This document shows positions 1 to 64,000 of a stretch of DNA of 64,000 nucleotides, one piece after another; the first letter of the stretch is position 1, and each line of letters begins with the position of its first letter. The stretch is from Desulfobacterales bacterium (GTDB lineage: Bacteria; Desulfobacterota; Desulfobacteria; Desulfobacterales; JAFDDL01): assembly GCA_034003325.1 (NCBI GenBank), contig JAVEYW010000002.1:315662-379661 (forward strand). Direction: 5' to 3'. Under the pieces are notes generated by a model, which was not told the origin of the DNA, did not search any database, and saw only the letters and a list, made by a program, of their open reading frames with translations. The position numbers were made by a program, and so were the translations under genes.

Positions 1-1
1 G

Positions 2-448
2 CCCGGGGTCAAAGGTAAAACACTTCAAACGAAGGATTACCGGCTGGGTATTCAGATTTGCTATGAGATGATCTTTCCAGGTCTTTCCAGAAAATTGGTA
101 CAAAACGGCGCGAATTGCATCGTCAATATCACCAATGACGCCTGGTATGGCACCTCAAGCGCCCCCTATCAGCTCTTTTCTATGGCGGTTTTTCGCGCCG
201 TTGAAAACCGGCGCACCGTTATTCGCGCCGCCAACACGGGAATCAGCGGTTTTATTGACCCGGTTGGTCGCATTCTCGGCACCACGGGCTTATTTAAAGA
301 TGCCGCCATGACGCAGCCCGTTCCCATGCTGACCAAAACAAGTCCCTATACCCGATGGGGGGATAGTTTCGCCTTGATATGCTTGGCAACAACGATCATA
401 CTCGTTTTCAGTGGGATGGTACCCCCAAAAAAGCGAGCGCATCATTAA
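2..448 (+). CDS. lnt: apolipoprotein N-acyltransferase, C-terminal part (5' end outside window)
   Basis: The frame is open from the window edge. The translation 'GIQICYEMIFPG...NITNDAWYGTSSAPYQLFSMAVFRAVENRRTVIRAANTGISGFIDPVGRI' is the CN-hydrolase domain typical of Lnt, followed by a hydrophobic tail. Confidence 0.85.
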   Translation, partial: PGVKGKTLQTKDYRLGIQICYEMIFPGLSRKLVQNGANCIVNITNDAWYGTSSAPYQLFSMAVFRAVENRRTVIRAANTGISGFIDPVGRILGTTGLFKDAAMTQPVPMLTKTSPYTRWGDSFALICLATTIILVFSGMVPPKKRAHH

Positions 449-516
449 CGGCGCCGAACCGATCGCCCTGATTCAACGAACCTAACAGACGAATCATCAG
501 AAAAAGGAGGCTTTTT

Positions 517-1621
517 ATGTCATACGAAACCAAACAGACGATCAAGGAACTTGAAGCGGCCATTCAACAGATTCGAGGTTATCTTTGACCTGCCGGGCAA
601 AGAAAACCGCTTAAAAGAAATCGAGCACCTGATATCCCGTGACGGTTTCTGGGACAGCCCCGAGCAGAGTAAATCCATATTAAAGGAAAGAACCGTGCTT
701 ACCAATAAGGTGGGCGCTTTTTACAAGCTGAAAAACAATCTGGAAGACTGCCGGTTGCTTCATGAAATGGCTGTCGAGGAATCGGATGACGATACCCTTG
801 CCGAAGTGACTCAGCAACTCCTTGAACTGGAACAAAGCGTAAAAAAGTTTTCACTGAGCCTGATGCTCACCGGTGAGACGGATTTTAATAATGCCATTAT
901 TTCCATCAACGCCGGGGCCGGCGGCACCGAAGCCCAGGACTGGGCGGAGATGCTGTTTCGAATGTATCTAAGATGGGCGGAGCGAAAAGGATATAAAACC
1001 GAATTAATTGATCTGCAACCCGGAGACGAGGCCGGCATTAAAAGCGCCACGTTTACAGCCGGCGGTGATTATGCGTATGGCTACTTAAAAAGTGAAATCG
1101 GGGTTCACCGGCTGGTCCGCATTTCCCCTTATAATGCCAACGGCAAACGCCATACCTCCTTTGCATCGGTTTTCGTATTTCCCGAGTTGGACAATGAAAT
1201 CGAAATAGATGTCAACGAAAAGGATCTGCGCATTGATGTGTTTCGCGCCTCCGGAGCCGGCGGGCAGCATGTGAATAAAACAAGCAGTGCGGTTCGCATT
1301 ACGCATCTGCCGACGGGAATCGTTGTTCAATGCCAGCAGGAAAAATCCCAACACCGCAACCGCGATCTTGCCATGAAGGTGCTGAAGGCAAGGCTCTACC
1401 AGCACGAAAAACAAAAGCAGGACGATAAACTTCAGGCGCTTCATGACAGTAAAGACGACATTGCATGGGGAAGTCAAATTCGTTCCTATGTCCTGCACCC
1501 GTACCAGATGGCCAAGGATCATCGCATCGGATTGGATATCGGTAATGTGAGCGCCGTATTGGATGGGGATATAGACCCGTTTATTGAAGGCGTGCTTCTC
1601 TCCGGTAAGAGCCGGGGGTAG
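517..1621 (+). CDS. prfB: peptide chain release factor 2, needs programmed +1 frameshift at 586
   Basis: A short frame-0 ORF, ATG(517)...TAT CTT TGA(586-588), joins the 551..1621 ORF by a +1 shift. The product carries the RF2 hallmarks 'SGAGGQHVNKTSSAVRITHLPTG' (GGQ) and 'RISPYNANGKRHTSF' (SPF-type tripeptide region). Confidence 0.95.
575..589 (+). promoter_or_regulatory. RF2 autoregulatory +1 frameshift site (SD-like GAGGT, then TAT CTT TGA C)
   Basis: The sequence cGAGGTTATCTTTGAC has the same architecture as the classical E. coli prfB site AGGGGGTATCTTTGAC: an internal SD-like element, a slippery CUU, and a UGA followed by C. Confidence 0.85.
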
Positions 1622-1622
1622 C

Positions 1623-2171
1623 ATGGTGGACCCCATTGAGATTATTAAAGCGTATTATCCGCCCGAATCCAAAAGTTTTGGCATTCTCCTTGCCCACGGT
1701 CAAAGCGTTGCGGCAAAAGCCCTGAGCGTTGCGAATCGACTCTCGGGGGTCGCTCTGAACCGCACGTTGATAGAAGAGGCCGCCTTGCTGCACGATATCG
1801 GCATCTTTATGACCCGAGCACCGGATATCGGCTGCTTTGGGAATCATCCCTATATCTGCCACGGCTATTTCGGAAGACAGTTGTTGGAAAAAATAGGGCT
1901 TTTTGAGCACGCACGGGTTTGCGAACGGCATGTGGGGGTGGGCATCAGCGCCGAGGAAATTCGCTGGCATCAGCTTCCACTGCCGGAGCGGGATATGCGG
2001 CCGGTTTCCCTGGAAGAAGAGATCATCTGCTATGCGGATAAATTTTTTTCCAAATCCGCAAATGAGACGGCCAACAAAAAATCCGTGGAAGAAATCGTAA
2101 GGACACTCACGCCTTACGGGAAGGGAAAAGTGACTACCTTTCTTTCCTGGGTGAACCGGTTCGGAGGCTGA
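1623..2171 (+). CDS. HD-domain phosphohydrolase (HDIG-like)
   Basis: Translation shows 'EEAALLHDIGIF', 'ICHGYFG' and 'CERHVGVGI', a typical small HD-superfamily hydrolase. The ATG at 1623 lies just after the prfB stop. Confidence 0.75.
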   Translation: MVDPIEIIKAYYPPESKSFGILLAHGQSVAAKALSVANRLSGVALNRTLIEEAALLHDIGIFMTRAPDIGCFGNHPYICHGYFGRQLLEKIGLFEHARVCERHVGVGISAEEIRWHQLPLPERDMRPVSLEEEIICYADKFFSKSANETANKKSVEEIVRTLTPYGKGKVTTFLSWVNRFGG

Positions 2172-2173
2172 TC

Positions 2174-3781
2174 GTGTTGCCGACCATGCTGACAAAAGGG
2201 CTGCGATTTTGCTGCATCATCGGGTTTGGGCATGCCGGGCTATGTGCCGAAGCACAAGCAAAAGCCGCGTTGCGCGCCGGCGCCACCATGCTTCGTGTTG
2301 CAACTGGCGCCTTTTCACTCTCCCATTTTAAGGAACTGCTGACGATTCGCAATCTCTGCCTCGCCAACGGCGTTTTGCTTCTCGTTGACAATGATCCGGT
2401 TCTCGCCAGAGCCATCGATGCCGACGGCGTCCATTTGGCGGAATCGACGGAAACGATCGAAACGGTAAGAATAATCATCGGTGAGCACGCCCTTCTCGGT
2501 ATGAGTGCACCGTTGCATCACTTGCCGGATAGCAGTATTCTGCACAGCCTTGATTTTCTGTCAGTGAGCACTCCGGTAATATCGCGAAAGGGAAAAAAGG
2601 ATACGGCCGCCATCCTATCCCAACTGAAGATCTGCGCATCCGGCATTCCGCTTCCCCTATCGGTGGTAACCGGACCGGACGCCTGCGAGGCCTGTCTATA
2701 TATCGAAAACGGAGCCGCCGGTGTTACGTTGTATTTGCCCTCCTTGCCGAAACCCCCAACCCATGAGGCCCTTATCCTAAAAATGGGGCAGGGGTTGACT
2801 TGTGTCCCGAGACCGGTGCTTGCGCTGCCATGGCGGGACGAATTTGGGTTGATCGCCCGATTGACCGGCAGTGAAATCGGCTTGAATCGGCATCATACGG
2901 CTGTGCGTGTGCCGCCCGGAGATGATGCCTGCCTGCTTGATACATTGCGGCATCCGGTCGTTACGACGGACACGCACCGCGAGGGTGTTCATTTCCGTTT
3001 CGACTGGCAAACACCGGAGGAAGTCGGCGAAAAAGCCGTCAGCGTAACCTTGAGCGATTTGGCGGCTTCCTATGCGAAGCCGGCGGCACTCTTTATCAAC
3101 CTGAGCTTGCCGGAAGGCTTATCGGAAGAAACCGTGGTCGGTGTTTATCGCGGGATTGCCAGGGCGGTCAGCGCATACGATTGTGCTCTGGGGGGTGGCA
3201 ACATCTCAAGGGGCGACGCCTTTGCCCTTGATCTCTTTGCCGTCGGGGAAGGCCGCGAGGATATCTTCCCCACTCGATCAACGGCCCGCCCCGGATTCGG
3301 CCTCTACATCACTGGCGCGCTGGGACTGGCCAGGGCCGGCCTGGAAGCATTGCAACGCAAAGATGCCGGGTTTCCCGAACTGGTTAAACGGTTCAAGGCG
3401 CCGCGCGCCCGGTTTGACGCGGCCGCCGTGCTGGCGGATCATGGCGTAATGTGCGTAATGGACATCAGCGACGGGCTTGCCGGAGATGCCCGTCACTTGG
3501 CGGCGGCTTCCGGCGTCAGCATCGAAATCGAAGTAAAGGATATTCGAGTGGAAGATGAAATGACGGCCTTTTGCCGAAAATACGAGTTGTCTCCCCAAAC
3601 CATGATGATTGCGGGAGGAGAAGACTATGAGCTGCTGTTCGCCTGCCCGCCTGAAACCTTTGACCTAATCAACAAGGCGTTGCCTTGCGCCTTTCAGGTC
3701 GGAAAAATAACAGGCTTTCAGGGGCAACACCTTGTTGGGAACGCGGCGAATATTTCATCTTTTCAGCATGGCCTGCGATAG
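2174..3781 (+). CDS. thiL: thiamine-monophosphate kinase with N-terminal degenerate ThiE-like (thiamine-phosphate synthase fold) domain
   Basis: The C-terminal ~300 aa, 'PPGDDACLLD...VVTTDTHREGVHFRFDW...GEKAVSVTLSDLAA...GGGNISRG...GGEDYELLF', is ThiL/AIR-synthase-like. The N-terminal ~230 aa, 'LLLVDNDPVLARAIDADGVHLAES...GAAGVTLY', resembles ThiE. The start is a GTG. Confidence 0.8.
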   Translation: MLPTMLTKGLRFCCIIGFGHAGLCAEAQAKAALRAGATMLRVATGAFSLSHFKELLTIRNLCLANGVLLLVDNDPVLARAIDADGVHLAESTETIETVRIIIGEHALLGMSAPLHHLPDSSILHSLDFLSVSTPVISRKGKKDTAAILSQLKICASGIPLPLSVVTGPDACEACLYIENGAAGVTLYLPSLPKPPTHEALILKMGQGLTCVPRPVLALPWRDEFGLIARLTGSEIGLNRHHTAVRVPPGDDACLLDTLRHPVVTTDTHREGVHFRFDWQTPEEVGEKAVSVTLSDLAASYAKPAALFINLSLPEGLSEETVVGVYRGIARAVSAYDCALGGGNISRGDAFALDLFAVGEGREDIFPTRSTARPGFGLYITGALGLARAGLEALQRKDAGFPELVKRFKAPRARFDAAAVLADHGVMCVMDISDGLAGDARHLAAASGVSIEIEVKDIRVEDEMTAFCRKYELSPQTMMIAGGEDYELLFACPPETFDLINKALPCAFQVGKITGFQGQHLVGNAANISSFQHGLR

Positions 3782-3787
3782 GCCACA

Positions 3788-4063
3788 TCAGGCCGAGCCG
3801 GGCTGCTTTCGCATGGCCCGAATGATCGGTGTGTTCACGATCAGTGCCGAGACGTTCTTTTCTCTTTGAATATCCAGCTTGATCGCGTCTTCGTCAATCA
3901 CGAAATAACGGGAAATAACGGCAACCACGTCCCGCTGAAGGCTGTCCAATATGTCCTCCGATACTTCCATCTGGTCATAGATAAGTGCGAATTGGAGGCG
4001 CTTTTTGGCGACATCCTTACTTTTATTTTTGCCAAGTATCTTTTCAAAAAAACCATTGAGCAT
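3788..4063 (-). CDS. minE: cell division topological specificity factor MinE
   Basis: The product is 91 aa with 'SKDVAKKRLQFALIYDQ...LDSLQRDVVAVISRYF', and the gene lies directly downstream of minD. Confidence 0.9.
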   Translation of the reverse strand: MLNGFFEKILGKNKSKDVAKKRLQFALIYDQMEVSEDILDSLQRDVVAVISRYFVIDEDAIKLDIQREKNVSALIVNTPIIRAMRKQPGSA

Positions 4064-4075
4064 GGGAGCGCCTCC

Positions 4076-4876
4076 TTAATTCCTACTCGCGATTTTCAGG
4101 CCGAACCTTCCCCAGAAGCCCTTTCGGTATCTGGGCACTTCGATAGGAAGATCCGCCTGGCCGTTGAGTCGCATGGCAATACGCCACATGGCCTCCCCCG
4201 CCTTGCACCCGCTTCTGGCAACCAGCGGCTGCCCGGTGTTGGTGGATATGACGACCTGCTCATCCATCGGTATCAATCCCAGTAATTCGATGGATAACAC
4301 ATCCATTACATCTTCATGGCTGAGCATGTCACCTCTTTGCACCATTTCCGGAACAATCCGATTAATAACGAGTTTGGGCGTGATTTGCCTGGCATACAGC
4401 AAACCGATCACCCGATCTGCATCCCGAATGGAAGAGACTTCCGGCGTGCAGACAACCACCGCCTCATCCGCGCCGGCAACGGCATTCTCGAACCCTCTTT
4501 CAATTCCGGCCGGGCAATCCATCAGAATAAAATCAAATTCCTTTCGCATTCGGTTGCAAAATGTAACCATTTCCTCAGGCTTCAGTACATCCTTGTTGTC
4601 GCTTTGAGAGGCGGGAATCAGAAAAAGATTGTCAATTCTTCGATCCTTGATGGCCGCCTGTTTAATCTGGCATCGGCCCTTGACGGCATCGACTACTGTA
4701 AAGACAATCCGGTTCTCAAGCCCGAGAATGACATCCAGATTTCGAAGCCCGATGTCCATATCCACAACCGCAACCCGCTTGCCATCCATTGCGAGGGCAG
4801 CGCCGATATTCGCCGTAGCCGTGGATTTTCCCACGCCGCCTTTGCCTGACGTGATCACAATAGTTTTTCCGACCAA
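4076..4876 (-). CDS. minD: septum site-determining ATPase MinD
   Basis: It has the deviant Walker A 'SGKGGVGKST', 'VVDMDIGLRNLD', and a C-terminal amphipathic tail. Confidence 0.95.
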   Translation of the reverse strand: MVGKTIVITSGKGGVGKSTATANIGAALAMDGKRVAVVDMDIGLRNLDVILGLENRIVFTVVDAVKGRCQIKQAAIKDRRIDNLFLIPASQSDNKDVLKPEEMVTFCNRMRKEFDFILMDCPAGIERGFENAVAGADEAVVVCTPEVSSIRDADRVIGLLYARQITPKLVINRIVPEMVQRGDMLSHEDVMDVLSIELLGLIPMDEQVVISTNTGQPLVARSGCKAGEAMWRIAMRLNGQADLPIEVPRYRKGFWGRFGLKIASRN

Positions 4877-4939
4877 TTTTCACCTCACGGTTTTATAGGG
4901 TAATTTTTGTAGATAATACATACCGTTTCCGAATGGACA

Positions 4940-5641
4940 CTATCGAAGCTCCGGCCAAGGCAATTTGCTGTAGGGATCCACCTTAAGGTAATCTTCCACC
5001 AGAATGCTGCCTTCTTCCACATGGGCAAATTCCGCACCTTTTTCCGATCTGGGCGGAAGACCGGCTGCGACAAAACCGCCGATCTGAACCTGGGTCGGTC
5101 GAAAATCAAGCGCCATGACGATCGCGGTTTCATTATCCGGATAACCCGCTATCGCGTTCCCACAAAGGCGTCCCATAATCAGTATATCGCCGCCGGCTGT
5201 CACCTGCCCACCGGGATTCACATCGCCGAGCAGCACCAGATGCTTTCTCGCCTCTATTTTCTGGCCCGAGCGGACCCGTCCGGAGATCATCAGCACGTCG
5301 CTGCGGCGGTAGCGCCATGCATCATCCATCTCTTTTTTCCGATGGCTTTCGGCCTGAATAGTTCGCTTCTTCGGCGGCGCCGTCACCATCCCTACATCAA
5401 AACTTTCTTTTAAATACGCAGCCAGATCCCCTATCAATACGTCATGACCGTTCTCTTCTCCGGGATCGAGAATCACCCTGGCATTAACCGCCAGATGGCG
5501 CAACCGTTCAAAAATTCGCTTCAGCTCATCCTTCAGCCGGTCCCGGGATTGCGTGGGGTCAAAGGTTACCCACAAGCTATCCCCAACGCCTTTGAGCCGT
5601 GCGGGAATTTGTTCCTGACCCGAAGATTCCATTAGCCCCAT
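4940..5641 (-). CDS. minC: septum site-determining protein MinC
   Basis: The C-terminal beta-helix motif 'SGQKIEARKHLVLLGDVNPGGQVTAGGDILIMGRLCGNAIAG' is present and the gene sits upstream of minDE. The start is uncertain; the ORF is open to 5722. Confidence 0.85.
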   Translation of the reverse strand: MGLMESSGQEQIPARLKGVGDSLWVTFDPTQSRDRLKDELKRIFERLRHLAVNARVILDPGEENGHDVLIGDLAAYLKESFDVGMVTAPPKKRTIQAESHRKKEMDDAWRYRRSDVLMISGRVRSGQKIEARKHLVLLGDVNPGGQVTAGGDILIMGRLCGNAIAGYPDNETAIVMALDFRPTQVQIGGFVAAGLPPRSEKGAEFAHVEEGSILVEDYLKVDPYSKLPWPELR

Positions 5642-5992
5642 AAAAAAATAATGTTCTTGTGATATGGCACCCAAAAGAGGGCGCAACCTGATCGTAAGGT
5701 TCGGGAAAACCCCCATTCCCATTTGTTGATGATTCTGTTATGGGGATATAGATGAACTTGGCTTGTGTGTCAAGATGGAAAAAACAACAACATATTGTGC
5801 CATACTTTCATTATTTATTAAAAACCTTTAAAATTTAACCCCTTCTTTAAAAAAGACTTGCAAAATATAAAAAAAAAATTATAACCCTACAGATCACGCT
5901 ATATTTAAAATTATTCTTTTTGGAAACAGCCGGGATATCAGGATTCCTGAATTGATATTAGCGTAAAGCCTTACCATTTCGACATTTAATTA

Positions 5993-6021
5993 TTGACAAT
6001 GCACATATCTTCTTGTAATCA
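5993..6021 (+). promoter_or_regulatory. candidate sigma70-type promoter for the HU gene within a ~300 bp AT-rich intergenic region
   Basis: TTGACA (5993-5998) is followed about 17 nt later by TAATCA. A second candidate is TTGCAA (5858) ... TATAAC (5880). These are pattern matches only. Confidence 0.35.
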
Positions 6022-6080
6022 GACCAAAAAGAGGTGAGTGGATCTTTTTTCAACACAAACCTTAAGCGTAGGAGGGGTAA

Positions 6081-6353
6081 ATGACCAAAGCGGAATTAGT
6101 CGAAAAGATGGCAGAAGACGCTGGTATCTCTAAAGTGGCGGCTGCGGCGGCGCTAGATTCGTTTGTCGGCAATGTCACCAAGGCATTGAAGAAAAAAGAC
6201 GGCAAGGTTACGCTAGTGGGATTCGGCACCTTCCTCAAAGTCCGCCGCAAAGCGCGAGTCGGCCGCAATCCTCAAACCGGTGAAGAAATCAAGATCAAGG
6301 CTGCCAATGTTATCAAATTCAAACCGGGTAAAAAGTTGAAAGAAGCAGTTTAA
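6081..6353 (+). CDS. hup: DNA-binding protein HU
   Basis: The product is 90 aa, 'MTKAELVEKMAE...GFGTFLKVRRKARVGRNPQTGEEIKIKAANVIKFKPGKKLKEAV', with a strong RBS (taggaggggtaa) before the ATG. Confidence 0.95.
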   Translation: MTKAELVEKMAEDAGISKVAAAAALDSFVGNVTKALKKKDGKVTLVGFGTFLKVRRKARVGRNPQTGEEIKIKAANVIKFKPGKKLKEAV

Positions 6354-6381
6354 GGCACAGCCTTGACAAGATTGACGCCGG

Positions 6382-6426
6382 GGGCGGTTTTCCGTAGTGA
6401 AGGTAAAACCGCCCTCCCTTTTGTTG
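6382..6426 (+). terminator. rho-independent terminator after hup
   Basis: The stem GGGCGGTTTT (6382-6391) pairs with AAAACCGCCC (6405-6414) and is followed by tcccTTTTgttg. Confidence 0.6.
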
Positions 6427-6506
6427 TGCCCCGGTGTCGCCAATCAGCGAGCGAATACACCCCCGGAATTTGGGCTGCCGCTCTTTCTCAAATGGGCGAC
6501 AGAAAA

Positions 6507-7328
6507 TCATAGCACGGCTTTCTCCACGTCCATCAGCAGGCTGACAGCCAGGTTCGCTTGTTGCCCGGCGGTAATACTGACCCGCGGCGCCATCAAACCC
6601 CTGCCGGGCGCGGCTGCGCTGACGAGATCGCCCACCACATAAACCGAATCGGCAAGTTTTCTCGTTTGAATACTGTTATTGTCCCCATAGCCGGCAAGCC
6701 CGGAGGCGGTAATAATCAACGCATCGGGCAAGCGTTCCGATACGGTCTCAATGAGCAATACTTTTTGCTCCGCCCGGTCAAAGCACTCGATTACGATACG
6801 GGCGGATTGAAAAATAACGGGGATATTTTCCCTATTCAGAAGCACCCGATGCGGGATTACCTTTAGATAGGGGTTTATCTTTTCCAGTATCGTCACCATG
6901 GCATCGGTTTTATAGCAACCGATATGTTCGACGAAATACTGCTGGCGATTGAGATTGCTCGGCTCGACCACATCAAAATCAGCCATGATCAGGGTCCCCA
7001 CCCCCATGCGGGCAAGGCTGACAGCTACATGAGAGCCGAGTCCGCCAAGGCCCGCGATGCCGACGACCGCCCTTTTCATCACGTCGTGAACCCCGGGCGT
7101 ATGCCGCGCCACCATCAGGGATTCAAGGTCCTCCCGCGACGGAATTTCTCCCCGCTGAATCAATACGACGTGATCACCTGCCTGGAGTATGGTTTCCGGT
7201 GCGCAGGGCGCTCCGTTAAGAATCAGTACGTCCGCCATGGGCTTCACGGAATTACGCAGCGCGCCTGCGCTTTGCCCGCAAGGGATCTCCATGCATAGCT
7301 CATTGACAAAAACGCTTATTTTTTCCAT
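6507..7328 (-). CDS. thiF: ThiF-family adenylyltransferase with N-terminal ThiS-like ubiquitin-fold domain
   Basis: The N-terminus 'ISVFVNELCMEIP...ILNGAPCAPETILQAGDHVVLIQRGE' is ThiS-like. It is followed by 'VVGIAGLGGLGSHVAVSLARMGVGTLIMADFDVVEPSNLNRQQY', the E1-like nucleotide-binding fold. Confidence 0.8.
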   Translation of the reverse strand: MEKISVFVNELCMEIPCGQSAGALRNSVKPMADVLILNGAPCAPETILQAGDHVVLIQRGEIPSREDLESLMVARHTPGVHDVMKRAVVGIAGLGGLGSHVAVSLARMGVGTLIMADFDVVEPSNLNRQQYFVEHIGCYKTDAMVTILEKINPYLKVIPHRVLLNRENIPVIFQSARIVIECFDRAEQKVLLIETVSERLPDALIITASGLAGYGDNNSIQTRKLADSVYVVGDLVSAAAPGRGLMAPRVSITAGQQANLAVSLLMDVEKAVL

Positions 7329-7354
7329 CGGCCGTCCCTTTCGGGTTTGTGCTC

Positions 7355-7392
7355 AAAAAAAGCCGGCGCAACCCAAGCGGCCGGCCGGCTTT
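7355..7392 (-). terminator. rho-independent terminator after nfnB
   Basis: On the minus strand the stem AAAGCCGGC/GCCGGCTTT is followed by a T-run (plus-strand A-run at 7355-7361). Confidence 0.6.
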
Positions 7393-7426
7393 CTCTTGAT
7401 GTCTTCTCAACGATAAGCGGCCGCGG

Positions 7427-8839
7427 TTACCACCCCATGGTGAGGTATTTATGAATCGAGTTGGCGGCCTTCCTGCCTGCCCCCATGGCAAGGATAACCG
7501 TTGCGGCGCCGGTAACAATGTCTCCACCGGCCCAAACGCCTTTTTTGGTGGTTTTACCGGTTTCAGGATCTGCAATAATATATCCCCGTTTATTCAATCC
7601 CAGCTCCGGCGTGGACGTTGTCAGTAGCGGATTCGCACCGGAACCGACCGCCACGATGACCAGATCGCATTCCATTTTAAACTCGGAGCCTTTTTTGGGA
7701 ATGGGGCGCCGTCGGCCCGAATCATCCGGCTCGCCCAATTCCATTTGAATACATTCCATTCCGGTCAGCCGTCCCTTTTCGTTACCGATATAGCGCACTG
7801 GGTTGGTCAACAAGAAAAATTCAATGCCTTCTTCCTCCGCATGGTGAATTTCAGCGGTCCGCGCCGGCATTTCGTCCCGGGACCGGCGATAAACAATCCG
7901 TACGCGGTTCGCCCCTAAACGCATCGCTGTTCGAGCTGAATCCATGGCCACGTTTCCGGCGCCGAGGACGACCACATCTTTGCCCCGGGGAATCGGGGTA
8001 TCATATTCTGGAAACCGATAAGCCTTCATCAGATTCGCACGGGTCAGGTATTCGTTGGCAGACAGTATTCCCACCAGGTTCTCGCCGGGAATATTCATGA
8101 ATCGCGGCAACCCCGCACCCACTCCGATGTAAATCGCGTCATACCCCTCGTCAAACAACTCGTCCAAACTCACAGTCCGGCCAACCACAGCGTTGCATTC
8201 CACCTTAACGCCCAATCTTTCAAGAAAGTTAACTTCCTGAGCCACGATCGCCTTGGGCAAGCGAAATTCCGGAATTCCGTACACAAGTACGCCACCCGGT
8301 TTGTGAAACGCTTCCAGAACCGTCACGGCGTGGCCTTTTTGAATCAAATCCCCGGCAACCGTCAAACCGGAGGGACCTGAACCGACAACCGCCACTTTCT
8401 TGCCGGTGGGCGCCTGGACCGGCGGTAAGGCGCCCGTCCCATGGAGGCGTTCATAATCGGCGGCAAAGCGTTCCAGGTTCCCGATGGCGACCGGCGCTCC
8501 CTTTTTCGCCAGAATACATTCTCCCTCGCACTGAATTTCCTGGGGGCAGACTCGCCCGCAAACGGCGGGAAGCGCATTCTGTGTCCATATATGCCGAATG
8601 GCTTCCGTGTATTTCTTTTCACAAATGAGCTTGATAAAGCCGGGAATATCTACTCCGACCGGACATCCTTTAACGCACCCCGGGTTTTTGCACTGCAAAC
8701 AGCGATCGGCTTCCGTGATCGCCAACTCCGGAGTATACCCCAACGGCACTTCTTCAAAATTACGCCGCCTTATTTCAGGCGCCTGTTCGGGCATGGCCTG
8801 ACGCGGTTTCTTGTCCTTTTTTTTCGATTCTTCCGACAT
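7427..8839 (-). CDS. nfnB: NADPH-dependent glutamate-synthase-small-subunit-like oxidoreductase (NfnB/SudA type)
   Basis: It has the N-terminal 2x[4Fe-4S] Cys pattern 'CLQCKNPGCVKGCP...CGRVCPQEIQCEGEC' and two Rossmann motifs, 'VAVVGSGPSGL' and 'VVVLGAGNVAMD'. It is paired with the nfnA-like gene upstream. Confidence 0.85.
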   Translation of the reverse strand: MSEESKKKDKKPRQAMPEQAPEIRRRNFEEVPLGYTPELAITEADRCLQCKNPGCVKGCPVGVDIPGFIKLICEKKYTEAIRHIWTQNALPAVCGRVCPQEIQCEGECILAKKGAPVAIGNLERFAADYERLHGTGALPPVQAPTGKKVAVVGSGPSGLTVAGDLIQKGHAVTVLEAFHKPGGVLVYGIPEFRLPKAIVAQEVNFLERLGVKVECNAVVGRTVSLDELFDEGYDAIYIGVGAGLPRFMNIPGENLVGILSANEYLTRANLMKAYRFPEYDTPIPRGKDVVVLGAGNVAMDSARTAMRLGANRVRIVYRRSRDEMPARTAEIHHAEEEGIEFFLLTNPVRYIGNEKGRLTGMECIQMELGEPDDSGRRRPIPKKGSEFKMECDLVIVAVGSGANPLLTTSTPELGLNKRGYIIADPETGKTTKKGVWAGGDIVTGAATVILAMGAGRKAANSIHKYLTMGW

Positions 8840-9041
8840 AATTTCCTCCTGAAAAGTCCCGATGAAAACAGCTAAGAGGCGTTATCGACCCAACCAACGC
8901 TTGCAACTGTGAAAAGCGAAAAGTTGTACCCGCCTAACCCGGCAAAACCGGAAGCGGGGCGGCTGGACTGCTTGGCAGTCAATGCCCTTCTTTAAATGAT
9001 ACGCGCTTAAAAGGCTTTAGAATAGATCCACACATGACAAA

Positions 9042-9875
9042 TCACACGCCGGTCAAGCGGCAGTAATCATTATAGCATTGCTTTTCCTCATCACAGTATG
9101 CCTGCAGCCGAAGCATCAATTCATCGAAATCAACCGCATGCCCATCAAACTCCGGCCCGTCCACGCATGCAAATTTCATTTCGCCTCCCACGGATACCCG
9201 GCAGCCGCCGCACATGCCCGTACCATCCACCATGATGGGATTAAGGCTTACGATCGTTTTGACGCCGAACTCCTTGGTCATTTTGGAAACGAACTTCATC
9301 ATGGGAACCGGACCGATGGCCACCACCAGTTTCACGTCCTCCTTTTCAAGGACTTTTTTCAACACCTCTGTTACAAAGCCGTGGTGCCCGTATGATCCAT
9401 CATCGGTGCATATGTGCAATTCGGTAGAAGCCGCCCGCATGCGATCTTCCAGTATCAGCAAGTCCTTGGTGCGGGCACCGATGATGCCGATCACATGATT
9501 GCCGACCTGCTTTAATGCCCGGGTAATCGGATGCATGACTGCCACGCCGGTGCCGCCACCGACACAGACCACCGTTCCTACTTTTTCAAGGTGGGTGGCT
9601 TTGCCCAACGGACCGATCACGTCCTGATAGGCATCGCCTTCTTTTAGGTCTCTAAAAACACTGGTGCCTTTTCCTACCACCATATAAATAACGGTGATGG
9701 TGCCGTTTTCCGGATTTGTATCCGCCATGGTCAACGGAATTCGCTCGCCGGTTTCATGGGCTTTTAGAATGACGAACTGGCCGGGTTTGGCTTTTTTCGC
9801 AATTAAAGGTGCGGCGATTTCATTGAGAATCACCGTCCCGCCGGCCATTTCTTCCCGTTTTACGATTGTAAACAT
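9042..9875 (-). CDS. nfnA: sulfide/dihydroorotate-dehydrogenase-like FAD/NAD-binding subunit (NfnA/SudB type)
   Basis: The product is 277 aa with 'PGQFVILKAHETGERIPLT', 'VCVGGGTGVAV', and the C-terminal [2Fe-2S] pattern 'GTGMCGGCRV...ACVDGPEF'. Confidence 0.85.
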   Translation of the reverse strand: MFTIVKREEMAGGTVILNEIAAPLIAKKAKPGQFVILKAHETGERIPLTMADTNPENGTITVIYMVVGKGTSVFRDLKEGDAYQDVIGPLGKATHLEKVGTVVCVGGGTGVAVMHPITRALKQVGNHVIGIIGARTKDLLILEDRMRAASTELHICTDDGSYGHHGFVTEVLKKVLEKEDVKLVVAIGPVPMMKFVSKMTKEFGVKTIVSLNPIMVDGTGMCGGCRVSVGGEMKFACVDGPEFDGHAVDFDELMLRLQAYCDEEKQCYNDYCRLTGV

Positions 9876-10259
9876 AACATAGCCCCCTCATTAAATGTTC
9901 AAAGTAGAGCAATCCCGCTTGTGATAGCAAGCACACCGTTATCCGCGGCCACCGGCTGGCGCAATGCAGGTTTCATTCGGTTAAACACCAATGGCAAACA
10001 CATGCGGCCGACGATTGATAACTAACCGATAAAACAGATAATGACTCGCCTCGTGCCGCTATCAAACCTTTTTTCTTTAAGATGATAGTATTATATGTTC
10101 CGATATGCTAATTCAAGCGAAAAACCGCAACTTGCCCGCTTGGTTCCGGGTAAGAATCGTGATGCGGTGATTTCGGACGGATCACCCACAATTGTTTCCG
10201 CATACCGATTTACTGAAAATCACTTAAGTTAACTGCATCAAAAAGGAACGCCTTTTTTT

Positions 10260-11063
10260 ATGAAGATTTTTGACAGCCACTGCCATCTGGATGATCCCGT
10301 TTTTAAAAAGGACTTAGACGTGGTGATAGATCGATTTAGAGCCTCGGGCGGCACAGGCTTGATGATTGCCGGGGTGGACGAAAACACATGCCGACAGGCA
10401 ATCGCTCTGTGCGAAAAATTCGCCATTTGTTTTGCCGCCGTCGGTATTCATCCGCACCATGCGAGCCAATGCACGGAAAAAGCGCTTGCCTCGCTTCAAC
10501 GGCTCGCCAGCCATTCCAAAGTACGTGCATGGGGGGAAATCGGCCTTGATTTCAACCGCATGTATTCTTCGATTCCGGATCAGGAGACCGGGTTCATTCA
10601 GCAACTTAAGGCGGCCGCAGATTCTGCTCTGCCCGTCATTTTCCACGAAAGAGACACAAAGGGCCGCTTGCTGGCGCTTTTAAAACAACACGCTTCCCCC
10701 GATCTCAAGGGGGTCATTCACTGCTTCAGCGGCAATCGTGCGGAACTGGAAGCCTATCTGGAATTGGGTCTCTCCATTGGTGTAACCGGTATTGTCACCA
10801 TGGCAAAACGCGGCGCCGAGCTCAGAAAGCTGGTTCCGCTCATTCCGGCGACGCGCCTGCTGGCCGAAACCGATGCGCCCTGGTTAACACCGACGCCTGA
10901 GAGAAATCACCACCATCGCAACGAACCCGCCTTTGTGCGATCCGTGGTGCTTAAACTCGCTGAGGTACGAGGGGAAGCTCCCGAGGCCATGGCGAATACG
11001 CTTCATGAAAACGCCTGCCGGTTATTTAAAATTAAACTGACGGGAAAAACGGCTCAGGACTGA
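10260..11063 (+). CDS. tatD: TatD-family metal-dependent hydrolase
   Basis: Translation shows 'MKIFDSHCHLDD', 'GEIGLDF', 'IFHERD', 'GVIHCFSG' and 'ETDAPWLTP'. Confidence 0.9.
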   Translation: MKIFDSHCHLDDPVFKKDLDVVIDRFRASGGTGLMIAGVDENTCRQAIALCEKFAICFAAVGIHPHHASQCTEKALASLQRLASHSKVRAWGEIGLDFNRMYSSIPDQETGFIQQLKAAADSALPVIFHERDTKGRLLALLKQHASPDLKGVIHCFSGNRAELEAYLELGLSIGVTGIVTMAKRGAELRKLVPLIPATRLLAETDAPWLTPTPERNHHHRNEPAFVRSVVLKLAEVRGEAPEAMANTLHENACRLFKIKLTGKTAQD

Positions 11064-11172
11064 AGGGGGAAAAGGCCGCATTCCAGTCAGGCGGCCTCAG
11101 ACCGATTGGATACGTGTCGTTTCAGCGGGTTTACCCTTGAAAAACCCGCTTTATTTATATAAATTGCCTTTT

Positions 11173-11919
11173 ATGGGGCATATATTCACTTTCAATGATG
11201 TCAAGGTTTACAAAACATGGGCGGATTTTCCGGTCAATCAAGCGGCCCTTCAACGGGAAACCCGGCTGATGATGGGACTTCTCAAGCCTTTGCCGGGTAG
11301 ACGCTTGCTGGATATCGGTTGCGGCGCAGGCGGCAGTCTTCTCGGGTTAAGGGATTCGGGCCTGTCTCTAACCGGTATCGATCCATCCCCGTATATGCTG
11401 GATGCGGCGAAGGCCGTGCTGGGTAACCGCGTTGATCTGCATCGCGGCGTAGCGGAAGATCTTCCGTTTGAAGATAACGCCTTTCATTATGTCTTGATTG
11501 TAAAATCGCTTGAATTTGTTGATTATCCAAAAATGGCCATCGCAGAGGCATGCCGGGTGGCCAAGGACCGTGTGTTTATAGGTATCATGAGCCGGCACGC
11601 CATCAAAAAAACCCAACGACAATTGAAAAAGGCGCACGAAGAATCCTTTATGGACAAGGCGAACCCTGTCAGCCTTCGCGAGCTGAAAGAAACCGTGCAC
11701 GAAATACTGGGAAAAGTACCGGTCGCCTGGCGATCACTGTGCAACATTCCCATCGGCTCCGAAAATATCGCCCGATGCCTTGAAGAATCCTTTTGGTTGC
11801 ATCACTGCCCCTTCGGCAATTTTACCGGCATGGTCATCACGCCCACCCCCCGGTTTAGAACCCGTCCGTTAAGTGTTCCCTGCACTGCAAACCAGGGTCC
11901 CGAAAGTGCCATCATCTAG
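11173..11919 (+). CDS. class I SAM-dependent methyltransferase
   Basis: It has motif I 'LLDIGCGAGGSLLGL' and 'PFEDNAFHYVLIV'. An alternative TTG start lies at 11137. Confidence 0.75.
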   Translation: MGHIFTFNDVKVYKTWADFPVNQAALQRETRLMMGLLKPLPGRRLLDIGCGAGGSLLGLRDSGLSLTGIDPSPYMLDAAKAVLGNRVDLHRGVAEDLPFEDNAFHYVLIVKSLEFVDYPKMAIAEACRVAKDRVFIGIMSRHAIKKTQRQLKKAHEESFMDKANPVSLRELKETVHEILGKVPVAWRSLCNIPIGSENIARCLEESFWLHHCPFGNFTGMVITPTPRFRTRPLSVPCTANQGPESAII

Positions 11920-11958
11920 CACCGACGCGGTCCGTTTCAAAAAAGAGGAGAATCGGGT

Positions 11959-12326
11959 ATAGAAGCCTACCTTTATGAGCGCCGCATAGAGGCCTCGCGT
12001 GTTAAATGCAATCTCTGCTCATCACCGCTGCCGAATAAAACCCGGACAAAGGGGCCTCTGCGGGGTCGAGAAAATCGCGACGGCATTCTGACGGGTCTGT
12101 GAAACGGGCTCGAAAAATCGGGCTTGAAGCGGGACTTAAATATGTCTATATGGGAAACGCGCCCACAGAGGGCGGAGACAACACGGCCTGCCCCGCGTGC
12201 GGCAAAAACCTGATCGACCGGGTCGGCTTTGTGGTTCGAAAGAATCGAATTCAAAACGGCAAATGCCCGGCGTGCGGATTTGTGATTTCAGGGCTCGATA
12301 TGAGCGGCGCCGAAGGAGAAAAATGA
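11959..12326 (+). pseudogene. decayed radical-SAM gene (AmmeMemoRadiSam AmrS / PflA-activase-like): N-terminal ~35 codons with frameshifts fused to the last ~75 codons
   Basis: Positions 11962-12098 read 'EAYLYERRIEASRVKCNLC'. The expected 'HHRCRIKPGQRGLCGV' appears only in the +1 frame, then 'RENRDGILTGL*' back in the first frame. Positions 12099-12326 read 'KRARKIGLEAGLKYVYMGN...CPACGKNLIDR...GKCPACG', the usual C-terminus. The CxxxCxxC radical-SAM core is absent. Confidence 0.6.
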
Positions 12327-13225
12327 AGTCCGGTACAGAGATCAATAGCTTACATTCATGTGAAACTGCGTGGACACGGGTGCTTACCTACGGTCGAATG
12401 ATCAAGTTTTCACACACCGTCTTTGCCCTTCCCTTTGCGCTCTGCGCCGTGGTCCTGGCGCAACGAACGCACCCGCTCACCCTTTGGCAGATGCTTTGGC
12501 TTCTGGGCGCCATGGTCGGCGCGCGCTCAGCCGCTATGGGATTTAACCGCATCGCCGATGCCCATTTGGATGCCAAAAACCCGAGAACCGCCGCCAGAGA
12601 AATCCCTTCCGGCCGCCTGACCCGACATGCCGCGATGGGGTTTGTGATGCTGTCTTCGGGGCTTTTTATTTTATCCGCAGCCATGCTCGGCCCTCTGTGT
12701 TTTTATCTTTCGGTTCCGATTTTATTGTTGATGTTCTTATATTCCTATGCCAAGCGATTCACCTTTTTGTGCCATCTCTACTTAGGCGCGGTTATCGCGC
12801 TGGCGCCGCTGGGTGCCTGGATCGCCCTTACCGGCGCGTTTTCCCCCGCCATCACGCTTCTCTCGGTGGCCTTGATGGCCTATATTGCCGGATTTGATAT
12901 TTTATACGCCTGTCAGGACGTAGATTTCGATCGACAGACGGGTCTCCATTCCATTCCGGCCCGGTTCAACGTGCCAAGCGCGCTTGCCATTGCCGGATGC
13001 CTGCATGTGGTTTCATTTGTGTTTTTCCTTTTCGTTTATTTCGCGTTTGACATGGGAGGCGTTTATCTCGGGGCCGTTGGCATCATCGGCGGGTTGATGA
13101 TCGCGGAGCATCGAATGGTGAAACCCCATGATCTTAGCCGGGTCAACATCGCCTTTTTCCATATGAACGCCGTGATTTCCGTTACCCTGTTTATCGGGGT
13201 GTTGCTGGATGAGCTCATTAAATAA
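12323..13225 (+). CDS. UbiA-family aromatic prenyltransferase (UbiA/MqnP-like)
   Basis: It is a multi-TM protein with 'NRIADAHLDAKNPRTAAREIPSG' and a second Asp-rich motif, 'YACQDVDFDRQTG'. It sits next to a UbiD-family gene. Confidence 0.85.
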   Translation: MKSGTEINSLHSCETAWTRVLTYGRMIKFSHTVFALPFALCAVVLAQRTHPLTLWQMLWLLGAMVGARSAAMGFNRIADAHLDAKNPRTAAREIPSGRLTRHAAMGFVMLSSGLFILSAAMLGPLCFYLSVPILLLMFLYSYAKRFTFLCHLYLGAVIALAPLGAWIALTGAFSPAITLLSVALMAYIAGFDILYACQDVDFDRQTGLHSIPARFNVPSALAIAGCLHVVSFVFFLFVYFAFDMGGVYLGAVGIIGGLMIAEHRMVKPHDLSRVNIAFFHMNAVISVTLFIGVLLDELIK

Positions 13226-13276
13226 CTGCCGCGTCGCCGCCTTTTTTTAAATCTTTGATAGGGAGACATACGCCTC

Positions 13277-15067
13277 TTGTATAAAAACTTAAGGGAATTT
13301 CTCAACCGGCTTGAACGTGCCGGCGAGCTGAAGCACATTCGACAGGTGGTCTCTTCATATCTTGAGATCAGCAAATTGACGGACCGGGAATCCAAAAGCC
13401 CGCATGGCGGCGCGGCCCTATTATTTGAAAATGTTCAAAACTCGGCCTTTCCGGTTGCTACGAACATCTTCGGCAGTCCCAAACGCATTTGCATGGCCTT
13501 GGGGGTCGAGCATCTGGATGACCTTGCGGAACGGGTTCGCGCCTATATTAACATGAATCCGCCAAAGACCCTTAAAGCGGCGCTGGGCATGCTGCCCCTG
13601 GCGATTGGTTTGACCCGGTTTTTCCCCCGCACCTTTAAAGGAAAAACCCCGCCGTGCCGGGAAGTGGTCTTAACCGGCGAGCAGATTGATTTGTCCAAAT
13701 TGCCCGTGCTTCACTGCTGGCCAAAAGATGCCGGTCCCTTTATCACCCTGCCTCTGGTGTTTACCCGCAGCCTGGAAACCGGCCGGCAGAACCTGGGCAT
13801 GTACCGCATGCAGGTGTTCGACAAAACCACCACCGGCATGCACTGGCACATTCACAAGGACGGCTCTCATTATTTCAACGAATATCGGCGCGCCGGAAAA
13901 AGAATGCCCGTATCTGTCGCCATTGGCGCGGACCCCGCGACCATATACGCAGCCACGGCACCCATGCCCAGAGGCATTGATGAAATCCTGCTGGCCGGCT
14001 TTATTCGTCAAAAGCCGGTGATCATGACCCGATGCCTCACCAACGACCTTAACGTGCCGGCGGAAGCTGAATTTATACTGGAAGGGTATGTGGATCCGAA
14101 CGAATTGCGATGGGAGGGTCCTTTCGGCGATCATACCGGCTATTATTCTCTGGCGGATCATTACCCCGTGTTTCATGTCACGGCGATCACCCATCGCAAC
14201 AATCCGATCTACAATGCCACGCTGGTGGGCCGCCCGCCCATGGAAGACTGCTATCTGGCGGAAGCCACCGAACGGTTGTGCCTGCCGCTGCTTCAAACCG
14301 TCATGCCGGAGGTCGAAGACTATTGGCTTCCCTGGGAAGGGGTCTTTCATAACAGTGTGGTAGTATCTCTCGACAAGGAATATGCCGGCCATGCGCATAA
14401 ACTGGTCAGCGGACTTTGGGGCCAGGGGCAGATGAGTTTCTGTAAAACCATTACCGTCGTGGATCGGGATGTATCCCCGCGGGATCGCAGCACGTTGATC
14501 GATCTCTTGCTGACCCGGCTGGATCTGTCATCGGATATCATTCAAACCAAGGGCGTGCTGGACGTACTGGATCATAGCGCATCCGCGGCCAATTTCGGCG
14601 CCAAAATCGGCATTGACCTCACGACACGCTTTCCGGGAGAGCCCGATCGGCACCCCCTTCCCCTGCCGGCCCCGCCGCAACCCCCCTTGAATGCTTCGGC
14701 CGTTCAGCGGTTGGTTGCGGAGGTGCGAAATTGCCGTTTTCTTTTTTCAGAGAAACCCGAGACGAACCGGACCGTTAATCGCCTGTTGGCCCTGTCGGTG
14801 GAAAAAGGCGAAACCCAAAGCGGCCGGGAGATCAGCGATAAATTGGCCACGACGCAAGCGCTTACCCCTTTCAATGTGCTAATCTTTTTCGACGCGGATA
14901 TCGACCTTTCGGACGGCAGTCTGATGCTATGGAAGATTTTCAACAACGTGGATCCGAGCCGGGATATGGTGTTTTACGATAGCCGCGTCATCATCAATGC
15001 GTGTAAAAAGGGACCGGCCGACGGTCATGTGCGCCCGTGGCCGGAGGATCTCACCTTTGATGAATAA
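13277..15067 (+). CDS. UbiD-family (prFMN-dependent) decarboxylase, menaquinone/ubiquinone-biosynthesis type
   Basis: The product is 596 aa with 'LREFLNRLERAGELKHI', 'NLGMYRMQV' and 'WHIHKDG...', and a long C-terminal extension. The start is a TTG. Confidence 0.85.
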   Translation: MYKNLREFLNRLERAGELKHIRQVVSSYLEISKLTDRESKSPHGGAALLFENVQNSAFPVATNIFGSPKRICMALGVEHLDDLAERVRAYINMNPPKTLKAALGMLPLAIGLTRFFPRTFKGKTPPCREVVLTGEQIDLSKLPVLHCWPKDAGPFITLPLVFTRSLETGRQNLGMYRMQVFDKTTTGMHWHIHKDGSHYFNEYRRAGKRMPVSVAIGADPATIYAATAPMPRGIDEILLAGFIRQKPVIMTRCLTNDLNVPAEAEFILEGYVDPNELRWEGPFGDHTGYYSLADHYPVFHVTAITHRNNPIYNATLVGRPPMEDCYLAEATERLCLPLLQTVMPEVEDYWLPWEGVFHNSVVVSLDKEYAGHAHKLVSGLWGQGQMSFCKTITVVDRDVSPRDRSTLIDLLLTRLDLSSDIIQTKGVLDVLDHSASAANFGAKIGIDLTTRFPGEPDRHPLPLPAPPQPPLNASAVQRLVAEVRNCRFLFSEKPETNRTVNRLLALSVEKGETQSGREISDKLATTQALTPFNVLIFFDADIDLSDGSLMLWKIFNNVDPSRDMVFYDSRVIINACKKGPADGHVRPWPEDLTFDE

Positions 15068-15304
15068 TTAACCGATCGGTTTTGCCACGCATCGCCGCTC
15101 GACATAGCCGCCGGTCTGGGAGTCCAATACGGCTTCGTTTTCATGAATAAATTTGGGGCCGCCTTCCCAGGTTCCGCAGGCCACCACCGCCGTTTCACCC
15201 AATTCGAATTTTCGGCCGCAGGCAGCGCAGCCTTCCGAATTGAGTTCGTTTAGTTTCGCCAGGTCTATGATGACTTTATACTTGCTTTGGAGTGTTGATT
15301 TCAT
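15068..15304 (-). CDS. small Cys-containing hypothetical protein (78 aa)
   Basis: A clean ORF with an RBS (aaaggaggataag) before the ATG. It contains 'CAACGRKF...ACGTWEGGPKF...RRC'. I recognise no family. Confidence 0.5.
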   Translation of the reverse strand: MKSTLQSKYKVIIDLAKLNELNSEGCAACGRKFELGETAVVACGTWEGGPKFIHENEAVLDSQTGGYVERRCVAKPIG

Positions 15305-15520
15305 CTTCTTATCCTCCTTTTGGTTGAAGGACCTTTGCCATGAAGGGGAACCGGAGCTACCTATTACCCTTAACTTTCAGTCTTAATGCAAGATTGTCAA
15401 GCAGGGGGCTGCAAACCCGCACGGGCTGGGTAACTGCCTGCGAAGAGAACCGCGATTGCCTCAAAAGGTGAAGGTTTCGAGGGTTGTATCCCCTGCTCAA
15501 ATCAGATATGGTGTTCGCGT

Positions 15521-16147
15521 ATGGACACACAATCCAAGCTAAAGCGTTTAAAGACCTTATTATATGTTATCCTTGCCATTTGTGCGTTTCCAATCGGCTG
15601 GGCGGCCTTTCTTATGGGCAGCGTTGCGTTGTATTCGTATCGGGTGTCCGACATCAACGCCGATGCAGCGATCGTTCTCGGCGCTGCGGTGGCCAGATCA
15701 GTGCCAACGCCGGTATTCGAGCAGCGCATTCGCCATGCAATCAACCTCTATCATGACAAAAAAGTAAAAAAACTGGTACTGACGGGAGGCGTCGGGTCGG
15801 GCGACACGCTTGCTGAATCGGAAGCGGCGCGGAATTACTGCCTGAAACAAGGGGTTCCGGAAAACGACATGCTGCTGGAGGTCCGGTCCCATTCGACCCT
15901 TCAGAACCTGCTGGAAGCAAAGCCGATTCTTCAGGCCAACGGCCTTGAGACGGTTCTGATCGTCAGTGACCCGCTGCACATGCGGCGGGCGATCACCTTT
16001 GCCCACGACCTTGGGATTGAAGCCTATCCGTCACCGACACCGACAAGCCGATTCAAGGGCTTTGAAAGCAGATGGCGGTTCTTGACGCGGGAAAGCTATT
16101 TTTACGGCCGCTATCTGCTTCTTGACCGGAAAAACCCCCTTAAATGA
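15521..16147 (+). CDS. DUF218 / YdcF(ElyC-SanA)-family membrane-anchored protein
   Basis: An N-terminal TM segment is followed by 'VLGAAV', 'KLVLTGGVG...ESEAARNYCLKQGVP' and 'VLIVSDPLHMRRA'. Confidence 0.8.
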   Translation: MDTQSKLKRLKTLLYVILAICAFPIGWAAFLMGSVALYSYRVSDINADAAIVLGAAVARSVPTPVFEQRIRHAINLYHDKKVKKLVLTGGVGSGDTLAESEAARNYCLKQGVPENDMLLEVRSHSTLQNLLEAKPILQANGLETVLIVSDPLHMRRAITFAHDLGIEAYPSPTPTSRFKGFESRWRFLTRESYFYGRYLLLDRKNPLK

Positions 16148-16310
16148 TTGTTGCCTGTGTTAAACCTCAAAAACCAGTGCAATTGGTCTTGATCTATCCT
16201 TTCAGTTCCATTAATAGTTCAAAATTCTATGATTCATCTTTTAAATTTCGTTACCCGTTTCAATATGAAACCTAATACGTGATCTGATTAAACAAAGGAG
16301 AGAGAATAAC

Positions 16311-16634
16311 ATGGCAGATTTTTACATTAATGTGTTTCTGGATGATGAAAAACTCGGAAAAATAACTGCTGCCGGCCTTGCGGATAAGGTGGTTGAAATT
16401 GACGGGAAAAAAGCGGTAACGGTCGAAATGAACGCCAAGGAACAGAAAAAACTGGTTAAAGGCTTTACAGATCTTGCATTCGACGCGAACAATGCTTGTG
16501 TACTTCCGGCTGAGGCCAGTGATAAGCTGCTTGACATCATTGCTGATACCAAAACATTGGACGTGATGAAATTCGCCATTATGAAGCTTTACAATCCGCT
16601 TGCCGGAAAGGCGCCGCGCTCAGCCTTACGATAA
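16311..16634 (+). CDS. hypothetical protein (107 aa)
   Basis: An ORF with a good RBS (aaaggagagagaataacATG). I recognise no motif. Confidence 0.5.
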   Translation: MADFYINVFLDDEKLGKITAAGLADKVVEIDGKKAVTVEMNAKEQKKLVKGFTDLAFDANNACVLPAEASDKLLDIIADTKTLDVMKFAIMKLYNPLAGKAPRSALR

Positions 16635-16650
16635 AAAACACCGCTGTGAC

Positions 16651-16679
16651 GGCACAGCCGGATCAAATTCGGCTGTGCC
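16651..16679. terminator. hairpin between convergent genes (bidirectional terminator candidate)
   Basis: A perfect 10-bp stem, GGCACAGCCG (16651-16660) pairing with CGGCTGTGCC (16670-16679), with a 9-nt loop. Confidence 0.5.
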
Positions 16680-16683
16680 CGCG

Positions 16684-17886
16684 CTACCCTTTTGACATTG
16701 CAAAACGATTCAGCAGTCGGCCAACACCTTGAGAAAAATTCGCGGGTTCCGGCAACAGGCTCAGCACCACCATCCCGTCCCGAGAAAAATCATAAAAAAA
16801 CCCGGGATGAATCAGCGTATCCTCCTTTTCGAGCATCAACAGGGCGCGGGCGTCATCCAATACGCCGTCACGAATCTCCATAATGCCATACCATCCGCCC
16901 TCCCGTATCAGCATTCGGCAGTTTCGAGTTTGATCGGTTTGGTTTTTCAGAAACCGGCTGTTTTCGATGATTCGGGCATTGATCTGTTGTTGAATCGCGA
17001 ATCGGCCCGCCAGTAGCCGCTTTAACCCGTGTTGAACCGGCGTGGACACGGAGAGGTAAAAATCAAGCAGTGCCTCCAGGCGGTCGATGGCAAGATTTGC
17101 CAAATGTGGATCGCCGCCGACAATGATCCAGGCCAGCTTCATCTGCGGCAGGCCCAGTGTCTTTGAAATGCCGTTGAGCACAAAGGTGAGCGCGTTGGTT
17201 TTGGTTACCACCGTTTTTTCTCTGCCGGGCACCGAAACCGCCTCAAAATCCGAGAACACTTCATCCACGATCAGAGCCATATTGTGCCGGCGACAAAGGG
17301 AATCGATTTGCGCCAGTTCATCTGTTTTTATGTAGGAACCGGTCGGGTTGTTGGGATTGACAATGATAATGGCGCGGCTTTGGGGCGTGATGAGTGCGCT
17401 GAGAACCTCGACATCGATTGACCACCCGCTGTCATCCGCATAGCGAAGCGGATAGGAATGGCAGTAGAGCCCCTCAAATCTGGCCAGATAAGACAACAGG
17501 GGGTATCCCGGTGCGGGGACGAGAATCTCATCGCCGGGATTTGAAAGAAGCTTAAACAAAAATCCGTATGCTTCGCTGGTGCCGGCCGTCAACAGGACGG
17601 CATCCGGGTCGATGCGTTGTCCCAAGGGTTTATAATATTCCGTCACGGCCTGCCGGGCGCAGGGCGTTCCTCGCGGATCGGAATCATAGCGCAAGGATTC
17701 GGGACGGGATAGGGCGGACAAAATGGCATCCGCCTCAAAGTGAAATCCCACCCGTGTGGGGTTGGATTCGGTCAGATCCATTATCGGTTTGCCGCTGGCG
17801 CGTTTTTCCGCAAGCAGCTTGCCAAAGAGGGTGGGGGAATCCTCCCAGTTGAATCGTTCTGAAAACATTCGCCGCGCTACTTGCAT
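16684..17886 (-). CDS. PLP-dependent aminotransferase, class I/II
   Basis: Translation shows 'LTAGTSEAYGFLFKLLSNPGDEILVPAPGYP', 'NPNNPTGSY' and 'SKTLGLPQMKLAW' (PLP lysine region). The start overlaps the stop of the RND gene (TGATG). Confidence 0.85.
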   Translation of the reverse strand: MQVARRMFSERFNWEDSPTLFGKLLAEKRASGKPIMDLTESNPTRVGFHFEADAILSALSRPESLRYDSDPRGTPCARQAVTEYYKPLGQRIDPDAVLLTAGTSEAYGFLFKLLSNPGDEILVPAPGYPLLSYLARFEGLYCHSYPLRYADDSGWSIDVEVLSALITPQSRAIIIVNPNNPTGSYIKTDELAQIDSLCRRHNMALIVDEVFSDFEAVSVPGREKTVVTKTNALTFVLNGISKTLGLPQMKLAWIIVGGDPHLANLAIDRLEALLDFYLSVSTPVQHGLKRLLAGRFAIQQQINARIIENSRFLKNQTDQTRNCRMLIREGGWYGIMEIRDGVLDDARALLMLEKEDTLIHPGFFYDFSRDGMVVLSLLPEPANFSQGVGRLLNRFAMSKG

Positions 17887-20800
17887 CAGCGGGAAGCAAC
17901 GGCCGTCTCCGTTGTTGCTTCCGAAGCCGGCGTATTTTTGAGCGGTTCTTTGGAATGATCTCTTGCGATCAACATGTAAATCGATGGAATCACAAATAAG
18001 GTAAAGAAGGTGCCGATGGCCATGCCGCCCACGAGCACCAGGCCGATGGAGTTTCTGGCGGCAGCGCCCGCGCCGGTAACGAGCGTCAAGGGAAAGTGAC
18101 CGGCAATCGTAGCCCCGGTGGTCATCATAATGGGCCGAAGCCGAGTCAGAGCCGCTTCAAAAACCGCCTCGCGTTTGGAAAGCCCCTTGGCCTGAAGCTT
18201 GTTGGCAAATTCGACGATGAGAATGCCGTTTTTGGAGACCAACCCCACCAGGGTGACCAGCCCCACCTGGGAATAAATATTCAAGGTTGTGGTCCAGCCC
18301 TGTGTCCAAAACGGGACATTGGGGTCCGGCATTTTAAGGAAGGTAAAGATCAACGCACCGAACATTGCCAACGGTACGGATCCGGCCAAAATAACAAAGG
18401 GATCCTTAAAGCTGTTGAACTGGGCCGCCAGCACCAGAAAAATGAGCACCACGGCCAGTGCAAAGGCGGGCAGAAACTTATTGCCTTCCGCGCGAAGCTG
18501 GCGGGATTCGCCCGTGTAGTCGAGAACATACCCTTTGGGAAGAATTTTGGCCGCCTCATCTTCCAGAAAGCGTAGTGCCTCGTCCAGAGGACGTACGGCC
18601 ACCCCGCTGATCTTTACAGCATTTAGCTGTTGAAACCGGTTTAAGGACCGCGGTACCGTCGTGTTTTGAATGGAAGCTACCGTGCTAAAGGGTACAAGAT
18701 TGCCGTCCGGGCCGGTGATATAAATATCCTTGAGCTGTTCCGGGTTGAGCCGATCCATCCGCTTGATCTGAGGAATCACCTTATAGCTGCGGCCGTCGAT
18801 ATTAAAGCGGTTCACAAAATTGCCGCTCAGCATGGACGCAATGTCCGCCCCCACCTGTTCGAGACTGAGGCCCAGATCCGCTACCCGGTTCCGGTCGATC
18901 ATGAACTCGGCCTGAGGCTGATCGACTTTCACATCGATCAGCGGCGGGAAGGCAAACATGCCGCTTTGCATGGCCTTAAGCTGTATTTGTTGCGCAAAGT
19001 CAAGAATCTGTTCCGAGTCGGCGGTGGAGGCCAGGATAAATTCAACGGGAAAATCGCCGCCACCCGGAAGCGCGGGCGGCGTAACCGGAAAGATGCGAAC
19101 GCCGGGTATCGCGGAGAGCTTTTGCTGCACCTCCGGCAGGATTTGAAAAATATTGCGGTTCCGCTCATTCCAGGGAACCGTGGCCATTCCGGCAAAGCCC
19201 GATGCGGGGTTTGTCACCTGAAAGGTGTGATTCGTCTCCGGAATGCTGAAATAGGCCTCGTTGACGGCAGCAGCGGATAGACTGGTTTGATCAAGCGTGG
19301 CATTGGCCGCCGCATCGATGATGCCGAAAATAACTCCCTGATCCTCGGAAGGCGCCAGCTCCACCGGCGACATGATGAACATGGGGACGGCCAGCAGGCT
19401 GACCATCAGCCATACCAGGTAAACGGCCGGCCTGGCATTCAAGGTCGCAGTCAACAGCCGTCCGTATACCCCCTTGAATCGGTTGAAGTCACGCGAGATT
19501 TTTCCGGCGAAACCCCGCTCGGAAATGCCGGGCTTCAGTATTTTAGAAGACATCATGGGGGAGAGCGTCAGGGCAACGATTCCGGAGATCGTAACCGCGC
19601 CCGCCAATGTAAAGGCAAATTCCCTGAACAGCGACCCGGTCAGCCCGCCCTGTAATCCGATGGGCAAATACACCGCGGCCAGGGTTATGGTCATGGCAAT
19701 GATCGGTCCTACCAGTTCACGGGCGCCCAATAACGCGGCATCAACGGGCGAAAGCCCTTCGCTTAAATGCCGTTCGACGTTTTCCACCACCACGATGGCA
19801 TCATCCACGACAAGCCCCACGGAAAGAACGATGGCCAGCAACGTCAGAAGGTTGATGGTAAAGCCGAAGACCTGCATTAAAAACACCGCGCCGATTAAAG
19901 ACAGCGGAATGGCGATCACCGGAATCAATGCGGAACGAATGGACCCGAGAAACAAAAAAATGATGACGATGACGATGAGCAGCGTTTCCCCCAACGTTTT
20001 GGTCACCTCTTGAATCGCATCGGTGATATATTTGGTGCCGTCATAGGCAATGCGGGCGTCCATACCGGTGGGAAGCGATTTTTTAATATTATCCATCTCG
20101 ACGTGAATGCGTTTTAGCACATCGACCGAGTTGGCATTCGGAAGGGGCCAGATTCCCATGAAAACAGCCGTTTGTCCGTTAAACTTGACTTCCGCGTCAT
20201 AATTTTCAGCTCCCAGCACCACATCGGCGATATCTTCCAACCGAATGATGGCGCCGTTTTGCTGCCGAATGACCAGGCGCTTAAATTCCGCCAACGATTG
20301 CAAGTCCGTATTGACCGTGAGATTCACCTGAATGAGAGACCCCTTGGTGTGTCCCACTGCGGCCAGATAGTTGTTGGCGGAAAGCGCCCGGCGCACCTGC
20401 ACGGGGCTGACGTTAAACGCCGCCATGCGATCGGCTTTCAACCAAATCCGCATGGCAAAGGTTCTGCCGCCCAGAATATCGGCGCGCTGCACCCCTTCCA
20501 CCGCGGAAAGCCGGGGCTGCACAACCCGGACCAGATAATCGGTAATCTGGTTCTGCATTAACACATCGGACGTAAAACTGAGGTATGCCGATGCAATCCG
20601 GCTTTCCGCCGACTCCACATTGATGGTCGGAACCTCCGCCTCAGGCGGCAGATCGTTTCTCACCTGATCCACCTTGGCGCTGATCTCGGACAGGGCTTGA
20701 ATCGCATCGTAATTGAGTTTCAGGCGAACACTGATGGTGGATAAGCCCAGTGAGCTTTGAGATTCGATATACTCGATGCCGTCGGCTGCGGCGATGGCCC

Positions 20801-21005
20801 GCTCCAGAGGCGTGGTAATAAAGCCGCGCACCAGATCGGCGCTGGCGCCCACATAGATGGTGGTAACCGTCACCACGGAGTTTTCGTTTCGGGGGTACTG
20901 GCGCACATTCAAGGAGCGTATCGCCTGCAAGCCGGCAATGATAATCATCAAATTGATAACCAGGGCGAGCACGGGGCGTCGAACAAAAAGATCGGTAAAG
21001 TTCAT
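17886..21005 (-). CDS. RND efflux transporter permease (AcrB/HAE1-like)
   Basis: The product is ~1040 aa starting 'MNFTDLFVRRPVLALVINLMII' with a 12-TM RND architecture. The track ORF extends to 21068, but the conserved start is at 21005. Confidence 0.9.
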   Translation of the reverse strand: MNFTDLFVRRPVLALVINLMIIIAGLQAIRSLNVRQYPRNENSVVTVTTIYVGASADLVRGFITTPLERAIAAADGIEYIESQSSLGLSTISVRLKLNYDAIQALSEISAKVDQVRNDLPPEAEVPTINVESAESRIASAYLSFTSDVLMQNQITDYLVRVVQPRLSAVEGVQRADILGGRTFAMRIWLKADRMAAFNVSPVQVRRALSANNYLAAVGHTKGSLIQVNLTVNTDLQSLAEFKRLVIRQQNGAIIRLEDIADVVLGAENYDAEVKFNGQTAVFMGIWPLPNANSVDVLKRIHVEMDNIKKSLPTGMDARIAYDGTKYITDAIQEVTKTLGETLLIVIVIIFLFLGSIRSALIPVIAIPLSLIGAVFLMQVFGFTINLLTLLAIVLSVGLVVDDAIVVVENVERHLSEGLSPVDAALLGARELVGPIIAMTITLAAVYLPIGLQGGLTGSLFREFAFTLAGAVTISGIVALTLSPMMSSKILKPGISERGFAGKISRDFNRFKGVYGRLLTATLNARPAVYLVWLMVSLLAVPMFIMSPVELAPSEDQGVIFGIIDAAANATLDQTSLSAAAVNEAYFSIPETNHTFQVTNPASGFAGMATVPWNERNRNIFQILPEVQQKLSAIPGVRIFPVTPPALPGGGDFPVEFILASTADSEQILDFAQQIQLKAMQSGMFAFPPLIDVKVDQPQAEFMIDRNRVADLGLSLEQVGADIASMLSGNFVNRFNIDGRSYKVIPQIKRMDRLNPEQLKDIYITGPDGNLVPFSTVASIQNTTVPRSLNRFQQLNAVKISGVAVRPLDEALRFLEDEAAKILPKGYVLDYTGESRQLRAEGNKFLPAFALAVVLIFLVLAAQFNSFKDPFVILAGSVPLAMFGALIFTFLKMPDPNVPFWTQGWTTTLNIYSQVGLVTLVGLVSKNGILIVEFANKLQAKGLSKREAVFEAALTRLRPIMMTTGATIAGHFPLTLVTGAGAAARNSIGLVLVGGMAIGTFFTLFVIPSIYMLIARDHSKEPLKNTPASEATTETAVASR

Positions 21006-21006
21006 G

Positions 21007-22143
21007 TTATGCGTCCGCCGGTGTCGGTGATTTCTTGAATTCGGGCGAAAGCGTATTGTCCACCACAACGGCCTGGCCGTTTCTCAGCTTGAATACGCCG
21101 GTGCTGACAACCGTCTCCCCGCCTTTCAGGCCCGAGACTACCGAAACAAAATCACCGCGCTTTTCGCCGGTTCGAATAAACTGCTGGCGCAAAAACAGGC
21201 CCGATGAGGCCGCTCCTTCCGCTTTTTTCTCCTCCACCACGAAAACGGAATCGCCGTACGGCGCATACAACACCGCAGTGGCCGGTACCGCAAGGACCTC
21301 AACCGTTTCCGGCAACACCAGCGTGACATTGACGTACATACCGGGCCGCAGATTTTCTTCCGGATTGGCCACTGTGGCTTGAATGCGGAAATTACGCGTG
21401 GCATCGTCCACCAGGGGGTTGATGGTCGTAATTACTCCCTCAACCATTTGCCCGGGAAGCGCATCCATGGCCAACCGCACGCGCAACCCTTTTTTCACCT
21501 GAGCAAGTTGTTGTTGCGGCATCAGGAAATTGGCATAAATCGGATCCATGGTTTGCAAGGTCACGATCGGCTCGCCTTCCTTGAGATTCTGGCCCAGATT
21601 CACTTGCCGAATGCCCAGACGCCCGGAAAAAGGCGCCCGAATGGTTTTTTTGGCAACGATCGCGTTAATGTTGTCCAATTGCGCTTCGGCCTGTTTGAAC
21701 TGCGTGTCTGCGTTATCGAAAGTCGACTGGGAAATGGTTTTGGTCGCCACCAATTCCCGGGCACGCGCCAGGTTCAACCGGGCAAGCGCCACAGCCGCCT
21801 CGGCCGCTCTCTGCTGCGCCAATTCAACGGAGGTGTCTTGTTGCACCAGAAGCTCTCCGGCGGAAACCTTTGTTCCCGGCTCAAAGGCGATGCGTACCAC
21901 CTTTCCGGGAAGCTCCGCTGTGACCTCCACCCCCTGCACCGCTTCAAGCGAACCGACCGCGGTTAAAAAAGACTCCCACCGATCGGCTTTCACCCCGGCC
22001 GTTGTAACGACGCCCGGCGGCGGCACAAAATTTTGCCCCTGAGCAATCATTCCCTTGATTTGGAAATACTTGGCGCCGGCCAAGGCACCGACCACGACAG
22101 CCAAACCCAGCAGGGCAAGCACGATTCGTTTAAACAGGAACAT
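21007..22143 (-). CDS. RND efflux periplasmic adaptor (MFP) subunit
   Basis: A signal-anchor 'MFLFKRIVLALLGLAVVVGALAG' is followed by a coiled-coil hairpin and beta-barrel motifs. It lies immediately upstream of the RND pump. Confidence 0.85.
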   Translation of the reverse strand: MFLFKRIVLALLGLAVVVGALAGAKYFQIKGMIAQGQNFVPPPGVVTTAGVKADRWESFLTAVGSLEAVQGVEVTAELPGKVVRIAFEPGTKVSAGELLVQQDTSVELAQQRAAEAAVALARLNLARARELVATKTISQSTFDNADTQFKQAEAQLDNINAIVAKKTIRAPFSGRLGIRQVNLGQNLKEGEPIVTLQTMDPIYANFLMPQQQLAQVKKGLRVRLAMDALPGQMVEGVITTINPLVDDATRNFRIQATVANPEENLRPGMYVNVTLVLPETVEVLAVPATAVLYAPYGDSVFVVEEKKAEGAASSGLFLRQQFIRTGEKRGDFVSVVSGLKGGETVVSTGVFKLRNGQAVVVDNTLSPEFKKSPTPADA

Positions 22144-22342
22144 AAGTTTGTTTGCCGGCCTGTTGATGCCGGCCTCCGGTTTGTAGCGTTGATGCAACTT
22201 GGACGATAACGAAAAAATCGAAAACGGTCTGTGGCCTTTCAATAAGTTTTTCTTAATACAAGATTTGCTGAACACATTCAAGGAAATTGAGCCATTCCCC
22301 TTGCATTCTGCGGGATCGCGTGAGCCTCCGTGGCAATTTTAT

Positions 22343-23470
22343 TTACGACAATGTTTTCTTGAATCGCACCGAGGCGATCAGAATAAACGACAAGGACAAA
22401 AGGCTTTGGGCGATGATCTCGGGCCAGAGGATCTCAATGCCCACGCCCTTCATAACGATACCCCTTAGCACCTGAAGGAACCATCGCATGGGGTTTAAAA
22501 AGGTGGCGTATTGAACCGATTCGGGCATGTTATGAATCGGAAACATGAACCCGCTGAGCATGACACAGGGCATCATCACCAGAAAGCTGGTCAGCATCGC
22601 CTGCTGCTGGGTCGATGCCGAAGCGCTGATGATCAACGCAATGCCCATATTGCCGCATAAATAGATGCCCGCCAGAAGGTAGAGAAGGAGAAAGCTGCCC
22701 TTTACATGGACGCCGAACACGATCATCGCAGCCAAGAGCATAATCGTCATGGAGATGTAGCCAGTGATCATATAGGGGATGGTCTTTCCCAGAATAAACT
22801 CGATGCCGCGAATCGGCGTCACCATCACCTGTTCGATGGTGCCGATTTCTTTTTCCTTCACGATGCCGATACTGGTCAGCAGCAGGCTGAAGATAAAAAG
22901 CATCACCGCGATCAAAGACGGAACATAGTAATATTTACTTTCCTGGTTGGGATTGAACCAGGCCCGGGCAACGGTTTCAACCGGCACGGGATCGGCTTGA
23001 AGGCCGGATGCCACCACCTGTTCCAGGCGCAGTTGGTTGAAATGGGCGGCGACGATCGAATTGGCGTACCCGAGGGCGATGCCGGTGCTGTTGCTGTCCG
23101 TTCCATCGGTAATGATCTGCACGGCGGCGGAGCGGCCGGAGGAGATCGCTGTTTCAAAGCCTGAGGGAATTTGAAGGATGGCCCTGACCTCCCCGCGATC
23201 CATCAGCGGCGCAATTTCCCGCTGCGATACGAGATACCGGGAGATCCGGAAATAACCGCCCCCACTAAAATCCGCGATCAGTGCTCTGGATGCGGGCGTT
23301 TTATCCATATCGAGCACGGCCGTGCGAATGTTCATAACATCCGTTGTCAGCGCAAACGCCATGACCATCATTTGCACCACTGGAAGCCCGAAAATCACCA
23401 CCCGCATGCGCGGATCCCTGAGCATCTGCAAAAATTCCTTCACGAGCATTCGTTTGATGCGCTGAATCAA
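22343..23470 (-). CDS. ABC-2 type transporter permease (YbhR/YbhS-like)
   Basis: The product is 375 aa with an N-terminal TM, a large periplasmic loop and a C-terminal ABC-2 membrane domain. Confidence 0.85.
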   Translation of the reverse strand: MIQRIKRMLVKEFLQMLRDPRMRVVIFGLPVVQMMVMAFALTTDVMNIRTAVLDMDKTPASRALIADFSGGGYFRISRYLVSQREIAPLMDRGEVRAILQIPSGFETAISSGRSAAVQIITDGTDSNSTGIALGYANSIVAAHFNQLRLEQVVASGLQADPVPVETVARAWFNPNQESKYYYVPSLIAVMLFIFSLLLTSIGIVKEKEIGTIEQVMVTPIRGIEFILGKTIPYMITGYISMTIMLLAAMIVFGVHVKGSFLLLYLLAGIYLCGNMGIALIISASASTQQQAMLTSFLVMMPCVMLSGFMFPIHNMPESVQYATFLNPMRWFLQVLRGIVMKGVGIEILWPEIIAQSLLSLSFILIASVRFKKTLS

Positions 23471-23474
23471 GGGC

Positions 23475-24608
23475 TTACTCCAGCTTGAAGTTGAATTTGC
23501 GGTTGGCCAACGCCACCATGATCACCGTGTAAAAGCCCAGGAGTAAGGCATCGAGCCAGAGAATCTCCAGCCCGATGCCCTTCAGATAAATACCGCGCAA
23601 AATAGTGATAAAATAACGGGCCGGAACGATGTAGGTGAGGCATTGAATCGGAACGGGCATATTGTCAATGGCGAACACAAATCCGCTTAGAATCAGGGTC
23701 GGCAAAAACCCAGCCACAATGGCGATCTGATTGGCCATTACCTGGGATTTTAGTATGATGCTCAGCGTCATGCCGAAAAAAAGGGCGCCGGTGAGAAATA
23801 GGGCCGATAGGGCAAATAGAAGGCCCGCGTTTCCCACAACGGGCACATCAAAGATCCACTTGCCCATCGCAACGGCAAGGGCGACATCCGATAAGCCGAT
23901 GACAAAATAGGGTATCACCTTGCCGAAAATCAACTCCGGGCCCCGCAAGGGGGTGCTGATCAGTTGTTCCATGGTGCCGGTTTCCCACTCGCGGGCGATG
24001 GTGACACTGGTCAGCATCGCCGCTACAACGATCATCACCAGGGCGATGATCCCCGGAATCAGCACATTCTGACTTCTTAAATCCGGATTGTACCAGGCGC
24101 GCTGAATCAGTTCTACGGGTTGGACCCGATCGCCCATGCCGGATAGTCGTATGCGGTTGATGGCGATATCGGTTGAATAAATGATTCCCACGCCTTCGGC
24201 ATAGCTCATGGCAAGCCGGGAGGTATTGGCATCACTGCCGTCAGCAATCACCTGAATGCCGACGGGTTTTCCGGCATGCACCCGGTTCGCGAAATCACCG
24301 GGCACGATGATGGCGAGCATGGCGCTTCCCCGGTCCAGCGCGCTCTGAAGATCCCGGTAATTATCGCCGTACGCGGTGACGGCAAAATAGGGAGAGCCTT
24401 GAAACAAACTCAGCAACTCCCGGCTTTCCGGTGTGCGGGACTGATCCCAAATCACCGTGGGCACGTGTCTCAGATCCAACGTCAAGGCATATCCATAGAG
24501 CAAAATCAGGAAAATCGGAATGGCGACGGCAAGAAACAGGCTTCGCCAGTCTCGAAGGACATGAATAAATTCTTTTCTGGCAACGGCCAACAGGCGTATG
24601 GGGTTCAT
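23475..24608 (-). CDS. ABC-2 type transporter permease (YbhS/YbhR-like)
   Basis: It is a paralogue of the neighbouring permease. Its start overlaps the stop of the ATPase gene (ATGA). Confidence 0.85.
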   Translation of the reverse strand: MNPIRLLAVARKEFIHVLRDWRSLFLAVAIPIFLILLYGYALTLDLRHVPTVIWDQSRTPESRELLSLFQGSPYFAVTAYGDNYRDLQSALDRGSAMLAIIVPGDFANRVHAGKPVGIQVIADGSDANTSRLAMSYAEGVGIIYSTDIAINRIRLSGMGDRVQPVELIQRAWYNPDLRSQNVLIPGIIALVMIVVAAMLTSVTIAREWETGTMEQLISTPLRGPELIFGKVIPYFVIGLSDVALAVAMGKWIFDVPVVGNAGLLFALSALFLTGALFFGMTLSIILKSQVMANQIAIVAGFLPTLILSGFVFAIDNMPVPIQCLTYIVPARYFITILRGIYLKGIGLEILWLDALLLGFYTVIMVALANRKFNFKLE

Positions 24609-26575
24609 TCTGCCAGCCTCCCTTTTCCCGCTTTTTCCGCGGCCGCCCGGTTGACCTGCTCGATCAGGGAGACGAAAACATCTTCCATGCCGGGCGGTAT
24701 GATTTCCAAGGAGGTGGTTTCAATTCCCAGCGCTTTCATCTTTTCCGTGATCGCCCGTTTTGCCGCCGCGGCGTTTCCGGTCACAAGATGAAGCCCTGCA
24801 CCGAAGAGGGCCACATCCCGAACCTCGGGCAAAGCTGAAAGCGGCTCAATGAGCACTTGCGGTGCCGCACACCGAAGATCCAAAATCTGATCCCGCATGA
24901 AACGGGTTTTCAGTTCCATGGGCGTTCCCATGGCGATCATGTTGCCGCCGTAGATCAGCGCGATCCGGTCGCAGTACTCCGCCTCTTCCATATAGTGCGT
25001 GGTCACAAAGATCGTGATGCCCCGATCCGCCATGTCATAAATCATCTCCCAAAAGCGCCGTCTGCTGATGGGGTCCACGCCGCTGGTGGGCTCATCGAGA
25101 AAGAGGATGGGCGGCTCGTGAAGAATGGCACACGCCAGCGCCAGACGCTGCTTCCATCCCCCGCTGAGAACCGCGGTCAGGCTGGTGCGATGCGCCTTTA
25201 GTCCCGCCATATTTACCGCCCATTCTTTCCGTGCCGAAAGGGCTGCGCGGGATAGCCCGTATATGCCGCCATAAAAATCGATATTTTCCGTCACGGTCAG
25301 ATCTTCATACAGGGAAAATTTCTGACTCATATACCCGATATGCCGTTTGATCTGCTCCGCCTCGCGCCCGACATCATAGCCGGCGACTGTTCCGCCGCCG
25401 GAAGAGGGCTTCAGCAATCCGCACAGCATGCGAATGGTAGTGCTTTTCCCGGCGCCGTTGGGACCGAGAAACCCGAAAATCTCGCCTTTGGGTACTTTGA
25501 AACTCACATCGTTCACCGCCGTGAAGTCCCCGAAGCGGCGGGTCAGATGATCTACCGTTACGGCCGGCGGCGCGGGTTTAGTCTCAGCAAGACGTGCGGA
25601 AGCCAAATTCGAACCAACTTCAGCCTCCGTTTCAGGCGGTGTTGCCTCCCCATCCCCCAGCACGCTGACAAACACATCCTCCAGGCTCGGGAGCACCTCC
25701 CGAATCTCATCATGGGCAAGCCCTGCCGTTGCCATCATCTTTTGAGCCGTTTCTTTCATTTTTTCCGCATCGGCGCAGACCAGGTGGACCGTATCGCCAA
25801 ACACATTGACGCTCAGCGCGAAAGGCGCATGTTGAAGCAATCGATGAATGGTTCTGGCCTGGCTGCTTCGAATTGCCAGAATTTTTCCGCGCATGAGCTG
25901 TTTGATTTCGGCCGGCGTGCCAAGGGCGATGATTTTTCCGTGATCCATCAGCGCCAGCCTGTCGCAACGCTCGGCCTCGTCCAGATAAGCCGTCGTTACC
26001 AGTATCGAAACATTTTCCTTGAGCAACTGGTAAAGAATTCGCCAGAAATCCCGACGGCTCACCGGATCAACCCCATTGGTCGGCTCATCGAGAAGCAGCA
26101 CGCGCGGGATATGAATGAGCGCGCAAACGAGTTGAAGCTTTTGCTTCATTCCGCCGGACAGATTCCCGGCCCGTCGCTTTTTAAAGGGGCGCATTTGGCT
26201 GAAATCAAGCAGTTCATCCACGCGCGTGTCTCTGCCCTTTTGGGGCACGCCGTAAAGATCGGCATAAAAGCCGATATTTTCCATCACGGTCAAATCCGGG
26301 TAAAGCCCGAACTTCTGGCTCATGTAAGCCAGAGAATCTTTTACGGCGAACGCCTCGGTGGCGACATCGAATCCGGCGATGCTCGCCTTTCCGGTGCTCG
26401 GCGCCATAATGCTTGCAAGCATTCGAAGGGTTGATGTTTTTCCGGCGCCGTCCGGCCCCACCAGGCCGAAAATTTCCCCCGCATTCACATGAAAACTAAC
26501 ATCCTTCACCGCCGTGACGTCACCGAAGCGTTTCGTGAGAAGCTCCGCTCGAATCGCCGGCGTGTTTTCCGCCAT
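24605..26575 (-). CDS. ABC transporter ATP-binding protein with two fused nucleotide-binding domains (YbhF-like)
   Basis: There are two Walker A sites ('GPDGAGKTS', 'GPNGAGKST') and two signature motifs ('LSGGMKQKL', 'LSGGWKQRL'). Confidence 0.9.
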   Translation of the reverse strand: MAENTPAIRAELLTKRFGDVTAVKDVSFHVNAGEIFGLVGPDGAGKTSTLRMLASIMAPSTGKASIAGFDVATEAFAVKDSLAYMSQKFGLYPDLTVMENIGFYADLYGVPQKGRDTRVDELLDFSQMRPFKKRRAGNLSGGMKQKLQLVCALIHIPRVLLLDEPTNGVDPVSRRDFWRILYQLLKENVSILVTTAYLDEAERCDRLALMDHGKIIALGTPAEIKQLMRGKILAIRSSQARTIHRLLQHAPFALSVNVFGDTVHLVCADAEKMKETAQKMMATAGLAHDEIREVLPSLEDVFVSVLGDGEATPPETEAEVGSNLASARLAETKPAPPAVTVDHLTRRFGDFTAVNDVSFKVPKGEIFGFLGPNGAGKSTTIRMLCGLLKPSSGGGTVAGYDVGREAEQIKRHIGYMSQKFSLYEDLTVTENIDFYGGIYGLSRAALSARKEWAVNMAGLKAHRTSLTAVLSGGWKQRLALACAILHEPPILFLDEPTSGVDPISRRRFWEMIYDMADRGITIFVTTHYMEEAEYCDRIALIYGGNMIAMGTPMELKTRFMRDQILDLRCAAPQVLIEPLSALPEVRDVALFGAGLHLVTGNAAAAKRAITEKMKALGIETTSLEIIPPGMEDVFVSLIEQVNRAAAEKAGKGRLAE

Positions 26576-26579
26576 GGCC

Positions 26580-27782
26580 CTAATCCCTTGCCGAGGAGGC
26601 GGTTAGTGATATCTCGGCATCGGCCGGCATTCCCGGCTTCAAGTCTTCGGCTGAATTTTCCACCTCGATCTTGATGCGAAACATCAGTTTCACACGCTCT
26701 TCAAAGGTTTGGACGGCCTTGGGCGTAAATTCCGCCTGACTGCCGATAAAACTGACACGTCCGGAATAGGTTTTTCCCGGAAACGAATCAGTCGTAAGGG
26801 TGGCCGGATCATTCAGGTGAATCCTTCCGATATCCTTTTCGTTAATATAAGCTCTTAGCCAGGGATGGTGAATATCTCCGATCAAGACCACGGGGGCGGC
26901 GGGATTCAAGTACTCCCCGGGTTCGGCGGACTTACTGAGGACACGTCCTGCCATGGGAGAGAAAAGCTCGGTGTACGCCAGCTGCTGTTTTGCCTGGTTG
27001 AGGCGTTCTTCTGCAGCCTTGGCTTCGGCCGCGGCCTGAGATATTTTCTCTTTTCTCGGGCCTTCCTTAACCAACGAATACTGCGCCTCGGCCGCTTTCA
27101 GGGCGGCACGGGCATTGTCAATCTGCTCCTGCCGCGGGCCTTCCACTCGCAGACTAAGCCCTTCGGAAGCACTTTTCAACACCGCCAGTGCTTCGTTTTC
27201 GGCATTTTTAGCGCTTTCATACCGGGTGCGAACCAACTCATATTGCTCCTGACTGACTCCGCCGTCCTTGAAAAGGTCCTTGTAGCGATGATAATCCGCC
27301 TTTGCCTGATCAAGCTGAACCTCGGCGGTTTTTACCAGGGCGGCGGCCCTGGCCCGCTCGGCCCTCGCGCTTTCAATTTCCTGCTTTCGGCTGCCGTTGG
27401 TCAGCTCGGCCAGTAAGGCTTTTGCTTGCAGCATATTGGCAAAGGAGCGTTCGATCTCGGCAGGCCGGCTGCCCGCCTCAAGTTCCGAAAGAACCGCTTG
27501 GGCATGGGCGAGATTTGCCGCGGCAGCCGCAACGGCAATTTCCTGATCCGTTTTTTCAAGGGTTGCGATCAACTGCCCTTTAGCCACCCGATCCCCTTCG
27601 TCGACAAGGCGCTTTTCAAGCCGGCCGGGAATCCTGAAACTCATCTGCGCATCGGTCACCTCGATATTTCCCGAAACCCGAAGTGGGCCTGCCTTGTTTT
27701 GTCCCTTTAGATAGTTGAATCCGATCCGCCCGCCGGCAAGGATCAAAACCAGCACCATCATCAATCGCAACCATTTCTTCAT
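26580..27782 (-). CDS. HlyD-family secretion/adaptor protein (YbhG-like)
   Basis: It has a signal-anchor, a long Ala/Glu-rich coiled coil and C-terminal beta domains. It is the first gene of the ABC efflux block. Confidence 0.85.
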   Translation of the reverse strand: MKKWLRLMMVLVLILAGGRIGFNYLKGQNKAGPLRVSGNIEVTDAQMSFRIPGRLEKRLVDEGDRVAKGQLIATLEKTDQEIAVAAAAANLAHAQAVLSELEAGSRPAEIERSFANMLQAKALLAELTNGSRKQEIESARAERARAAALVKTAEVQLDQAKADYHRYKDLFKDGGVSQEQYELVRTRYESAKNAENEALAVLKSASEGLSLRVEGPRQEQIDNARAALKAAEAQYSLVKEGPRKEKISQAAAEAKAAEERLNQAKQQLAYTELFSPMAGRVLSKSAEPGEYLNPAAPVVLIGDIHHPWLRAYINEKDIGRIHLNDPATLTTDSFPGKTYSGRVSFIGSQAEFTPKAVQTFEERVKLMFRIKIEVENSAEDLKPGMPADAEISLTASSARD

Positions 27783-27977
27783 GACACCTCCAGGGGCACG
27801 GTGATTAAGACCTTAGCGCTATCCGTAACGGCAAAAAAAGCAACCCCATCCTAATGCCTTCATGGAATGCCTGTCAATGAGAGGTTCGCCACACGCGCGG
27901 TCTAACCAGAAAACGCATGCGCGGTTGCGAAGTCGGGGGTTATGACATATGGATATCTAAAAAAGGAGCAGCGATTA

Positions 27978-29213
27978 ATGAATTTTCCCCATCATTCGCC
28001 AAAAAACAGCATCGCACCGCACTACGGTTGGGTGATCGTATGGACCGGCATGGCGGTTCTTTTCTCGTGCCTCGGACTCGGACGCTTTTCGCTTGGCATG
28101 CTGCTGCCGGCTATGGGCACTTCCCTCGGTCTGACCTACTCCCAGATGGGCCTTATCAGCACCGGTAATTTCATCGGGTACATGGTTTCGGTGGTGGTGG
28201 CGGGAATCATCGCGGAAAGGATCGGCGCCCGGGCCACGATCACGATCGGCCTGTTGCTGGTGGGGGGATCCATGGGCTTGATCAGCTGCGCCGTAACCTT
28301 TGCGGAAGTGCTGACGTTTTATATCGCAACCGGCGCCGGCAGCGGTCTTGCCAATGTCCCCCTGATGGGAATGGTTTCACATTGGTTTCTTAAAAGCACG
28401 CGAGGTCGTGCGGCCGGCACCATGATATCCGGAAATGGTATCGCCATTGTATTTGCCGGGTTTTATGTGCCCTATATCAATGCCGGACTCGGTGCGGAAG
28501 GGTGGCGTACCGGTTGGGTTACCATGAGCATCGTGAGTATGGCAGTTGCCGTCCTGGCGGCAATCCTTCTTCGCAATACGCCCGGCGAAAAAGGCCTTGC
28601 GCCGATGGGACACCCGGACGTGCCCCCCGTTGTCCCCGCCGCCGGTGCGCCGAAAAGCAATCCCTCGAATCGCCGGGCGATTGTGCACCTGGGCGGAATC
28701 TATTCGCTCTTCGGCAGCACGTATGTGGTTTACGCCACCTTTATCGTCACTGCAATGGTGAAAGAAAGAGGCTTTGGTGAAAGCACGGCCGGCGCTTTCT
28801 GGGCGGTCGTCGGCGGCCTGAGTATCTTCTCCGGACCGCTGTTCGGATGGGTATCCGACCGCTTCGGGCGAAAAGCGGGCTTGATGGTCGTCTTCACCTT
28901 GTTCACCCTCTCCTATGTATTGGTAGCCGCGGAACTGCCGATAGCGTGTCTCTATGCCTCCATCGCCATTTTCGGCCTTTCCGTGTGGAGTATTCCCACC
29001 ATCATGTCGGCGGCTGTTGGCGACTATATGGGTCCGGCCCAGGCAACCAAATCCTTTGGGGTTATCACCTTGTTTTTCGGAGGCGGGCAGATTATCGGGC
29101 CTTCGGTAGCCGGTTATCTCGCAGACACCACCGGCACGTTCAGCATCGCCTTCTGGCTATGCGCCGCGTTGACCGCCGGTGCCGTTGCCTTGACGGCATT
29201 TCTACAAAAATGA
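27978..29213 (+). CDS. MFS transporter
   Basis: A 12-TM-like hydrophobic profile with a start after the RBS aaaaggag. The track ORF begins at 27942. Confidence 0.8.
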   Translation: MNFPHHSPKNSIAPHYGWVIVWTGMAVLFSCLGLGRFSLGMLLPAMGTSLGLTYSQMGLISTGNFIGYMVSVVVAGIIAERIGARATITIGLLLVGGSMGLISCAVTFAEVLTFYIATGAGSGLANVPLMGMVSHWFLKSTRGRAAGTMISGNGIAIVFAGFYVPYINAGLGAEGWRTGWVTMSIVSMAVAVLAAILLRNTPGEKGLAPMGHPDVPPVVPAAGAPKSNPSNRRAIVHLGGIYSLFGSTYVVYATFIVTAMVKERGFGESTAGAFWAVVGGLSIFSGPLFGWVSDRFGRKAGLMVVFTLFTLSYVLVAAELPIACLYASIAIFGLSVWSIPTIMSAAVGDYMGPAQATKSFGVITLFFGGGQIIGPSVAGYLADTTGTFSIAFWLCAALTAGAVALTAFLQK

Positions 29214-29231
29214 TAGGGGGCGCCCATTTGC

Positions 29232-29266
29232 TCAACCAAAGAAAAAAGGGGCTAAGATTTTCATCT
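29232..29266 (+). repeat. left direct repeat (attL candidate)
   Basis: TCAACCAAAGAAAAAAGGGGCTAAGATTTTCATCT matches 53524-53557 except for one substitution and A6 versus A5. Confidence 0.8.
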
Positions 29267-29396
29267 GAATGATGCGGCGCGGGCACTGCTTGAAAACCAT
29301 CCGCGGGGTAGCGAATATGTATTTCCCGGGCGCGGCGGCCGGCGGCGAACTGATGTGAACCATCAGTTAAACCGAATCAAGGCGGCGGCCGGATGA
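29265..29396 (+). pseudogene. tyrosine recombinase (phage integrase family) internal fragment
   Basis: The translation 'LNDAARALLENHPRGSEYVFPGRGGRRRTDVNHQLNRIKAAAG*' matches the segment just before the catalytic core of tyrosine integrases. There is no N-terminus and no R..HxxR..Y core. Confidence 0.65.
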
Positions 29397-29548
29397 AAGA
29401 GCCATTTTAAACGCCGAATTGTTTGCCTTCAGATGGTTCAGCAAAAGCTTTGGATGCATAATGTATTTTAAATTTTCCATCAGGGGTGACCGGCTCTGGA
29501 TTGTTTCGTTACATGAAAATAGAGCCATAGGTGGGAAAGGGGGCAACG

Positions 29549-30361
29549 ATGGATTGTCCGAATGAACATGGGAAAATGGTCATTAAGGCCATGAAAAAAG
29601 AGGTGACTTTTCGCGACAAGCGAATTGAATATGATGCGGAGCACTATGTTTGCCCTGTTTGCGGCACTGAAGTGGATGATTTGGTGCTTGCGGCTGAAAA
29701 CCAAAAAAGAATATCCGATGCTTACCGGAAGGCCGTCAACCTGTTGACTGGCCAAGAGATTGTGATTGGAAGGAAAAAGCTTAAGTGGAGCCAAGCCCGC
29801 CTTGCAGAGGCAATGAGCGTTGGTATTGCCAGTGTGAAAAGGTGGGAAACCGGCCAGATACAGACCAAGCCCATGGATGATACCTTGCGTCGGGTTTTAT
29901 CCGGGAAGCCATCGGGAAATAACCCATACGCCGGCAACAGAAGCCTATCGCTTCAAAGAATAAAACGGGTTTTGCACCAGTTCAGCAAAACACTTGACCG
30001 GGATATGTTGAAAGATGATCCGGGGGACGTGCTTCTTTATGAGGCAAAATACATTTGGCTTGCTGACATAATTTCATTTCGGGAAACCGGCCGGGGAATG
30101 ACCGGGGCCACTTATGCCCGATTACCCCAAGGCCCTCAATTGAATAATTATAGGGATTTGGTTCCCATGATTAAAGCCGCTAATGAAGACGAAGCGGAGC
30201 CTCTTACTGATCACGAAATCAGAATTATTTCCCGGATTGCCGCCGCATACCCTACCAATAAGAGCATTTATGATGCATCTCATAACGAAGATGCTTACAA
30301 AACAAGAAGAGATGGCGAGCTTATGCTCTATACGGATGCCGAGAGTGTAAGGGCATTATGA
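29549..30361 (+). CDS. antitoxin-like protein: MqsA-type Zn-ribbon + HTH fused to Panacea/SocA (DUF4065) domain
   Basis: 'CPNEHGK...YVCPVCGTE' is a Zn ribbon and 'LTGQEIVIGRKKLKWSQARLAEAMSVGIASVKRWETG' is an HTH_XRE. 'LLYEAKYIWLADIISFRETGRGMTGATYARLPQGPQLNNY' has the DUF4065 pattern. Confidence 0.75.
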   Translation: MDCPNEHGKMVIKAMKKEVTFRDKRIEYDAEHYVCPVCGTEVDDLVLAAENQKRISDAYRKAVNLLTGQEIVIGRKKLKWSQARLAEAMSVGIASVKRWETGQIQTKPMDDTLRRVLSGKPSGNNPYAGNRSLSLQRIKRVLHQFSKTLDRDMLKDDPGDVLLYEAKYIWLADIISFRETGRGMTGATYARLPQGPQLNNYRDLVPMIKAANEDEAEPLTDHEIRIISRIAAAYPTNKSIYDASHNEDAYKTRRDGELMLYTDAESVRAL

Positions 30362-30389
30362 AGTCTATAAAGCCGGTTTCCGCCCGGCC

Positions 30390-30827
30390 TTGCCCCTCTC
30401 ACATCATGCGGGCGCTATCGAACGGAGGATAGTCCAAGTCCATGCCACAGATCATACCAAAGACCCCTATGCCTTAAATAAGCTTGTTTTATCTGGAGCG
30501 CGACCGGAAGAGAGCCATACTAAATGGATAGCCTGCTGGGAATTATTAAACGAGGGGCTCAAGCCCTTTGAGCTTTTCTGTTTTTTTAGGGATGGACATC
30601 TTCATCCACGACACCCAATTAATGGAGCTAAAATCATAAATCTTGATACAGTGGAGCGACAACCTAAACACTCCTTTGAAGAACTTTTTAATTCGTCCAT
30701 TGGCCATCCTCCTTCTGGTGTTGGATGGCTCTTTACCCACCCCATTTCGCCCTTCGAAGTTAAGCACGCTTGCCGGAATGACACATTCAAACCTGAATAC
30801 ATCAACCAAGCCTATGTCGCGTGTTAA
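30390..30827 (+). CDS. hypothetical protein, candidate toxin partner of the Panacea antitoxin
   Basis: A 145-aa ORF lying 28 nt after the antitoxin stop and 3 nt before the next gene. Only a TTG start is available and there is no clear RBS. I recognise no domain. Confidence 0.4.
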   Translation: MPLSHHAGAIERRIVQVHATDHTKDPYALNKLVLSGARPEESHTKWIACWELLNEGLKPFELFCFFRDGHLHPRHPINGAKIINLDTVERQPKHSFEELFNSSIGHPPSGVGWLFTHPISPFEVKHACRNDTFKPEYINQAYVAC

Positions 30828-30830
30828 GAG

Positions 30831-31199
30831 ATGGGCGCGACCGATAGGCATTTGGCGAGATTATTCGGGGTTTGCAGAACCGCCGTCCAGACTTGGGCAA
30901 GAGAAAATTCTGAATTTCTGAGCGCCATAAAAAGAGGCCGCGATAAATATGATTCCGAGGTGGTTGAAAAGGCGTTACTAAAACGGGCAAATGGCTACCA
31001 ATTCACGGAAACCACCCTGGAATCAGACAAAACCGGAAAAATGGTTATTACCAAGCTGGTTCGAAAACAAATGGTACCCGACGTTACCGCCCAAATCTTT
31101 TGGTTGAAGAACCGGAACCCGGCGCGATGGCGAGATGCAAAATATATTGATGGATCGTTGCGGATATCGCATGAAGCAGCGTTGGCGGCGCTGGAATAA
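30831..31199 (+). CDS. HTH protein resembling phage small terminase subunit (TerS-like)
   Basis: 'TDRHLARLFGVCRTAVQTWARENSEFLSAIKRG...VEKALLKRANGY...VPDVTAQIFWLKNRNPARWRD' follows the pattern I associate with small terminase / DNA-packaging HTH proteins. Confidence 0.5.
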   Translation: MGATDRHLARLFGVCRTAVQTWARENSEFLSAIKRGRDKYDSEVVEKALLKRANGYQFTETTLESDKTGKMVITKLVRKQMVPDVTAQIFWLKNRNPARWRDAKYIDGSLRISHEAALAALE

Positions 31200-31694
31200 T
31201 ATCACCCCTGCTTGGTCAGTGCCCCCCTTCCCGAGGAAGGGTATAAACAGCGCTGTTTACCACCTACCAGAAAACCACTCCCCGGCAGGCAAACCGCCTC
31301 AGAAAATGAACCCGGAACCTGCCGGACCGGACCCTCTGCATATAGGGGCAGTGTCCAAAAAAATCTTAATGCCACATTTATTCAACAATTGGATATTACA
31401 GACGTATCCAAGGTTTTAGGATGTGGGAATATCCTTTGGGTTTGAAAAGATTTCTAGCGTGACCATTTTCAATCACCGACCCACCGCCTGCCCTCGACCG
31501 AATGGAGGGCTTCTGCCCTCTGCGGGTACAGCATATACCGTTGGGTGCAAAAGGTAGCGGCTATATAGCCCAAGGCGCTGCTGTTTCTCTGTGGCGCTAC
31601 TGCGTAGCTTGTTTGAAACAGGCAAACAGCTCGTCTCTGGCGTGTGATAGTAAGCTCCCTTAATAAAAGATCGGCATAAATCGGCAAAGATCGT

Positions 31695-31724
31695 TTGACA
31701 TGCGGTTGCCAATTCATTTATCTT
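31695..31724 (+). promoter_or_regulatory. candidate promoter for the BREX operon, bracketed by an 11-bp inverted repeat
   Basis: The pattern is TTGACA (31695-31700), N18, TATCTT. GAAACAGGCAA (31615-31625) and its reverse complement TTGCCTGTTTC (31757-31767) flank it. Pattern match only. Confidence 0.3.
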
Positions 31725-31830
31725 TCCCATTCGAGTTGGCCCACACAGGGAAACCCTTGCCTGTTTCCTAAACAAATTCGTTTTTGACAAGCGTATGGCG
31801 TAACCCAATCGCCCACGAGGAGCTTATAAA

Positions 31831-32043
31831 ATGGCCGAGATGGAAGATCGTTGGTTATCGATTAGCGAGATATGCAAATACCTCGGGGTTAGCAACGATA
31901 CCGTTTACAAGTGGATTGACAGGCATGGCATGCCTTCCCACCGCATGGGCCGTCTCTGGAAGTTCAAAAAAGACGAAGTTGACAAATGGGTGAAGGCCGG
32001 CGGCGCGGCTATGCACGGAAAAGGGAATCAAGGCCTGAAATGA
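31831..32043 (+). CDS. excisionase-family / MerR-like HTH DNA-binding protein
   Basis: The product is 70 aa with 'WLSISEICKYLGVSNDTVYKWIDRHGMPSHRMGRLWKFKKDEVDKWV', with the RBS gaggag. Its stop overlaps the first ATG of brxA (ATGA at 32040-32043). Confidence 0.8.
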   Translation: MAEMEDRWLSISEICKYLGVSNDTVYKWIDRHGMPSHRMGRLWKFKKDEVDKWVKAGGAAMHGKGNQGLK

Positions 32044-32654
32044 AGAATGAAAGATACATCATGTCACTTACAACGGGCGGTCTTTTTCTCCGCGAGTCGA
32101 TAAAGTTGGCGGCGCTCTTTCTTGAGCAAAGTGACTGGAATGCGATTAGAGAAAAGGTTCTTTCCGAAAACCTGTTGCAAACGAGAACGCTGAGCACCTC
32201 AAAACGATTCTGTCGGGAAATCATCTCCAGGCTAAAAACACTCGACCCCCGTGAGATTGACTTACTGGTTCACGGTAGCGGTCAGGAGCAAGGCTGTCTT
32301 TTGTGGATCGCGGTTTGCCGTCGTTACAAATTCATTGCCGAGTTTGCCGTAGAGATTATTCGGGAACGTTACATCAGTCTCAAGACCGATCTTCACTATG
32401 AAGACTTTGATTCCTTCTTTAACCGGAAATCAGAGTGGCATCCCGAGCTTGATATAATTAAGCCGGCGACTCGAAATAAGCTCCGTCAGGTGTTGTTCAA
32501 AATTCTGCGAGAAGCCGAACTTCTGACCAACGATTATACCATCAATGCCGCCATGTTGAGCCCCCGGCTCTTGGAAGCCATTTCGCACAATAGTCGTGAG
32601 GCTGTTCTGTTTTTTCCTGCTTTTGAGTCCGATTTAATAGGGAGGGCGCGATGA
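32040..32654 (+). CDS. brxA: BREX protein BrxA (DUF1819)
   Basis: 'SLTTGGLFLRESIKLAALFLEQSDWNAIREKVLSENLLQTRTLSTSKRFCREIISRL' is the DUF1819 pattern. It occupies the first position of a brxABC-pglX-pglZ-brxL array. An alternative start lies at 32061. Confidence 0.85.
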   Translation: MKNERYIMSLTTGGLFLRESIKLAALFLEQSDWNAIREKVLSENLLQTRTLSTSKRFCREIISRLKTLDPREIDLLVHGSGQEQGCLLWIAVCRRYKFIAEFAVEIIRERYISLKTDLHYEDFDSFFNRKSEWHPELDIIKPATRNKLRQVLFKILREAELLTNDYTINAAMLSPRLLEAISHNSREAVLFFPAFESDLIGRAR

Positions 32655-33262
32655 TTTCGGGTATCGAGAAGAAATCCATGCAAGAAAGATTTCAGCATCT
32701 GTTTGATGTGATCTCCGGAAAACGGTTTCTTCAGAAGCAAGGTCTCGGGAACGAAGTTCCTTTCTTCATTTGCCCTTTCAGACCGGAAGAGTGCGTCGAG
32801 ATGGAACGGCTGCAACGGCAGCTTGTCAACAGTCTTTCGCATGCGGGTGTCCGCGTGCTCGAAATTAACCTCTATGATCTTTCCATCGAGATTCTTAAAG
32901 GACGGGACCTCTGGGAACAAATCCTCGATATAGAAAACTCGGTGTCCAAGGAACAGCTCAGGGAGTTACTCCAAGGGGTGTTAGATCCCGAAGCCCATTT
33001 GGTCCCCGCCATCGCCGCCAAGCTTGCGAACAATGAATTTGACGTGCTGTTTCTGGCCGGCGTCGGTGCGGTTTTTCCCTATATCCGATCTCACAATGTG
33101 CTGAACAACCTGCAAAGCACGGCAAAAGAAAAACCGACCGTCATGTTCTTTCCGGGGGCCTATACCCACTCCCTGGAATCGGGCGCATCGCTCGATCTTT
33201 TTGGAAGATTGCATGACGATAAATACTACCGGGCGTTCAACATCTTTCACTGCGAAGCCTAA
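32651..33262 (+). CDS. brxB: BREX protein BrxB (DUF1788)
   Basis: Translation shows 'GNEVPFFICPFRPEE...', 'VLFLAGVGAVFPYIRSHNVLNNLQ' and 'VMFFPGAY'. There is an ATGA overlap with brxA. Confidence 0.85.
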   Translation: MISGIEKKSMQERFQHLFDVISGKRFLQKQGLGNEVPFFICPFRPEECVEMERLQRQLVNSLSHAGVRVLEINLYDLSIEILKGRDLWEQILDIENSVSKEQLRELLQGVLDPEAHLVPAIAAKLANNEFDVLFLAGVGAVFPYIRSHNVLNNLQSTAKEKPTVMFFPGAYTHSLESGASLDLFGRLHDDKYYRAFNIFHCEA

Positions 33263-33276
33263 ACGAAGGAAACACG

Positions 33277-36200
33277 ATGACGCTGAAAACTATTTTTAAT
33301 AAGCCTGTTGACCGACCGATTGAAGGGGTCATCAAAGCCGACGATGAAGAAAGCCTTCTCCTTGAAACCGAAGAGTATGTGCTGACCAATGAGGTGGAAA
33401 AGCGCTTGGAGTCATTCCTGGATGCTTACAACACCTACGAGGGGGCCAACGGGGTTTGGGTTTCCGGCTTCTTCGGGTCCGGGAAATCTCATCTGTTGAA
33501 GATGCTGGCACTGCTTCTGGAGAACCGGCGGATCGACGGCGTTTCCGCTCTCGATTTGTTTCTTCCCAAGTGCGGCGATAACGAGATTCTCCGAGGGGAT
33601 CTCAAGCGGGCCGTTGCGATTCCCTCAAAAAGTATCCTGTTCAACATCGACCAGAAGGCGGATGTTATCAGCAAAACCCAGATCGATGCGCTCCTTGCCG
33701 TATTCGTCAAGGTGTTCGACGAAATGTGTGGCTACTACGGCAAGCAGGGTCATATTGCTCAATTTGAGCGCGATCTCGACAGCCGGGGGCATTATGAGGC
33801 GTTCAAATCGGCTTATCAAACTCTTGCCGGGAAAAGCTGGGAAAAAGGGCGCGAACAGGCATTGCTGGAGTCACAGAATATCGCCAAGGCCTATGCCCGG
33901 GCCACCGGCGGCGAGGATACCTCGGCAATGGGGATTCTCGATAAATACAGAAGCCAGTATCGGGTCTCGATCGAGGACTTCGCCGATCAAATAAAGGCCT
34001 ATGTGGACCGGCAATCTCCCGAGTTCCGGCTGAACTTCTTTGTTGACGAGGTCGGACAGTACATCGCCGGAAACGTGAAGCTGATGACGAACCTTCAAAC
34101 CATCGCCGAAAGCCTTGCCACCAAGTGCCGGGGCCGAGCCTGGATCATGGTGACCGCTCAGGAGGACATGAATTCGGTTGTCGGTGAAATGAGTAACCAG
34201 CAGGGTAACGATTTTTCCAAGATTCAGGCCCGTTTTGCCAACCGGATGAAACTTACCAGCGCCGATGTGGCCGAAGTGATTCAAAGGCGCCTGTTATTGA
34301 AAAACGATGAGGGGGTTCGACTGCTGTCAGACGTTTATCATGCGGAGGTGAACAACTTCAAAACCCTCTTTGACTTTGCGGACGGCTCGCCGATCTACCG
34401 CAATTTCCAGGACCGGGACCATTTCATTCACAGCTATCCCTTTATCCCTTACCAGTTCGTGCTGTTCCAGTCCGCAATTCAGAACTTATCCCAACATAAT
34501 GCCTTTGAAGGAAAACACAGCTCGGTCGGTGAGCGCTCCATGCTGGGCGTATTCCAGCAGGTGGCCATTCAAATCGGAGATCATCAAATCGGACAGCTTG
34601 CAACCTTTGACCTGATGTTTGAAGGGATTCGAACGGTTCTGAAATCCAATATTCAGCGCTCCATCCTGCAATCCGAAAAGCAGCTCGACAACCCATTTGC
34701 CATTCGGCTGCTGAAAACGCTTTTTCTCGTCAAGTACGTCAAGGAATTTAAGCCGACAGTCCGCAACCTGTGCGTGCTGATGCTGGATCACTTCAAGCAG
34801 GATCTGCCCCAACTGCGCCGGCAGGTTGAAGAGGCGCTCAACCTGCTGGAACTTCAGACCTACATTCAACGCCATGGAGACCTCTACGCGTATCTCACCG
34901 ACGAGGAAAAGGATGTCGAGCAGGAGATCAAAAACACCGAAGTTGAATCCACCGAGATCGCCGCAGAGCTTGAAAAGATCATTTTTGATTATGTCATCAA
35001 GAACCGAAAGATTCGCTACGACGAGAAAGGGCAGGACTACCCCTATTCCAGGAAACTCGATGACCGCCTTCACGGTCGGGAATATGAGCTTTCGATCAAT
35101 GCGATAACCCCTTTTCACGAATTTGCGGGAAATGAGCAAACCTTGCGAAGTCACTCGTTCAACCGGGAAGAGCTGCTGGTCGTGATGCCGCCGAATGATC
35201 GACTGGTGCGCGATATTCTGATGTACAAGCGAACTGAAAAATACATCAAGCAGAACATTTCCATCACTCAGCAGGAAGGGGTCAAACGTATCCTGACCGA
35301 TAAGGGCTTCCAGAACGCGGATCGCTATGCGGAGTTGAAGCAGCTTATCCAGATGCTTCTTGGCAAAGCCAAACTTTTTGTGGCGGGCAATGAGGTCGAG
35401 ATCGGTGGAGAAGATCCCCAGGCCCGAATCACCAAGGGGTTTCAACAACTTATTATACGCGCTTATCCGAACCTGCGCATGCTGCGCGGAATTGCCTACA
35501 CCGAAAACGATGTCGTTAAATGCCTCAAACAGTCCAAGGAGGGGCTGTTCGGTAATGATGTGACATCACTGGCCGAATCAGAGCAGGAATTGCTTGCTTT
35601 CATCCAGAGCAACATCCGCGGCGGCGTGCGCACGACCCTGAAGAGCCTGCTGGAAAAGTTTGAGCGCAAGCCTTATGGCTGGCCTTATGCGGCCGTTCTC
35701 TGCACACTTGCTCATCTTTGCGCCCGGGGCAAGGTAGAGGTTCGGACTGACGGAACAATCCTTGAGGAAGACGACCTCGAACGCGCGCTTCGCAACACGC
35801 ACAGCCATGGCAATGTTGTGCTGGAACCACAGGTCGATTTTACCCCATCCCAGGTTCGCAGCCTCAAGGAGTTCTATGAGGATTTTTTCGATAGCCCGCC
35901 CCGTGCCACTGAAGCAAAGGCACTTGCCAAGGAGACCGGTGCTGCCTTGAAGGACATGATACAGGACCTAAACCCCCTGGCGGCGCAGTCGGCGCAGTAT
36001 CCTTTCCTGAATGTGCTGACCCCGGTTCTTGAGAAGCTGAAAGGACTCGCCGGCAAACCCTACGCTTGGTATCTGACCGGGCTGCTGTGTGAGGATAATG
36101 CCCTGATTGCGCTGAAGGAAAAGGTCATTGACCCGGTTCGAAAGTTCATGAACGGGCCGCAAAAGGGTATTTTCGACGCTGCCCGTAAATTTGTGCAGGA

Positions 36201-36867
36201 GCAGGAGCCGAATTTTGACTACATCAGAGAAAGGGGAAGTGGGAAGCTCGAAGTGAAAGAGGGCTCACCCTACGGTTTTACGCCTGATACCTTGCTTCAG
36301 GCTTTGGCTGATCCCGAATGTTTTAAGGGTAATGGCATGCAGCAGGTGAAAACCCTGGTGGACACGCTGCAAGAAAAGGTGACGGCACGGATCGCGGCAG
36401 AGATCAAAAAAGCTTTAGATACCGTTGCGGCACTCAAGGACCGTCTTTGTGATATGGCCGAATTTGCCGCGCTAAAGCCAAGCCAGCAGGAGCAAATCAC
36501 TCGGTCATTCATCGAGTTTTCTCAGTCGATTGAACAACAAAAACTGATCGCCGTGATTCGCGATAACCTGCGGCGCTTTGAAGAATCCGACTACCAACGG
36601 CTGCTTTCCCAAATGGCTTCCTGGGCAAAACCCACACCAAAGCAAACCCCTTCGGGGGGAAGCGAACCGGCGCAAGCTTCAGGAAAGGAAACGGCAGTAA
36701 CACCGATTGAACCGGAAGCCCCTGTTGAATACGTGTCAGGCCGAAATCTCAGGTTTTCCTTTGATAAAGCCTGGCTTGCTGATGATTCGGATGTGGACCG
36801 GTACCTCAAGGCCATGCGGGAGGCGCTTTTGGCTGAGATCCGGAAAGGGAAGCGGATACAGATTTAG
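33277..36867 (+). CDS. brxC: BREX system P-loop ATPase BrxC
   Basis: The product is 1196 aa with the Walker A 'GFFGSGKSHLLKML', 'FFVDEVGQYI', and the size and position typical of BrxC. Confidence 0.9.
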   Translation: MTLKTIFNKPVDRPIEGVIKADDEESLLLETEEYVLTNEVEKRLESFLDAYNTYEGANGVWVSGFFGSGKSHLLKMLALLLENRRIDGVSALDLFLPKCGDNEILRGDLKRAVAIPSKSILFNIDQKADVISKTQIDALLAVFVKVFDEMCGYYGKQGHIAQFERDLDSRGHYEAFKSAYQTLAGKSWEKGREQALLESQNIAKAYARATGGEDTSAMGILDKYRSQYRVSIEDFADQIKAYVDRQSPEFRLNFFVDEVGQYIAGNVKLMTNLQTIAESLATKCRGRAWIMVTAQEDMNSVVGEMSNQQGNDFSKIQARFANRMKLTSADVAEVIQRRLLLKNDEGVRLLSDVYHAEVNNFKTLFDFADGSPIYRNFQDRDHFIHSYPFIPYQFVLFQSAIQNLSQHNAFEGKHSSVGERSMLGVFQQVAIQIGDHQIGQLATFDLMFEGIRTVLKSNIQRSILQSEKQLDNPFAIRLLKTLFLVKYVKEFKPTVRNLCVLMLDHFKQDLPQLRRQVEEALNLLELQTYIQRHGDLYAYLTDEEKDVEQEIKNTEVESTEIAAELEKIIFDYVIKNRKIRYDEKGQDYPYSRKLDDRLHGREYELSINAITPFHEFAGNEQTLRSHSFNREELLVVMPPNDRLVRDILMYKRTEKYIKQNISITQQEGVKRILTDKGFQNADRYAELKQLIQMLLGKAKLFVAGNEVEIGGEDPQARITKGFQQLIIRAYPNLRMLRGIAYTENDVVKCLKQSKEGLFGNDVTSLAESEQELLAFIQSNIRGGVRTTLKSLLEKFERKPYGWPYAAVLCTLAHLCARGKVEVRTDGTILEEDDLERALRNTHSHGNVVLEPQVDFTPSQVRSLKEFYEDFFDSPPRATEAKALAKETGAALKDMIQDLNPLAAQSAQYPFLNVLTPVLEKLKGLAGKPYAWYLTGLLCEDNALIALKEKVIDPVRKFMNGPQKGIFDAARKFVQEQEPNFDYIRERGSGKLEVKEGSPYGFTPDTLLQALADPECFKGNGMQQVKTLVDTLQEKVTARIAAEIKKALDTVAALKDRLCDMAEFAALKPSQQEQITRSFIEFSQSIEQQKLIAVIRDNLRRFEESDYQRLLSQMASWAKPTPKQTPSGGSEPAQASGKETAVTPIEPEAPVEYVSGRNLRFSFDKAWLADDSDVDRYLKAMREALLAEIRKGKRIQI

Positions 36868-36921
36868 TGCCTTATGGATTATTTTCTTGTTATTTTAAAA
36901 AGAAAATAATCCATAAGGCAC
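36867..36921. repeat. perfect 22-bp inverted repeat (hairpin) immediately after brxC stop
   Basis: GTGCCTTATGGATTATTTTCTT (36867-36888) and AAGAAAATAATCCATAAGGCAC (36900-36921) are separated by an 11-nt loop. No downstream T-run follows. Confidence 0.85.
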
Positions 36922-36951
36922 TTATCCCGGCGCCGGGGTTAGGAGTTACAC

Positions 36952-38625
36952 ATGAACGTAAGTGAACAGGAAGTCCTTGATCTGATTCGGCAAGGTGAAA
37001 ACCTGACCATTGAATTTAAAAGTGACCGGAAAAAGCTGTCTGACAGCGACCTGGTCGCTGCCATCGTCGCTCTGACAAACACGGAATGCGGCGTCCTTAT
37101 TTTGGGCGTGGAAGACGATGGGGCCATCACAGGGCTTCATGCATCCCACCGGGATACGCTTGGGATGGCCGCCCTAATTGCGAACCGCACCAATCCACCG
37201 CTTTCCGTCGGGATAGAACAAATTAAAGTTCAAGATATACCAGTCGTTCTCCTCCGTGTTCCCAAATCCAGACAACTGGTTTCTACCTCTGATGGATTGA
37301 TTCAGCGAAGGCGATTAATGGCAAACGGCAACCCCGAAGCCGTACCTTTTTACCCGCATGAATTTATTCAAAGACAATCTTCAATGGGATTGACCGACCC
37401 TTCCGCGATGCCCATCCAGGAATTACCCATCGATGAATTAAACCCCCTGGAAAGGCACCGAATACGCGAAGCTATTCGAAAATTCGGGGGCGATCAATCC
37501 TTGTTGCCGCTTGCGGACAATGAGTTGGATGGGGCTCTCGGGTTGACCAGGATTTCCGGTGGATCACTGTGCCCGACTTTGGCCGGGTTGCTGCTGCTTG
37601 GGCGCGAAGAACATCTGCGGCAATACTTGCCGGCATATGAAGTTGCCTTCCAAGTCCTTGAGGGTACGGATGTCAGGGTCAATGAGTTTTTCAGAAAACC
37701 GCTGTTACAAACTTTCGAGGCGGTAGAGCAGCTTTTTAGGGTACGTGTTACTGAGCAAGAGATTCAAATGGGGCTTTTCAGGGTTGCGGTTCCCAATTTT
37801 GATCGCCGCGCCTTCCGGGAAGCGTTTGTCAACGCGCTAGTTCATCGGGATTATTCCAGATTAGGCGCTGTCCATGTCCGTTTGGATGACGATGGCATCA
37901 CCCTTTCCAATCCCGGAGGCTTTGTTGAAGGTGTCACCTTGCAAAACCTGCTGGTTGTTCCTCCACGTGCACGAAATCCACTACTTGCGGATATTGTAAA
38001 GCGCATCGGCTTGGCGGAAAGGACAGGCCGCGGGATCGACCGTATTTATGAAGGAATGCTTCGATACGGACGCCCGGCGCCGGACTATGGCATGTCCGAT
38101 GCCACCTCTGTAGTGCTGTCCCTGTCCGATGTAGACCCTGACTTCAAATTTTTGGAAATGATCCTGAACCAGGAAAGCCGGACAGGATCCGCCCTGCCTA
38201 TTGACAGCTTGATTCTGCTTTCCCGTCTACGGAATGAACGCCGCCTTTCCATAGCAGAACTCACGCCGGAAATCCAAAAATCGGATCAAGCCACCAGGCG
38301 GGTCCTTGAAAAACTGGTGGAAGCGGGGCTGGTTGAGGCCCACGGTGTCGGTCGTGGCCGCACATACACGCTGAGCGTCAAGGTTTACCAGCAATCCGGG
38401 CAGAAAGCGGCATATGTCCGTCAGGCTGGGTTTGATCCCATTCAGCAGGAACAGATGGTTTTGAACTACATTGACGCGCATGGTTCCATTAAACGAGCGG
38501 ATGTGATTGAGCTTTGTCGATTAACCAAGGATCAGGCCGCGAAGCTTTTAAAACGGCTTATTTTTAAAGGGAATATAGAAAAGCATGGCGAGCGCAGGTG
38601 GACTCACTATGTGCGCAAATCATAA
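36952..38625 (+). CDS. AlbA_2 (Schlafen-like 'divergent AAA') + HATPase_c_4 + C-terminal winged-HTH protein (COG2865-type)
   Basis: The N-terminus 'EQEVLDLIRQGENLTIEFKSD...AIVALTNTECGVLILGVEDDGAITGL' is AlbA_2. The middle, 'FREAFVNALVHRDYS...VRLDDDGITLSNPGGF...RNPLLADIVKRIGLAERTGRGIDRI', is HATPase_c_4. The C-terminus has two HTH-like repeats. Confidence 0.8.
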   Translation: MNVSEQEVLDLIRQGENLTIEFKSDRKKLSDSDLVAAIVALTNTECGVLILGVEDDGAITGLHASHRDTLGMAALIANRTNPPLSVGIEQIKVQDIPVVLLRVPKSRQLVSTSDGLIQRRRLMANGNPEAVPFYPHEFIQRQSSMGLTDPSAMPIQELPIDELNPLERHRIREAIRKFGGDQSLLPLADNELDGALGLTRISGGSLCPTLAGLLLLGREEHLRQYLPAYEVAFQVLEGTDVRVNEFFRKPLLQTFEAVEQLFRVRVTEQEIQMGLFRVAVPNFDRRAFREAFVNALVHRDYSRLGAVHVRLDDDGITLSNPGGFVEGVTLQNLLVVPPRARNPLLADIVKRIGLAERTGRGIDRIYEGMLRYGRPAPDYGMSDATSVVLSLSDVDPDFKFLEMILNQESRTGSALPIDSLILLSRLRNERRLSIAELTPEIQKSDQATRRVLEKLVEAGLVEAHGVGRGRTYTLSVKVYQQSGQKAAYVRQAGFDPIQQEQMVLNYIDAHGSIKRADVIELCRLTKDQAAKLLKRLIFKGNIEKHGERRWTHYVRKS

Positions 38626-38636
38626 GTTATGCGTCA

Positions 38637-38698
38637 GGCTCATAGCTTATGAGCCGGCTCATAGGAGGCTCATAGGAGGCTCATAGGAGGCTCATATC
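38637..38698 (+). repeat. GGCTCATA motif array: one 8-bp-stem palindrome plus 3.5 tandem copies of an 11-bp unit (GGCTCATAGGA)
   Basis: The sequence reads GGCTCATAgctTATGAGCC, then GGCTCATAGGA x3 (38656-38688), then GGCTCATAtc. It lies directly after the stop of the AlbA_2 gene, ~190 bp upstream of pglX. Confidence 0.9.
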
Positions 38699-38890
38699 TC
38701 GAATGCTTCCATGAAAAAAAATTCGAGAGACAAATATAAATACGACGCTGAATAGAGTGACCATCTTCCTGCGCCGGGAAAATGGTCAAGTTGGTAAGCA
38801 AAGCGGCAAATATCAATGTAACAAATAGAAACTACAAAGTAAAATGCTTAATAATAGGTTGGGGAAATCACCGGCGACAAAGGAAGATGG

Positions 38891-41800
38891 ATGGAAACTT
38901 CGAAGCTGAAAAAATTTGCACAGTATGCGCGCCGAAACTTAATAGAGCAGGTTTCCGCCAAGCTGAAGCTGGTATTGGCCGAGGACAGCGCGGCCCGGCG
39001 CGAGAATGCCCCAGCCGTTAAAAAGCTTGAAGAGCAGATCGGGGAAACTGGCGAAAGCCAAGTGATCGAAAAGGTCGCCTATACCTGGTTTAATCGTTTC
39101 TGCGCGCTGCGTTTCATGGATGTGAACCGTTATACCCGGATTGGTGTGGTGTCGCCTGCAGAAGGGCAGTTTCAGCCTGAGATTTTGGCCGAGGCCAAGA
39201 TGGGCCATATCGACGAGAGCATGGTACCCGAGAAAACCCGGCAGAAGGTTTTTGCATTGCTGGATGGCAAGGTTCCCAGTAATGATCCGCAGACTGAGGC
39301 TTACCGACTCCTCGTGGTTGCCGTTTGTAACGACTACCACGATGCCATGCCCTATCTGTTTGAGCGGATTGCCGATTACACCGAACTGCTGATGCCCGAT
39401 GATCTGCTTTCGGGAAACTCTATCCTGGCCTACACCCGCGAGGCGATGACGCCTAATGCCTGCCAGGACGTGGAGGTCATCGGATGGCTCTACCAGTTTT
39501 ATATCAGCGAGAAGAAGGACGAGGTCTTTGACGGCCTGAAGAAAAACAAGAAAATCACCCCCGAAAATATTCCGGCAGCGACACAGCTCTTCACCCCGCA
39601 CTGGATCGTGCGGTATCTGGTTGAAAATTCCCTCGGTCGTCTCTGGATGCTGAACCGTCCCGATTCGAGATTGATTGAACGGATGGACTACTACATCAAG
39701 CCCGAAGAGGCGGAAACCGATTTCCTGCGCATCAGCAAGCCGGAAGAACTGAAGATCTGCGATCCGGCCTGCGGCTCCGGGCACATGCTGACTTATGCCT
39801 TCGACCTGCTCCATGCCATTTATGAGGAAGAAGGCTATGAACCTGCGGAGATCCCGGAAAAGATCCTCACCCACAACCTCTACGGCATCGAGATCGATGA
39901 ACGCGCCGGGGAACTGGCTGCCTTTGCCCTGACCATGAAGGCCCGCGCCAAACATCGCCGCTTTTTCAGAAAGAAGGTGGTCCCCAATATCTGCGTGCTG
40001 GAAAATATCCGGTTCAATGAGGGCGAGCTAAAGAGTTACATGGATTTTGTCGGGCGGGATCTTTTTACCGCGCCTTTGCAAACCACCCTGCGGCAGTTTG
40101 AAGAGGCGGATAACTTCGGGTCTCTGATTCGCCCTAAGGTAAGCGATGTGGCGTGGATATTAAAAACGCTGAAAGAGAAGAATGTCTCTGGACAAATTTT
40201 TCTGAGCAAGACCCATCTGAAGGTATTGAAGGTCTTGCGGCAGGCCGACTATTTCAGCCCCCAGTATCATGTGGTGATTGCTAATCCGCCGTATATGGGG
40301 GGCAAGGGGATGAATGGGCGTCTGGGTGCTTGGCTTAAAGATAACTATCCAGATGTGAAGTCTGATTTGTTTTCGGCCTTTATGGTTCGAAATACTGAGC
40401 TTGCTTTGCCGAAAGGCCAATTGGGTTTCATGTCGCCATTTGTATGGATGTTTATTTCATCTTTCGAAAGGCTACGCAATTTCCTCATTAATCAGAAAAC
40501 GATCACTTCACTTGTCCAGCTCGAATACTCCGGCTTTGATGGAGCAACGGTGCCAATTTGCACTTTCACTGTGGAGAACACACATCATCCCGATTTTAAG
40601 GGAGGGTATGTACGCCTTTCCGATTTTCGTGGGTCAGAATACCAAGGCCCAAAAACGCTCGAAGCCATTAATAATCAAAATTGTGGCTGGTTTTACCGAT
40701 CTTCCGGCACCAACTTCAAGAAAATACCCGGCAGTCCTATCTCTTATTGGCTGAGCGAAAAGTTGTTGAATAGCTTCACTAAAGCAAAGGAATACCTTTC
40801 AGATTCTGGAACTATACGTGAAGGTATAACAACTGGAGACAATGACCGTTTCTTGAGACTGTGGTATGAGGTTGGTCAATCTCATACGCAACTTGAATAT
40901 GATCAAGGCAACAGTTCTTATAAATGGTTTCCGCATAGAAAAGGGGGGGGCTATAGAAAATGGGCTGGGAATATGGAGTATTTTCTTAATTGGAAGGATA
41001 ACGGTACAGACATTCATGTGTTTCATGCGTTGCCACTTGACTATAATGGCGCACCAGTTCGTGGCAAAGCATATTTTTTTAGAGAGGCATTGTCTTGGAG
41101 TCGTATTAGCTCAGGAAAATTTTCATTGCGTTACCATAAAGCGGGCTCAACATATGACTCAACTGCGCCATCAGTATTCACAAGTTCCGACCGAAAAAAT
41201 CAAACGCTCGCTTTTTTGAATGGGAAAATTGTTGCTCATCTCTTGGCTGCGATAAGTCCAACCCTTGACTTCAGAATTACTAATCTCGGCAGATTGCCGT
41301 TGCTCTCTATCAACTCGTCCAGTCTGTCAAAAATTAATGCAAACACCATAGCTTTGGTTCGTTCTGGGCAAGTGGATTGGGATTCCTACGAAACCTCTTG
41401 GGATTTTAATGACCTGCCGCTACTTCGACCCGATTATTGGCAACCAACTTTGAACACCACTTACCAGAAGCTCCGCGCCCACTGGCAGGAAATGGCACTT
41501 GAAATGCAACGTCTCGAAAAAGAGAACAACCGCATCTTTATTGAGGCCTATGGCCTGCAAGATGAGCTAACACCCGACGTCCCTCTAAGTGAAATCACCC
41601 TGACCTGCAATCCCCACTACCGCTACGGTAACAACAAGAGCGAAGACGAGCTGGAAACCTTGCTCCTGGCCGACACCATGAAGGAGTTTATCTCCTACGC
41701 CGTGGGCTGCATGTTCGGCCGCTATTCGCTGGATAAACTGGGGCTAATTCTTGCCAACCAGGGCGAAACCATTGAGGATTATCTGAAGCAAATCCCCGAA

Positions 41801-42406
41801 CCGATCTTCCCGGCGGATGCCAACAACGTCATCCCCATGCTCGACGGCGACTGGTTCACCGACGACATCGCCGAGCGCTTCCGCAAATTCCTGCGCGTCA
41901 CTTTTGGCGAGGAGCACTATGAGGAGAACCTCAAGTTCCTCGAAAAGGCCCTGGGTAAAGACATCCGCAAGTATTTTCTTAAAGATTTTTATAACGACCA
42001 TGTTCGCCGGTACAAAAAGCGGCCCATTTACTGGCTGTTTTCAAGCCCAAAGGGCAGTTTCAATGCTCTCATCTACATGCACCGCTATCGCCCGGATACG
42101 GTGAGCGTGGTGCTCAATGATTATCTGCGCGAGTTCCGCGCTAAACTGATCGCCCGAAAGGATCATCTTGAGGCGGTGAGTATCAGCGCCGGTGCCTCCT
42201 TGGGAGAAAAAACCAAGGCGCTAAAAGAGATCGAAACCTTAAAAAAGATGATAAACGAGCTGAGCGCCTATGAACGCGAGGTGCTCTATCCGCTTGCTAC
42301 CCAGCAAGTGGCAATTGAGCTTGACGACGGGGTGAAGGTGAATTACCAGAAATTCGGCGCGGCCTTAAAGAAGATTCCGGGTCTGGATGCGAAAGGTGAG
42401 GAGTGA
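38891..42406 (+). CDS. pglX: BREX-1 N6-adenine DNA methyltransferase PglX
   Basis: The product is 1171 aa with the SAM motif 'ICDPACGSGHML', the catalytic 'VIANPPYMG', and a conserved C-terminal region 'RPIYWLFSSPKGSFNALIYMHRY'. Confidence 0.92.
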   Translation: METSKLKKFAQYARRNLIEQVSAKLKLVLAEDSAARRENAPAVKKLEEQIGETGESQVIEKVAYTWFNRFCALRFMDVNRYTRIGVVSPAEGQFQPEILAEAKMGHIDESMVPEKTRQKVFALLDGKVPSNDPQTEAYRLLVVAVCNDYHDAMPYLFERIADYTELLMPDDLLSGNSILAYTREAMTPNACQDVEVIGWLYQFYISEKKDEVFDGLKKNKKITPENIPAATQLFTPHWIVRYLVENSLGRLWMLNRPDSRLIERMDYYIKPEEAETDFLRISKPEELKICDPACGSGHMLTYAFDLLHAIYEEEGYEPAEIPEKILTHNLYGIEIDERAGELAAFALTMKARAKHRRFFRKKVVPNICVLENIRFNEGELKSYMDFVGRDLFTAPLQTTLRQFEEADNFGSLIRPKVSDVAWILKTLKEKNVSGQIFLSKTHLKVLKVLRQADYFSPQYHVVIANPPYMGGKGMNGRLGAWLKDNYPDVKSDLFSAFMVRNTELALPKGQLGFMSPFVWMFISSFERLRNFLINQKTITSLVQLEYSGFDGATVPICTFTVENTHHPDFKGGYVRLSDFRGSEYQGPKTLEAINNQNCGWFYRSSGTNFKKIPGSPISYWLSEKLLNSFTKAKEYLSDSGTIREGITTGDNDRFLRLWYEVGQSHTQLEYDQGNSSYKWFPHRKGGGYRKWAGNMEYFLNWKDNGTDIHVFHALPLDYNGAPVRGKAYFFREALSWSRISSGKFSLRYHKAGSTYDSTAPSVFTSSDRKNQTLAFLNGKIVAHLLAAISPTLDFRITNLGRLPLLSINSSSLSKINANTIALVRSGQVDWDSYETSWDFNDLPLLRPDYWQPTLNTTYQKLRAHWQEMALEMQRLEKENNRIFIEAYGLQDELTPDVPLSEITLTCNPHYRYGNNKSEDELETLLLADTMKEFISYAVGCMFGRYSLDKLGLILANQGETIEDYLKQIPEPIFPADANNVIPMLDGDWFTDDIAERFRKFLRVTFGEEHYEENLKFLEKALGKDIRKYFLKDFYNDHVRRYKKRPIYWLFSSPKGSFNALIYMHRYRPDTVSVVLNDYLREFRAKLIARKDHLEAVSISAGASLGEKTKALKEIETLKKMINELSAYEREVLYPLATQQVAIELDDGVKVNYQKFGAALKKIPGLDAKGEE
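40943..40950 (+). repeat. G8 homopolymer tract inside pglX (codons GGG GGG GGC)
   Basis: Read directly: aaaaGGGGGGGGctat, in frame with pglX ('HRKGGGYRKW'). Confidence 0.95.
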
Positions 42407-42413
42407 ACCGGAT

Positions 42414-43574
42414 ATGAGTGACAAGAACACCACGCAACCTGCATTGGACTTCGGACAACTGGTCGGTGTCATCCGTCAAGTCCATGACAAGTTGGCAGCC
42501 CAGGTAAGCCGGGCTGTCAATACCAGCCTCACCCTTCGCAACTGGATGATTGGGTTCCACGTTGAGGAGTATGAGCGCCGGGGCGTTGATCGTACCGAAT
42601 ACGGCGACAAGTTGATGGACATGCTCGCCGATAGTCTGACCCAGCTTGGCGTATCGCGTTGTGATCGGCGGGAAATTTACCGCTATCGCCAGTTGTATCT
42701 GACTTACCCGCAGATTGTGGAGATAGTGACTCCACAATTGCAGCCTCTGATAGGGCAGGTATGTTTGGCTGGTGCCGATTCTTCATCCGATGCCGCTGCC
42801 CCAACGATTGTGGAGACGTCTCCACAGTTCAGAATCGATGGTAAGACCCTGATTTCGCGCCTATCGTTTTCGCATATCGTGGAATTGCTCAACCTGGAAG
42901 ATGCCACCAAGCGCACGTTCTATGAGGTGGAGTGCATCCAGGGCAACTGGTCGGTTCGTGAATTGAGACGACAAATCCACAGCCTCTACTATGAACGTTG
43001 CGGCCTTTCGATAGATAAAAAGAAGCTTTCGGAACTTGCCCGGCAAGGCGCGGAGCAGGTGTCACCCGCCTTGCCGGTGCGCGACCCGTATATATTCGAG
43101 TTCCTGGGCCTGACGCCTCGAGAGGTGATGAGCGAATCACATCTCGAAGACCAGCTTATCAGTAAGATTGAAGAATTCCTTTTGGAGCTGGGCCACGGAT
43201 TCTGCTTTGAAGCCCGGCAAAAACGAATCCTGATCGGGGACGAGCATTATTTTATTGATCTGGTTTTCTATCACCGCATCCTGAAGTGCCATGTGCTGGT
43301 GGAGTTGAAACTGGCCGAGTTCAGCCATGAAAACATTGGCCAGCTCAATACCTACGTAAGCTGGTACAGAAAAAACATGATGCTTGAGGACGATAACCCG
43401 CCCATTGGCATCCTGCTTTGCACCCACAAGAAGCACTCTCTGGTCGAGTTCGCGCTGGCAGGTATGGATAACCGGCTATTTGTATCCAAGTACCAGATGG
43501 AGCTGCCCAAGCGGGAGGAAATCGAGCGGTTTCTTGCTGAAAAGCTCCATGAAGCAGGGGGCGTGGATGAGTGA
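42414..43574 (+). CDS. DUF1016 / YhcG-family PD-(D/E)XK nuclease
   Basis: The N-terminal helical domain reads 'LTLRNWMIGFHVEEYE...YGDKLMDMLADSL'. The C-terminus, 'RDPYIFEFLGL...HLEDQLISKIEEFLLELGHGFCFEARQKRILIGDEHYFIDLVFYHRILKCHVLVELKLAEF...GQLNTYVSWY', contains the D...ExK motif. The start is 7 nt after the pglX stop. Confidence 0.85.
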   Translation: MSDKNTTQPALDFGQLVGVIRQVHDKLAAQVSRAVNTSLTLRNWMIGFHVEEYERRGVDRTEYGDKLMDMLADSLTQLGVSRCDRREIYRYRQLYLTYPQIVEIVTPQLQPLIGQVCLAGADSSSDAAAPTIVETSPQFRIDGKTLISRLSFSHIVELLNLEDATKRTFYEVECIQGNWSVRELRRQIHSLYYERCGLSIDKKKLSELARQGAEQVSPALPVRDPYIFEFLGLTPREVMSESHLEDQLISKIEEFLLELGHGFCFEARQKRILIGDEHYFIDLVFYHRILKCHVLVELKLAEFSHENIGQLNTYVSWYRKNMMLEDDNPPIGILLCTHKKHSLVEFALAGMDNRLFVSKYQMELPKREEIERFLAEKLHEAGGVDE

Positions 43575-43677
43575 AAAAGGGGACTTATAAATGAAAATTA
43601 ACAGGTTGAGGTTAACCCTGAATTTACAGATATCCATGAAAGATCCCGAAAATAGAAACCGAAGGCGGCAATAGAAT

Positions 43678-46182
43678 ATGAATGATCGCATTGTCCAGGC
43701 ACTGACCAAGCTATTTGAGCGTTACCGCATCGTCTTCTGGTATGACGCCAAAAAGGAACTGCGTGCTGATTTCGAGGCGCTGGCGTTGGACGGGATTGAG
43801 AAGGTGGAGCTCACCAACAATGAGTTCGGGGTGAAACACCGGATTCTGCGGGAGCAACCGGAGCAGAAGTTTCTCCTCTACCGCGAAGGCCCACAGCCCG
43901 ACGACTTGGACAACTGGCTGCTGGATGTTCAGTTGGCCCATGGTGAATTCCGGACCGATCAGGCCGCGATCTGGCTCTCCGAGTTGGAGCTGGGACTTGA
44001 GTTTACCGATGTAGTGCAGGCTCATGCGGAGTTCTATCAGGCGGCTAAGCGAAAGGATGCACTTAAGCAGATCCTTAAACCCGATGATACCCCCGGCATG
44101 ATCCGCCTGAAGATGCTGGCGGTGTGCGCGGGATGTAAAACGGACCCGCGCATGGATGCCGTGGTGGAAAACCTGCTCGCGGAACTGGCCGATGAGCGGG
44201 ACGATAAGATGAAACTGATCGGCCGTTGCAATCTGGAGGGTTTTCTCTGGGAGCAGATGACCCGCTGCTACGGTTACAAGTCCGATGAGCCGGGCATACG
44301 CGATTTTGTTATCGAACTCTTTAAATCCTGCTATGCCATGGGGACCGATGGCGAGATCCGCCTGACCGGGGATGCCCTCGTGTTCCTCAAACACTGGAAA
44401 GACAGCCGTTCGTTTGAAGCGAGTTTTGAAACGCTCTCCGCTGAGTGTGCCGATGTGATCGGCATCGAACAGGATCTGGCCAAGCGGGATTACCGTGAAT
44501 TGATCGAGCTGGATTACTTCCCCCTGATTGATCAGAAAATTATCAGCGAGCTGGTTAAGGCCGTGGCATCCCGGACCGTATCAAGCGGCGATGTAGCGCT
44601 TTGGGTTCGTCCGCGCCGGCAGGGCCACTGGTTCGGAGAGTATCGCCACCTCTACGAAGCCGTTGATTTTGCCGCACAGTTCATGCAGACCATGGATGAG
44701 GCGGTATTAACCATGGTCAGTCTGGCGGATGGCGTTCAGCGTTACAGCCGTTTCTGGTTCCCATTGGATCAACTCTACCGAAAGTTCACTTACCATGTCC
44801 GCATGTCGGGGCAGGCCTCTCTAATGGGGGCATTATCCGAGCGAATTGAGAACCTCTATTCAAATAATTATCTGCTGAAGGTCAATGACCACTGGCAGTC
44901 TTTCGTCGACGAAACGGGCAAATGGGAGGCCCCTCCCGTCCCGCTGCAAAAGGACTTTTTCAGTCGCTGGGTACAGCCTTTTCTGAAGAAGGACAACAAG
45001 GTCTGTGTCATCATTTCGGACGCCTTACGCTATGAGATCGGCGACGAGTTATTGAGCCTCATTCGCCGGGAGGATCGATTCGAGGCGCATCTGGAACCCG
45101 CCTTGACCCTGTTACCGAGCTATACCCAGCTGGGCATAGCGGCGCTATTGCCCCATAGGGAATTGGCTCTGGCCGACAACGAAACTGGAGTTGTTCTCGC
45201 GGACGGCCAAAGCTCTCAAGGCACGGCCAATCGCATCAAGATCCTGGCGCAGGCCATTTCCCAACGGGCCACCGCGGTGAAGGCTGATGAATTAATGGGG
45301 TTAAATAAAGAGGATTGCAGAGGGTTAATTCGGGATCACGATGTGGTCTACGTATATCATAACCACATTGATGCAATCGGCGGCAAACGCGAAACGGAAG
45401 AACGCGTATTCGAGGCCGTGGAAGAGACCCTGCAGGATCTGATTCGATTGATTAAAAAACTCACCGGAGCCAACGCCAACAACCTGCTCATAACCTCGGA
45501 CCATGGTTTCATCTATCAGAACCGGGCCATCGAGGAGAGCGATTTTTCCGGTTGCGATGCCGTTGGGGACCTGATTCTGTTCCGTGACCGGCGTTTTGTG
45601 TTGGGCAAGGGGTTGAAGGAGGTTTCGGGCCTTCGCAAGTTTCAATCCGCCCAGCTTGGACTGGTCGGCGATGTGGAAGTGCAGATCCCGAAATCAATTA
45701 ACCGGCTGCGACTGAAGGGTTCGGGAAGCCGATTCGTCCACGGGGGCGCATCGCTTCAGGAGGTGGTGGTTCCGGTCCTTAAGATCAACAAAAAGCGGCA
45801 GAGCGATATTTCGTCAGTTGAAGTTGATATTTTACGAGGATCAAGCTCTGTGATCACCTCCGGTCAGCTCGCTGTCGCGCTCTACCAGGCGCAACCGGTA
45901 ACCGACAAGGTGCAGCCGAGAATCCTCCGGGCGGGTATCTTCACCCAGGCGGGCAATCTGATTTCCGATAGCCACGAGCTGACGTTTGACCTGGCATCCA
46001 ACAACCCGAGGGAAAGGGAGCAACAGGTGCGTTTTCTCCTGACCCGCAAGGCGGATGAGGCCAATGGCCAGGAGGTGATCCTGAAACTGGAGGAAAAACA
46101 TGTCGGGACCTCTCATTACAAAGAGTATAAGTCGCTCCGGTATATGATGCGGCGCTCATTTACCAGCGATTTTGACTTTTAA
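43678..46182 (+). CDS. pglZ: BREX-1 alkaline-phosphatase-superfamily protein PglZ
   Basis: The product is 834 aa with 'RIVFWYDAKKELR' at the N-terminus and a PglZ core 'VCVIISDALRYEIGDEL...TSDHGFIYQ...FVHGGASLQEVVVPV'. Confidence 0.9.
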   Translation: MNDRIVQALTKLFERYRIVFWYDAKKELRADFEALALDGIEKVELTNNEFGVKHRILREQPEQKFLLYREGPQPDDLDNWLLDVQLAHGEFRTDQAAIWLSELELGLEFTDVVQAHAEFYQAAKRKDALKQILKPDDTPGMIRLKMLAVCAGCKTDPRMDAVVENLLAELADERDDKMKLIGRCNLEGFLWEQMTRCYGYKSDEPGIRDFVIELFKSCYAMGTDGEIRLTGDALVFLKHWKDSRSFEASFETLSAECADVIGIEQDLAKRDYRELIELDYFPLIDQKIISELVKAVASRTVSSGDVALWVRPRRQGHWFGEYRHLYEAVDFAAQFMQTMDEAVLTMVSLADGVQRYSRFWFPLDQLYRKFTYHVRMSGQASLMGALSERIENLYSNNYLLKVNDHWQSFVDETGKWEAPPVPLQKDFFSRWVQPFLKKDNKVCVIISDALRYEIGDELLSLIRREDRFEAHLEPALTLLPSYTQLGIAALLPHRELALADNETGVVLADGQSSQGTANRIKILAQAISQRATAVKADELMGLNKEDCRGLIRDHDVVYVYHNHIDAIGGKRETEERVFEAVEETLQDLIRLIKKLTGANANNLLITSDHGFIYQNRAIEESDFSGCDAVGDLILFRDRRFVLGKGLKEVSGLRKFQSAQLGLVGDVEVQIPKSINRLRLKGSGSRFVHGGASLQEVVVPVLKINKKRQSDISSVEVDILRGSSSVITSGQLAVALYQAQPVTDKVQPRILRAGIFTQAGNLISDSHELTFDLASNNPREREQQVRFLLTRKADEANGQEVILKLEEKHVGTSHYKEYKSLRYMMRRSFTSDFDF

Positions 46183-46196
46183 AGGATGATCGAGCG

Positions 46197-48284
46197 ATGA
46201 ACGAACTTGACCAGAAAATAAACAAACACTTTCAAGGCCTTGTTGTTCGAAAAGATCTCGTCAAGACCGTCAAGGGCAACGCCATTGTTCCCTCCTACGT
46301 GCTTGAATATCTGCTGGGGCAATATTGCGCGACCAGCGACGAGGCTTCAATTGCGACAGGTATCGAGACCGTCAAGGAGATCCTGCGCAAGCACTATGTG
46401 CATCGAAACGAAGCGGGCCTGGTCCGTTCCAATATTAAGGAAAAGGGGCGCTATAAGGTCATTGACAAGATTAGCGTCGTGTTGAATGACAAGACGGATG
46501 CTTACGAGGCGGAGTTTTCCAATCTTGGTATCAAAAAGGTGCTGGTAGATTCCGGGACAGTGAAAGCGCACCCCAAGCTCTTGGTCAGCGGCGTCTGGTG
46601 CATCGCCGATATCGAATACGAGTTCACCGAGGAAAAAAATGCCACCCCCTGGATTTTATCAACGCTAAAACCGATCCAGCTGTCTCACTTTGATTTTGAT
46701 GGCTATGTTGAAGCCAGGAAACAATTTAACACCGACGAGTGGATCGATCTTTTGATCCAGAGCATCGGTTTCAACCCGGAGATGTTTGGCCGGCGGAGCA
46801 AGCTTTTGCAACTGATCCGGCTCATCCCCTTCTGCGAGCGCAACTACAACCTGATCGAACTCGGCCCCAAGGGGACGGGGAAATCCCATATCTATTCGGA
46901 GTTTTCACCCCACGGCATTCTGCTCTCCGGCGGTGAGGTAACCGTTCCCAAGCTATTTGTAAATAACGCCTCCGGTAAGATCGGCCTTGTCGGCTACTGG
47001 GATGCAGTCGCCTTCGATGAGTTCGCTGGGAAACAAAAGAAGGTGGATAAGGCGCTTGTGGATATCCTGAAAAATTACATGGCCAATAAGTCCTTCTCAA
47101 GGGGCGTTGAAACCCTCGGCGCGGAGGCATCCATGGTTTTTGTCGGGAATACCCGGCACACCGTGCCTTACATGCTCAAGCATTCAGATCTGTTCGACGA
47201 GCTGCCCGAAAAGTTCTATGACTCCGCATTCCTTGACCGTATTCATTTTTACATTCCCGGCTGGGAAGTGGATATCATCCGTGGCGAGATGTTTTCCAAT
47301 GGCTATGGTTTTGTGGTGGATTACCTTGCGGAGATCCTCCGGTCTCTGCGCAACCACGATTATTCGGACCGTTACAAAGAGCACTTTTCGCTTTCCACCG
47401 ATATCTCGACCCGCGACCGGGACGGTATCCATAAAACGTTTTCAGGCCTGATGAAGATCCTTTTCCCGGATGGAGGCGCATCCAAGGAGGAGATCGAGGA
47501 ACTGCTGAAGTTCGCCATTGAAGGCCGAAAGCGCATCAAAGATCAATTGCTGCGAATAGATACCACTTACCCAAGGGTGAAATTTGCCTATTTGGATACC
47601 ACGGGAAAAACCCGGCTGGTGAAAACACTCGAAGAAGAGGAGTATCCCCATTGCTACCACAAGACCGTTGCTGAAGAGGAAGCCGGAGCAACTGATACCG
47701 ACATCGATTCCCAAGAAATTCCAGATTCCCCACACGGAGATTCTTCCGATGCCCAACCTGCCGTCAAGGAACAACATCTGACTTTCCAGGAAAACCAGAG
47801 GGGCATCTCTTTTGACACCTTGCTTGGCCCATATCTGCGCGGCGCAAGCCGGATTACCATGACAGACCCCTATATCCGCCTGTTTTATCAAATGCGTAAC
47901 TTCATGGAATTCCTTGAAACAGTCGCAAAAAACAAGCCCAAGGACGAAGAGGTCACTGTTCACCTGGTAACAACAGAAGACGAGTTCAAAGGGGCACAAC
48001 AGAAAGAAAATTTCGAGAAGATAAAGGAATCCTGCGGCGCCGTTGGTATTGACTTTACCTGGGAATTTGACGCAACCGGGACTATTCACGCTCGCCACAT
48101 CGTGACCGATCATGGATGGAAGATCCTTCTGGATCGAGGCCTGGATATCTTCCAGCACTATGAGATGAACGATGCCTTCACTTTTGCCAACCGCCTTCAG
48201 CAATATCGGTCTTGTAAGGCCTTCGAGGCTACATTTATTAAAAATGAAATCTGTTCACATAGCACTGCTGCGGCAAAATCATGA
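46197..48284 (+). CDS. brxL: BrxL-family ATPase (Lon_2-type N-terminal + AAA core) with non-canonical C-terminal MIT_C/PLD-fold domain
   Basis: The N-terminus 'MNELDQKINKHFQGLVVRKDLVKTVKGNAIVPSYVLEYLLGQY' and the Walker A 'GPKGTGKSH' with 'WDAVAFDEFAG' are BrxL-like. The last ~170 aa, 'GISFDTLLGPYL...TDPYIRLFYQMRNFMEFLE...VHLVTT...IHARHIVTDHGWKILLDRGLDIF', align by eye with the MITD1 C-terminal domain. Confidence 0.8.
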   Translation: MNELDQKINKHFQGLVVRKDLVKTVKGNAIVPSYVLEYLLGQYCATSDEASIATGIETVKEILRKHYVHRNEAGLVRSNIKEKGRYKVIDKISVVLNDKTDAYEAEFSNLGIKKVLVDSGTVKAHPKLLVSGVWCIADIEYEFTEEKNATPWILSTLKPIQLSHFDFDGYVEARKQFNTDEWIDLLIQSIGFNPEMFGRRSKLLQLIRLIPFCERNYNLIELGPKGTGKSHIYSEFSPHGILLSGGEVTVPKLFVNNASGKIGLVGYWDAVAFDEFAGKQKKVDKALVDILKNYMANKSFSRGVETLGAEASMVFVGNTRHTVPYMLKHSDLFDELPEKFYDSAFLDRIHFYIPGWEVDIIRGEMFSNGYGFVVDYLAEILRSLRNHDYSDRYKEHFSLSTDISTRDRDGIHKTFSGLMKILFPDGGASKEEIEELLKFAIEGRKRIKDQLLRIDTTYPRVKFAYLDTTGKTRLVKTLEEEEYPHCYHKTVAEEEAGATDTDIDSQEIPDSPHGDSSDAQPAVKEQHLTFQENQRGISFDTLLGPYLRGASRITMTDPYIRLFYQMRNFMEFLETVAKNKPKDEEVTVHLVTTEDEFKGAQQKENFEKIKESCGAVGIDFTWEFDATGTIHARHIVTDHGWKILLDRGLDIFQHYEMNDAFTFANRLQQYRSCKAFEATFIKNEICSHSTAAAKS

Positions 48285-48347
48285 TTATTCATTTTGAATG
48301 ACACCAATGCTGAATCGGAAATTCCACTTCGATAATAAGGATAGAAT

Positions 48348-50006
48348 ATGAGAAAAGAGACATTACCCGTTCCATTTCCAAGATCGTACTGGGTTATCCC
48401 TGGCGTATTCATGGCCGGAGAATTTCCAGGTGCGCAAAGCCAGATTGAGGCAGACCATAAGCTTATCAAACTGATTGATTGCGGAATTCAGCACATCATT
48501 TGTTTGATGCAGCCGGATGAAACCGATCATAGTGGAAATCCCTTTAACGAATATGAAGATAGTGTCTTAAGGTTAGCAGAAAAGAAAAAAGTGACCGTGT
48601 CCTGTTTCAGGTTTCCCATAGCCGATCAGAATGTGCCAGGGGAATCTGAAATGAAGGTAATTCTTGATGCTATCACAATCAGCATCGAAAACCGGAAACC
48701 CGTCTACGTTCATTGTTGGGGCGGCATCGGTCGTACAGGCACAGTAGTAGGCTGTTTTTTATTGAAAAACGGGCTCGCTACTTCCGGCGATGTATTGCAA
48801 ACCATAGCCGATTTGCGAAAAGACGATCCGAAGAAACACCGAATCTCCCCCGAAACGGATGCCCAGCGAAAATATGTTAAATCTTGGCTCGATAGAGATA
48901 ATGGGCAACCAACAAACCTTTCGCGGACCATTGGGTGCATGTTGGGTGGCGCCGTCGGAGACGCATTGGGCGCCCCTGTTGAGTTTATGAAACGAGAGGA
49001 TATCCTGCGTCGTTTTGGGCCGGATGGAATTACCAGCTACGCACCGGCTTACGGAGGCTTGGGCACCATTACCGACGATACCCAGATGACGCTTTTTACC
49101 GCAGAAGGTTTAATTCGAGGTGATGTCCGAGGCCGCCACAAGGGCATTACGACGTACACAGGCATGACCGAAAACGCTTACCAGCGCTGGCTTTACACTC
49201 AAGGGGAGCGGTCTGCTAAATATATCGATATTAGCGGTGAAGGAGCGGGATGGCTGATCCAGCAACAGGCTTTGCACAACCGCCGGGCACCGGGGAACAC
49301 CTGCATTTCAGCTCTTAAGGAGATGTCGAAAACCGATAAACCAGCCCGTAATAACAGCAAGGGATGTGGCGGGGTGATGCGGATGGCGCCGGCCGGATTG
49401 TTTCACTGGCGCCTGAAAAACTACCATTCACCGCAGGAAACCTTCCAACTCGGAAAGGAACTGGCAGCGCTAACTCACGGTCACCCTACCGGAGCGCTTA
49501 CTGGTGGGGTGCTGGCTATTCTGATCTTAGCGCTGGCAGATGGTGCGACACTACCGGACGCTCTTTCATTGGCTAAAACCTTATTACGTCAGGAACGCCA
49601 GCATGAAGAAACGCTGTTGGCCATACAGCTTGCCGAAGAATATTCGAAGGCTGACATGCCCCATGAAGTTGCTATTTCTAAAATCGGCTTGGGATGGATC
49701 GCCGAAGAAGCGCTTGCCATCTCGATTTATTGTGCTCTCGTTGCCCGCGATTTTCGGGATGGTATCATTCTGGCGGTGAATCACGATGGTGATTCAGACT
49801 CGACGGGTTCGATTACTGGCGATCTTCTTGGCACTGTTTATGGCGCAAATGCCATTCCGCATGAATGGCTAGAGCCTCTTGAGTTAAGGGCGGTGATAAC
49901 CGAGTTGGCCCAAGATCTGTATGTTTTTCGCAACTGGAATATTGGCGAGTACTCAAATAACGAGGAATTAAACAAGTACATCTGGGAAAAATATCCTGGA
50001 TACTAA
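48348..50006 (+). CDS. fusion protein: CX5R (dual-specificity/PTP-like) phosphatase domain + ADP-ribosylglycohydrolase (ARH/DraG family) domain
   Basis: The N-terminal ~185 aa carry the P-loop 'VHCWGGIGRTGTVVG'. The C-terminal ~360 aa read 'GCMLGGAVGDALGAPVEF...TITDDTQMTLFTAEGL...GCGGVMRMAP...HGHPTG...AVNHDGDSDSTGSITGDLLG', the typical ARH metal-binding signatures. Confidence 0.85.
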   Translation: MRKETLPVPFPRSYWVIPGVFMAGEFPGAQSQIEADHKLIKLIDCGIQHIICLMQPDETDHSGNPFNEYEDSVLRLAEKKKVTVSCFRFPIADQNVPGESEMKVILDAITISIENRKPVYVHCWGGIGRTGTVVGCFLLKNGLATSGDVLQTIADLRKDDPKKHRISPETDAQRKYVKSWLDRDNGQPTNLSRTIGCMLGGAVGDALGAPVEFMKREDILRRFGPDGITSYAPAYGGLGTITDDTQMTLFTAEGLIRGDVRGRHKGITTYTGMTENAYQRWLYTQGERSAKYIDISGEGAGWLIQQQALHNRRAPGNTCISALKEMSKTDKPARNNSKGCGGVMRMAPAGLFHWRLKNYHSPQETFQLGKELAALTHGHPTGALTGGVLAILILALADGATLPDALSLAKTLLRQERQHEETLLAIQLAEEYSKADMPHEVAISKIGLGWIAEEALAISIYCALVARDFRDGIILAVNHDGDSDSTGSITGDLLGTVYGANAIPHEWLEPLELRAVITELAQDLYVFRNWNIGEYSNNEELNKYIWEKYPGY

Positions 50007-50059
50007 AGGGGAAATATGGCTCCTGTATTTCAGCGGCCATATTTGATCAAGGTGCCTTG

Positions 50060-50761
50060 ATGTCAATTTTTTCTTCTATAAAAGGTTTCGATGGCGAGTT
50101 AACTGGGTGGTTGTCCAAAAAACTGTTTCTCGATAGTGAAATTTATAAAGATTTTAACAACGTCACCATTAATACAAACAGTGGCACCACGCAAATTGAT
50201 CAGATAATCGTTTCCAAATTCGGGATTTTTGTCATTGAGGTTAAAAATTTAAAAGGTTGGATTTTTGGGGATGAAAAAGCTGCAAAATGGACACAAGCCC
50301 TTAATGGGAAAAAATATCAGTTCCAGAATCCATTGCGGCAGAATTTCAGACACACAAAAGCGTTATCTGCGTTTCTTGGTATAGACCACTCCAAGATTTA
50401 TTCCGTGGTGATGTTTTGGGGAGAGTGTGAATTCAAGACACCTATGCCGGAAAATGTCATGATGCGCGGCTGGACCAAGTATGTTAAATCCAAGTCGAAG
50501 ATAATGTTCACAGATGATGAAGTCGTCCAAATCGGTGAAGCTATCATGACCGGCCGTCTCCCAGCGACCTGGAACACAAAAAAGGCTCACCTTCAATCAC
50601 TGAAGGAGAGACACCAAGACGATGGCGTTTGCCCTAAATGCGGCCGTGGTCTCGTTTTGAGAACCGTTAGAAAAGGCCCCGAAATTGGAAGTCAGTTTTA
50701 CGGATGTTCAGGATTTCCTCAGTGCCATTTCACAAAAGCCGCCAAAATTGCAAACGGATGA
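50060..50761 (+). CDS. NERD-domain protein with C-terminal topoisomerase-type C4 zinc finger
   Basis: 'QIDQIIVSKFGIFVIEVKNLKGWIFGDEKAAKWTQ...QFQNPLRQNFRHTKAL' is NERD, and 'CPKCGRGLVLRTVRKGPEIGSQFYGCSGFPQCHF' is zf-C4_Topoisom-like. The gene is markedly AT-rich. Confidence 0.8.
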   Translation: MSIFSSIKGFDGELTGWLSKKLFLDSEIYKDFNNVTINTNSGTTQIDQIIVSKFGIFVIEVKNLKGWIFGDEKAAKWTQALNGKKYQFQNPLRQNFRHTKALSAFLGIDHSKIYSVVMFWGECEFKTPMPENVMMRGWTKYVKSKSKIMFTDDEVVQIGEAIMTGRLPATWNTKKAHLQSLKERHQDDGVCPKCGRGLVLRTVRKGPEIGSQFYGCSGFPQCHFTKAAKIANG

Positions 50762-51239
50762 AGTCGAGTTTTGGTATCTGATGAAGATCACAGCCTGACC
50801 CAACTCTGCGATAAGAGAATAATATGGTGTGATATTGGAATGTTGTAAACTCCATTTGCCAATCCATTTTGATTGATCACAATATATTGAAATGCTCTGC
50901 GGGCAGTCCTAATTCCAGGCAATTGCAAAGTAAAACCGGTTTTTCACCTATCCGATTTTCTTGTTATAATCTCAATGTACGGCAAATATGCACCACCAAC
51001 TCAAAGGCCCTTTATGTTCGTGACAAGCGGAAGAAAAAATAGATTGAAAATTCTAACAATACAAATGCTGCCAAATTGTAAAATCGCAGCTGATTTTTGC
51101 CATTCGGCGGATTGCGATCACCCGCAAATTCCTGCTCCAGGAGAAACTCATGACAAGAAGAAACCAAAACGCAAACCGACCGCGGGGCCTTCCCGGCCCG
51201 TCGCACAGCGACATGGACGAAACGGAATATGACCGGGAA

Positions 51240-52319
51240 ATGACCGGGACGCATCTATTCAGATCGCTGAGTATCCGCGCTGTCACCTTTCGTAATCGCA
51301 TCGTCATGTCGCCCATGTGCCAGTACAGTGCCGAAGAGGGGTTGGCAAACGACTGGCACCTTGTTCATCTCGGCAGCCGAGCGGTCGGTGGGGCCGCACT
51401 AGTGATGGTGGAAGCGACCGCCGTAACTCGCGATGGCCGCATCTCTCCCGGTGACCTGGGCATTTGGGACGACAAACATGTTGAGCCGCTGGCCCGGATT
51501 GCCCGTTTTATCCACTCCCAGGGTGCCGTCGCCGGCATTCAATTGGCTCATGCCGGGCGAAAGGCAAGTTGCGAGCGGCCGTTCTTGGGCGGTGCCAGCC
51601 TCAAAACGCCTGAAAGCGGCGGCTGGACCGTTATCGGCCCCAGCCCGCTTCCGTTTGCCGATGGCTATCCGGTCCCGGTGGAACTCGATGAGGTAGGGAT
51701 CGACGGCATTGTTGCCGCCTTTGAGACAGCCGCTCGCAGAGCACTCAATGCAGGGTTCCGGGTGATCGAGATTCACGCAGCCCACGGTTACCTGTTACAT
51801 GAATTCTTGTCCCCTCTGAGCAACCATCGGGCAGATCGATATGGTGGGAGTCTGGAGAATCGAATGCGACTGCCCTTGCGGGTCGCCGAGCGCCTTCGCA
51901 ACGTGATGCCCGATGCTCTGCCGCTGTTCATGCGTATCTCGGCGACCGACTGGGTGGACGGCGGCTGGGATATTGAGCAGTCAGTCGTGTTCGCTCGTCA
52001 CGCGAAAAACCTCGGGGTTGACCTGATCGATGTCTCTTCCGGGGCATTGGTCCCGAATGCGCAAGTCCCGGTGGCAAGGGGTTATCAGATTCCGCTATCC
52101 CGCCGAATTCGCGACGGGGCGAATATCAGGACGGGCGGTGTTGGGTTGATCACCGAAGCTTATCATGCCGATGAGATCTTGACTGGCGGAGATGCTGACA
52201 TGGTGTTCATCGGCCGTGAGTTGTTGCGAGAGCCCTACTGGGCTCTAAAGGCTCAACACGAACTGGGGGAGGAGCCGATTTGGCCGCCTCCTTACGGGTA
52301 CGCAGTCAAGAGGAAATAG
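51240..52319 (+). CDS. namA: NADH:flavin oxidoreductase / NADPH dehydrogenase (Old Yellow Enzyme family, NamA-like)
   Basis: Translation shows 'LFRSLSIRAVTFRNRIVMSPMCQYS', 'HLGSRAVGGAALVMVEATAV', 'IQLAHAGRKAS', 'IEIHAAHGYLLHEFLSPLSNHRADRYGGSLENR'. The track ORF starts earlier, at 51150. Confidence 0.9.
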   Translation: MTGTHLFRSLSIRAVTFRNRIVMSPMCQYSAEEGLANDWHLVHLGSRAVGGAALVMVEATAVTRDGRISPGDLGIWDDKHVEPLARIARFIHSQGAVAGIQLAHAGRKASCERPFLGGASLKTPESGGWTVIGPSPLPFADGYPVPVELDEVGIDGIVAAFETAARRALNAGFRVIEIHAAHGYLLHEFLSPLSNHRADRYGGSLENRMRLPLRVAERLRNVMPDALPLFMRISATDWVDGGWDIEQSVVFARHAKNLGVDLIDVSSGALVPNAQVPVARGYQIPLSRRIRDGANIRTGGVGLITEAYHADEILTGGDADMVFIGRELLREPYWALKAQHELGEEPIWPPPYGYAVKRK

Positions 52320-53078
52320 AGCAGGGGCGAATTCAAACGCCCAATCCCAATGCCGCAAGCCCGGTTCACGGCTTTTCAGTCCAAAAACGGAGATGGAGAT
52401 AGGGTTGATGGGTCACAGCTACATTCCAGCCCTTTGATATGATAATAATTTCAAAAAGAAAGCCTACAATTTAAAATCCGGAGTAATGGTGTTATCCGCT
52501 CTCTGCCCGGATTGGCCGGCGGATCGGCAGAAACATTTGACGAGGGTATTGGATGATTTGCGGCGGCAAATTAAACATAGGCCGGCTTTCCATCAGGGGC
52601 ATTTGGGTATGAACGGATTTTCGTCCTGACCGTGGTGTCATATTTTTAGCAATGGTAACCAGTGGCAGCCCGATAAATAAAATTATCAAATACGCCGGAA
52701 CGGTTAATTCTGAAAAAATTGATGATGGTGCTCTTAACGATGGTTGCTCTTAATTGACTTTCACCTACCATTCGGTTAATTTTGAATCAAGAAGGCTGCG
52801 ATTCGCATCTATCCCCGGTAAACTAAGGCCGGTAAGATTATGCGCGATTGCGGCCTTTGTTATTTCTATGTCGGAAATGAAAGTGAGATGAAGTGCTCTG
52901 TGTGTATTCTCAGCCAGACCTTTCCTTCCGACAACCTATTTGCCGCCCCATGCCATTTCAAAGGAAAGGTGGCCGGCATGAATATCATAAAAGGATGATC
53001 TGATTTGCGGCCTTGCCTCGCTGATTGATTCCGGCTTGCCTGCCCTGAGCGCATCCTTCCCGGTAATCCGGTAATCGG

Positions 53079-53285
53079 TTATCCCTGGCAGATCTCCGCT
53101 CTTACTATTTCGTCCGCCTCGTAATCCCTCAGGCCGCTTTCCATCAACTGGTTTTTCCGCTCCTGCGCCTGTCTGCTCCTTTCCAGACAATGGCGTTCCA
53201 GGTCCTTTGCAACCTTCAGTTCCTTGTAAAATTTCTTGTCTCGATTCTTCAGATATTCCTTCCTCAATTCGGCGAATCTGTCCAT
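53079..53285 (-). CDS. small TnpV-like protein (68 aa), mobile-element associated
   Basis: 'MDRFAELRKEYLKNRDKKFYKELKVAKDLERHCLERSRQAQERKNQLME' resembles the central region of transposon protein TnpV ('R..YLKEHRP.LY..L..SGKL..HL......AQER'). It has an RBS (aaaaaggaggatagcc). Confidence 0.4.
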   Translation of the reverse strand: MDRFAELRKEYLKNRDKKFYKELKVAKDLERHCLERSRQAQERKNQLMESGLRDYEADEIVRAEICQG

Positions 53286-53523
53286 GGGCTATCCTCCTTT
53301 TTTTAATCAGGGGTCTTGATCAGGCTATCCGGCCTGGGCACGGGGTGTCAAGCTGGATTGTTTGGGGAAGGTTGTGGGTACGGGTTCAGGTCATGGTCCG
53401 GAGAGTGATCGGAAGAAAGTGGGGTTGAAGCGTTTTTTTAGGCGTGGGTGATGTCGCACGGTTAATCCACCCGAAAAGGATGTTTCTTTGCAGCAGGTTG
53501 GAAATTTGGTTGGAAAAGGATTT

Positions 53524-53557
53524 TCACCCAAAGAAAAAGGGGCTAAGATTTTCATCT
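53524..53557 (+). repeat. right direct repeat (attR candidate)
   Basis: TCACCCAAAGAAAAAGGGGCTAAGATTTTCATCT matches 29232-29266. Confidence 0.8.
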
Positions 53558-53575
53558 TAACCCCTTGATTTTTTT
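53530..53575. terminator. bidirectional rho-independent terminator downstream of tRNA-Asp
   Basis: The stem GGGGCTAAGAT (53539-53549) pairs with ATCTTAACCCC (53554-53564) over 11 bp with one C.A mismatch, around the loop TTTC. T-runs lie on both strands: ttgaTTTTTTT on plus, and the minus-strand reading of AAAGAAAAA. Confidence 0.7.
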
Positions 53576-53576
53576 G

Positions 53577-53654
53577 TGGCGGGGACGGCGAGACTTGAAC
53601 TCGTGACCTCTGGCTTGACAGGCCAGCGCTCTAACCAAACTGAGCTACGCCCCC
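53577..53654 (-). tRNA. tRNA-Asp (anticodon GUC), CCA encoded
   Basis: Hand-folded cloverleaf: GGGGGCG-TA-GCTC-AGTTTGGTTA-GAGC-G-CTGGC-CTGTCAA-GCCAG-AGGTC-ACGAG-TTCAAGT-CTCGC-CGTCCCC-G-CCA. Confidence 0.9.
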
Positions 53655-53698
53655 TTATTTAAAATGGGATAACAGAAAGTTGCCCTGTCGCGTTCATA

Positions 53699-53774
53699 TG
53701 GTAGGCGGAACAGGGCTTGAACCTGTGACCCTCGGCTTGTAAGGCCGATGCTCTCCCAACTGAGCTACCCGCCC
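53699..53774 (-). tRNA. tRNA-Val (anticodon UAC), CCA encoded
   Basis: Hand-folded: GGGCGGG-TA-GCTC-AGTTGGGA-GAGC-A-TCGGC-CTTACAA-GCCGA-GGGTC-ACAGG-TTCAAGC-CCTGT-TCCGCCT-A-CCA. The acceptor stem has two G.U pairs. Confidence 0.85.
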
Positions 53775-53861
53775 ACAAATCTTCTCCTTCGGGAAGGAAA
53801 CGTCTGACTACCAGTAATAAGTAAGCATGTCAAGCAAAAAAAGCAAAAAAGCGCTACGATG

Positions 53862-56297
53862 TTAAATCAGCGGTGTTTCTTTGGGCGCTTCTTTTCCAGC
53901 TATATCCATAGGGATATCAACTTGTTGAAATGCAATTTGGCCCTCTTTTGTGATCAGTGCATATGAGAGAACCTCATCCATATGTTCCACTGGTAGAATT
54001 TCTATCTGTTTGGAAATGCTACCCGGAATGTCTTTGAGGTCTTTTTCGTTTTCTTTGGGAATGATGACTTTTTTAATTCCCCCCCTGTGTGCGGCAAGCA
54101 CTTTTTCTTTTAAGCCGCCAATCGGCAGCACCCGGCCCCGAAGGGTGATTTCGCCGGTCATGGCAATTTCATGGCGCACGGGACTTCTGGTCAGTGCCGA
54201 AGTGATGGCGGTACACATGGAGATACCGGCAGAAGGACCGTCTTTGGGAATGGCGCCTTCCGGAATGTGAATATGAATATCGACCTTTTTATTAAACGCC
54301 TTATCGAGCTTCAAATTCTCGGCGCGGGAGCGCACATAGCTTACGGCAGCCTGGGCCGATTCTTTCATGACATCACCGAGCTTGCCGGTGATGATCAGAT
54401 CGCCTTTTCCCGGCATAATCAACGCTTCCACGCAGAGCAGCTCACCGCCCACCTGTGTCCAGGCCAATCCGGTCACCATACCGATCTGGTCGGTTTCCTC
54501 TACCTGGCCATGCTTGAAACGTGCGGGCCCCAAGTACTTTTGTATGGAGTTGGTGTTGACGGAAAAAACACTCTTTTCACCGCGTTTCAGCGCCTCGCGG
54601 GCTATCTTTCGGCAGATGGCCGCGATTTCACGTTCCAGGTTTCTGACTCCCGCTTCCCGGGTGTAGGCGCGAATGATGGTCATGACCGCATTTTTAGAGA
54701 ACTGAAGCTGAATGTTTTCAAGCCCGTTGGCGCTGATCTGTTTGGGAATCAGAAAATGTTCGGCGATGCTGTATTTTTCCAATTCCGTGTAACCCGGTAG
54801 CCGAATAACTTCCATTCGATCCTGAAGCGGCAGCGGAATATCCGGAAGGGTATTGGCCGTGGTGATAAACAGAATATCGGAAAGATCATAGTCGACATCA
54901 AGATAGTGGTCGTTGAAATTGTAGTTTTGTTCCGGATCGAGAACTTCCAGCAGCGCCGCGGACGGATCCCCCCTGAAATCCATACTCATTTTATCCACTT
55001 CATCGAGGCAAAAGACCGGGTTGTTGACGCCGATCTTTTTAAGGGATTGAATAATTTTTCCGGGCAGCGCGCCAATGTAGGTACGTCGATGCCCCCGAAT
55101 TTCGGCTTCATCGCGGACACCCCCCAGGGATAGGCGAACAAATTGCCTTCCCGTGGCTCGGGCCACGGACTTTGCCAGAGAGGTTTTTCCAACGCCCGGC
55201 GGGCCGACAAGACATAAAATCGGTCCCCGAATTTTCTTTACCAGGGATTGTACCGCCAGATATTCCAGTATGCGCTCTTTGGGCTTTTCAAGGCCGTAAT
55301 GGTCTTCGTTTAAAATTTCCTCAGCCTTGTCTATATCTTTTTGAACCCTGCTTTTTTCGAACCAGGGCAGGCTGATCAACCAGTCGATGTAATTGCGCAC
55401 CACGGTGGCTTCAGCGGACATGGGTGTCATGAGTTTGAGTTTTTTAAACTCCTGGCGGACTTTCATGGCCGCTTCTTTGGAAAGCTTCTTTCGTTTGATG
55501 CGTTTTTCCAGCTCGTTGAGCTCGTCGGCCATATCATCATCGGAGCCCATCTCCTTTTTGATCGCCCGCATCTGCTCATTCAAATAATAATTCTTCTGGG
55601 TCTTCTCCATCTGCTTTTTGACGCGCCCTTTAATACGCTGATCCACCTGAAAAATCTCGGTTTCAAGTTTAATCAGCTCCACCAGAATTTCCAGCCGTCT
55701 AGCAGGCGAGACGGTTTCGAGCAAGCGTTGCTTATCCGGAATTTTAAATGAAAAATGAGCTGCCACCGTATCTGATAGCCGCGAAGGATCGGTAATGGCA
55801 TTGATGTTCCGTATAAGGTCTTTGGAGATGCTTTTATCGAGTTTGGCGTAATTTTCAAAGCTTTCTAACGTCGCCCGGCATAAGACCTCAATTTCAACCT
55901 TGGATTCATCGGGAGAGAGCAAGGGCTCGACTTCAACCCGAAAAAAGTCGCTTCCGGGGATAAACTGATGAATCATTGCGCGTTGCTTGCCCTCTACGAG
56001 TGCTTTGACGGTTCCATCCGGAAGCCGAAGCAACTGCAGTACCGAGCCGATGGTGCCGATCGTATTAATGTCTTTCTCTTTCGGCTGATCGATGCCCGCC
56101 TTTCTTTGCGTGGATAAAAAGACGTGTTTGTCCCGGTTCATGGCATCCGTAAGTGCTTTTACGGATTTATCGCGGCCGACAAAAAGCGGAGCGACCATGT
56201 GAGGGAAGACAACAATATCTCTCAGCGGCAGCAGGGGAAGGATTTCCCTGGCCGGCACGGTGTCATCCTGTTTGAAAAATTTGGGTATAGTTACCAT
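53862..56297 (-). CDS. lon: ATP-dependent protease Lon
   Basis: The product is 811 aa with '[23 protein letters not shown]', the Walker A 'GPPGVGKTS', and the protease domain '[15 protein letters not shown]'. Confidence 0.97.
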
Positions 56298-56315
56298 TGT
56301 CCCCTACGGCAATCT

Positions 56316-57560
56316 TCAAGCCTGTTTTTGGGTTTGCTCATAAAGCAGTATCGGCTGTTCCTTGTGCAGAATGACATCTTCTCCGATGACGCATTCTTTC
56401 ACATTTTCGATGGAAGGAATTTCATACATGATTTCGAGCATGCTTTCTTCTATAATGGCGCGAAGCCCGCGTGCGCCGGATTTGCGCTTGATCGCCTCGG
56501 AGGCCACCGCTGTTAACGCACTGTCCGTGAACCTTAAATTGACCCCTTCCAGTTCAAACAACTTTTTGAATTGTTTGATCAGGGCATTTTTGGGTTCGGT
56601 GAGGATTCGCACGAGGGCCGGCTCATTTAGCTCTCCCAAGGTGGCGACAACGGGCAGTCGTCCTAAAAATTCCGGAATGAGGCCATATTTGATCAGGTCT
56701 TCGGACTGAACCATCTGCAGGGTCTCACCGGGGGTGCGGTCGCTTTTTTTAACGATTTTGGCGCCGAAGCCTAGAGATTTAGCCCCAAGGCGGCGTTCGA
56801 TAATCTTATCGAGCCCGTTGAAGGTGCCTCCGCAGATAAACAAAATGTTGGTGGTATCCACCTTCACAAAATCCTGCTGGGGATGCTTTCGGCCACCTTT
56901 GGGTGGAACGCTGGCCGTGGTGCCTTCGATGATTTTAAGCAGCGCCTGTTGCACACCCTCGCCTGATACATCCCTTGTTATGGACGGGTTGTCCGATTTG
57001 CTGGCAATTTTGTCGATTTCATCAATGTAGACAATGCCGCGTTTGGCTTTTTCAACATCATAGTCGGCTTTCTGAAGCAGGGATAAAATGATGTTTTCAA
57101 CATCCTCGCCGACATAACCGGCTTCCGTGAGGCTGGTGGCATCGGCAATGGTAAACGGAACGTTTAAAAAACGTGCCAGGGTTTGGGCCAGAAGCGTTTT
57201 TCCACATCCGGTGGGGCCGATCAAAAGGATGTTGCTTTTTTGGAGTTCAACATCGCCCGTGTTGACCATGGTGTCAAGCCGCTTGTAATGGTTGTGAACG
57301 GCGACTGCCAGAACTTTTTTAGCGGCATCCTGTTCGATGACATATTCATCGAGTTTCGCTTTAATATCTTTTGGCAACAGGGAGTGTACCAGCTTTTGGG
57401 CGTCTTTCTCGCTTTCTTCATCAATAATTTCGCCACAAAGCTGAATACATTCATCGCAGATATAGACCGCGGGGCCGGCAATGAGCTTTTTTACTTCTTT
57501 CTGATTTTTTCCGCAAAAAGAGCAAAAAAGGTTGTCACCAGCGTCTCCTTTTTTGGCCAT
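56316..57560 (-). CDS. clpX: ATP-dependent Clp protease ATP-binding subunit ClpX
   Basis: It has the Zn finger '[27 protein letters not shown]', the Walker A '[11 protein letters not shown]', and 'IFICGGTF'. Confidence 0.97.
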
Positions 57561-57698
57561 GTTATACCTCCGTTGGTTGTTTTGGAACCAACCGCGCGCT
57601 GAGCAAACGGTTGTAATCTTAATTAATTAGAGACAGTTCGTCTCTTTCCCCTTGGCGGTTTTCGGCCCCAAGGGCTGCCCGCCCGCATGGAAGGGCGG

Positions 57699-58301
57699 TC
57701 ACGCTATTTTGTCCAGATCATCCCGATTGGTGATAACATGATCAATAAGGCCATATTCCTTGGCTTCCAGGCCCGACATGAAAAAATCACGATCTGTATC
57801 CGTTTGAATCGCTGTGATATCTTTGCCCGTATGAGACGCCAGAATCTGGTTCAGTGTTTCTTTCATTCGCAGAATTTCTTTGGCCTGTATGGCAATATCG
57901 GATGCCTGCCCCTGAAAGCCGCCCATGGGTTGATGAATAAGAATTCTGGAATTGGGCAGGGAATAACGTTTGCCAGCCTTGCCAGCGGCAAGCAGCACAG
58001 CTCCCATGCTGGCGGCTTGACCGATGCAGACGGTCGCGATGTCGGGTTTGATGTATTGCATCGTGTCATAGATCGCCATGCCGGCGGTTACCACGCCACC
58101 TGGAGAATTAATATAAAAATTAATATCTTTATCGGGATCTTCCGACTCCAGGAAAAGCAACTGGGCGATCAGGAGATTGGCGACTTCATCATTGATGGCC
58201 GTGCCCAGGAAAATAATTCTGTCTTTGAGAAGTCTGGAATAAATGTCGTAGGCGCGCTCGCCCCGACTGCTCTGTTCGATGACCATGGGTATTAACGGCA
58301 C
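57699..58301 (-). CDS. clpP: ATP-dependent Clp protease proteolytic subunit ClpP
   Basis: Translation shows '[27 protein letters not shown]', '[11 protein letters not shown]' and 'RILIHQP'. Confidence 0.97.
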
Positions 58302-58407
58302 AAAGTCCTCCTTTTATCAGTACGCCTTCAGGAAAAGGCCAATAACATTTTAACCAGCATATCGCTTTATTTGGGTTGGAGCAACAAAACGTTGCGCCAA
58401 CCCCTGA

Positions 58408-59730
58408 TTATGGGGTGTCCGTTTCAGCCGTTTCATCCGGCGCAACTGTTTCAACCTCATTATTATCAATTATAAGTTGTATGGCCTTTTTTTCAAGCAG
58501 GGTTTCTTTAAAAAACGATAAACGGTCTGGCTGCGAGACAAAAAATTTCTTCAGTTCCTCGAACGGTTGCTGATAGGCATCCGCCATCTCGCGAATGCCG
58601 TTGTCGGTCTCATCCTCAGCGACGGTCAGCTTTTCCTGGGAAACGATTTTGGATAGAATCATATGCCTGCGCGCCTGTTTTTCGGCAACATCATGGTATG
58701 TTTTGGCCATCATATCCCTTGAGAGTCCAACTTCTTCCAATGTGAGATTGCGTTGGGCAAAGGATCGTTCCGTATCCGAAATGATATGATCCAATTCATA
58801 CTCAATGAGCGGGGCGGGTACTTCAAACGAGGATTTTTCAATCAGGCTTGTAAAGATTTGTTCGTTGAGTTCCTGTTCCGTGCGCTTTTCATACCCTTGA
58901 TTGAGGTTGTCGCGAATGGTTTGTTTAAGGTTTTCCAAGGATTCAAAAGGCCCCAGTTTTTTAGCCAATTCATCATCTATGGCGGGCAGGAGTTCTTCCC
59001 TGATTTCATTGAGGGTCACTTGAAAATCAACGGTTTGACCGGCGAGCTTTTCATTGGCATGATCATCGGGAAATGTTACCCGAATTTCTTTGCTTTCTCC
59101 CGCATTCATACCGGGAATCTGATCGTCAATTTCCTTGGCGATAATGTTTTTTCCCAGCTCCATCGTGAAATTTTCAGTTTTTTGGGTTTCGCTGAATGGC
59201 TTGCCGTCCTGAAACCCCTCATAATCAATTAGCAAAAAATCACCGGTTTGAGCGGGACGAGCCGTTTCGATGGGTTTAAGCTGTGCCATATTTTTCTGCA
59301 GCATCTTCAGTTGCCGTTCCACCGATTCGTCATCCACGGTATAGTTCGTTTTTTTCAGCGTCAAGCCCTTGAAATCAATATCGGCGATTTCAGGATGAAC
59401 ATCTACCACGGCATCATATTTATACGGGCCGGATGGGTCGAGTTCCGGGGGGTCGATTTCCGGCGTGCCGATGATATTCAAGTCGCTCTGCTTTAAAGCA
59501 TCCATGAAAGAGGTTTGAATAAGTTTAGCGGAAACATCGGAATGGACGTCCTTGCCATAAAGCCTTTCCAAAACACCGCGGGGCGCCTTGCCGGGGCGAA
59601 AGCCTTTGACTTTAGCTGTTTTTTTTAAATCATTATAGGCACTATCCAGCTCTTGTTTGATTTTATCGGCGGAAAGCTCAATATGTAAAATCTTTTTAAC
59701 AGAGCTTACGTCCTCAAGTGATACTTGCAT
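58408..59730 (-). CDS. tig: trigger factor
   Basis: 'MQVSLEDVSSVKKILHIEL...VKGFRPGKAPRGVLERLYG' matches trigger factor and the gene sits upstream of clpPX-lon. The track ORF extends to 59778. Confidence 0.95.
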   Translation of the reverse strand: MQVSLEDVSSVKKILHIELSADKIKQELDSAYNDLKKTAKVKGFRPGKAPRGVLERLYGKDVHSDVSAKLIQTSFMDALKQSDLNIIGTPEIDPPELDPSGPYKYDAVVDVHPEIADIDFKGLTLKKTNYTVDDESVERQLKMLQKNMAQLKPIETARPAQTGDFLLIDYEGFQDGKPFSETQKTENFTMELGKNIIAKEIDDQIPGMNAGESKEIRVTFPDDHANEKLAGQTVDFQVTLNEIREELLPAIDDELAKKLGPFESLENLKQTIRDNLNQGYEKRTEQELNEQIFTSLIEKSSFEVPAPLIEYELDHIISDTERSFAQRNLTLEEVGLSRDMMAKTYHDVAEKQARRHMILSKIVSQEKLTVAEDETDNGIREMADAYQQPFEELKKFFVSQPDRLSFFKETLLEKKAIQLIIDNNEVETVAPDETAETDTP

Positions 59731-59809
59731 GATCATCCTTTCTTGGCGGCCTTTAACAGCCAAATGCCTGAAGCGCATCGTCCTCAGGCATTCTGGAAAA
59801 AAAATGGTT

Positions 59810-59896
59810 TGGTGCGAGAGGGGAGACTTGAACTCCCATTCTGTTGCCAGAGCTGGATCCTAAGTCCAGTGCGTCTACCAATTCCGCCACTCTCGC
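59810..59896 (-). tRNA. tRNA-Leu (anticodon UAG), class II long variable arm, CCA encoded
   Basis: Hand-folded: GCGAGAG-TG-GCGGAATTGGTAGACGC-A-CTGGA-CTTAGGA-TCCAG-(variable arm CTCTGGCAACAGAAT)-GGGAG-TTCAAGT-CTCCC-CTCTCGC-A-CCA. Confidence 0.9.
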
Positions 59897-60432
59897 AAAG
59901 AGTTGTTCTGCTATTGTGTCAATTTCAAAAAACAGTCTATAATATTTTAACAGGCGGCATTCTGCATTCGGCGGTATCTATAACTGCGTGGGTACCGATT
60001 TTCATCGAGTTTGCAGTGAACCGATGGGAGAAAAAGGATCCTTTCATTTTTTACCCAAGGGAACCCTTCCGCGAGGAGAGGATTGCCGCAAAGCCGCGAA
60101 GATGAACAGAGAATGGCGCCAGCACCTTGACTTTATTGGAAAATATAATAAATAGTCAACAAAGTGCCATTCGGAAAATAATATCAAACCCGGTTGGTGT
60201 CAAGAAAATTTAGAAAGCGCTTGTTATGTCAAGATATTGTAAAAAAGATAACCAGCCGTTGGGTATCCGATATACCATACTGCCTGTTTTGCTGCCGTTT
60301 ATTATGAGGTGCCCGCAAAGCGGATATTTTCAAGCGAGGCGGCGGTGAATTGCGCCCTTGATCCGGTCGATTATCTCGTCAATAGACTTGCGCCAATAAT
60401 AAAAGCATGGTAACAACCCGGCCCGTATATGT

Positions 60433-60509
<77 letters not shown>

Positions 60510-60615
60510 GTAAAATCAATGGCTTGCGGTTAATTCGTAAGCCTTTTTTATTGGTTTTCTGATTGGGGAAATAGTCAATTTTTCCCTGGTTGACGGGCTT
60601 CGGATGATAGAAATT

Positions 60616-61713
60616 ATGACACGCCGGAAGTTTATTAACCATATGGTACGGGGAATGCAGTCTCTGGTGATGATGCGGCTGCTGGCGCCTTTAACGTCGA
60701 TAGGTGCGTCCCGTGATGCGGCAGAGATACCCGCGCATTATACGCCGCTGAGCGGGCGCAGTTTAAAAGAGTTGGCGCTAAAAAAACTGCATCACGGCAA
60801 CGGCCGCTTTTTAAACCCCTTCGGAGTCCCACTGAAAGGACGGTTCTGGGAATTAATCCGATGGAAATTCAGTGGCAATGCGTTTGAAAAGTTTATCGAC
60901 GAACAACCGATCCAACCGATCGACATCAATTGGCTGCCTGTCATAAATCACTCGGGTCTCTCCATCACTTTCCTGAAACACGCCGGGCTGATAATAAAAG
61001 ACCGTGAACAAACCTATTATATTGATCCGGTATTTGATGATATCGGGTTCTTTTTAAAAGATTTCACTCCGCGTCAGTTTGGCTTGAGGCAGATTCCCGA
61101 GGCCAACCACATTTTGATCACCCATGGTCATTTTGATCATCTGGATACCGGTTCTTTAAGACATTTTGAATCGGGTACGCATGTGATCAGCCCCCTGGGA
61201 TACGACGGTGTGTTCCGCCACCTGGGAATGAAAAACCGCAGCCGGTTGGATTGGTACGAAACAATCGAAAGCGACAAACGGCGAGTGACATTATTACCTT
61301 CCAATCACTGGACGATGCGCAATCCGCTGGAAGGCCCCAATCGGTCCCTGTGGGGCTCGTTCCTGCTTGAAACCCAAAGCGGATTCACTATTTATGTGTC
61401 AGGCGATACGGCCTATTTTGACGGTTTCGAGCAGATCGGCGATCAATTCGATATTGATCTTGCCATCTTCAATCTGGGGGCCTATGAGCCTCGCTGGTTT
61501 ATGGCCCAGAGCCACACCAACCCGATGGAGACGGTGCAGGCCTTTACCGAATTAAAGGCCAAGCGCTTGATGATTGTGCATTGGGGAACCTTCCAGTTGG
61601 GAGATGAGCCGGTACATTTTCCGCCACGTGATATAAAAATGGCTCTCCAAAAAGAGGGCTTGCTGGACCGTCTGATTGATATAAAACACGGTGAAACATT
61701 TTTTGTCGATTAG
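60616..61713 (+). CDS. MBL-fold metallo-hydrolase with Tat-like signal peptide
   Basis: It has 'MTRRKFINHMVRG' and the metal motif 'ILITHGHFDHLD'. The overall look is NAPE-PLD / beta-lactamase-fold. Confidence 0.8.
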   Translation: MTRRKFINHMVRGMQSLVMMRLLAPLTSIGASRDAAEIPAHYTPLSGRSLKELALKKLHHGNGRFLNPFGVPLKGRFWELIRWKFSGNAFEKFIDEQPIQPIDINWLPVINHSGLSITFLKHAGLIIKDREQTYYIDPVFDDIGFFLKDFTPRQFGLRQIPEANHILITHGHFDHLDTGSLRHFESGTHVISPLGYDGVFRHLGMKNRSRLDWYETIESDKRRVTLLPSNHWTMRNPLEGPNRSLWGSFLLETQSGFTIYVSGDTAYFDGFEQIGDQFDIDLAIFNLGAYEPRWFMAQSHTNPMETVQAFTELKAKRLMIVHWGTFQLGDEPVHFPPRDIKMALQKEGLLDRLIDIKHGETFFVD

Positions 61714-62226
61714 GCGATTGTCCCCCCACCGTGTGTTTGTGGTCATTGCGACAAAGCGCGCTTATTCAGAGGAGACACTATCTTTACCGGTGCTTAGGTC
61801 GATAGACCGTTTCAAGAATACCTGTCCGTCAACAATGGCATACAGATTCTCACAGCTCACCTTGCTGAAAAACACAACCCCGCCTTTAGTGGTGGTTAAT
61901 CGGCGAAGCCTCGCGATCTTCTCGATCTGAATTTTTTCAACCCCCTAAAGATTCAATTTGCCAAAGCATCGTTGATTTCAGAGCGTTCCATGCGCCACCT
62001 CTCGCTTGATGAGTTGTTGGCGCCAATGGCAGTGGAATTTTGACGCTGCTTCAACTTGCTCGTTTCCCCCGCACGTCACAGGGACATTGACCGGCAGCTT
62101 TTTTTTCGACAACTTGTGGCATTTTTATTGCATTATCTCTTACAAACAATTTGGTCTTTACTTACCGAGCTTGTAACAGGTATAGTCATGGGCCATATAC
62201 CGCCGTCCTCAAGGATAAAAGGAACT

Positions 62227-62790
62227 ATGCGATTCGGAGATAACTTCAAATACAGCCGTCGGCATTTCTTGAAAATCGGATTTTTCGCGTCGTGCGCCTT
62301 GTTCAGACCAGTCAGCCTTTTTGCCGGAGCAGCCCATAAAGCCCTCCCCGAAAGATCCCTTGCATTTTACAATACGCATACCGACGAATACCTTAAAACG
62401 GTCTATTGGGCCAATAGGCAATATCAGCCCGATGCACTGGAACAAATCAACTGTATTTTTCGCGACCACCGTTCCGGTGAAATAAAGCCTATTAGTCCGC
62501 AATTATTGGATATTCTGTATTATGTTTGCAACAAAAGTTTATCCAAAAAACCAATCCATATTATTTCAGGGTATCGATCACCCGAAACCAATGCCCTTCT
62601 TCGAAGACAAAGTGGGGGTGTCGTTAAAAAAAGTTACCACCTGAAAGGTCAGGCTATCGACTTTTGCTTGCCGGACTGCGGGCTTTCCAGGTTGCGCCGC
62701 ATTGCCATTGGTTTGAAAGCTGGTGGCGTGGGGTACTATCCTGAAAGTAATTTTGTGCATGTGGATATTGGACCTGTTCGTTCTTGGTAG
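62227..62790 (+). CDS. mepK: DUF882 (YcbK/MepK-like, peptidase M15 fold) protein with Tat signal
   Basis: Translation shows 'SRRHFLKIGFFAS', 'LAFYNTHTDE', 'ISGYRSPETNA' and 'SYHLKGQAIDF...GGVGYYPESNFVHVDIGPVRSW'. Confidence 0.8.
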   Translation: MRFGDNFKYSRRHFLKIGFFASCALFRPVSLFAGAAHKALPERSLAFYNTHTDEYLKTVYWANRQYQPDALEQINCIFRDHRSGEIKPISPQLLDILYYVCNKSLSKKPIHIISGYRSPETNALLRRQSGGVVKKSYHLKGQAIDFCLPDCGLSRLRRIAIGLKAGGVGYYPESNFVHVDIGPVRSW

Positions 62791-62805
62791 AGGAAACATC
62801 CATGT

Positions 62806-64000
62806 TCAAAGCCGCTTAGGGCGCTGTTGGGCGATGGGCTCTTTTAGCGCCGCATACAACCGGCGATCACGTCCATATACATCGTCCCTGAATTGTGCTG
62901 TTCCATCCGAATCAACCCAGGCGGTGAAATACAATATATAAACCGGAATGGGCTGCTGAATCGGAATTACCTTTGTTTCCATGCGCTTGATGGTTTCCAG
63001 TATCTTTTCGCGGGACCAATTCGAATTGTCCTTTACGAGATAGACCGCCAGGTCAACCGGATTTTCAATGCGAATACACCCTGAACTGAAATTTCGTTTC
63101 TCCCTTTTGAACAGGTGCCTCGAAGGCGTATCATGAAGATAGACACTGAATTTGTTTGGAAACATGAATTTAAATCGTCCCAGCGCATTGAAAGGCCCCG
63201 GTTCCTGCACCAGTTTGTAAGAAAAGTTCTTTTCGTTCACCTGGTGCCAGTTGACTGAATTCGGGTTGATTTCCGGCGCATTGTCTTTCCAGCTTTCGAA
63301 AACACGAATTCGCTTTTTGTTAAAAAGGTCTTTGTCCGCCCTGATTTGTGGCAGGAAATCCTCTACGGCAAGTTTGTGGGGAATCCGCCAGAAAGGGTTC
63401 AGCACCATGTAAGACAGCTGTTCCGTGAATACCGGCGTGGGCCGATAATCCTTTCCCACAACCACGCGCATTTTGAGAACCTGTGTGTCATTGTCCATCA
63501 CCCTTAGCTGAAACTGAGCGATATTGATCAGAATATGGCGGTTGCCAAGGTTACGGGGCCCCCACCGCAGGCGCTCCATATTGACCAGAATCTGCTTGAC
63601 GCGATCCGCCGCCGACACATTCAAGGCTGACAAAGTAGCCGGTCCCACAACGCCGTCCGCGGTCAGCCCATATCTTTTTTGAAATTTTAAAACCGCCTGT
63701 TCCATAGCGGCGCCGAAGATTTCGGAATCAGATTCTTCGGTCGGGTTCAGATCACCGGACTGGATCAACCGGATGCGCAACGCAGACACCCTTTCACCCT
63801 GATCCCCCTTCTGAATGTTAGGGCCGTGGGATATGGTGGGCCACCCGCCCTTTTCAGTTATTTGGCGGTAATCTGCAAGAGCCTTTTTCAGTCGCGAATA
63901 CTGCTCATCTTGAGGCGATAATTCATTTAACACTTCTTTAATCGCATGGTGTTTCAGGGCGTGGTTGGCGAGTTGAATGAGATCAACCTTTCGGGGATCG
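62806..64000 (-). CDS. ldtD: L,D-transpeptidase (YcbB/LdtD-like), N-terminus outside window
   Basis: A PG-binding repeat 'AVLKFQKRYGLTADGVVGPATLSALN' is followed by the YkuD catalytic 'YLHDTPSRHLFKREKRNFSSGCIRIENP'. The frame stays open upstream of the GTG at 63933 to the window edge. Confidence 0.85.
   Translation of the reverse strand, partial: DPRKVDLIQLANHALKHHAIKEVLNELSPQDEQYSRLKKALADYRQITEKGGWPTISHGPNIQKGDQGERVSALRIRLIQSGDLNPTEESDSEIFGAAMEQAVLKFQKRYGLTADGVVGPATLSALNVSAADRVKQILVNMERLRWGPRNLGNRHILINIAQFQLRVMDNDTQVLKMRVVVGKDYRPTPVFTEQLSYMVLNPFWRIPHKLAVEDFLPQIRADKDLFNKKRIRVFESWKDNAPEINPNSVNWHQVNEKNFSYKLVQEPGPFNALGRFKFMFPNKFSVYLHDTPSRHLFKREKRNFSSGCIRIENPVDLAVYLVKDNSNWSREKILETIKRMETKVIPIQQPIPVYILYFTAWVDSDGTAQFRDDVYGRDRRLYAALKEPIAQQRPKRL

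Follow-up and report, generated by a model that had tools for sequence, protein, structure and literature searches.

The 64-kb stretch of DNA analysed here, termed the window throughout, contains a 24-kb island that adjoins an intact tRNA-Asp gene. The features of the island and its borders are as follows:

29232-29266, no strand assigned: left (tRNA-distal) direct repeat, TCAACCAAAGAAAAAAGGGGCTAAGATTTTCATCT, 35 nt
29265-29411, + strand: internal fragment of a tyrosine integrase (about residues 262-311 of 389), reading into the island
29531-30361, + strand: MqsA-family zinc-ribbon/HTH antitoxin fused to a Panacea (SocA-like) domain (Pfam; TIGR03830, E 1.5e-22)
30390-30827, + strand: 145-aa ORF without a match in family searches
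30831-31199, + strand: small-terminase-like (TerS-like) protein (phrog_309, E 1.5e-33)
31831-32043, + strand: excisionase-family HTH_17 protein just 5' of brxA (PF12728, E 1.6e-16; TIGR01764, E 1e-21)
31986-48284, + strand: complete type 1 BREX system (Pfam, PADLOC and NCBIfam matches)
31986-32654, + strand: brxA
32651-33262, + strand: brxB
33277-36867, + strand: brxC
36952-38625, + strand: Schlafen AlbA_2/HATPase_c_4/wHTH protein, nested in BREX between brxC and pglX
38891-42406, + strand: pglX
42387-43574, + strand: YhcG/DUF1016 PDDEXK nuclease, nested in BREX between pglX and pglZ
43678-46182, + strand: pglZ (type A)
46197-48284, + strand: brxL
48348-50006, + strand: DSP-type phosphatase/ADP-ribosylglycohydrolase fusion (domain matches; no PADLOC match)
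50057-50761, + strand: NERD nuclease domain with a Top1-type zinc ribbon
51150-52319, + strand: old-yellow-enzyme (OYE) family NADH:flavin oxidoreductase
53079-53285, - strand: TnpV-like remnant of 68 codons (PF14198, E 8.1e-7)
53496-53516, - strand: tandem 9-mers, TTTCCAACC-AAA-TTTCCAACC, putative arm-type integrase sites, placed by position match in relatives
53524-53557, no strand assigned: right (tRNA-proximal) direct repeat, TCACCCAAAGAAAAAGGGGCTAAGATTTTCATCT, 34 nt
53539-53564, - strand: hairpin with an 11-bp stem, followed by a T-run on the tRNA strand
53577-53654, - strand: tRNA-Asp(GTC), the probable integration target
53699-53774, - strand: tRNA-Val(TAC), with the core genes lon, clpX, clpP and tig next

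The six genes of the type 1 BREX system form one cluster, and all their model matches in Pfam, PADLOC and NCBIfam lie far above the cut-off (PglX, BrxL and PDC-S02 in PADLOC; PglZ type A in NCBIfam). Upstream of it, the 145-aa ORF is possibly a toxin partner. The TerS-like protein has relatives in at least 593 viral contigs, at about 40-53% identity; no large terminase is adjacent to its gene, and no other phage similarity was found nearby. Family-model matches bear out the initial annotation of the TerS-like, BREX, OYE and TnpV-remnant genes, and its impression of uneven GC within the island also holds, with values ranging from 0.418 for the NERD gene, the lowest, to 0.595 for the OYE gene, the highest. 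The cargo is a mosaic, probably assembled stepwise. The GC of the island as a whole (0.503) lies between the flank values of 0.535 and 0.482, so that composition gives no mark of foreign origin.

The two direct repeats at the island ends were found at the coordinates first assigned to them and, as originally described, differ by one substitution and one A. An exact 22-mer common to both copies has two sites in the window, with up to three mismatches tolerated, against an expectation of zero from shuffles (n = 100), and the pair was also recovered as family D4 by a repeat search of the window. The right copy extends into TAACCCC, which completes the 11-bp stem. The stem lies 12 nt from the 3' end of tRNA-Asp (53565-53576), one fewer than previously counted. 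Folding energies for the hairpin are -25.2 kcal/mol (z -5.4) on the tRNA strand and -21.7 kcal/mol (z -4.8) on the + strand, where the stem contains a C.A mismatch. The terminator scan flagged the right copy alone and the - strand alone; hence the bidirectional terminator proposed earlier is backed in part, with - strand activity predicted and the + strand not flagged. The left copy, which gave no fold in the same analysis, consists of the complement of the T-run, one hairpin arm, the loop and 4 nt of the second arm. Across five loci, the hairpin shows 98.2% of cells paired and compensatory changes in 5 of its 11 pairs, a score reached by none of 500 shuffles: it is a conserved structure with compensatory changes.

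At its inner edge the left repeat runs directly into the integrase remnant, as had been noticed from the start, and the identity of this fragment is confirmed by two full-length relatives. Against the integrase P0122 it aligns with residues 262-311 at 80% identity (E 3e-18), with 39 of 44 residues the same (89%) in a second alignment; against P0121 it aligns with residues 245-289 at 67% identity (E 2e-17). The DNA of the fragment matches the P0122 gene at 79% over 130 nt, beginning exactly at 29266. Its placement at the tRNA-distal end and its inward reading match those in the intact relative with P0121. No other integrase-like piece is present in the window. The fragment retains about 44-50 of about 389 codons and lacks the catalytic Arg, the His-x-x-Arg and the Tyr, in agreement with the earlier view that the island is immobilised. 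As the left repeat abuts codon 262 of the integrase, an arrangement impossible for a functional attP, its inner edge is a deletion scar and not the edge of an att core.

The wider setting was examined in a comparison set of 174 fetched loci (L-labels), with P0121 encoded in L086 and P0122 in L089. The gene order tig-clpP-clpX-lon-tRNA-Val-tRNA-Asp is kept in the relatives, and the genes after tRNA-Asp vary in every relative examined. L084 is an empty site; L086 is otherwise 99.98% identical to it and bears a 7,713-bp insertion. This insertion has a 36-nt overlap within the 3' end of tRNA-Asp and a 48-nt copy of the tRNA half at its far end, adjoining the integrase. This pair shows that the P0121 element integrates within the 3' half of tRNA-Asp. 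The empty L084 site has a different terminator, and the hairpin module in L086 was brought by the element. L085 provides a second empty site. The empty-site comparison envisaged in the initial annotation is available for a related element. For the present genome, the relatives examined yielded no empty site that includes the MFS gene: the best ones by Lon, at 85-87% identity, carry different genes next to tRNA-Asp.

Past the tRNA, the L086 element carries a module of spacer, hairpin, T-run and tandem 9-mers. The right end of the island carries the same module with the same hairpin, and the sequence past its own tRNA-Asp is homologous to that of L086. The spacer, hairpin, T-run and tandem 9-mers align in register across the window and the relatives. 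The window segment of tRNA, spacer and hairpin is 97.7% identical to L083 over 131 nt, 85.5% to L086 and 83% to L087, each of the latter over 159 nt. At the position of the 9-mers, L083 and L086 have GTACCCACC-NCT-ATACCCACC and L087 has ATTCCAAGC..TTTCCAATCC. We infer from this positional match that the tandem 9-mers, which lie on the tRNA-proximal arm, would bind the integrase as arm-type sites. The hairpin is predicted to end the tRNA-Val/tRNA-Asp transcript and belongs to the att module carried by this element family. Similar arm repeats are present in L171, a P0229 relative that adjoins the remnant of a different tRNA. L083 and L089 come from one sample, and their origin in a single genome is an assumption; between them the 48-nt tRNA part is identical, while the spacer and hairpin have diverged and lie outside the block of perfect identity. 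At the far end of L089, whose integrase is the nearest to the fragment, the flank is followed by a complete hairpin, a spacer, a 48-nt tRNA-Asp remnant, the arm and the integrase; this end is 90.4% identical to the right end of the island over 104 nt. The left end of the island follows this order but lacks 1,044 nt between the middle of the hairpin and integrase codon 262, and its repeat is 91% identical to the L083 hairpin module over 34 nt. The left repeat is therefore most likely the surviving outer portion of a displaced att copy.

Taken together, these observations make it likely, in our judgement, that the region is a dead tRNA-Asp-targeting integrative island with a type 1 BREX system, whose repeats are the stump of a longer att duplication. 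The initial annotation was right in seeing an integrase-derived island beside tRNA-Asp with att-derived repeats at its borders. The repeats themselves are most likely what a deletion spared of an att duplication of about 100 nt that comprised the tRNA half, the spacer and the hairpin. The 3' half of tRNA-Asp occurs just once in the 64-kb window, the hairpin part of the att block alone being repeated; with the displaced fragment absent, the crossover within the tRNA is taken from the relatives rather than seen here, and the order of events is likewise a reconstruction. In the most economical history that fits these data, the element, whose tyrosine integrase belonged to the P0121/P0122 family, would have entered by site-specific recombination within the 3' half of tRNA-Asp. 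Its attP would have borne a target-homologous block of about 100 nt, comprising the tRNA-Asp 3' half, a 12-nt spacer, the 11-bp terminator hairpin and the T-run, with the tandem 9-mer arm-type sites next to it. Upon integration, the element's copy of the block would have restored the tRNA and supplied the terminator, forming the present right end, while the displaced copy would have come to lie at the far end, between the MFS-gene flank and the integrase gene. A later deletion of about 1.04 kb, possibly via 1-3 nt of microhomology around 'TCT', would then have cost the hairpin 7 nt and the integrase its codons 1-261, and with them the spacer, arm and displaced tRNA half, leaving the 35-nt stump. 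A second loss would have removed the C-terminus of the integrase past about codon 305-311. The first deletion would also have carried off the recombination core. Lacking a core site at its far end and a catalytic integrase, the island cannot leave by site-specific excision, and its exit would now be possible only by rare homologous recombination over a perfectly identical stretch of 24 nt.

An unlikely alternative is that the left stump derives from an older element of this family, whose tRNA-proximal end it would represent, and that the present island later entered the regenerated tRNA, after which deletions erased the junction and most of the older element; the MFS gene would then not be the ancestral neighbour of tRNA-Asp. 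The site is indeed a hot spot: L086 has two nested tRNA remnants with differing terminators at its far end, L087 harbours, also at tRNA-Asp, a decayed element with an IS, and both the element-borne hairpin of L086 and the varying genes after tRNA-Asp suit such a history. However, past the T-run the left copy meets ordinary transport genes, with no mobile-element genes and no arm-type repeats in the left flank, and at least two deletions would have to end within the same ~35 nt, which is less economical. The ancestral order proposed at the outset, with the MFS gene, a shared terminator and then tRNA-Asp, is plausible as a hypothesis; among the relatives examined none has the MFS gene beside tRNA-Asp, and its homologues, at no more than 70% identity, are nowhere near a tRNA.

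The initial annotation had placed the integration inside the hairpin rather than in the tRNA. Spelt out, a terminator hairpin between the MFS gene and tRNA-Asp would be attB, the attP would share about 34 nt with it, and the repeats would be complete attL and attR cores. Tyrosine-recombinase core sites favour dyad symmetry, which hairpins possess, and the repeat is limited to the hairpin region, with no tRNA fragment at the left end. Nevertheless, the fusion of the left repeat to integrase codon 262 would demand a deletion here as well. Moreover, the relatives of this integrase recombine within tRNA genes, L086 has the hairpin as part of the element, the block of perfect identity in L083/L089 does not include it, and the far-end layout of L089 argues against this placement, which we regard as improbable. 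A dispersed REP-like or terminator-like nature of the repeat, or a mere chance resemblance, either of which would make it uninformative about the island, is very improbable: although L082, an unrelated low-GC metagenome contig, has the 22-mer in a perfect terminator hairpin near a dnaK-like gene, so that terminator-like sequences can converge, the window has two copies where none is expected, an integrase fragment lies on one side of the repeat and an att-arm module on the other, and among the 174 loci the hairpin module was found, L082 aside, only beside tRNA-Asp or its remnant.

Three further suggestions may be entertained, which we regard as a long shot. First, the hairpin could be more than a replacement terminator, for instance by serving this integrase lineage as a secondary core site or as a structured accessory site; if it functions in recombination, the deletion endpoint would record an aberrant integrase-mediated event and not random illegitimate recombination. 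Second, in light of the TerS-like gene and the excisionase-like HTH, the island could be a satellite-derived vehicle that delivered BREX. Third, the two genes that come after brxL, for the uncharacterised phosphatase/ADP-ribosylglycohydrolase fusion and the NERD/zinc-ribbon protein, could represent novel BREX-linked add-ons with a role in defence or regulation.

The island is of an ordinary kind, and the current understanding of genomic islands and of BREX is unchanged by it. It does hold a lesson for annotation: short repeats beside a tRNA gene, and not within it, may be all that is left of a classical att duplication at that tRNA, and a target read from such a stump misleads, giving here a terminator hairpin in place of the tRNA 3' half. 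It documents, for genomes of the Desulfobacterales type, an integrase family whose attP bears a covarying replacement terminator and tandem arm repeats. The tRNA-Asp downstream of lon emerges as a recurrent integration hot spot. The island is also a case in which decay of the carrier has fixed a complete BREX-1 system, along with several accessory genes nested in it, in the chromosome.

Sublocation classes of integration within tRNA genes were reportedly distinguished by Williams in 2002. Islands that target tRNA genes through tyrosine integrases are catalogued by Islander, where they are described as regenerating the split tRNA gene, with the displaced fragment staying at the far end (PMC4383910). 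The present family resembles such tyrosine-integrase islands in having the integrase at one end, a regenerated tRNA 3' part and a displaced copy at the far end, and in L086 and L089 the att identity likewise spans the anticodon stem-loop to the tRNA 3' end. It differs in that the att homology continues beyond the tRNA into the spacer and terminator hairpin. Deletions have further stripped the window island of its displaced tRNA fragment and of all but a small piece of the integrase, and an Islander-type search would therefore overlook it.

Type 1 BREX, reportedly set out by Goldfarb et al. in 2015, has the order brxA-brxB-brxC-pglX-pglZ-brxL. The island conforms to it in its six genes, their canonical order and strong model matches, and methylation-dependent phage protection would be its predicted function. 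It departs from it in the extra genes of the brxC-pglX gap (Schlafen AlbA_2/HATPase_c_4/wHTH) and the pglX-pglZ gap (YhcG PDDEXK), and in the phosphatase/ADP-ribosylglycohydrolase fusion and NERD protein after brxL. A Methylomonas plasmid BREX-1 (74% identity) likewise has a PDDEXK gene, together with Shedu, in its pglX-pglZ gap.

The small elements L086 and L083/L089 (~7.7 kb), with an integrase, HTH_17, Prim-Pol and PriCT/AAA_25, resemble phage satellites or integrative mobilisable elements. The island shares with them the integrase family, the target tRNA, the post-tRNA module and the placement and orientation of the integrase, but no cargo: at 24 kb it has a TerS-like gene and BREX instead of a primase/helicase module. 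Phage satellites of the PICI or P4-like kinds are said to carry defence systems (work attributed to Rousset et al. and Fillol-Salom et al., both of 2022). Unlike satellites, the island lacks a replication module as well as genes for capsid size or packaging redirection, and is about twice their usual size; with 24 kb and no primase or helicase it falls outside the PICI/P4-like definition (7-15 kb, primase/helicase), and its mobility through a helper phage is now impossible. Its likeness to phage satellites lies in the integrase, the excisionase/AlpA-like HTH, the stand-alone small-terminase-like gene, the defence cargo and the tRNA site.

The direct repeats that bound the island are real and att-derived, and both sequences were found at the positions proposed in the initial annotation. 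We found that the 22-mer AAAGGGGCTAAGATTTTCATCT, exact in both copies, occurs at just two sites in the 64-kb window with up to three mismatches allowed (shuffles expect none), and a repeat-finding run on the window also returned the pair, as family D4. The copies are one A/C substitution and one extra A apart. Both tRNAs beside the right copy were called by ARAGORN and Rfam, and the Rfam search detected no RNA family besides these two:

29232-29266, left direct repeat
53524-53557, right direct repeat
53539-53564, hairpin with an 11-bp stem, closed by the right repeat and the following TAACCCC; the tRNA 3' end is 12 nt away
53577-53654, minus strand, tRNA-Asp(GTC)
53699-53774, minus strand, tRNA-Val(TAC)

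The hairpin has a folding energy of -25.2 kcal/mol (z -5.4) on the tRNA strand and -21.7 kcal/mol on the plus strand, and a terminator scan called the right repeat on the minus strand only; the same folding test found no fold in the left repeat. Across five loci, 98.2% of the pairs are kept, compensatory changes are seen at 5 of the 11 positions, and the covariation score was reached by none of 500 shuffles. The hairpin is thus under selection as a structure, most simply as the terminator of the tRNA transcript.

The genes of the island, in order from the left repeat, and those of its flanks are as follows:

left of the left repeat: MFS transporter, HlyD/ABC-2 transporter, AcrB pump, aminotransferase, UbiD/UbiA
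island gene 1: integrase fragment
island gene 2: MqsA-type HTH fused to a Panacea domain
island gene 3: 145-aa ORF without a family match
island gene 4: small-terminase-like (TerS-like) gene (phrog_309, E 1.5e-33)
island gene 5: excisionase-family HTH
next: complete type 1 BREX (brxA, brxB, brxC, pglX, pglZ, brxL)
nested in the BREX: Schlafen AlbA_2/HATPase_c_4/wHTH gene and YhcG PDDEXK gene
next: phosphatase/ADP-ribosylglycohydrolase fusion
next: NERD/zinc-ribbon gene
next: OYE reductase
last: TnpV remnant
right of the tRNAs: lon, clpX, clpP, tig, tRNA-Leu and tRNA-Pro, a core block

The GC content decreases from 0.535 (left flank) through 0.503 (island) to 0.482 (right flank), and within the island it ranges from 0.418 (NERD) to 0.595 (OYE); thus, the island is a mosaic inside and is not set apart from its flanks by composition. 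As its value falls between those of the two flanks, GC was ruled out as a marker of foreignness. Separately, the left flank (window 1-29231; transporters, UbiD/UbiA), with a GC3 of about 0.6-0.7, exceeds in GC the core right flank coding for lon, clpX, clpP and tig (53558-64000), a gap that could reflect an expression-linked bias or a different origin of the left flank. No mobile-element genes were found in the part of the left flank within the window.

An empty site with the MFS gene was not recovered among the MFS and Lon relatives examined. An exact look-up of the MFS protein returned no identical entry on record, its relatives in species-representative genomes are at most 70% identical, and no tRNA adjoins the MFS homologue in any of the 23 best loci that were scanned (identity about 60-70%). 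The exact look-up of Lon returned only a 3.3-kb contig, which ends inside tRNA-Val. Its nearest relatives, 85-87% identical, keep the order tig-clpP-clpX-lon-tRNA-Val-tRNA-Asp; the closest, P0002 and P0003, were compared by gene lists. The genes after tRNA-Asp differ in each (an adenine deaminase, a beta-lactamase-fold gene or element-like ORFs), so that synteny breaks after tRNA-Asp in every relative. The order of MFS gene, terminator and tRNA-Asp that the initial annotation put forward as ancestral is plausible.

A natural experiment is offered by a single Lon protein (P0004, 78% identical to that of the window) encoded in three genomes. Up to the 3' end of tRNA-Asp, the empty locus L084 and the occupied locus L086 share 99.98% identity, and beyond it 97%; L086 has 7,713 bp extra, with an overlap of 36 nt that lies within this 3' end. 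The insertion codes for DUF2335, PriCT/AAA_25, Prim-Pol and HTH_17 proteins and a 368-aa tyrosine integrase, which reads inward from the tRNA-distal end and has immediately outside it a 48-nt copy of the tRNA-Asp 3' half (anticodon stem-loop to 3' end). This is a classical tRNA-gene integration. After tRNA-Asp, L086 displays a spacer AAAATCAA, the hairpin GGGGTTAGGCAATAATGCTTAACCCC, TTTTTCCTTGGCTTAAAATCC and tandem 9-mers GTACCCACC-ACT-ATACCCACC; this stretch is carried by the element, and the empty site has another terminator. The right end of the window reads, on the tRNA strand, CAAAAAAATCAA-GGGGTTAAGATGAAAATCTTAGCCCC-TTTTTCTTTGGGTGAAAATCC-TTTTCCAACC-AAA-TTTCCAACC, the same module in register. 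Its identity to the related locus L083 is 97.7% over 131 nt; over 159 nt, it is 85.5% to L086 and 83% to L087. The tandem 9-mers hold the place of arm-type integrase sites, as which they may function.

Between tRNA-Val and tRNA-Asp, L084 (12650-12720) and L086 have a degenerate tRNA-like piece, and at the far end of the L086 element (20383-20592) two tRNA-Asp 3' remnants that differ in their terminators follow one another; both are signs of serial integrations at a tRNA-Asp hot spot. In L087 (12720-15200; Lon 77% identical), tRNA-Asp is followed by the same hairpin module, with TTCCAA-type tandem repeats like those of the window, and downstream by an IS4-type transposase, a DUF4258 toxin and an HTH_3 protein, without an integrase; it looks like another decayed occupant. 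In L171 (9700-9980), P0229, an integrase with 73% identity to the fragment in the window, adjoins the 3' remnant of a different tRNA, which has its own terminator hairpin, and tandem GTTGGGTATAG repeats adjoin P0229. This arrangement indicates that members of the integrase family have switched tRNA targets and kept the att layout.

In the window, as in L086, the integrase sequence occupies the tRNA-distal end and points into the island; the fragment is 67% identical to residues 245-289 of the L086 integrase (E 2e-17). Among 120 family members the closest is P0122, a full-length integrase matching 39 of 44 residues; by tblastn, its residues 262-311 correspond to window 29265-29411 (80% identity, E 3e-18), with no further integrase-like pieces in the window. 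A protein search with the 43-aa fragment, a very short query, gave no candidates, and the L086 integrase found nothing better among viral contigs than one 30%-identity match.

P0122 is encoded on L089. This contig and L083 stem from one sample and are probably the two ends of one element: both carry the ATACCCACC motifs, and they have a 99-nt repeat in common (93% identity). Upstream of the integrase, L089 displays a chromosomal gene, CAACAAATAA, a complete hairpin GGGGCTATGATTTTCATCATAGCCCC, a spacer TTGATTTTATTA, a 48-nt tRNA-Asp half, an arm of ~190 nt containing GGTGGGTATAGTGGTGGGTATAA and the integrase start codon, a block 90.4% identical over 104 nt to the window right end. The window left end keeps this order, but its second hairpin arm stops after four bases (...TTTTCATCT) and is joined to integrase codon 262, with 1,044 nt absent relative to L089; DNA homology to the L089 integrase gene begins exactly at window 29266. 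The junction has 1-3 nt (the 'TCT' area) common to the hairpin and the likely ancestral integrase sequence, which is compatible with a microhomology deletion.

The repeats are hence best explained as what a deletion of ~1 kb left of a duplication of roughly 100 nt (tRNA half, spacer and hairpin). This deletion would also have taken the recombination core and two-thirds of the integrase, and a second loss the integrase C-terminus. The initial annotation had supposed the island to be immobilised, and this is borne out more thoroughly than it envisaged, the far-end core being gone too. Its proposal that integration took place inside the hairpin rather than the tRNA finds no support: integrase codon 262 cannot border the core of a functional attP; all intact relatives examined recombine in a tRNA gene (L086 and L089; L171 in another tRNA); and the perfectly identical stretch in L083/L089 is the tRNA part, the spacer and hairpin having diverged. 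The left hairpin stump may derive either from the ancestral terminator or from an older tandem element, of which it would be the end. A REP-like repeat is unlikely, as in the 174 loci compared the module occurs only beside tRNA-Asp or its remnant, bar one unrelated terminator. The latter, on the unrelated low-GC contig L082, is the sole match of the 22-mer in metagenome contigs, and viral contigs gave none; for a collection of that order of size we take roughly 0.1 chance matches to be expected. It is a perfectly paired version of the hairpin (AAAAAAGGGGCTAAGATTTTCATCTTAGCCCCTTTTT, 240-290) that serves a dnaK-like gene next to it as terminator, lies far from any tRNA on the contig and probably represents convergence or chance. 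A transposase target-site duplication is ruled out, since 34 nt is too long and the flanks bear an integrase and att features. Methodologically, stump repeats beside a tRNA can mislead on the target site.

On gene content, the cargo includes a type 1 BREX. The gap between its Schlafen-like gene and pglX contains, at 38637-38696, a palindrome GGCTCATAGCTTATGAGCC and after it the 11-mer GGCTCATAGGA in about 3.7 tandem copies, a candidate regulatory or phase-variable element of pglX. Two genes come straight after brxL (48348-50761). One is the fusion of a DSP-type phosphatase with an ADP-ribosylglycohydrolase, for which PADLOC gave no match; the other codes for a NERD nuclease that bears a Top1-type zinc ribbon and is weakly similar to the PglW N-terminus. 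Both are candidate uncharacterised BREX-linked accessory genes. At 29531-30827, the MqsA-family zinc-ribbon/HTH antitoxin fused to a Panacea (SocA-like) domain, without a match in viral contigs, precedes the 145-aa ORF, which had no match in Pfam, PHROGs, PADLOC or NCBIfam; the two may form a toxin-antitoxin pair with a new toxin. The sole similarity of the whole island to plasmids is the 74% identical BREX on Methylomonas plasmids, and it shows none to phages. On the Methylomonas koyamae plasmid NZ_AP019778.1 (3750-11039; BREX-1 about 74% identical), PDDEXK and Shedu nucleases are annotated under the match spanning pglX, pglZ and brxL. The YhcG PDDEXK gene of the window sits in the pglX-pglZ gap, a place that accessory genes may occupy repeatedly.

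With its TerS-like gene and excisionase-like HTH, the island may have a satellite-like ancestry; tblastx of the other small ORFs and the right end of the island against TerS-bearing viral loci gave no match, and DNA comparison found no cargo common to the island and its roughly 7-kb relatives. The island falls outside the phage satellites because the replication module of its relatives is missing and it is too large. The displaced fragment that serves as a criterion of the tRNA-island class is absent from the window because of the deletion relative to L089. The region is a decayed tRNA-targeting genomic island with BREX-1, and the tRNA-gene integration seen in L086 is of the kind that Islander describes (PMC4383910).

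Follow-up and report, generated by a model that had tools for sequence, protein, structure and literature searches.

The closest described systems are type 1 BREX loci whose BrxL carries an HKD/PLD C-terminus, a form found in 1030 of 2913 type-1 BrxL taxa (Rakesh and Krishnan, Nucleic Acids Res 2026, PMC12839542). Embedded PD-(D/E)XK nucleases and genes of the Schlafen, minimal kinase and wHTH class are recurrent BREX auxiliaries, the latter class in at least 1017 taxa, and they are read as auxiliary or backup effectors (PMC12839542). PglZ has been reported as a metal-dependent nuclease (PMC12205998), and an earlier, sequence-only reading of this DNA, which took canonical BREX to lack a nuclease, is accordingly out of date on this point. 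In MADS, deletion of mad1 had little effect on defence, and the authors regard MAD1 as a widespread regulator.

The window, a stretch of 64,000 nucleotides from a Desulfobacterales metagenome-assembled genome, carries, within a chromosomal island of about 24 kb, a type 1 BREX system that is complete and belongs to the subclass with a PLD/HKD-like BrxL end. Its eleven ORFs (31831–50761) all lie on the + strand. The features are as follows:

29235–29269: left-hand member of a pair of 35-nt direct repeats at the island's edges, directly after an MFS transporter gene
31670–31692, + strand: operator-like site of three ATCGG direct repeats spaced 10 nt apart, immediately next to the -35 hexamer
31695–31724, + strand: sigma-70-like promoter candidate ahead of the HTH gene, the best match there (TTGACA-18-TATCTT)
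31831–32043, + strand: HTH_17/excisionase-type, MAD1-like leader gene, 70 aa (Pfam HTH_17 1.6e-16)
32040–32654, + strand: brxA, DUF1819 (Pfam BrxA 7e-56; PADLOC BrxA 5.5e-85)
32651–33262, + strand: brxB, DUF1788 (Pfam BrxB 1e-41; PADLOC 9.7e-71)
33277–36867, + strand: brxC, P-loop ATPase (PADLOC BrxC 1877 bits, full length)
36866–36922: inverted repeat I1, a hairpin of 27 bp, 96% complementary, with a 3-nt loop
36952–38625, + strand: cassette 1, Schlafen/AlbA_2, HATPase_c_4 and tandem wHTH, 557 aa, between brxC and pglX
38620–38696: repeat array directly 3' of the Schlafen gene, a palindrome and 3.7 perfect copies of GGCTCATAGGA
38891–42406, + strand: pglX, BREX-1 N6-adenine methyltransferase/specificity subunit (PADLOC PglX 1457 bits, full length)
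42414–43574, + strand: cassette 2, DUF1016_N and YhcG_C PD-(D/E)XK nuclease, 386 aa, at the pglX–pglZ junction
43678–46182, + strand: pglZ, type A (NCBIfam TIGR02687 1089 bits, cutoff 270; PADLOC PglZ 1128 bits)
46197–48284, + strand: brxL, variant with HKD/PLD (MIT_C) C-terminus (Pfam BrxL_N, BrxL_ATPase 6e-131, MIT_C 1.5e-43)
48348–50006, + strand: fusion of a DSP-type PTP phosphatase and an ADP-ribosylglycohydrolase (PTP-ARH), 552 aa (Pfam PTP-SAK 1.4e-18, ADP_ribosyl_GH 9.3e-76)
50060–50761, + strand: NERD nuclease-like domain and topoisomerase-type C4 Zn-ribbon, 233 aa (Pfam NERD 2.1e-27, Zn_ribbon_Top1 8e-11)
53526–53560: right-hand member of the 35-nt repeat pair, separated by 17 nt from the tRNA-Asp 3' end

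The sequence-only reading had described six BREX-1 genes in canonical order on one strand, a small HTH gene joined to brxA, a Schlafen/AlbA_2 ATPase-HTH gene separating brxC from pglX, a DUF1016 nuclease 7 nt behind the latter, a PLD-fold MIT_C domain instead of Lon in BrxL, and a PTP-ARH fusion followed by a NERD/Zn-ribbon gene downstream on the same strand. PADLOC and Pfam/NCBIfam profile searches, in which the BREX-1 core and domain calls were strong, bear out each of these, while the non-canonical genes number five rather than four once the HTH gene is counted. All core genes are of full length and their motifs are intact, and PADLOC returned full-length matches for BrxA, BrxB, BrxC, PglX, PglZ and BrxL. 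The 4th, helical and wHTH domains of Pfam BrxC were all matched, PglX has Pfam Eco57I, MmeI_Mtase and N6_Mtase matches with NPPY at residue 465, and PglZ matches Pfam PglZ at 3e-65. The ATG of brxA and the stop codon of the HTH gene overlap in the sequence ATGA, and brxA and brxB overlap by 4 nt. The start of brxA is corrected from the first ATG of its ORF to 32040, where the PADLOC match begins (ORF residue 19), and the ATG at 50060 is the most likely start of the NERD gene.

The two copies of the bounding repeat (family D6) are 89% identical and may be att-like. The tRNA-Asp occupies 53577–53654 on the − strand, and a TnpV fragment was found at 53079–53285 (8e-7). Within the operon, I1 overlaps the stop codon of brxC, on the left border of the Schlafen cassette. 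The array of GGCTCATAGGA was detected by TRF (period 11, 3.7 copies, 100% matches) and also as direct-repeat family D2, and kindred TATGAGC/GCTCATA-type repeats lie 3' of orthologous Schlafen genes in two related loci (L008 and L056).

BrxL matches PADLOC BrxL PDLC02508 over its full length. Residues 3–469, which span the N-terminal and ATPase domains, match the solved structure of Acinetobacter BrxL (8EMC, 2.7e-144), whose inactive Lon-like C-terminal domain is absent here; for residues 526–656 the match is to human MITD1, in its PLD-fold MIT_C domain (5.7e-16). The motif HARHIVTD occupies residues 631–638, with H631 and R633 invariant in 82 of 82 sequences. MIT_C was present in all 120 best BrxL homologues (83–96% identity, across phyla), and the HKD/PLD form is published and common; the earlier description of this BrxL as atypical is not supported.

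Related loci were surveyed from the 80 best BrxL matches, all of HKD type and none of Lon type; many come from metagenome bins and are broken off at contig ends. The gap between pglX and pglZ exceeded 900 nt in 47 of 64 related loci and that between brxC and pglX in 15 of 22, the pglZ–brxL junction was tight in 64 of 78, and clean six-gene arrays were limited to 3 of 22. Gap ORFs of classified families were all on the + strand and belonged to PtuA/Septu-like, HEC-01, HEC-02, GmrSD, RloA/B, DRT UG5-nitrilase, DUF1016, Schlafen-HATPase and PDDEXK_3 families. Decorated loci are the majority in the clade and embedded genes have been published (PMC12839542), so the view of the locus as unusually decorated and novel is not supported; its architecture is already in the literature, if under no subtype name. 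The arrangement is real but common among relatives, which makes the locus a good specimen rather than a discovery.

Cassette 1 matches Pfam SLFN_AlbA_2 (1.7e-15), HATPase_c_4 (2e-18) and wHTH as well as PDB 3LMM (6e-19), and 10 related loci have orthologues of it, at 56–68% identity, ahead of pglX. Cassette 2 matches Pfam YhcG_C (4.4e-55) and DUF1016_N (8.8e-25) and has a D...E-L-K motif. In one related locus (L004), an 80%-identical DUF1016 gene lies between direct copies of about 50 nt of the pglX 3' end. The combination of Schlafen at brxC–pglX and DUF1016 at pglX–pglZ occurred in none of the 80 sampled loci. The tight spacing of DUF1016 to pglX and its recurrence at one junction also fit functional coupling to BREX.

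The varied occupants of the junctions and the swaps among relatives indicate that the extra genes are interchangeable, independent cassettes. We regard the locus as probably a type 1 BREX with the common BrxL-HKD, in which independent, interchangeable defence cassettes occupy habitual junctions and island passengers follow downstream. Between the two options posed earlier, nested independent defence genes or a variant BREX with extra parts, the former is favoured because the extras are sporadic, swapped for unrelated known defence systems, freely combined and found elsewhere without BREX. None showed fixed co-occurrence, and the sporadic pattern that the sequence-only reading had associated with mere passengers is largely what the survey returned. 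Sporadic distribution is not in itself proof of functional independence in the loci that carry the cassettes.

An integrated variant, in which the eleven genes form one machine with the DUF1016 nuclease and the BrxL HKD domain as DNA-cleaving effector and the Schlafen-HATPase-wHTH protein as built-in sensor/regulator, is unlikely. It would account for the single strand and the tight spacing (7 nt separate the pglX stop from the DUF1016 ATG here, and 3–6 nt on two Methylomonas plasmids), for DUF1016 at exactly the pglX–pglZ junction in 9 of 64 related loci and on those plasmids, and it agrees with the published hypothesis that such nucleases are recruited as BREX auxiliary effectors (PMC12839542). 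However, the same junction was empty in 17 of the 64 and held genes unrelated to DUF1016 in 38, mostly recognisable stand-alone systems (Septu-like, HEC-01, GmrSD, DRT). The closest relative (L002, BrxL 96% identical) weighs on both sides: a 5' remnant of DUF1016 of about 70 nt survives there, yet a different Schlafen-like gene has replaced it and the BREX core is kept. Both ends of pglX are 88% identical to those of this relative at the DNA level, and the central part differs. Further against integration, DUF1016 is a single-gene candidate system in PADLOC (PDC-S02, 4.6e-125), and the cassettes combine freely among the sampled loci.

As independent cassettes, the Schlafen and DUF1016 genes would be self-contained accessory defence units at brxC–pglX and pglX–pglZ that probably ride on BREX operon transcription. 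They probably add another layer of defence, in which a nuclease or RNase would be triggered either independently or upon BREX inhibition. In the B. cereus BREX-1, an operon boundary falls at the pglX–pglZ junction.

The PTP-ARH protein carries the motifs HCWGGIGR, GDALG, TDDT and DGDSDST and occurs also in other defence islands without BREX. The NERD protein has a D...E-V-K motif, and its match to PglW and MAD6 is confined to the NERD part. The two genes are paired again in L112, and outside such pairs the NERD gene is solitary in varied islands; they would be further independent island passengers, partly travelling as a pair. Less likely still than integration is that the extras are selfish or decaying hitch-hikers without a defence role, tolerated where insertion spares the operon: PTP-ARH is a decayed remnant with an internal deletion in L002, found no match in the PADLOC search and has a homologue amid housekeeping genes in L113, and the L112 NERD gene has an internal deletion, but the five extra genes of the window are full length with intact catalytic motifs, the junction families are overwhelmingly known or candidate defence families, the identity of the Schlafen orthologues across distant taxa indicates purifying selection, and the HTH cluster at 90% identity has 419 members.

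The HTH leader matches PADLOC mad1 (1.2e-15), an 'excise' domain (77 bits) and NCBIfam MAD1 at 77.3 bits, just below the NCBI cutoff of 80. Intact homologues (69–92% identity; that of L096 possibly partial) lie directly upstream of brxA in nine of about 22 metagenomic loci, and remnants (about 65% identity) in two more. The triple-ATCGG site, for which TRF gave period 10 at 31666–31693, occurs once in the window, was found among 125 fetched loci upstream of HTH_17 homologues only, and is conserved across aligned upstream regions, as is the -35 hexamer in related loci. We infer that the HTH protein binds this site. The promoter match agrees at 10 of 12 positions and ranks first among + strand sites in a scan that was overall not above chance; since consensus promoters and terminators did not exceed chance, the transcription units are predictions. 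The operon most likely starts at the promoter near 31695, and the HTH protein probably controls it through the three repeats beside the -35 hexamer, which by analogy would resemble controller proteins of restriction-modification systems. By published work on other BREX-1 systems, the core presumably methylates a non-palindromic host motif via PglX and prevents unmethylated phage DNA from replicating. BrxL would serve as a DNA-loading AAA+ ring, with DNA cutting predicted for its PLD-like domain.

Compared with the BrxL-HKD systems (PMC12839542), the locus has the same six core genes in canonical order, the same C-terminus with the H-x-R ('HRD') substitution, and likewise PD-(D/E)XK and Schlafen-kinase-wHTH genes between core genes. 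The excisionase-type HTH leader, the ADP-ribosylglycohydrolase and the stand-alone NERD-Zn-ribbon gene are not mentioned in the main text of that paper, and the fresher details here are the MAD1-like leader with its conserved operator-like site and the occurrence of the PTP-ARH and NERD pair without BREX as well. MAD1 likewise opens a methylation-based defence operon and is nearly equivalent to the leader here, which is nevertheless under the NCBI cutoff and stands without other MADS genes; the N-terminus of MAD6, like that of PglW, resembles the NERD domain here, whose protein has no kinase domains. In Acinetobacter BREX-1, the regulator BrxR is placed first as well, but it is a wHTH-WYL-WCX protein, whereas the putative regulator here, a 70-aa excisionase-type HTH protein, lacks a WYL domain. 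The Methylomonas koyamae plasmid pLM6 (NZ_CP023670.1, RefSeq) has the same plan, with an HTH homologue upstream of brxA (4-nt overlap), brxB, brxC, a two-gene cassette (ATPase and hypothetical protein), pglX, PDDEXK/DUF1016, pglZ and brxL, and pFW12EY (NZ_AP019778.1) has pglX-PDDEXK-Shedu-pglZ-brxL with core proteins 66–74% identical to those of the window. These plasmid-borne loci carry an ABC-type ATPase pair at brxC–pglX and an SbcCD-like pair downstream, in contrast to the Schlafen, PTP-ARH and NERD genes of this chromosomal locus. In the BREX of E. fergusonii pEFER, a separate restriction enzyme of the GmrSD family, BrxU, is embedded or adjoining and gives complementary protection, a parallel to the GmrSD genes that occupy the pglX–pglZ junction in related loci.

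The architecture of the BREX locus is normal for its clade, already described in the literature and annotated in public records, where its proteins carry the consecutive NCBI accessions MDX9785835-45. Eleven ORFs, all in the same orientation, occupy positions 31831-50761. Besides the six core genes, the array holds:

31831-32043, + strand, HTH leader (HTH_17 gene)
36952-38625, + strand, Schlafen gene
42414-43574, + strand, DUF1016 gene
48348-50006, + strand, phosphatase-ADP-ribosylglycohydrolase fusion gene (PTP-ARH)
50060-50761, + strand, NERD-Zn-ribbon gene (NERD)

The core genes brxA, brxB, brxC, pglX, pglZ, and brxL are clustered in canonical order on one strand, with full-length and very strong matches in Pfam, PADLOC, and NCBIfam. 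This is the gene set of type 1 BREX, in which a non-palindromic motif is methylated and phage replication is blocked. In NCBIfam, PglZ was of type A (TIGR02687, 1089 bits over a cutoff of 270) and BrxL scored 667 bits on TIGR02688 (cutoff 329). PglX is identified as an N6-adenine methyltransferase by the NPPY motif at residue 465 and a full-length PADLOC match. The first gene, the 70-aa HTH leader, overlaps brxA by its stop codon (ATGA, 32040-32043). A gene with SLFN_AlbA_2, HATPase_c_4, and wHTH domains is located between brxC and pglX, while a DUF1016_N and YhcG_C PD-(D/E)XK gene begins 7 nt past the pglX stop. Gaps of 63 and 53 nt separate brxL from the PTP-ARH gene and the latter from the NERD gene, respectively. 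Catalytic motifs are complete in PglX (NPPY), BrxL (H-x-R-x4-D), the phosphatase (HCX5R), and the hydrolase (Asp clusters), and D...E-x-K is present in both the DUF1016 and NERD proteins. Promoter and terminator scans gave counts not above shuffled expectation, so that transcription units are unreadable from the sequence, and no convincing intrinsic terminator was found in the intergenic gaps. The Rfam search of the window returned only four tRNAs, and a near-identity search of E. coli genomes with the 21.5-kb locus returned no match.

In BrxL, the match to the solved Acinetobacter protein (8EMC) covers residues 3-469, and residues 526-656 resemble the PLD-fold MIT_C domain of MITD1 and not a Lon domain (Pfam MIT_C, 1.5e-43). 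The Lon-type BrxL model TIGR02653 reached 607 bits, under its NCBI cutoff of 628, and a single PADLOC BrxL model spans the protein from end to end. The HARHIVTD motif at residues 631-638 is conserved in an alignment of 82 homologues, with H631 and R633 invariant. The protein thus has the build of the HKD/PLD subclass of BrxL, in which a PLD fold with H-x-(K/R)-x4-D comes after the N-terminal and MCM-like AAA+ domains. The human MIT_C homologue is not known to be a nuclease. The sequence-only reading had the anatomy right: the six core genes in order and the placement of the extra genes were confirmed by the ORFs and the three profile collections, and a MIT_C instead of a Lon domain was borne out by the Pfam and structure matches. 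Its description of this BrxL as atypical does not hold, since PF16565 (MIT_C) was present in all of the best 120 BrxL homologues (83-96% identity; Chlorobium, Pseudomonas, Aeromonas, Desulfovibrio, and others), and 1030 of 2913 type-1 BrxL taxa have an HKD endoDNase domain instead of the Lon-like one (Rakesh and Krishnan, NAR 2026, PMC12839542). The Lys-to-Arg “HRD” change in the HKD domain is noted there too, and DNA cleavage by this domain is a prediction in that study. Separately, a 449-aa gene with only the BrxL_ATPase and MIT_C domains, without the BrxL N-terminal domain, occurs at 9835-11184 of the comparison locus L125. A NERD-Zn-ribbon homologue is encoded ~3 kb away on the other strand, further BREX genes are absent from the vicinity, and the gene could be either left over from a BREX system or a BrxL derivative that stands alone.

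Core genes were mapped in the best 80 genomic loci with this BrxL type, including 10-kb flanks. Large gaps predominated at the two junctions that are occupied in the window, and pglZ and brxL were usually just 16-19 nt apart.

Gaps at three core-gene junctions in the surveyed loci
Junction; loci in which visible; gap >900 nt; gap <150 nt
pglX-pglZ; 64; 47; 17
brxC-pglX; 22; 15; 7
pglZ-brxL; 78; 3; 64

Only 3 of the 22 loci in which both main junctions were visible had clean six-gene arrays. The classified gap ORFs were all on the BREX strand and belonged to recurrent families: PtuA/Septu-like pairs, HEC-01 and HEC-02 ABC-ATPase pairs, RloA/RloB, GmrSD (BrxU-like), DRT UG5-nitrilase reverse transcriptase, DUF1016, Schlafen-HATPase, PDDEXK_3, and 23S-rRNA-IVP proteins. 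DUF1016 occurred at pglX-pglZ in 9 of 64 loci, window-type Schlafen orthologues (56-68% identical) upstream of pglX in ten, and more distant Schlafen versions (23-28%) at the other junction in six. The cassettes combine freely, and the pair found in the window (Schlafen and DUF1016) occurred in none of the sampled loci. The DUF1016 protein is a YhcG-type nuclease and candidate defense gene by its Pfam matches, its IDLVF...VELK motif, and the PADLOC candidate PDC-S02 model (PDLC04807, 4.6e-125). PD-(D/E)XK nucleases are the most prevalent embedded BREX auxiliaries, and genes of the Schlafen, minimal kinase, and wHTH build, to which the window gene belongs by its Pfam domains, adjoin BREX and related cores in at least 1017 taxa (PMC12839542).

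Turnover of the cassettes was visible in close relatives. The closest, L002, is a MAG labelled Pseudomonadota bacterium with a BrxL 96% identical to that of the window. A different Schlafen-HATPase gene (495 aa) occupies the DUF1016 site there, ~70 nt of the DUF1016 5' end remain past the pglX stop, PTP-ARH is reduced to a remnant with an internal deletion, and no NERD gene is present at the locus. The middle of pglX (window 40400-41600 versus L002 3043-4270) could not be aligned, whereas both ends have 88% DNA identity, which suggests an exchanged target-recognition region and hence a different BREX motif. In L004 (6170-7530), from a Halothiobacillus MAG, the DUF1016 gene shares 80% identity with that of the window, and ~50 nt of the pglX 3' end recur as a direct repeat on its two sides (local alignment score 94, z 38), a sequence trace of recent cassette insertion. 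Duplicated 3' ends of the upstream core gene were at chance level at the cassette borders of the window and of all other loci, so this footprint is not that of a general insertion mechanism. A border repeat aligned by eye in the window was rejected for its chance-level score. Insertions at pglX-pglZ may be tolerated because, by analogy with B. cereus BREX, this junction could be an operon boundary; there it separates two operons (Luyten et al.). The E. coli BREX paper makes no statement on operon structure.

Repeats were also observed at the edges of the Schlafen cassette. A perfect hairpin with a 27-bp stem (36866-36922) covers the brxC stop codon at the left edge, followed by the GC-rich palindrome CCCGGCGCCGGGG. 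Directly past the Schlafen gene (38620-38696), the palindrome GGCTCATAGCTTATGAGCC is followed by 3.7 perfect tandem copies of GGCTCATAGGA. This array could be a binding array for the wHTH domains of the Schlafen protein itself or a slippage-prone tract ~200 nt upstream of pglX. The GGCTCATA tandem array was found verbatim in none of the fetched loci, in which only a looser related repeat was seen, i.e., TATGAGC/GCTCATA-type repeats after the orthologous Schlafen genes of L008 and L056.

The BREX block is flanked by an MFS transporter gene on one side and a tRNA-Val/tRNA-Asp-lon-clpX-clpP-tig cluster on the other. A 35-nt direct repeat (29235-29269 and 53526-53560, 89% identical) brackets 24.3 kb with the whole BREX locus; on the right, 17 nt separate the repeat from the tRNA-Asp 3' end, close to a TnpV fragment (53079-53285). 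These repeats and the tRNA/TnpV setting place the BREX operon in an island of ~24 kb, which also holds an MqsA/Panacea-type antitoxin gene, PTP-ARH, NERD, and an OYE-type oxidoreductase gene. The island yielded no integrase, and the repeats look like att-type borders of a degenerate genomic island whose integrase would be gone. At the left end (29531-31419), an MqsA-type Zn-ribbon/HTH antitoxin is fused to a SocA/Panacea domain (276 aa in all); two or three small ORFs without a family match (30390-30827, 30831-31199, and 31135-31419) come next, and together these genes may form a Panacea-type toxin-antitoxin module.

As a BREX locus, the array adds little, and residual interest lies in the HTH leader with its operator-like site and in the uncharacterized PTP-ARH/NERD pair. 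Among the ~22 metagenomic BrxA loci with sufficient upstream sequence, intact leader homologues (69-92% identical; L096 possibly partial) lay directly upstream of or overlapped brxA in nine, and remnants of ~65% identity preceded it in two more. Some of the remaining loci had a gene of 287-290 aa at this position. Upstream of the leader (31670-31700, within 31666-31724), three ATCGG repeats with 10-nt spacing abut a TTGACA -35 hexamer. The motif occurs once in the window and, across 125 fetched loci, only upstream of HTH homologues. It is conserved while the surrounding sequence is not, and the unrelated loci L084, L085, L095, L101, L120, and L057 have it upstream of their HTH homologues. From this pattern, we infer a putative autoregulated operator-promoter that travels with the HTH gene and would function as the controller proteins of R-M systems do. 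On plasmids pHRM2a (L121, 12001-18109) and MEALZ_p (L122, 11944-21267), related small HTH genes without the ATCGG motif share 4 nt with the opening gene of SNF2/helicase-DUF4391-methyltransferase(-DEAD helicase-ATPase) operons, so leaders of this kind stand at the head of several different methylation-linked operons. The MAD1-like HTH and triple-ATCGG operator may be a portable controller cassette common to BREX-1 and other methylation-based defense operons. Such a conserved leader bears on how BREX expression is controlled after the operon moves to a new host. In L057 (640-1472, Planctomycetaceae MAG), the ATCGG motif and a 27-aa HTH fragment (96% identical) stand directly before a C-terminal pglX fragment, an arrangement that suggests a deletion by which the end of pglX was joined to the operon leader.

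The PTP-ARH and NERD genes are independent island genes that sometimes travel together, and not BREX components, as follows from their varied settings and occasional pairing. Full-length PTP-ARH homologues were found in six settings.

Settings of full-length PTP-ARH homologues
L112; defense island with RloA/B, AbiE, and Fic; NERD gene next
L113; among housekeeping genes
L114; adjoining CHAT and KAP NTPase genes
L116; adjoining Cas remnants, SLATT, and TIR genes
L117; adjoining a gene for a 1356-aa protein without annotation
L118, L119; conjugative element, 1.8 kb downstream of a PglZ-SNF2 system

Many proteins with other N-termini contain a hydrolase domain 65-70% identical to that of the fusion, whose phosphatase is of the DSP type. 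NERD-Zn-ribbon proteins of ~230 aa are very widespread, and close NERD homologues are solitary in other islands, one of them near a BrxL_ATPase and MIT_C remnant. A less probable but more novel idea than the portable controller, and an unlikely one, is that the pair forms an uncatalogued mobile two-gene defense or counter-counter-defense module. In such a module, phage-inflicted ADP-ribosyl (or ADP-ribose-phosphate) marks on host proteins or nucleic acids would be removed by the hydrolase and phosphatase, or these two would instead act on a signal derived from ADP-ribose; phage DNA would be the target of the NERD nuclease, and the module may prefer the company of PglZ-based systems. The idea is supported by the intact state of both catalytic sites, the recurrence of the pair in the BREX-free L112 island (71 and 88% identity, the NERD gene being internally deleted), full-length or ARH-only homologues near BrxL- or PglZ-containing systems (L002, L050, and L119), and the fact that no PADLOC model exists for the fusion. 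Removal of ADP-ribosyl marks, possibly phage-placed, is a reasonable guess for the hydrolase, but only a guess. The literature search returned no paper linking an ADP-ribosylglycohydrolase with DSP-PTPase or “Swiss Army Knife”, and the pair has no assigned defense role. The literature also showed P. aeruginosa SrpA to be an unrelated XRE protein. On the conjugative element, a separate 132-aa ORF (L118 2832-3230, L119 4681-5079) downstream of the PglZ-SNF2 system duplicates the phosphatase N-terminus, with 51% identity to residues 1-109, ~1 kb upstream of the full-length gene.

Compared with known proteins, the leader scored 77.3 bits on the MAD1 model NF047737 (cutoff 80) and resembles MAD1, the leader HTH of MADS, in position only; the operon is BREX and not MADS. 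Deletion of mad1 had little effect on MADS defense, and its authors place it among widespread regulators. BrxR combines a wHTH with a WYL ligand-binding domain, whereas the window leader consists of an HTH_17/excisionase domain only and, without WYL, is not a BrxR. No description of such a leader was found in the BREX literature searched. The hydrolase is nearest by sequence to DraG-, Tri1-, and MJ1187-type enzymes but, with 88.9 bits for DraG (cutoff 337) and 80.3 for Tri1 (cutoff 490) in NCBIfam, can only be placed in the ADP_ribosyl_GH superfamily (Pfam, 255.7 bits). PglW of type 2 BREX has a NERD domain followed by tandem Ser/Thr kinase domains over ~1400 aa, while the window protein has 233 aa and a Zn-ribbon end, and only its residues 20-110 match the PglW model, in the first 114 positions.

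At the level of the operon, the Methylomonas koyamae RefSeq plasmid pLM6 follows the same plan, HTH-brxA-brxB-brxC-(two genes)-pglX-(PDDEXK)-pglZ-brxL, and plasmid pFW12EY carries pglX-PDDEXK-Shedu-pglZ-brxL. The view of the locus as unusually decorated therefore did not hold, as decoration is the norm in this clade and described in PMC12839542. Both outcomes named beforehand as speaking against that view, extra genes that are sporadic without co-occurrence and an architecture already catalogued, were largely found. Of the two options offered for the extra genes, independent defense genes nested inside BREX is the one that stands, and a variant BREX with additional parts is not favored. The locus, compact and apparently intact with all catalytic motifs present, can serve as a test case, and L002, with one cassette swapped and another lost, offers a natural comparison of whether embedded cassettes depend on BREX. 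It exemplifies once more the published view of BREX-1 operons, and in particular of those with HKD-type BrxL, as scaffolds that gather interchangeable secondary defense genes at fixed junctions.

Follow-up and report, generated by a model that had tools for sequence, protein, structure and literature searches.

The Schlafen-family gene that lies between brxC and pglX in a BREX operon of a Desulfobacterales bacterium is best explained as an accessory, horizontally exchanged cassette, which encodes a putative Schlafen RNase fused to a GHKL ATPase and carries its own cis-acting DNA element: an array of short units directly after the stop codon, matched to the second winged-helix domain (wHTH2) of the protein. 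We consider this explanation probable as a whole, including the proposal that the wHTH2 tail and the array form one swappable specificity module with at least four classes. The window, i.e. the whole stretch of DNA that was analyzed, has 64,000 nt (GCA_034003325.1 JAVEYW010000002.1:315662-379661) and contains a complete type 1 BREX locus, in which brxA, brxB, brxC, pglX, pglZ and brxL have strong Pfam matches and follow each other in the type 1 order, all on the plus strand, as one operon. The Schlafen gene has ~50% GC, and its base composition is no different from that of the remaining BREX locus. The genes and protein features considered here are the following.

33277-36867, plus strand: brxC, 1196 aa, the upstream neighbor (TAG stop at 36865-36867; Pfam BREX_BrxC_4th at 2.5e-55, BrxC_helical and BrxC_wHTH)
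36952-38625, plus strand: putative Schlafen RNase/GHKL ATPase/wHTH1/wHTH2 gene, 557 aa, between brxC and pglX (TAA stop at 38623-38625)
36997-37020, plus strand: predicted Schlafen catalytic motif E16-x4-E21-x-K23 (ENLTIEFK), read from the translation
37819-37833, plus strand: GHKL N-box E290-x3-N294 (REAFVN), predicted to bind Mg-ATP, residues invariant in 43 homologs
38164-38391, plus strand: wHTH1, aa ~405-480, kept in all orthologs and not tracking the array class
38434-38622, plus strand: wHTH2, aa ~495-557, the class-D specificity module
38527-38565, plus strand: wHTH2 recognition helix, aa 526-538, KDQAAKLLKRLIF
38575-38616, plus strand: wHTH2 wing, aa 542-555
38891-42406, plus strand: pglX, 1171 aa, the downstream neighbor (Pfam Eco57I and N6_Mtase)

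The domain architecture proposed from the sequence alone, an AlbA_2 domain followed by HATPase_c_4 and two winged helices, was upheld by Pfam. SLFN_AlbA_2 (PF04326) covers aa 16-115 (58.1 bits against a cut-off of 25.3; 1.7e-15), and HATPase_c_4 (PF13749, GHKL) covers aa 306-383 (66.6 bits against a cut-off of 26; 2e-18). Winged-helix matches fall into two distinct regions, aa ~418-476 (MarR_2, HTH_27 and HTH_24) and aa ~498-553 (DIP2311-like_C and Penicillinase_R). The segment E16-NLTI-E21-F-K23 agrees with the Ex4(E/D)xK motif that defines prokaryotic Schlafens, or pSlfn (PMC13056530); among the 43 homologs, residues G15, E16, L18, E21, F22, K23, S24 and D25 are invariant, as are the GHKL glycine motifs P321 G322 and T358 G359 R360 G361. 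AF2 modeled the SLFN domain and both winged helices with confidence (pLDDT 71-91 over the two winged-helix regions and 81-91 within wHTH2), but the GHKL region with low confidence. A structure prediction and fold search had been suggested beforehand; in the Foldseek search the N-terminal domain matched SLFN13 and SLFN12, and further matches comprised MarR, AlkX-DNA, ScpB, SelB and DIP2311 of Corynebacterium diphtheriae (PDB 3lmm; 2e-22 over ~600 columns, phmmer 6e-19). The latter, a structural-genomics entry ~20% identical to the window protein, is the only solved full-length relative. With the C-terminal HTH of the pSlfn HisKinase-HTH class present as two wHTH regions in both Pfam and AF2, the product is, judged from these motifs and domains, a “Schlatpase-wHTH” of that class.

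The repeats that follow this gene are arranged as follows.

38626-38699, no strand assigned: class-D unit array, seven units of 10-11 bp
38626-38635, forward: unit 1, GTTATGCGTC, a degenerate first unit
38636-38645, reverse: unit 2, AGGCTCATAG
38646-38655, forward: unit 3, CTTATGAGCC
38656-38688, reverse: units 4-6, three copies of GGCTCATAGGA
38689-38699, reverse: unit 7, GGCTCATATCT

The sequence-only reading had placed a motif array 12 nt after the stop codon; the array is real, but it starts directly after the TAA, at 38626. The motif GGCTCATA occurs six times between 38637 and 38696, compared with 1.3 copies expected in the entire 64-kb window, and seven copies were reached in none of 100 shuffles; a unit in the opposite orientation, TTATGAGCC, is located at 38647-38655. 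TRF reports 3.7 copies of the 11-bp unit GGCTCATAGGA with 100% matches. In the alignment of class-D arrays the relatives have five units, and the window has gained two more by tandem duplication of 11 bp.

Arrays of this kind are a constant property of the orthologs. In 78 of 79 unique loci, in any genomic context, the stop codon is followed at a distance of 0-3 nt by three to six units of 10-11 bp. When the best 8-mer (up to one mismatch, both strands) was counted in the 60 nt after the stop of each of these 79 loci, at least three copies were present in 78 loci and at least four in 65, as opposed to 24 and 0, respectively, of 708 random 60-nt windows. On the other side of the gene there are no repeats: in the 60 nt before the start codon, the best 8-mer reaches a count of 1-2 in 78 of 78 loci. 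The unit sequences fall into four classes, A to D, and the class of the wHTH2 helix and wing equals that of the array in all 75 classifiable cases (32 A, 21 B, 15 C and 7 D), the window belonging to class D, where the helix KDQAAKLL is paired with the unit TTATGAGCC. The right-hand array, which had been attributed to this gene from the window, does belong to it.

On a tree built from aa 1-500, 33 changes of array class are needed (41 on average and no fewer than 35 with permuted labels), whereas the wHTH2 tree needs only five, and some proteins that are 99.4% identical over aa 1-500 belong to different array classes. For wHTH1, the identity is 0.74 within array classes and 0.73 between them. 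By these comparisons, the array class is almost unlinked to the protein outside wHTH2, and modules have been swapped frequently. Three loci (L153, L097 and L152) contain orphan wHTH2 fragments downstream of the gene, with a cognate array behind each of them, as if new modules of wHTH2 and array had displaced old ones, which remain downstream. The C-terminal tips of Rhs/CdiA polymorphic toxin loci are displaced together with their immunity genes, and they offer an analogy, not a homology: in both cases a variable C-terminal module with a cognate partner leaves orphan copies downstream, although the partner in the window is a DNA array and not an immunity protein. Distant homologs at 22-30% identity also carry repeats of their own after the stop codon.

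On the basis of this covariation, wHTH2 most likely binds the 3' array. Several protomers would bind it side by side as double-stranded DNA, approximately one unit per helical turn. The classes provide a helix-to-base series (QAYK with GCGCC, QAAK with GAGCC, FQATR with ACGWGCG), in which residue 530 (A vs Y) and the wing (RRW vs RKG) may set the preference for TTATGAGCC vs TTATGCGCC; each unit has a GC core and an AT flank, which contacts by a helix plus a wing would be expected to select. Binding could control the transcription that crosses the junction and enters the next gene, or it could hold the RNase assembled but inactive beside its own gene. In addition, if the protein behaves like the Schlafen and Schlatpase proteins studied so far, a phage cue would induce ATP-driven oligomerization followed by tRNA cleavage and growth arrest, so that the Schlafen effector would form a backup layer beside BREX.

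The earlier proposal left a choice between a regulator sensing infection for BREX and an independent embedded defense gene. Its first part finds no support as far as the main BREX promoter is concerned, as cognate units are concentrated in the arrays, with a density of 28.7 per kb, and drop to 0.034 per kb over the remaining 875 kb of the loci. The independent accessory effector is favored, since ~70%-identical orthologs, each with an array, are located outside type 1 BREX as well: they occupy type 3-like BREX and a type III restriction-modification locus, and also stand alone. The protein may have a local effect on the next gene. In its strongest form, which we consider unlikely though it fares best among the alternatives, the protein would be a local transcription controller that gates the next gene (here pglX), with the RNase and ATPase secondary and the specificity classes evolved against cross-talk between co-resident systems. 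C-proteins of restriction-modification systems fall into C-box specificity groups, and the discrete orthogonal classes of protein and DNA recall these by analogy, not homology. The gene (X) is also repeatedly found just before a key enzyme gene, as in brxC|X|pglX, DUF6079|X|N6_N4 methyltransferase, hsdS|X|hsdR, methyltransferase|X|helicase and DUF1156|X|PLD, and in two distant homologs (L178 and L180) the next gene is preceded by AT-rich, promoter-like DNA with a repeat on either side. However, full arrays occur with a convergent downstream gene as well (L163), the array abuts the stop codon while the distance to the next start varies from 40 to >300 nt, and the site lies 3' of the gene, unlike C-boxes, which lie upstream. 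The promoter-like hexamers 5' of pglX (38818-38855), which are consensus matches only, are >110 nt beyond the array, and the promoter scan detected no convincing promoter overlapping it. BREX works without the Schlafen gene in most relatives, and the invariance of both enzyme motifs argues that catalysis is central. A 3' position is, in general, unusual for an operator.

A second alternative is that the array acts as RNA, i.e. as 3' UTR hairpins of the gene's own mRNA bound by the tandem winged helices, as a cis-acting inhibitor or decoy of the RNase resembling a type III antitoxin, or as a stabilizer or processor of the transcript. Directly behind the stop codon, the array would always be part of the transcript, it folds strongly (mean of ~ -20 kcal/mol per 56 nt), and the effector is a putative RNase; moreover, the fold matches include the WH domains of SelB bound to SECIS RNA, a hairpin that the tandem winged helices of SelB recognize immediately downstream of a stop codon. 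Nevertheless, we regard this alternative as doubtful. Neither the plus nor the minus strand of the arrays folds better than the other (39 vs 33 arrays, p=0.34), leaving no strand asymmetry that would indicate G-U wobble pairs, and the direct 11-bp repeats of the window and of three other loci (L003, L171 and L173) are unable to pair with each other and cannot form hairpins. Together with the GC core and AT flank of each unit, these two observations are the reason why the array is read as DNA rather than RNA; the class-determining residues, in addition, lie in a classical DNA-recognition helix and wing, and the array matches no Rfam family. Antitoxin repeats of type III toxin-antitoxin systems are ~36 nt, tandem and direct, and precede the endoRNase toxin gene. 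A ToxIN-like system was rejected for this locus, because its units measure 10-11 nt, are mixed in orientation and follow the gene instead of preceding it, and because their folding has no strand bias.

A further possibility, likewise improbable, is that the array is a DNA “address” read by the last winged helix and serves as an anchor, or “antitoxin”, holding the RNase oligomer in an inactive state in cis, and that its loss, degradation or occlusion releases the RNase. SLFN-GHKL-wHTH proteins, the largest bacterial Schlafen class, would then be single-protein systems with a private iteron-like DNA site, triggered by infection or by loss of the locus, and arms-race or incompatibility pressure would drive the swapping of modules.

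Integron attC sites are built from R''/R' cores (RYYYAAC...GTTRRRY), and Xer/dif sites from 11-bp arms around a 6-8-bp center. That the array is such a recombination site (Xer/dif-like, attC-like or similar) moving the cassette, with the wHTH2 match due to linkage only, is highly improbable: its place at the 3' edge of a cassette found in several unrelated contexts, the arrays stacked in series and the sequence GGCGCATAA, which we take to resemble the XerC arm of dif, GGTGCGCATAA, stand against the lack of a partner site or repeats in the 60 nt at the 5' edge, against five units whose 10-11-bp phasing and 0-3-nt centers misfit both the 11-6-11 Xer layout and the attC cores, and against a perfect recognition-helix match over ~30 independent switches, which linkage alone hardly explains. 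No recombinase gene is consistently adjacent in the ortholog neighborhoods, and attC and Xer dif-like sites were rejected for these reasons of layout and context. Physical linkage could still account for part of the covariation, since the array lies right next to the wHTH2 coding sequence.

Two further structures flank the gene.

36868-36942, plus strand: AT-rich hairpin insertion, 75 nt, only in this window
38759-38787, plus strand: stem-loop GACCATCTTCCTGCGCCGGGAAAATGGTC, conserved with the closest relative (inverted-repeat matches I4, I12 and I21)

The perfect 22-bp inverted repeat described at the brxC stop is present (36867-36888 and 36900-36921, starting at the last base of the TAG), and its arms extend to 27 nt at 96% (36866-36892 and 36896-36922; none expected by chance), with a predicted dG of ~ -41.5 kcal/mol for 36861-36945. 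Its interpretation as a boundary element of the cassette did not hold, as no relative carries it: the insertion, which includes the palindrome CCCGGCGCCGGG at 36926-36937 and is flanked by TTAG at 36864-36867 and 36939-36942, is absent from 14 relatives, in which the junction reads CAGATTTAGGAnnCACAAATG, and relatives have 12-43 nt without a hairpin between brxC and the Schlafen gene. Against Rfam 15, neither the hairpin nor the array had a match at the gathering score, and sub-threshold miRNA-precursor look-alikes appeared on the long hairpin only. The terminator scan called no plus-strand intrinsic terminator at 36860-36950 or 38626-38790, and the hairpins of both elements are followed by TTATCCC and A-rich or mixed sequence; an intrinsic terminator (GC-rich stem plus T-run) was rejected for both. 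The stem-loop, judged from its conservation, is part of the DNA that travels with the 3' end of the Schlafen gene.

The gene had been described as a discrete cassette, and comparison of brxC-pglX junctions bears this out. Of 70 related BREX loci, 12 have nothing at this junction, 15 hold the Schlafen gene and the rest hold other cargo, in ~40 cases an ATPase gene pair, so that the junction is a variable cargo slot; the brxC-methyltransferase junction is a cargo slot common to two BREX types. In the closest relative (L003), where brxA-C and pglZ/brxL are 96% identical to the window and the brxC DNA is 86-96% identical, an internal deletion left a scar in which the start codons (MNV) are fused to the last ~17 codons of the gene; the same class-D array comes next, here with three 11-bp units. 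The gene is classified as accessory because it is present in 15 of the 70 type 1 loci, not in all of them as a core BREX gene would be, and is deleted in the closest relative.

The opinion that bacterial COG2865 proteins are uncharacterized is outdated (PMC12839542; PMC13056530; bioRxiv 10.64898/2026.05.29.728809; 10.1101/2020.06.02.129163). Schlafen-minimal histidine kinase-wHTH genes of BREX and BREX-related systems were reported from at least 1017 taxa as “backup suicidal effectors” (NAR 2026, PMC12839542), and the window has the same gene class inside a BREX operon; that report mentions no operator or palindrome for these genes. The present analysis adds the array, the deletion scar and the fixed position of the gene, which in two BREX types follows the large ATPase and precedes the methyltransferase. 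Prokaryotic Schlafens cleave tRNA and defend against phage, and HisKinase-HTH members make up ~19% of them (Perez Taboada et al., Nat Microbiol 2026, PMC13056530). The members that gave defense in that study have other sensor domains (Ig-like, DUF262), and the two HisKinase-type pSlfns assayed in E. coli gave none against the phage panel used. The window protein resembles the HisKinase-HTH class in its SLFN_AlbA_2 domain with Ex4ExK, HATPase_c_4, HTH and defense neighborhood. The SLFN+GHKL supradomain was named “Schlatpase” (bioRxiv 10.64898/2026.05.29.728809); a cognate DNA array, specificity classes and displacement of the C-terminal module are reported neither there nor in PMC13056530, and are what the window adds. 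In RzAgo, a SLFN-pAgo protein that also combines SLFN and GHKL, E314 and N318 coordinate Mg-ATP (bioRxiv 10.64898/2026.05.29.728809), and E290 and N294 of the window protein align with them at the same ExxxN spacing; the PADLOC pAgo model matches aa 281-391 of the 557-aa protein. The sensor of RzAgo is an Argonaute core with guide RNA, a place that is taken in the window by a pair of winged helices together with the fixed DNA array. TrlG of the Photorhabdus temperature-restriction locus likewise combines AlbA_2 and HATPase_c_4 and arrests growth upon induction (bioRxiv 10.1101/2020.06.02.129163), but it is only distantly related and belongs to a different operon; no array was found at its TrlF-linked homolog (L174).

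Both the gene class and its association with BREX have been described before, and in this respect the window is one more example. What appears to be new is that the recognition helix and wing vary in step with the 3' unit array and form a swappable module with it; no report of this link was found in the closest Schlafen and BREX literature. The array gives a handle on the addressing of HisKinase-HTH Schlafens, with at least four orthogonal classes that supply a natural helix-to-base specificity series, and a defined candidate DNA ligand makes the trigger of these proteins directly testable. Because distant homologs have repeats of their own, the rule of repeats after the stop codon may hold family-wide.

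The type 1 BREX operon of the window is complete on the + strand, with strong Pfam matches for all six of its genes, and the Schlafen ORF is located between brxC and pglX:

31986-32654, + strand, brxA (Pfam)
32651-33262, + strand, brxB (Pfam)
33277-36867, + strand, brxC (Pfam)
36952-38625, + strand, Schlafen ORF, 557 aa
38891-42406, + strand, pglX (Pfam)
43678-46182, + strand, pglZ (Pfam)
46197-48284, + strand, brxL (Pfam)

The ORF, the inverted repeat at the brxC stop codon and the right-hand array described in the sequence-only reading proved real by gene call, Pfam and chance tests; both repeat features, the latter an array of GGCTCATA 3' of the ORF, are far beyond chance. Base composition gives no sign of a recent insertion (GC is flat at ~0.50), and neither a Schlafen paralogue nor a second cluster of array units was found within the 64-kb window. 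Pfam assigned the following regions to the protein:

aa 16-115, SLFN_AlbA_2
aa 306-383, HATPase_c_4
aa ~418-476 and ~498-553, two separate winged-helix regions (wHTH1 and wHTH2)

The Schlafen catalytic motif Ex4(E/D)xK is present as E16-NLTI-E21-F-K23, the GHKL N-box as E290xxxN294, and both are invariant across 43 aligned homologues, as are the glycine motifs P321-G322 and T358-G359-R360-G361; by these motifs, the RNase/ATPase gene is intact. Databases already list an identical protein from a Desulfobacterales MAG, under the NCBI label 'YcaQ family DNA glycosylase' and a JGI name of the ATP-dependent DNA helicase RecG type; both names can be traced to the winged helices or to the HATPase_c_4 model. 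At E<=1e-10 the protein matches more than 7,700 database clusters, the best 120 of which are all ~70% identical and ~557 aa long. Among plasmids and phages, no close orthologue was found (none above 30% identity). The AF2 model has moderate confidence overall (pLDDT 64.5, pTM 0.35), with good pLDDT in the SLFN domain (76-90), wHTH1 (71-83) and wHTH2 (81-91) and a poor GHKL middle. In the structural comparison proposed in the earlier reading, Foldseek against PDB matched DIP2311 (3lmm, 2e-22) over the full length, as well as SLFN13/SLFN12 and the winged helices of AlkX/YcaQ (tandem, on DNA), SelB (tandem, on SECIS RNA), MarR and ScpB, and 3lmm was the sole match of a sequence search against PDB.

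The description of the bacterial COG2865 proteins as uncharacterised is out of date. In at least 1017 taxa, Schlafen-minimal kinase-wHTH genes are found in close linkage with BREX and BREX-related loci, and they were read as backup suicidal effectors (PMC12839542). The HisKinase-HTH architecture accounts for 19.2% of 5,930 prokaryotic Schlafens; in the same study, an Ig-like Schlafen fusion showed tRNA cleavage and defence and a DUF262 fusion showed defence, and none of the HisKinase fusions tested was defensive in that panel (PMC13056530). The SLFN+GHKL combination was named 'Schlatpase' in a 2026 preprint (bioRxiv 10.64898/2026.05.29.728809), and TrlG of Photorhabdus, which has the same two domains as the window protein (AlbA_2 and HATPase_c_4), causes growth arrest at 37 °C (bioRxiv 10.1101/2020.06.02.129163). 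The window gene as such is a further example of this published class.

A PglX scan limited to one genome per species yielded 80 comparison loci (numbered with L), in 70 of which the positions of brxC and pglX were resolved. The junction is empty in 12 of the 70 (spacing 2-200 nt), holds two genes, an AAA_15/AAA_21 ATPase and a ~170-aa protein, in about 40, and carries a Schlafen orthologue of 65-71% identity in 15, always as the first gene after brxC; seven of these 15 also contain the ATPase pair, and others different extra cargo. In the closest relative of the BREX locus (L003; 96% DNA identity over brxA-C, pglZ and brxL), ATG-AAT-GTA (MNV), with which the window gene opens, stands directly 3' of brxC, fused in frame to the last ~17 codons of the Schlafen gene. 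The resulting mini-ORF MNVYEEDIEKHGERKGAHYVRGS, closed by a stop, is followed by the same class-D array as in the window and a conserved stem-loop (region L003 7937-8185), and an AAA_15/21 ATPase pair lies between this Schlafen remnant and pglX. As read from its sequence, the mini-ORF is an internal-deletion scar, so the Schlafen gene is dispensable for keeping a BREX locus. Empty, filled and otherwise filled junctions, together with this scar, uphold the proposal that the gene is a discrete cassette and mark it as accessory.

A metagenome scan with the window protein added 80 loci, and three homologue look-ups six more. These include 18 loci with the order brxC, orthologue, pglX and about 29 in which the orthologue stands between DUF6079 (a BrxC/PglY-like ATPase) and an N6_N4 methyltransferase with a SNF2 helicase nearby, a type 3-like BREX; a slot between a large ATPase and a methyltransferase is therefore common to two BREX types. 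The gene is not limited to BREX, since the orthologue also follows a type III R-M/AbiEi cluster or stands alone beside an HTH_17 gene with a convergent neighbour. Several DUF6079 loci (L136-L144, e.g. L143 4135-5643) have a paralogous Schlatpase of 502 aa (SLFN_AlbA_2, weak HATPase_c_4, Fic-like_C) directly upstream of the orthologue, giving two Schlafen genes in tandem, and in L165 the gene just upstream encodes the SLFN domain only (164 aa). This tandem paralogue family (c6; SLFN, GHKL and Fic-like_C) was rejected as an array bearer: it has no array of its own, and those found beside certain copies are stacked remnants.

The ATPase pair is the most frequent filling of the brxC-pglX junction (e.g. 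L018 8396-9996, L013 8058-9997); it consists of an ATPase of 354-465 aa and a 165-187-aa protein that has no Pfam match. The equivalent second gene in L161 is DUF4276, so the pair may represent an OLD-like nuclease divided over two genes. A DEAD helicase-phosphoribosyltransferase fusion accompanied by a DprA/SLOG protein (L015, L009) and a Bro-N protein (L017) are among the other contents of the junction. The BREX region of the window has further features of note:

29531-30361, MqsA-type antitoxin-like HTH protein, 276 aa, ~1.6 kb upstream of brxA (TIGR03830, 1.5e-22)
40400-41600, interior of pglX, GC falling to 0.41-0.46
42387-43574, + strand, second embedded accessory gene, with DUF1016_N and YhcG PDDEXK nuclease domains, between pglX and pglZ, overlapping the pglX end by 20 nt (PADLOC candidate PDC-S02, 4.6e-125)
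46197-48284, BrxL, with a C-terminal MIT_C/PLD-like domain (1.5e-43)
48348-50006, + strand, PTP-SAK dual-specificity phosphatase / ADP-ribosylglycohydrolase fusion, 552 aa, directly 3' of brxL

Orthologues of the nuclease gene (64-83% identity) occupy the same pglX-pglZ position in L011, L013, L028, L044 and L060, and in many further loci that position holds other cargo. The phosphatase fusion, for which PADLOC gave no match, is 96-98% identical to L003 in its aligning parts; a 43% relative lies upstream of brxA in L056 and L069, both from Pseudomonas. The fusion is possibly one more BREX-linked accessory gene. In the pglX interior, similarity to L003 is lost between flanks that are 88% identical. 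This segment looks like an exchanged target-recognition region, by which the BREX methylation motif would differ from that of the sister locus.

The left hairpin does not serve as the boundary of the cassette. The window contains 75 extra bases (36868-36942) between TTAG (36864-36867) and TTAG (36939-36942), which hold a long AT-rich hairpin and the palindrome CCCGGCGCCGGG, with a predicted folding energy of ~-41.5 kcal/mol for the region. Comparison of related junctions, suggested earlier as a search for empty sites with or without the hairpin, revealed such sites and found the hairpin in none of the relatives, where the junction reads CAGATTTAGGAnnCACAAATG and the Schlafen start lies 12-43 nt from the brxC stop. 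By this comparison, the hairpin is a lineage-specific insertion; it resembles a miniature hairpin-type mobile element inserting 3' of a tetranucleotide. No second copy was found within the window, and Rfam gave no family at threshold. A terminator role was rejected for both hairpin and array, as the scan gave no consensus site.

The right-hand array is conserved with the gene. In 99 orthologue loci, the DNA starting 0-3 nt after the stop codon consists of units of 10-11 bp, some forward and some reverse. The best 8-mer (at most one mismatch, both strands, non-overlapping, first 60 nt) occurs at least three times in 78 of 79 unique loci and at least four times in 65, against 24/708 and 0/708 random 60-nt windows from the same loci, and never more than twice in the 60 nt upstream of the Schlafen start codon. 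Exact copies of the unit of each locus number 28.7 per kb in the arrays versus 0.034 per kb over the 875 kb of locus sequence outside them. The units fall into four classes. Five units are common to class-D arrays, including that of the window, and run forward, reverse, forward, reverse, reverse; the last unit has two extra 11-bp copies in the window and one in L003. The layout is unlike an Xer or attC recombination site. Rfam recognized no known RNA family in the array, inspection by eye revealed only weak -10-like TATAT strings as promoter candidates, and a scan of viral_contigs for phage-borne decoys of TTATGAGCCNGCTCATAA returned a single unrelated palindrome. TAGGAG, the methylation motif of the Bacillus cereus BREX system, is spelled three times at the 11-bp tandem unit junctions (38656-38690), probably by coincidence.

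Array classes with their units and the corresponding wHTH2 residues (helix 3 / wing)
Class A: unit TTATGCGCC; QAYK / RKGA; 32 cases
Class B: unit ATACGWGCGC; FQA[TS]R / GKGT; 21 cases
Class C: unit TCTAYRCACRYG; PQAY[HR] / RH(Y)A; 15 cases
Class D: unit TTATGAGCC; QAA[KR] / RRGA; 7 cases

In every classifiable case, the array class agrees with helix 3 and the wing of wHTH2 (aa 526-538, KDQAAKLLKRLIF, and strands aa 542-545 and 552-555 in the AF2 model). Identity of wHTH2 is 0.69 within versus 0.49 between classes, whereas wHTH1 and aa 1-500 do not follow class (0.74-0.75 within, 0.73-0.74 between). Class changes number five on the wHTH2 tree and 33 on the aa 1-500 tree, where permuted labels give a mean of 41 and a minimum of 35; there are pairs with 99.4% identity over aa 1-500 in which one protein belongs to class A and the other to class B. 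All four classes are present in both BREX contexts. Three loci retain, downstream of the current array, an orphan wHTH2 fragment of another class with the array of that class, the module order being B, then C in L153, C, then B, then A in L097, and C, then A, then C in L152; stacked arrays of two or three classes occur in many other loci. The covariation and the displaced fragments indicate that the wHTH2 tail and its array form a single module that has been replaced repeatedly.

We consider it fairly likely that wHTH2 binds the array as DNA. The class-variable residues constitute its classical recognition helix and wing, and each unit combines a GC core with an AT flank at about one unit per helical turn, which would suit reading by a winged helix; these features fit a double-stranded site. 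The array may instead be bound as RNA by the tandem winged helices, as the SelB-type SECIS RNA binders among the fold matches would allow, but its folding has no strand bias (+ and - equal, 39 vs 33, p=0.34) and several arrays contain direct 11-bp repeats incapable of pairing.

Arrays beyond the orthologue group are a lead from sequence inspection. Fourteen distant homologues with 22-30% identity, sampled from plasmids and phage-like contigs, were inspected by eye and without a control set. Ten of them have their own repeated motif within the first ~130 nt after the stop, e.g. AACTTGC with an 11-bp period, CTATCG/CGATAG, TAAGAAAG or two 18-21-nt copies bracketing AT-rich DNA, and four have no repeats. 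Distant homologues with repeats just 3' of the stop include Schlatpase-wHTH genes embedded in defence operons, among them type I R-M and DISARM-like ones (L169, L170-L173, L177-L180); some of these repeats have an 11-bp period and some bracket promoter-like AT-rich DNA.

On the DNA-binding reading, several wHTH2 protomers would sit on the array in register, and binding would either gate transcription across the junction or keep the RNase oligomer parked and inactive. A cue would then drive ATP-dependent oligomerisation and release tRNase activity, leading to growth arrest. The suggestion that the protein regulates BREX is unlikely to hold at the main BREX promoter, because the unit is virtually confined to the arrays (0.034 per kb elsewhere in the loci). 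From the earlier interpretation, the cassette and the gene-linked array are retained, and the hairpin boundary and the uncharacterised status are not. As far as the searchable literature shows, the specificity module formed by the array and wHTH2 is an undescribed property of this class, and it deserves experiment.
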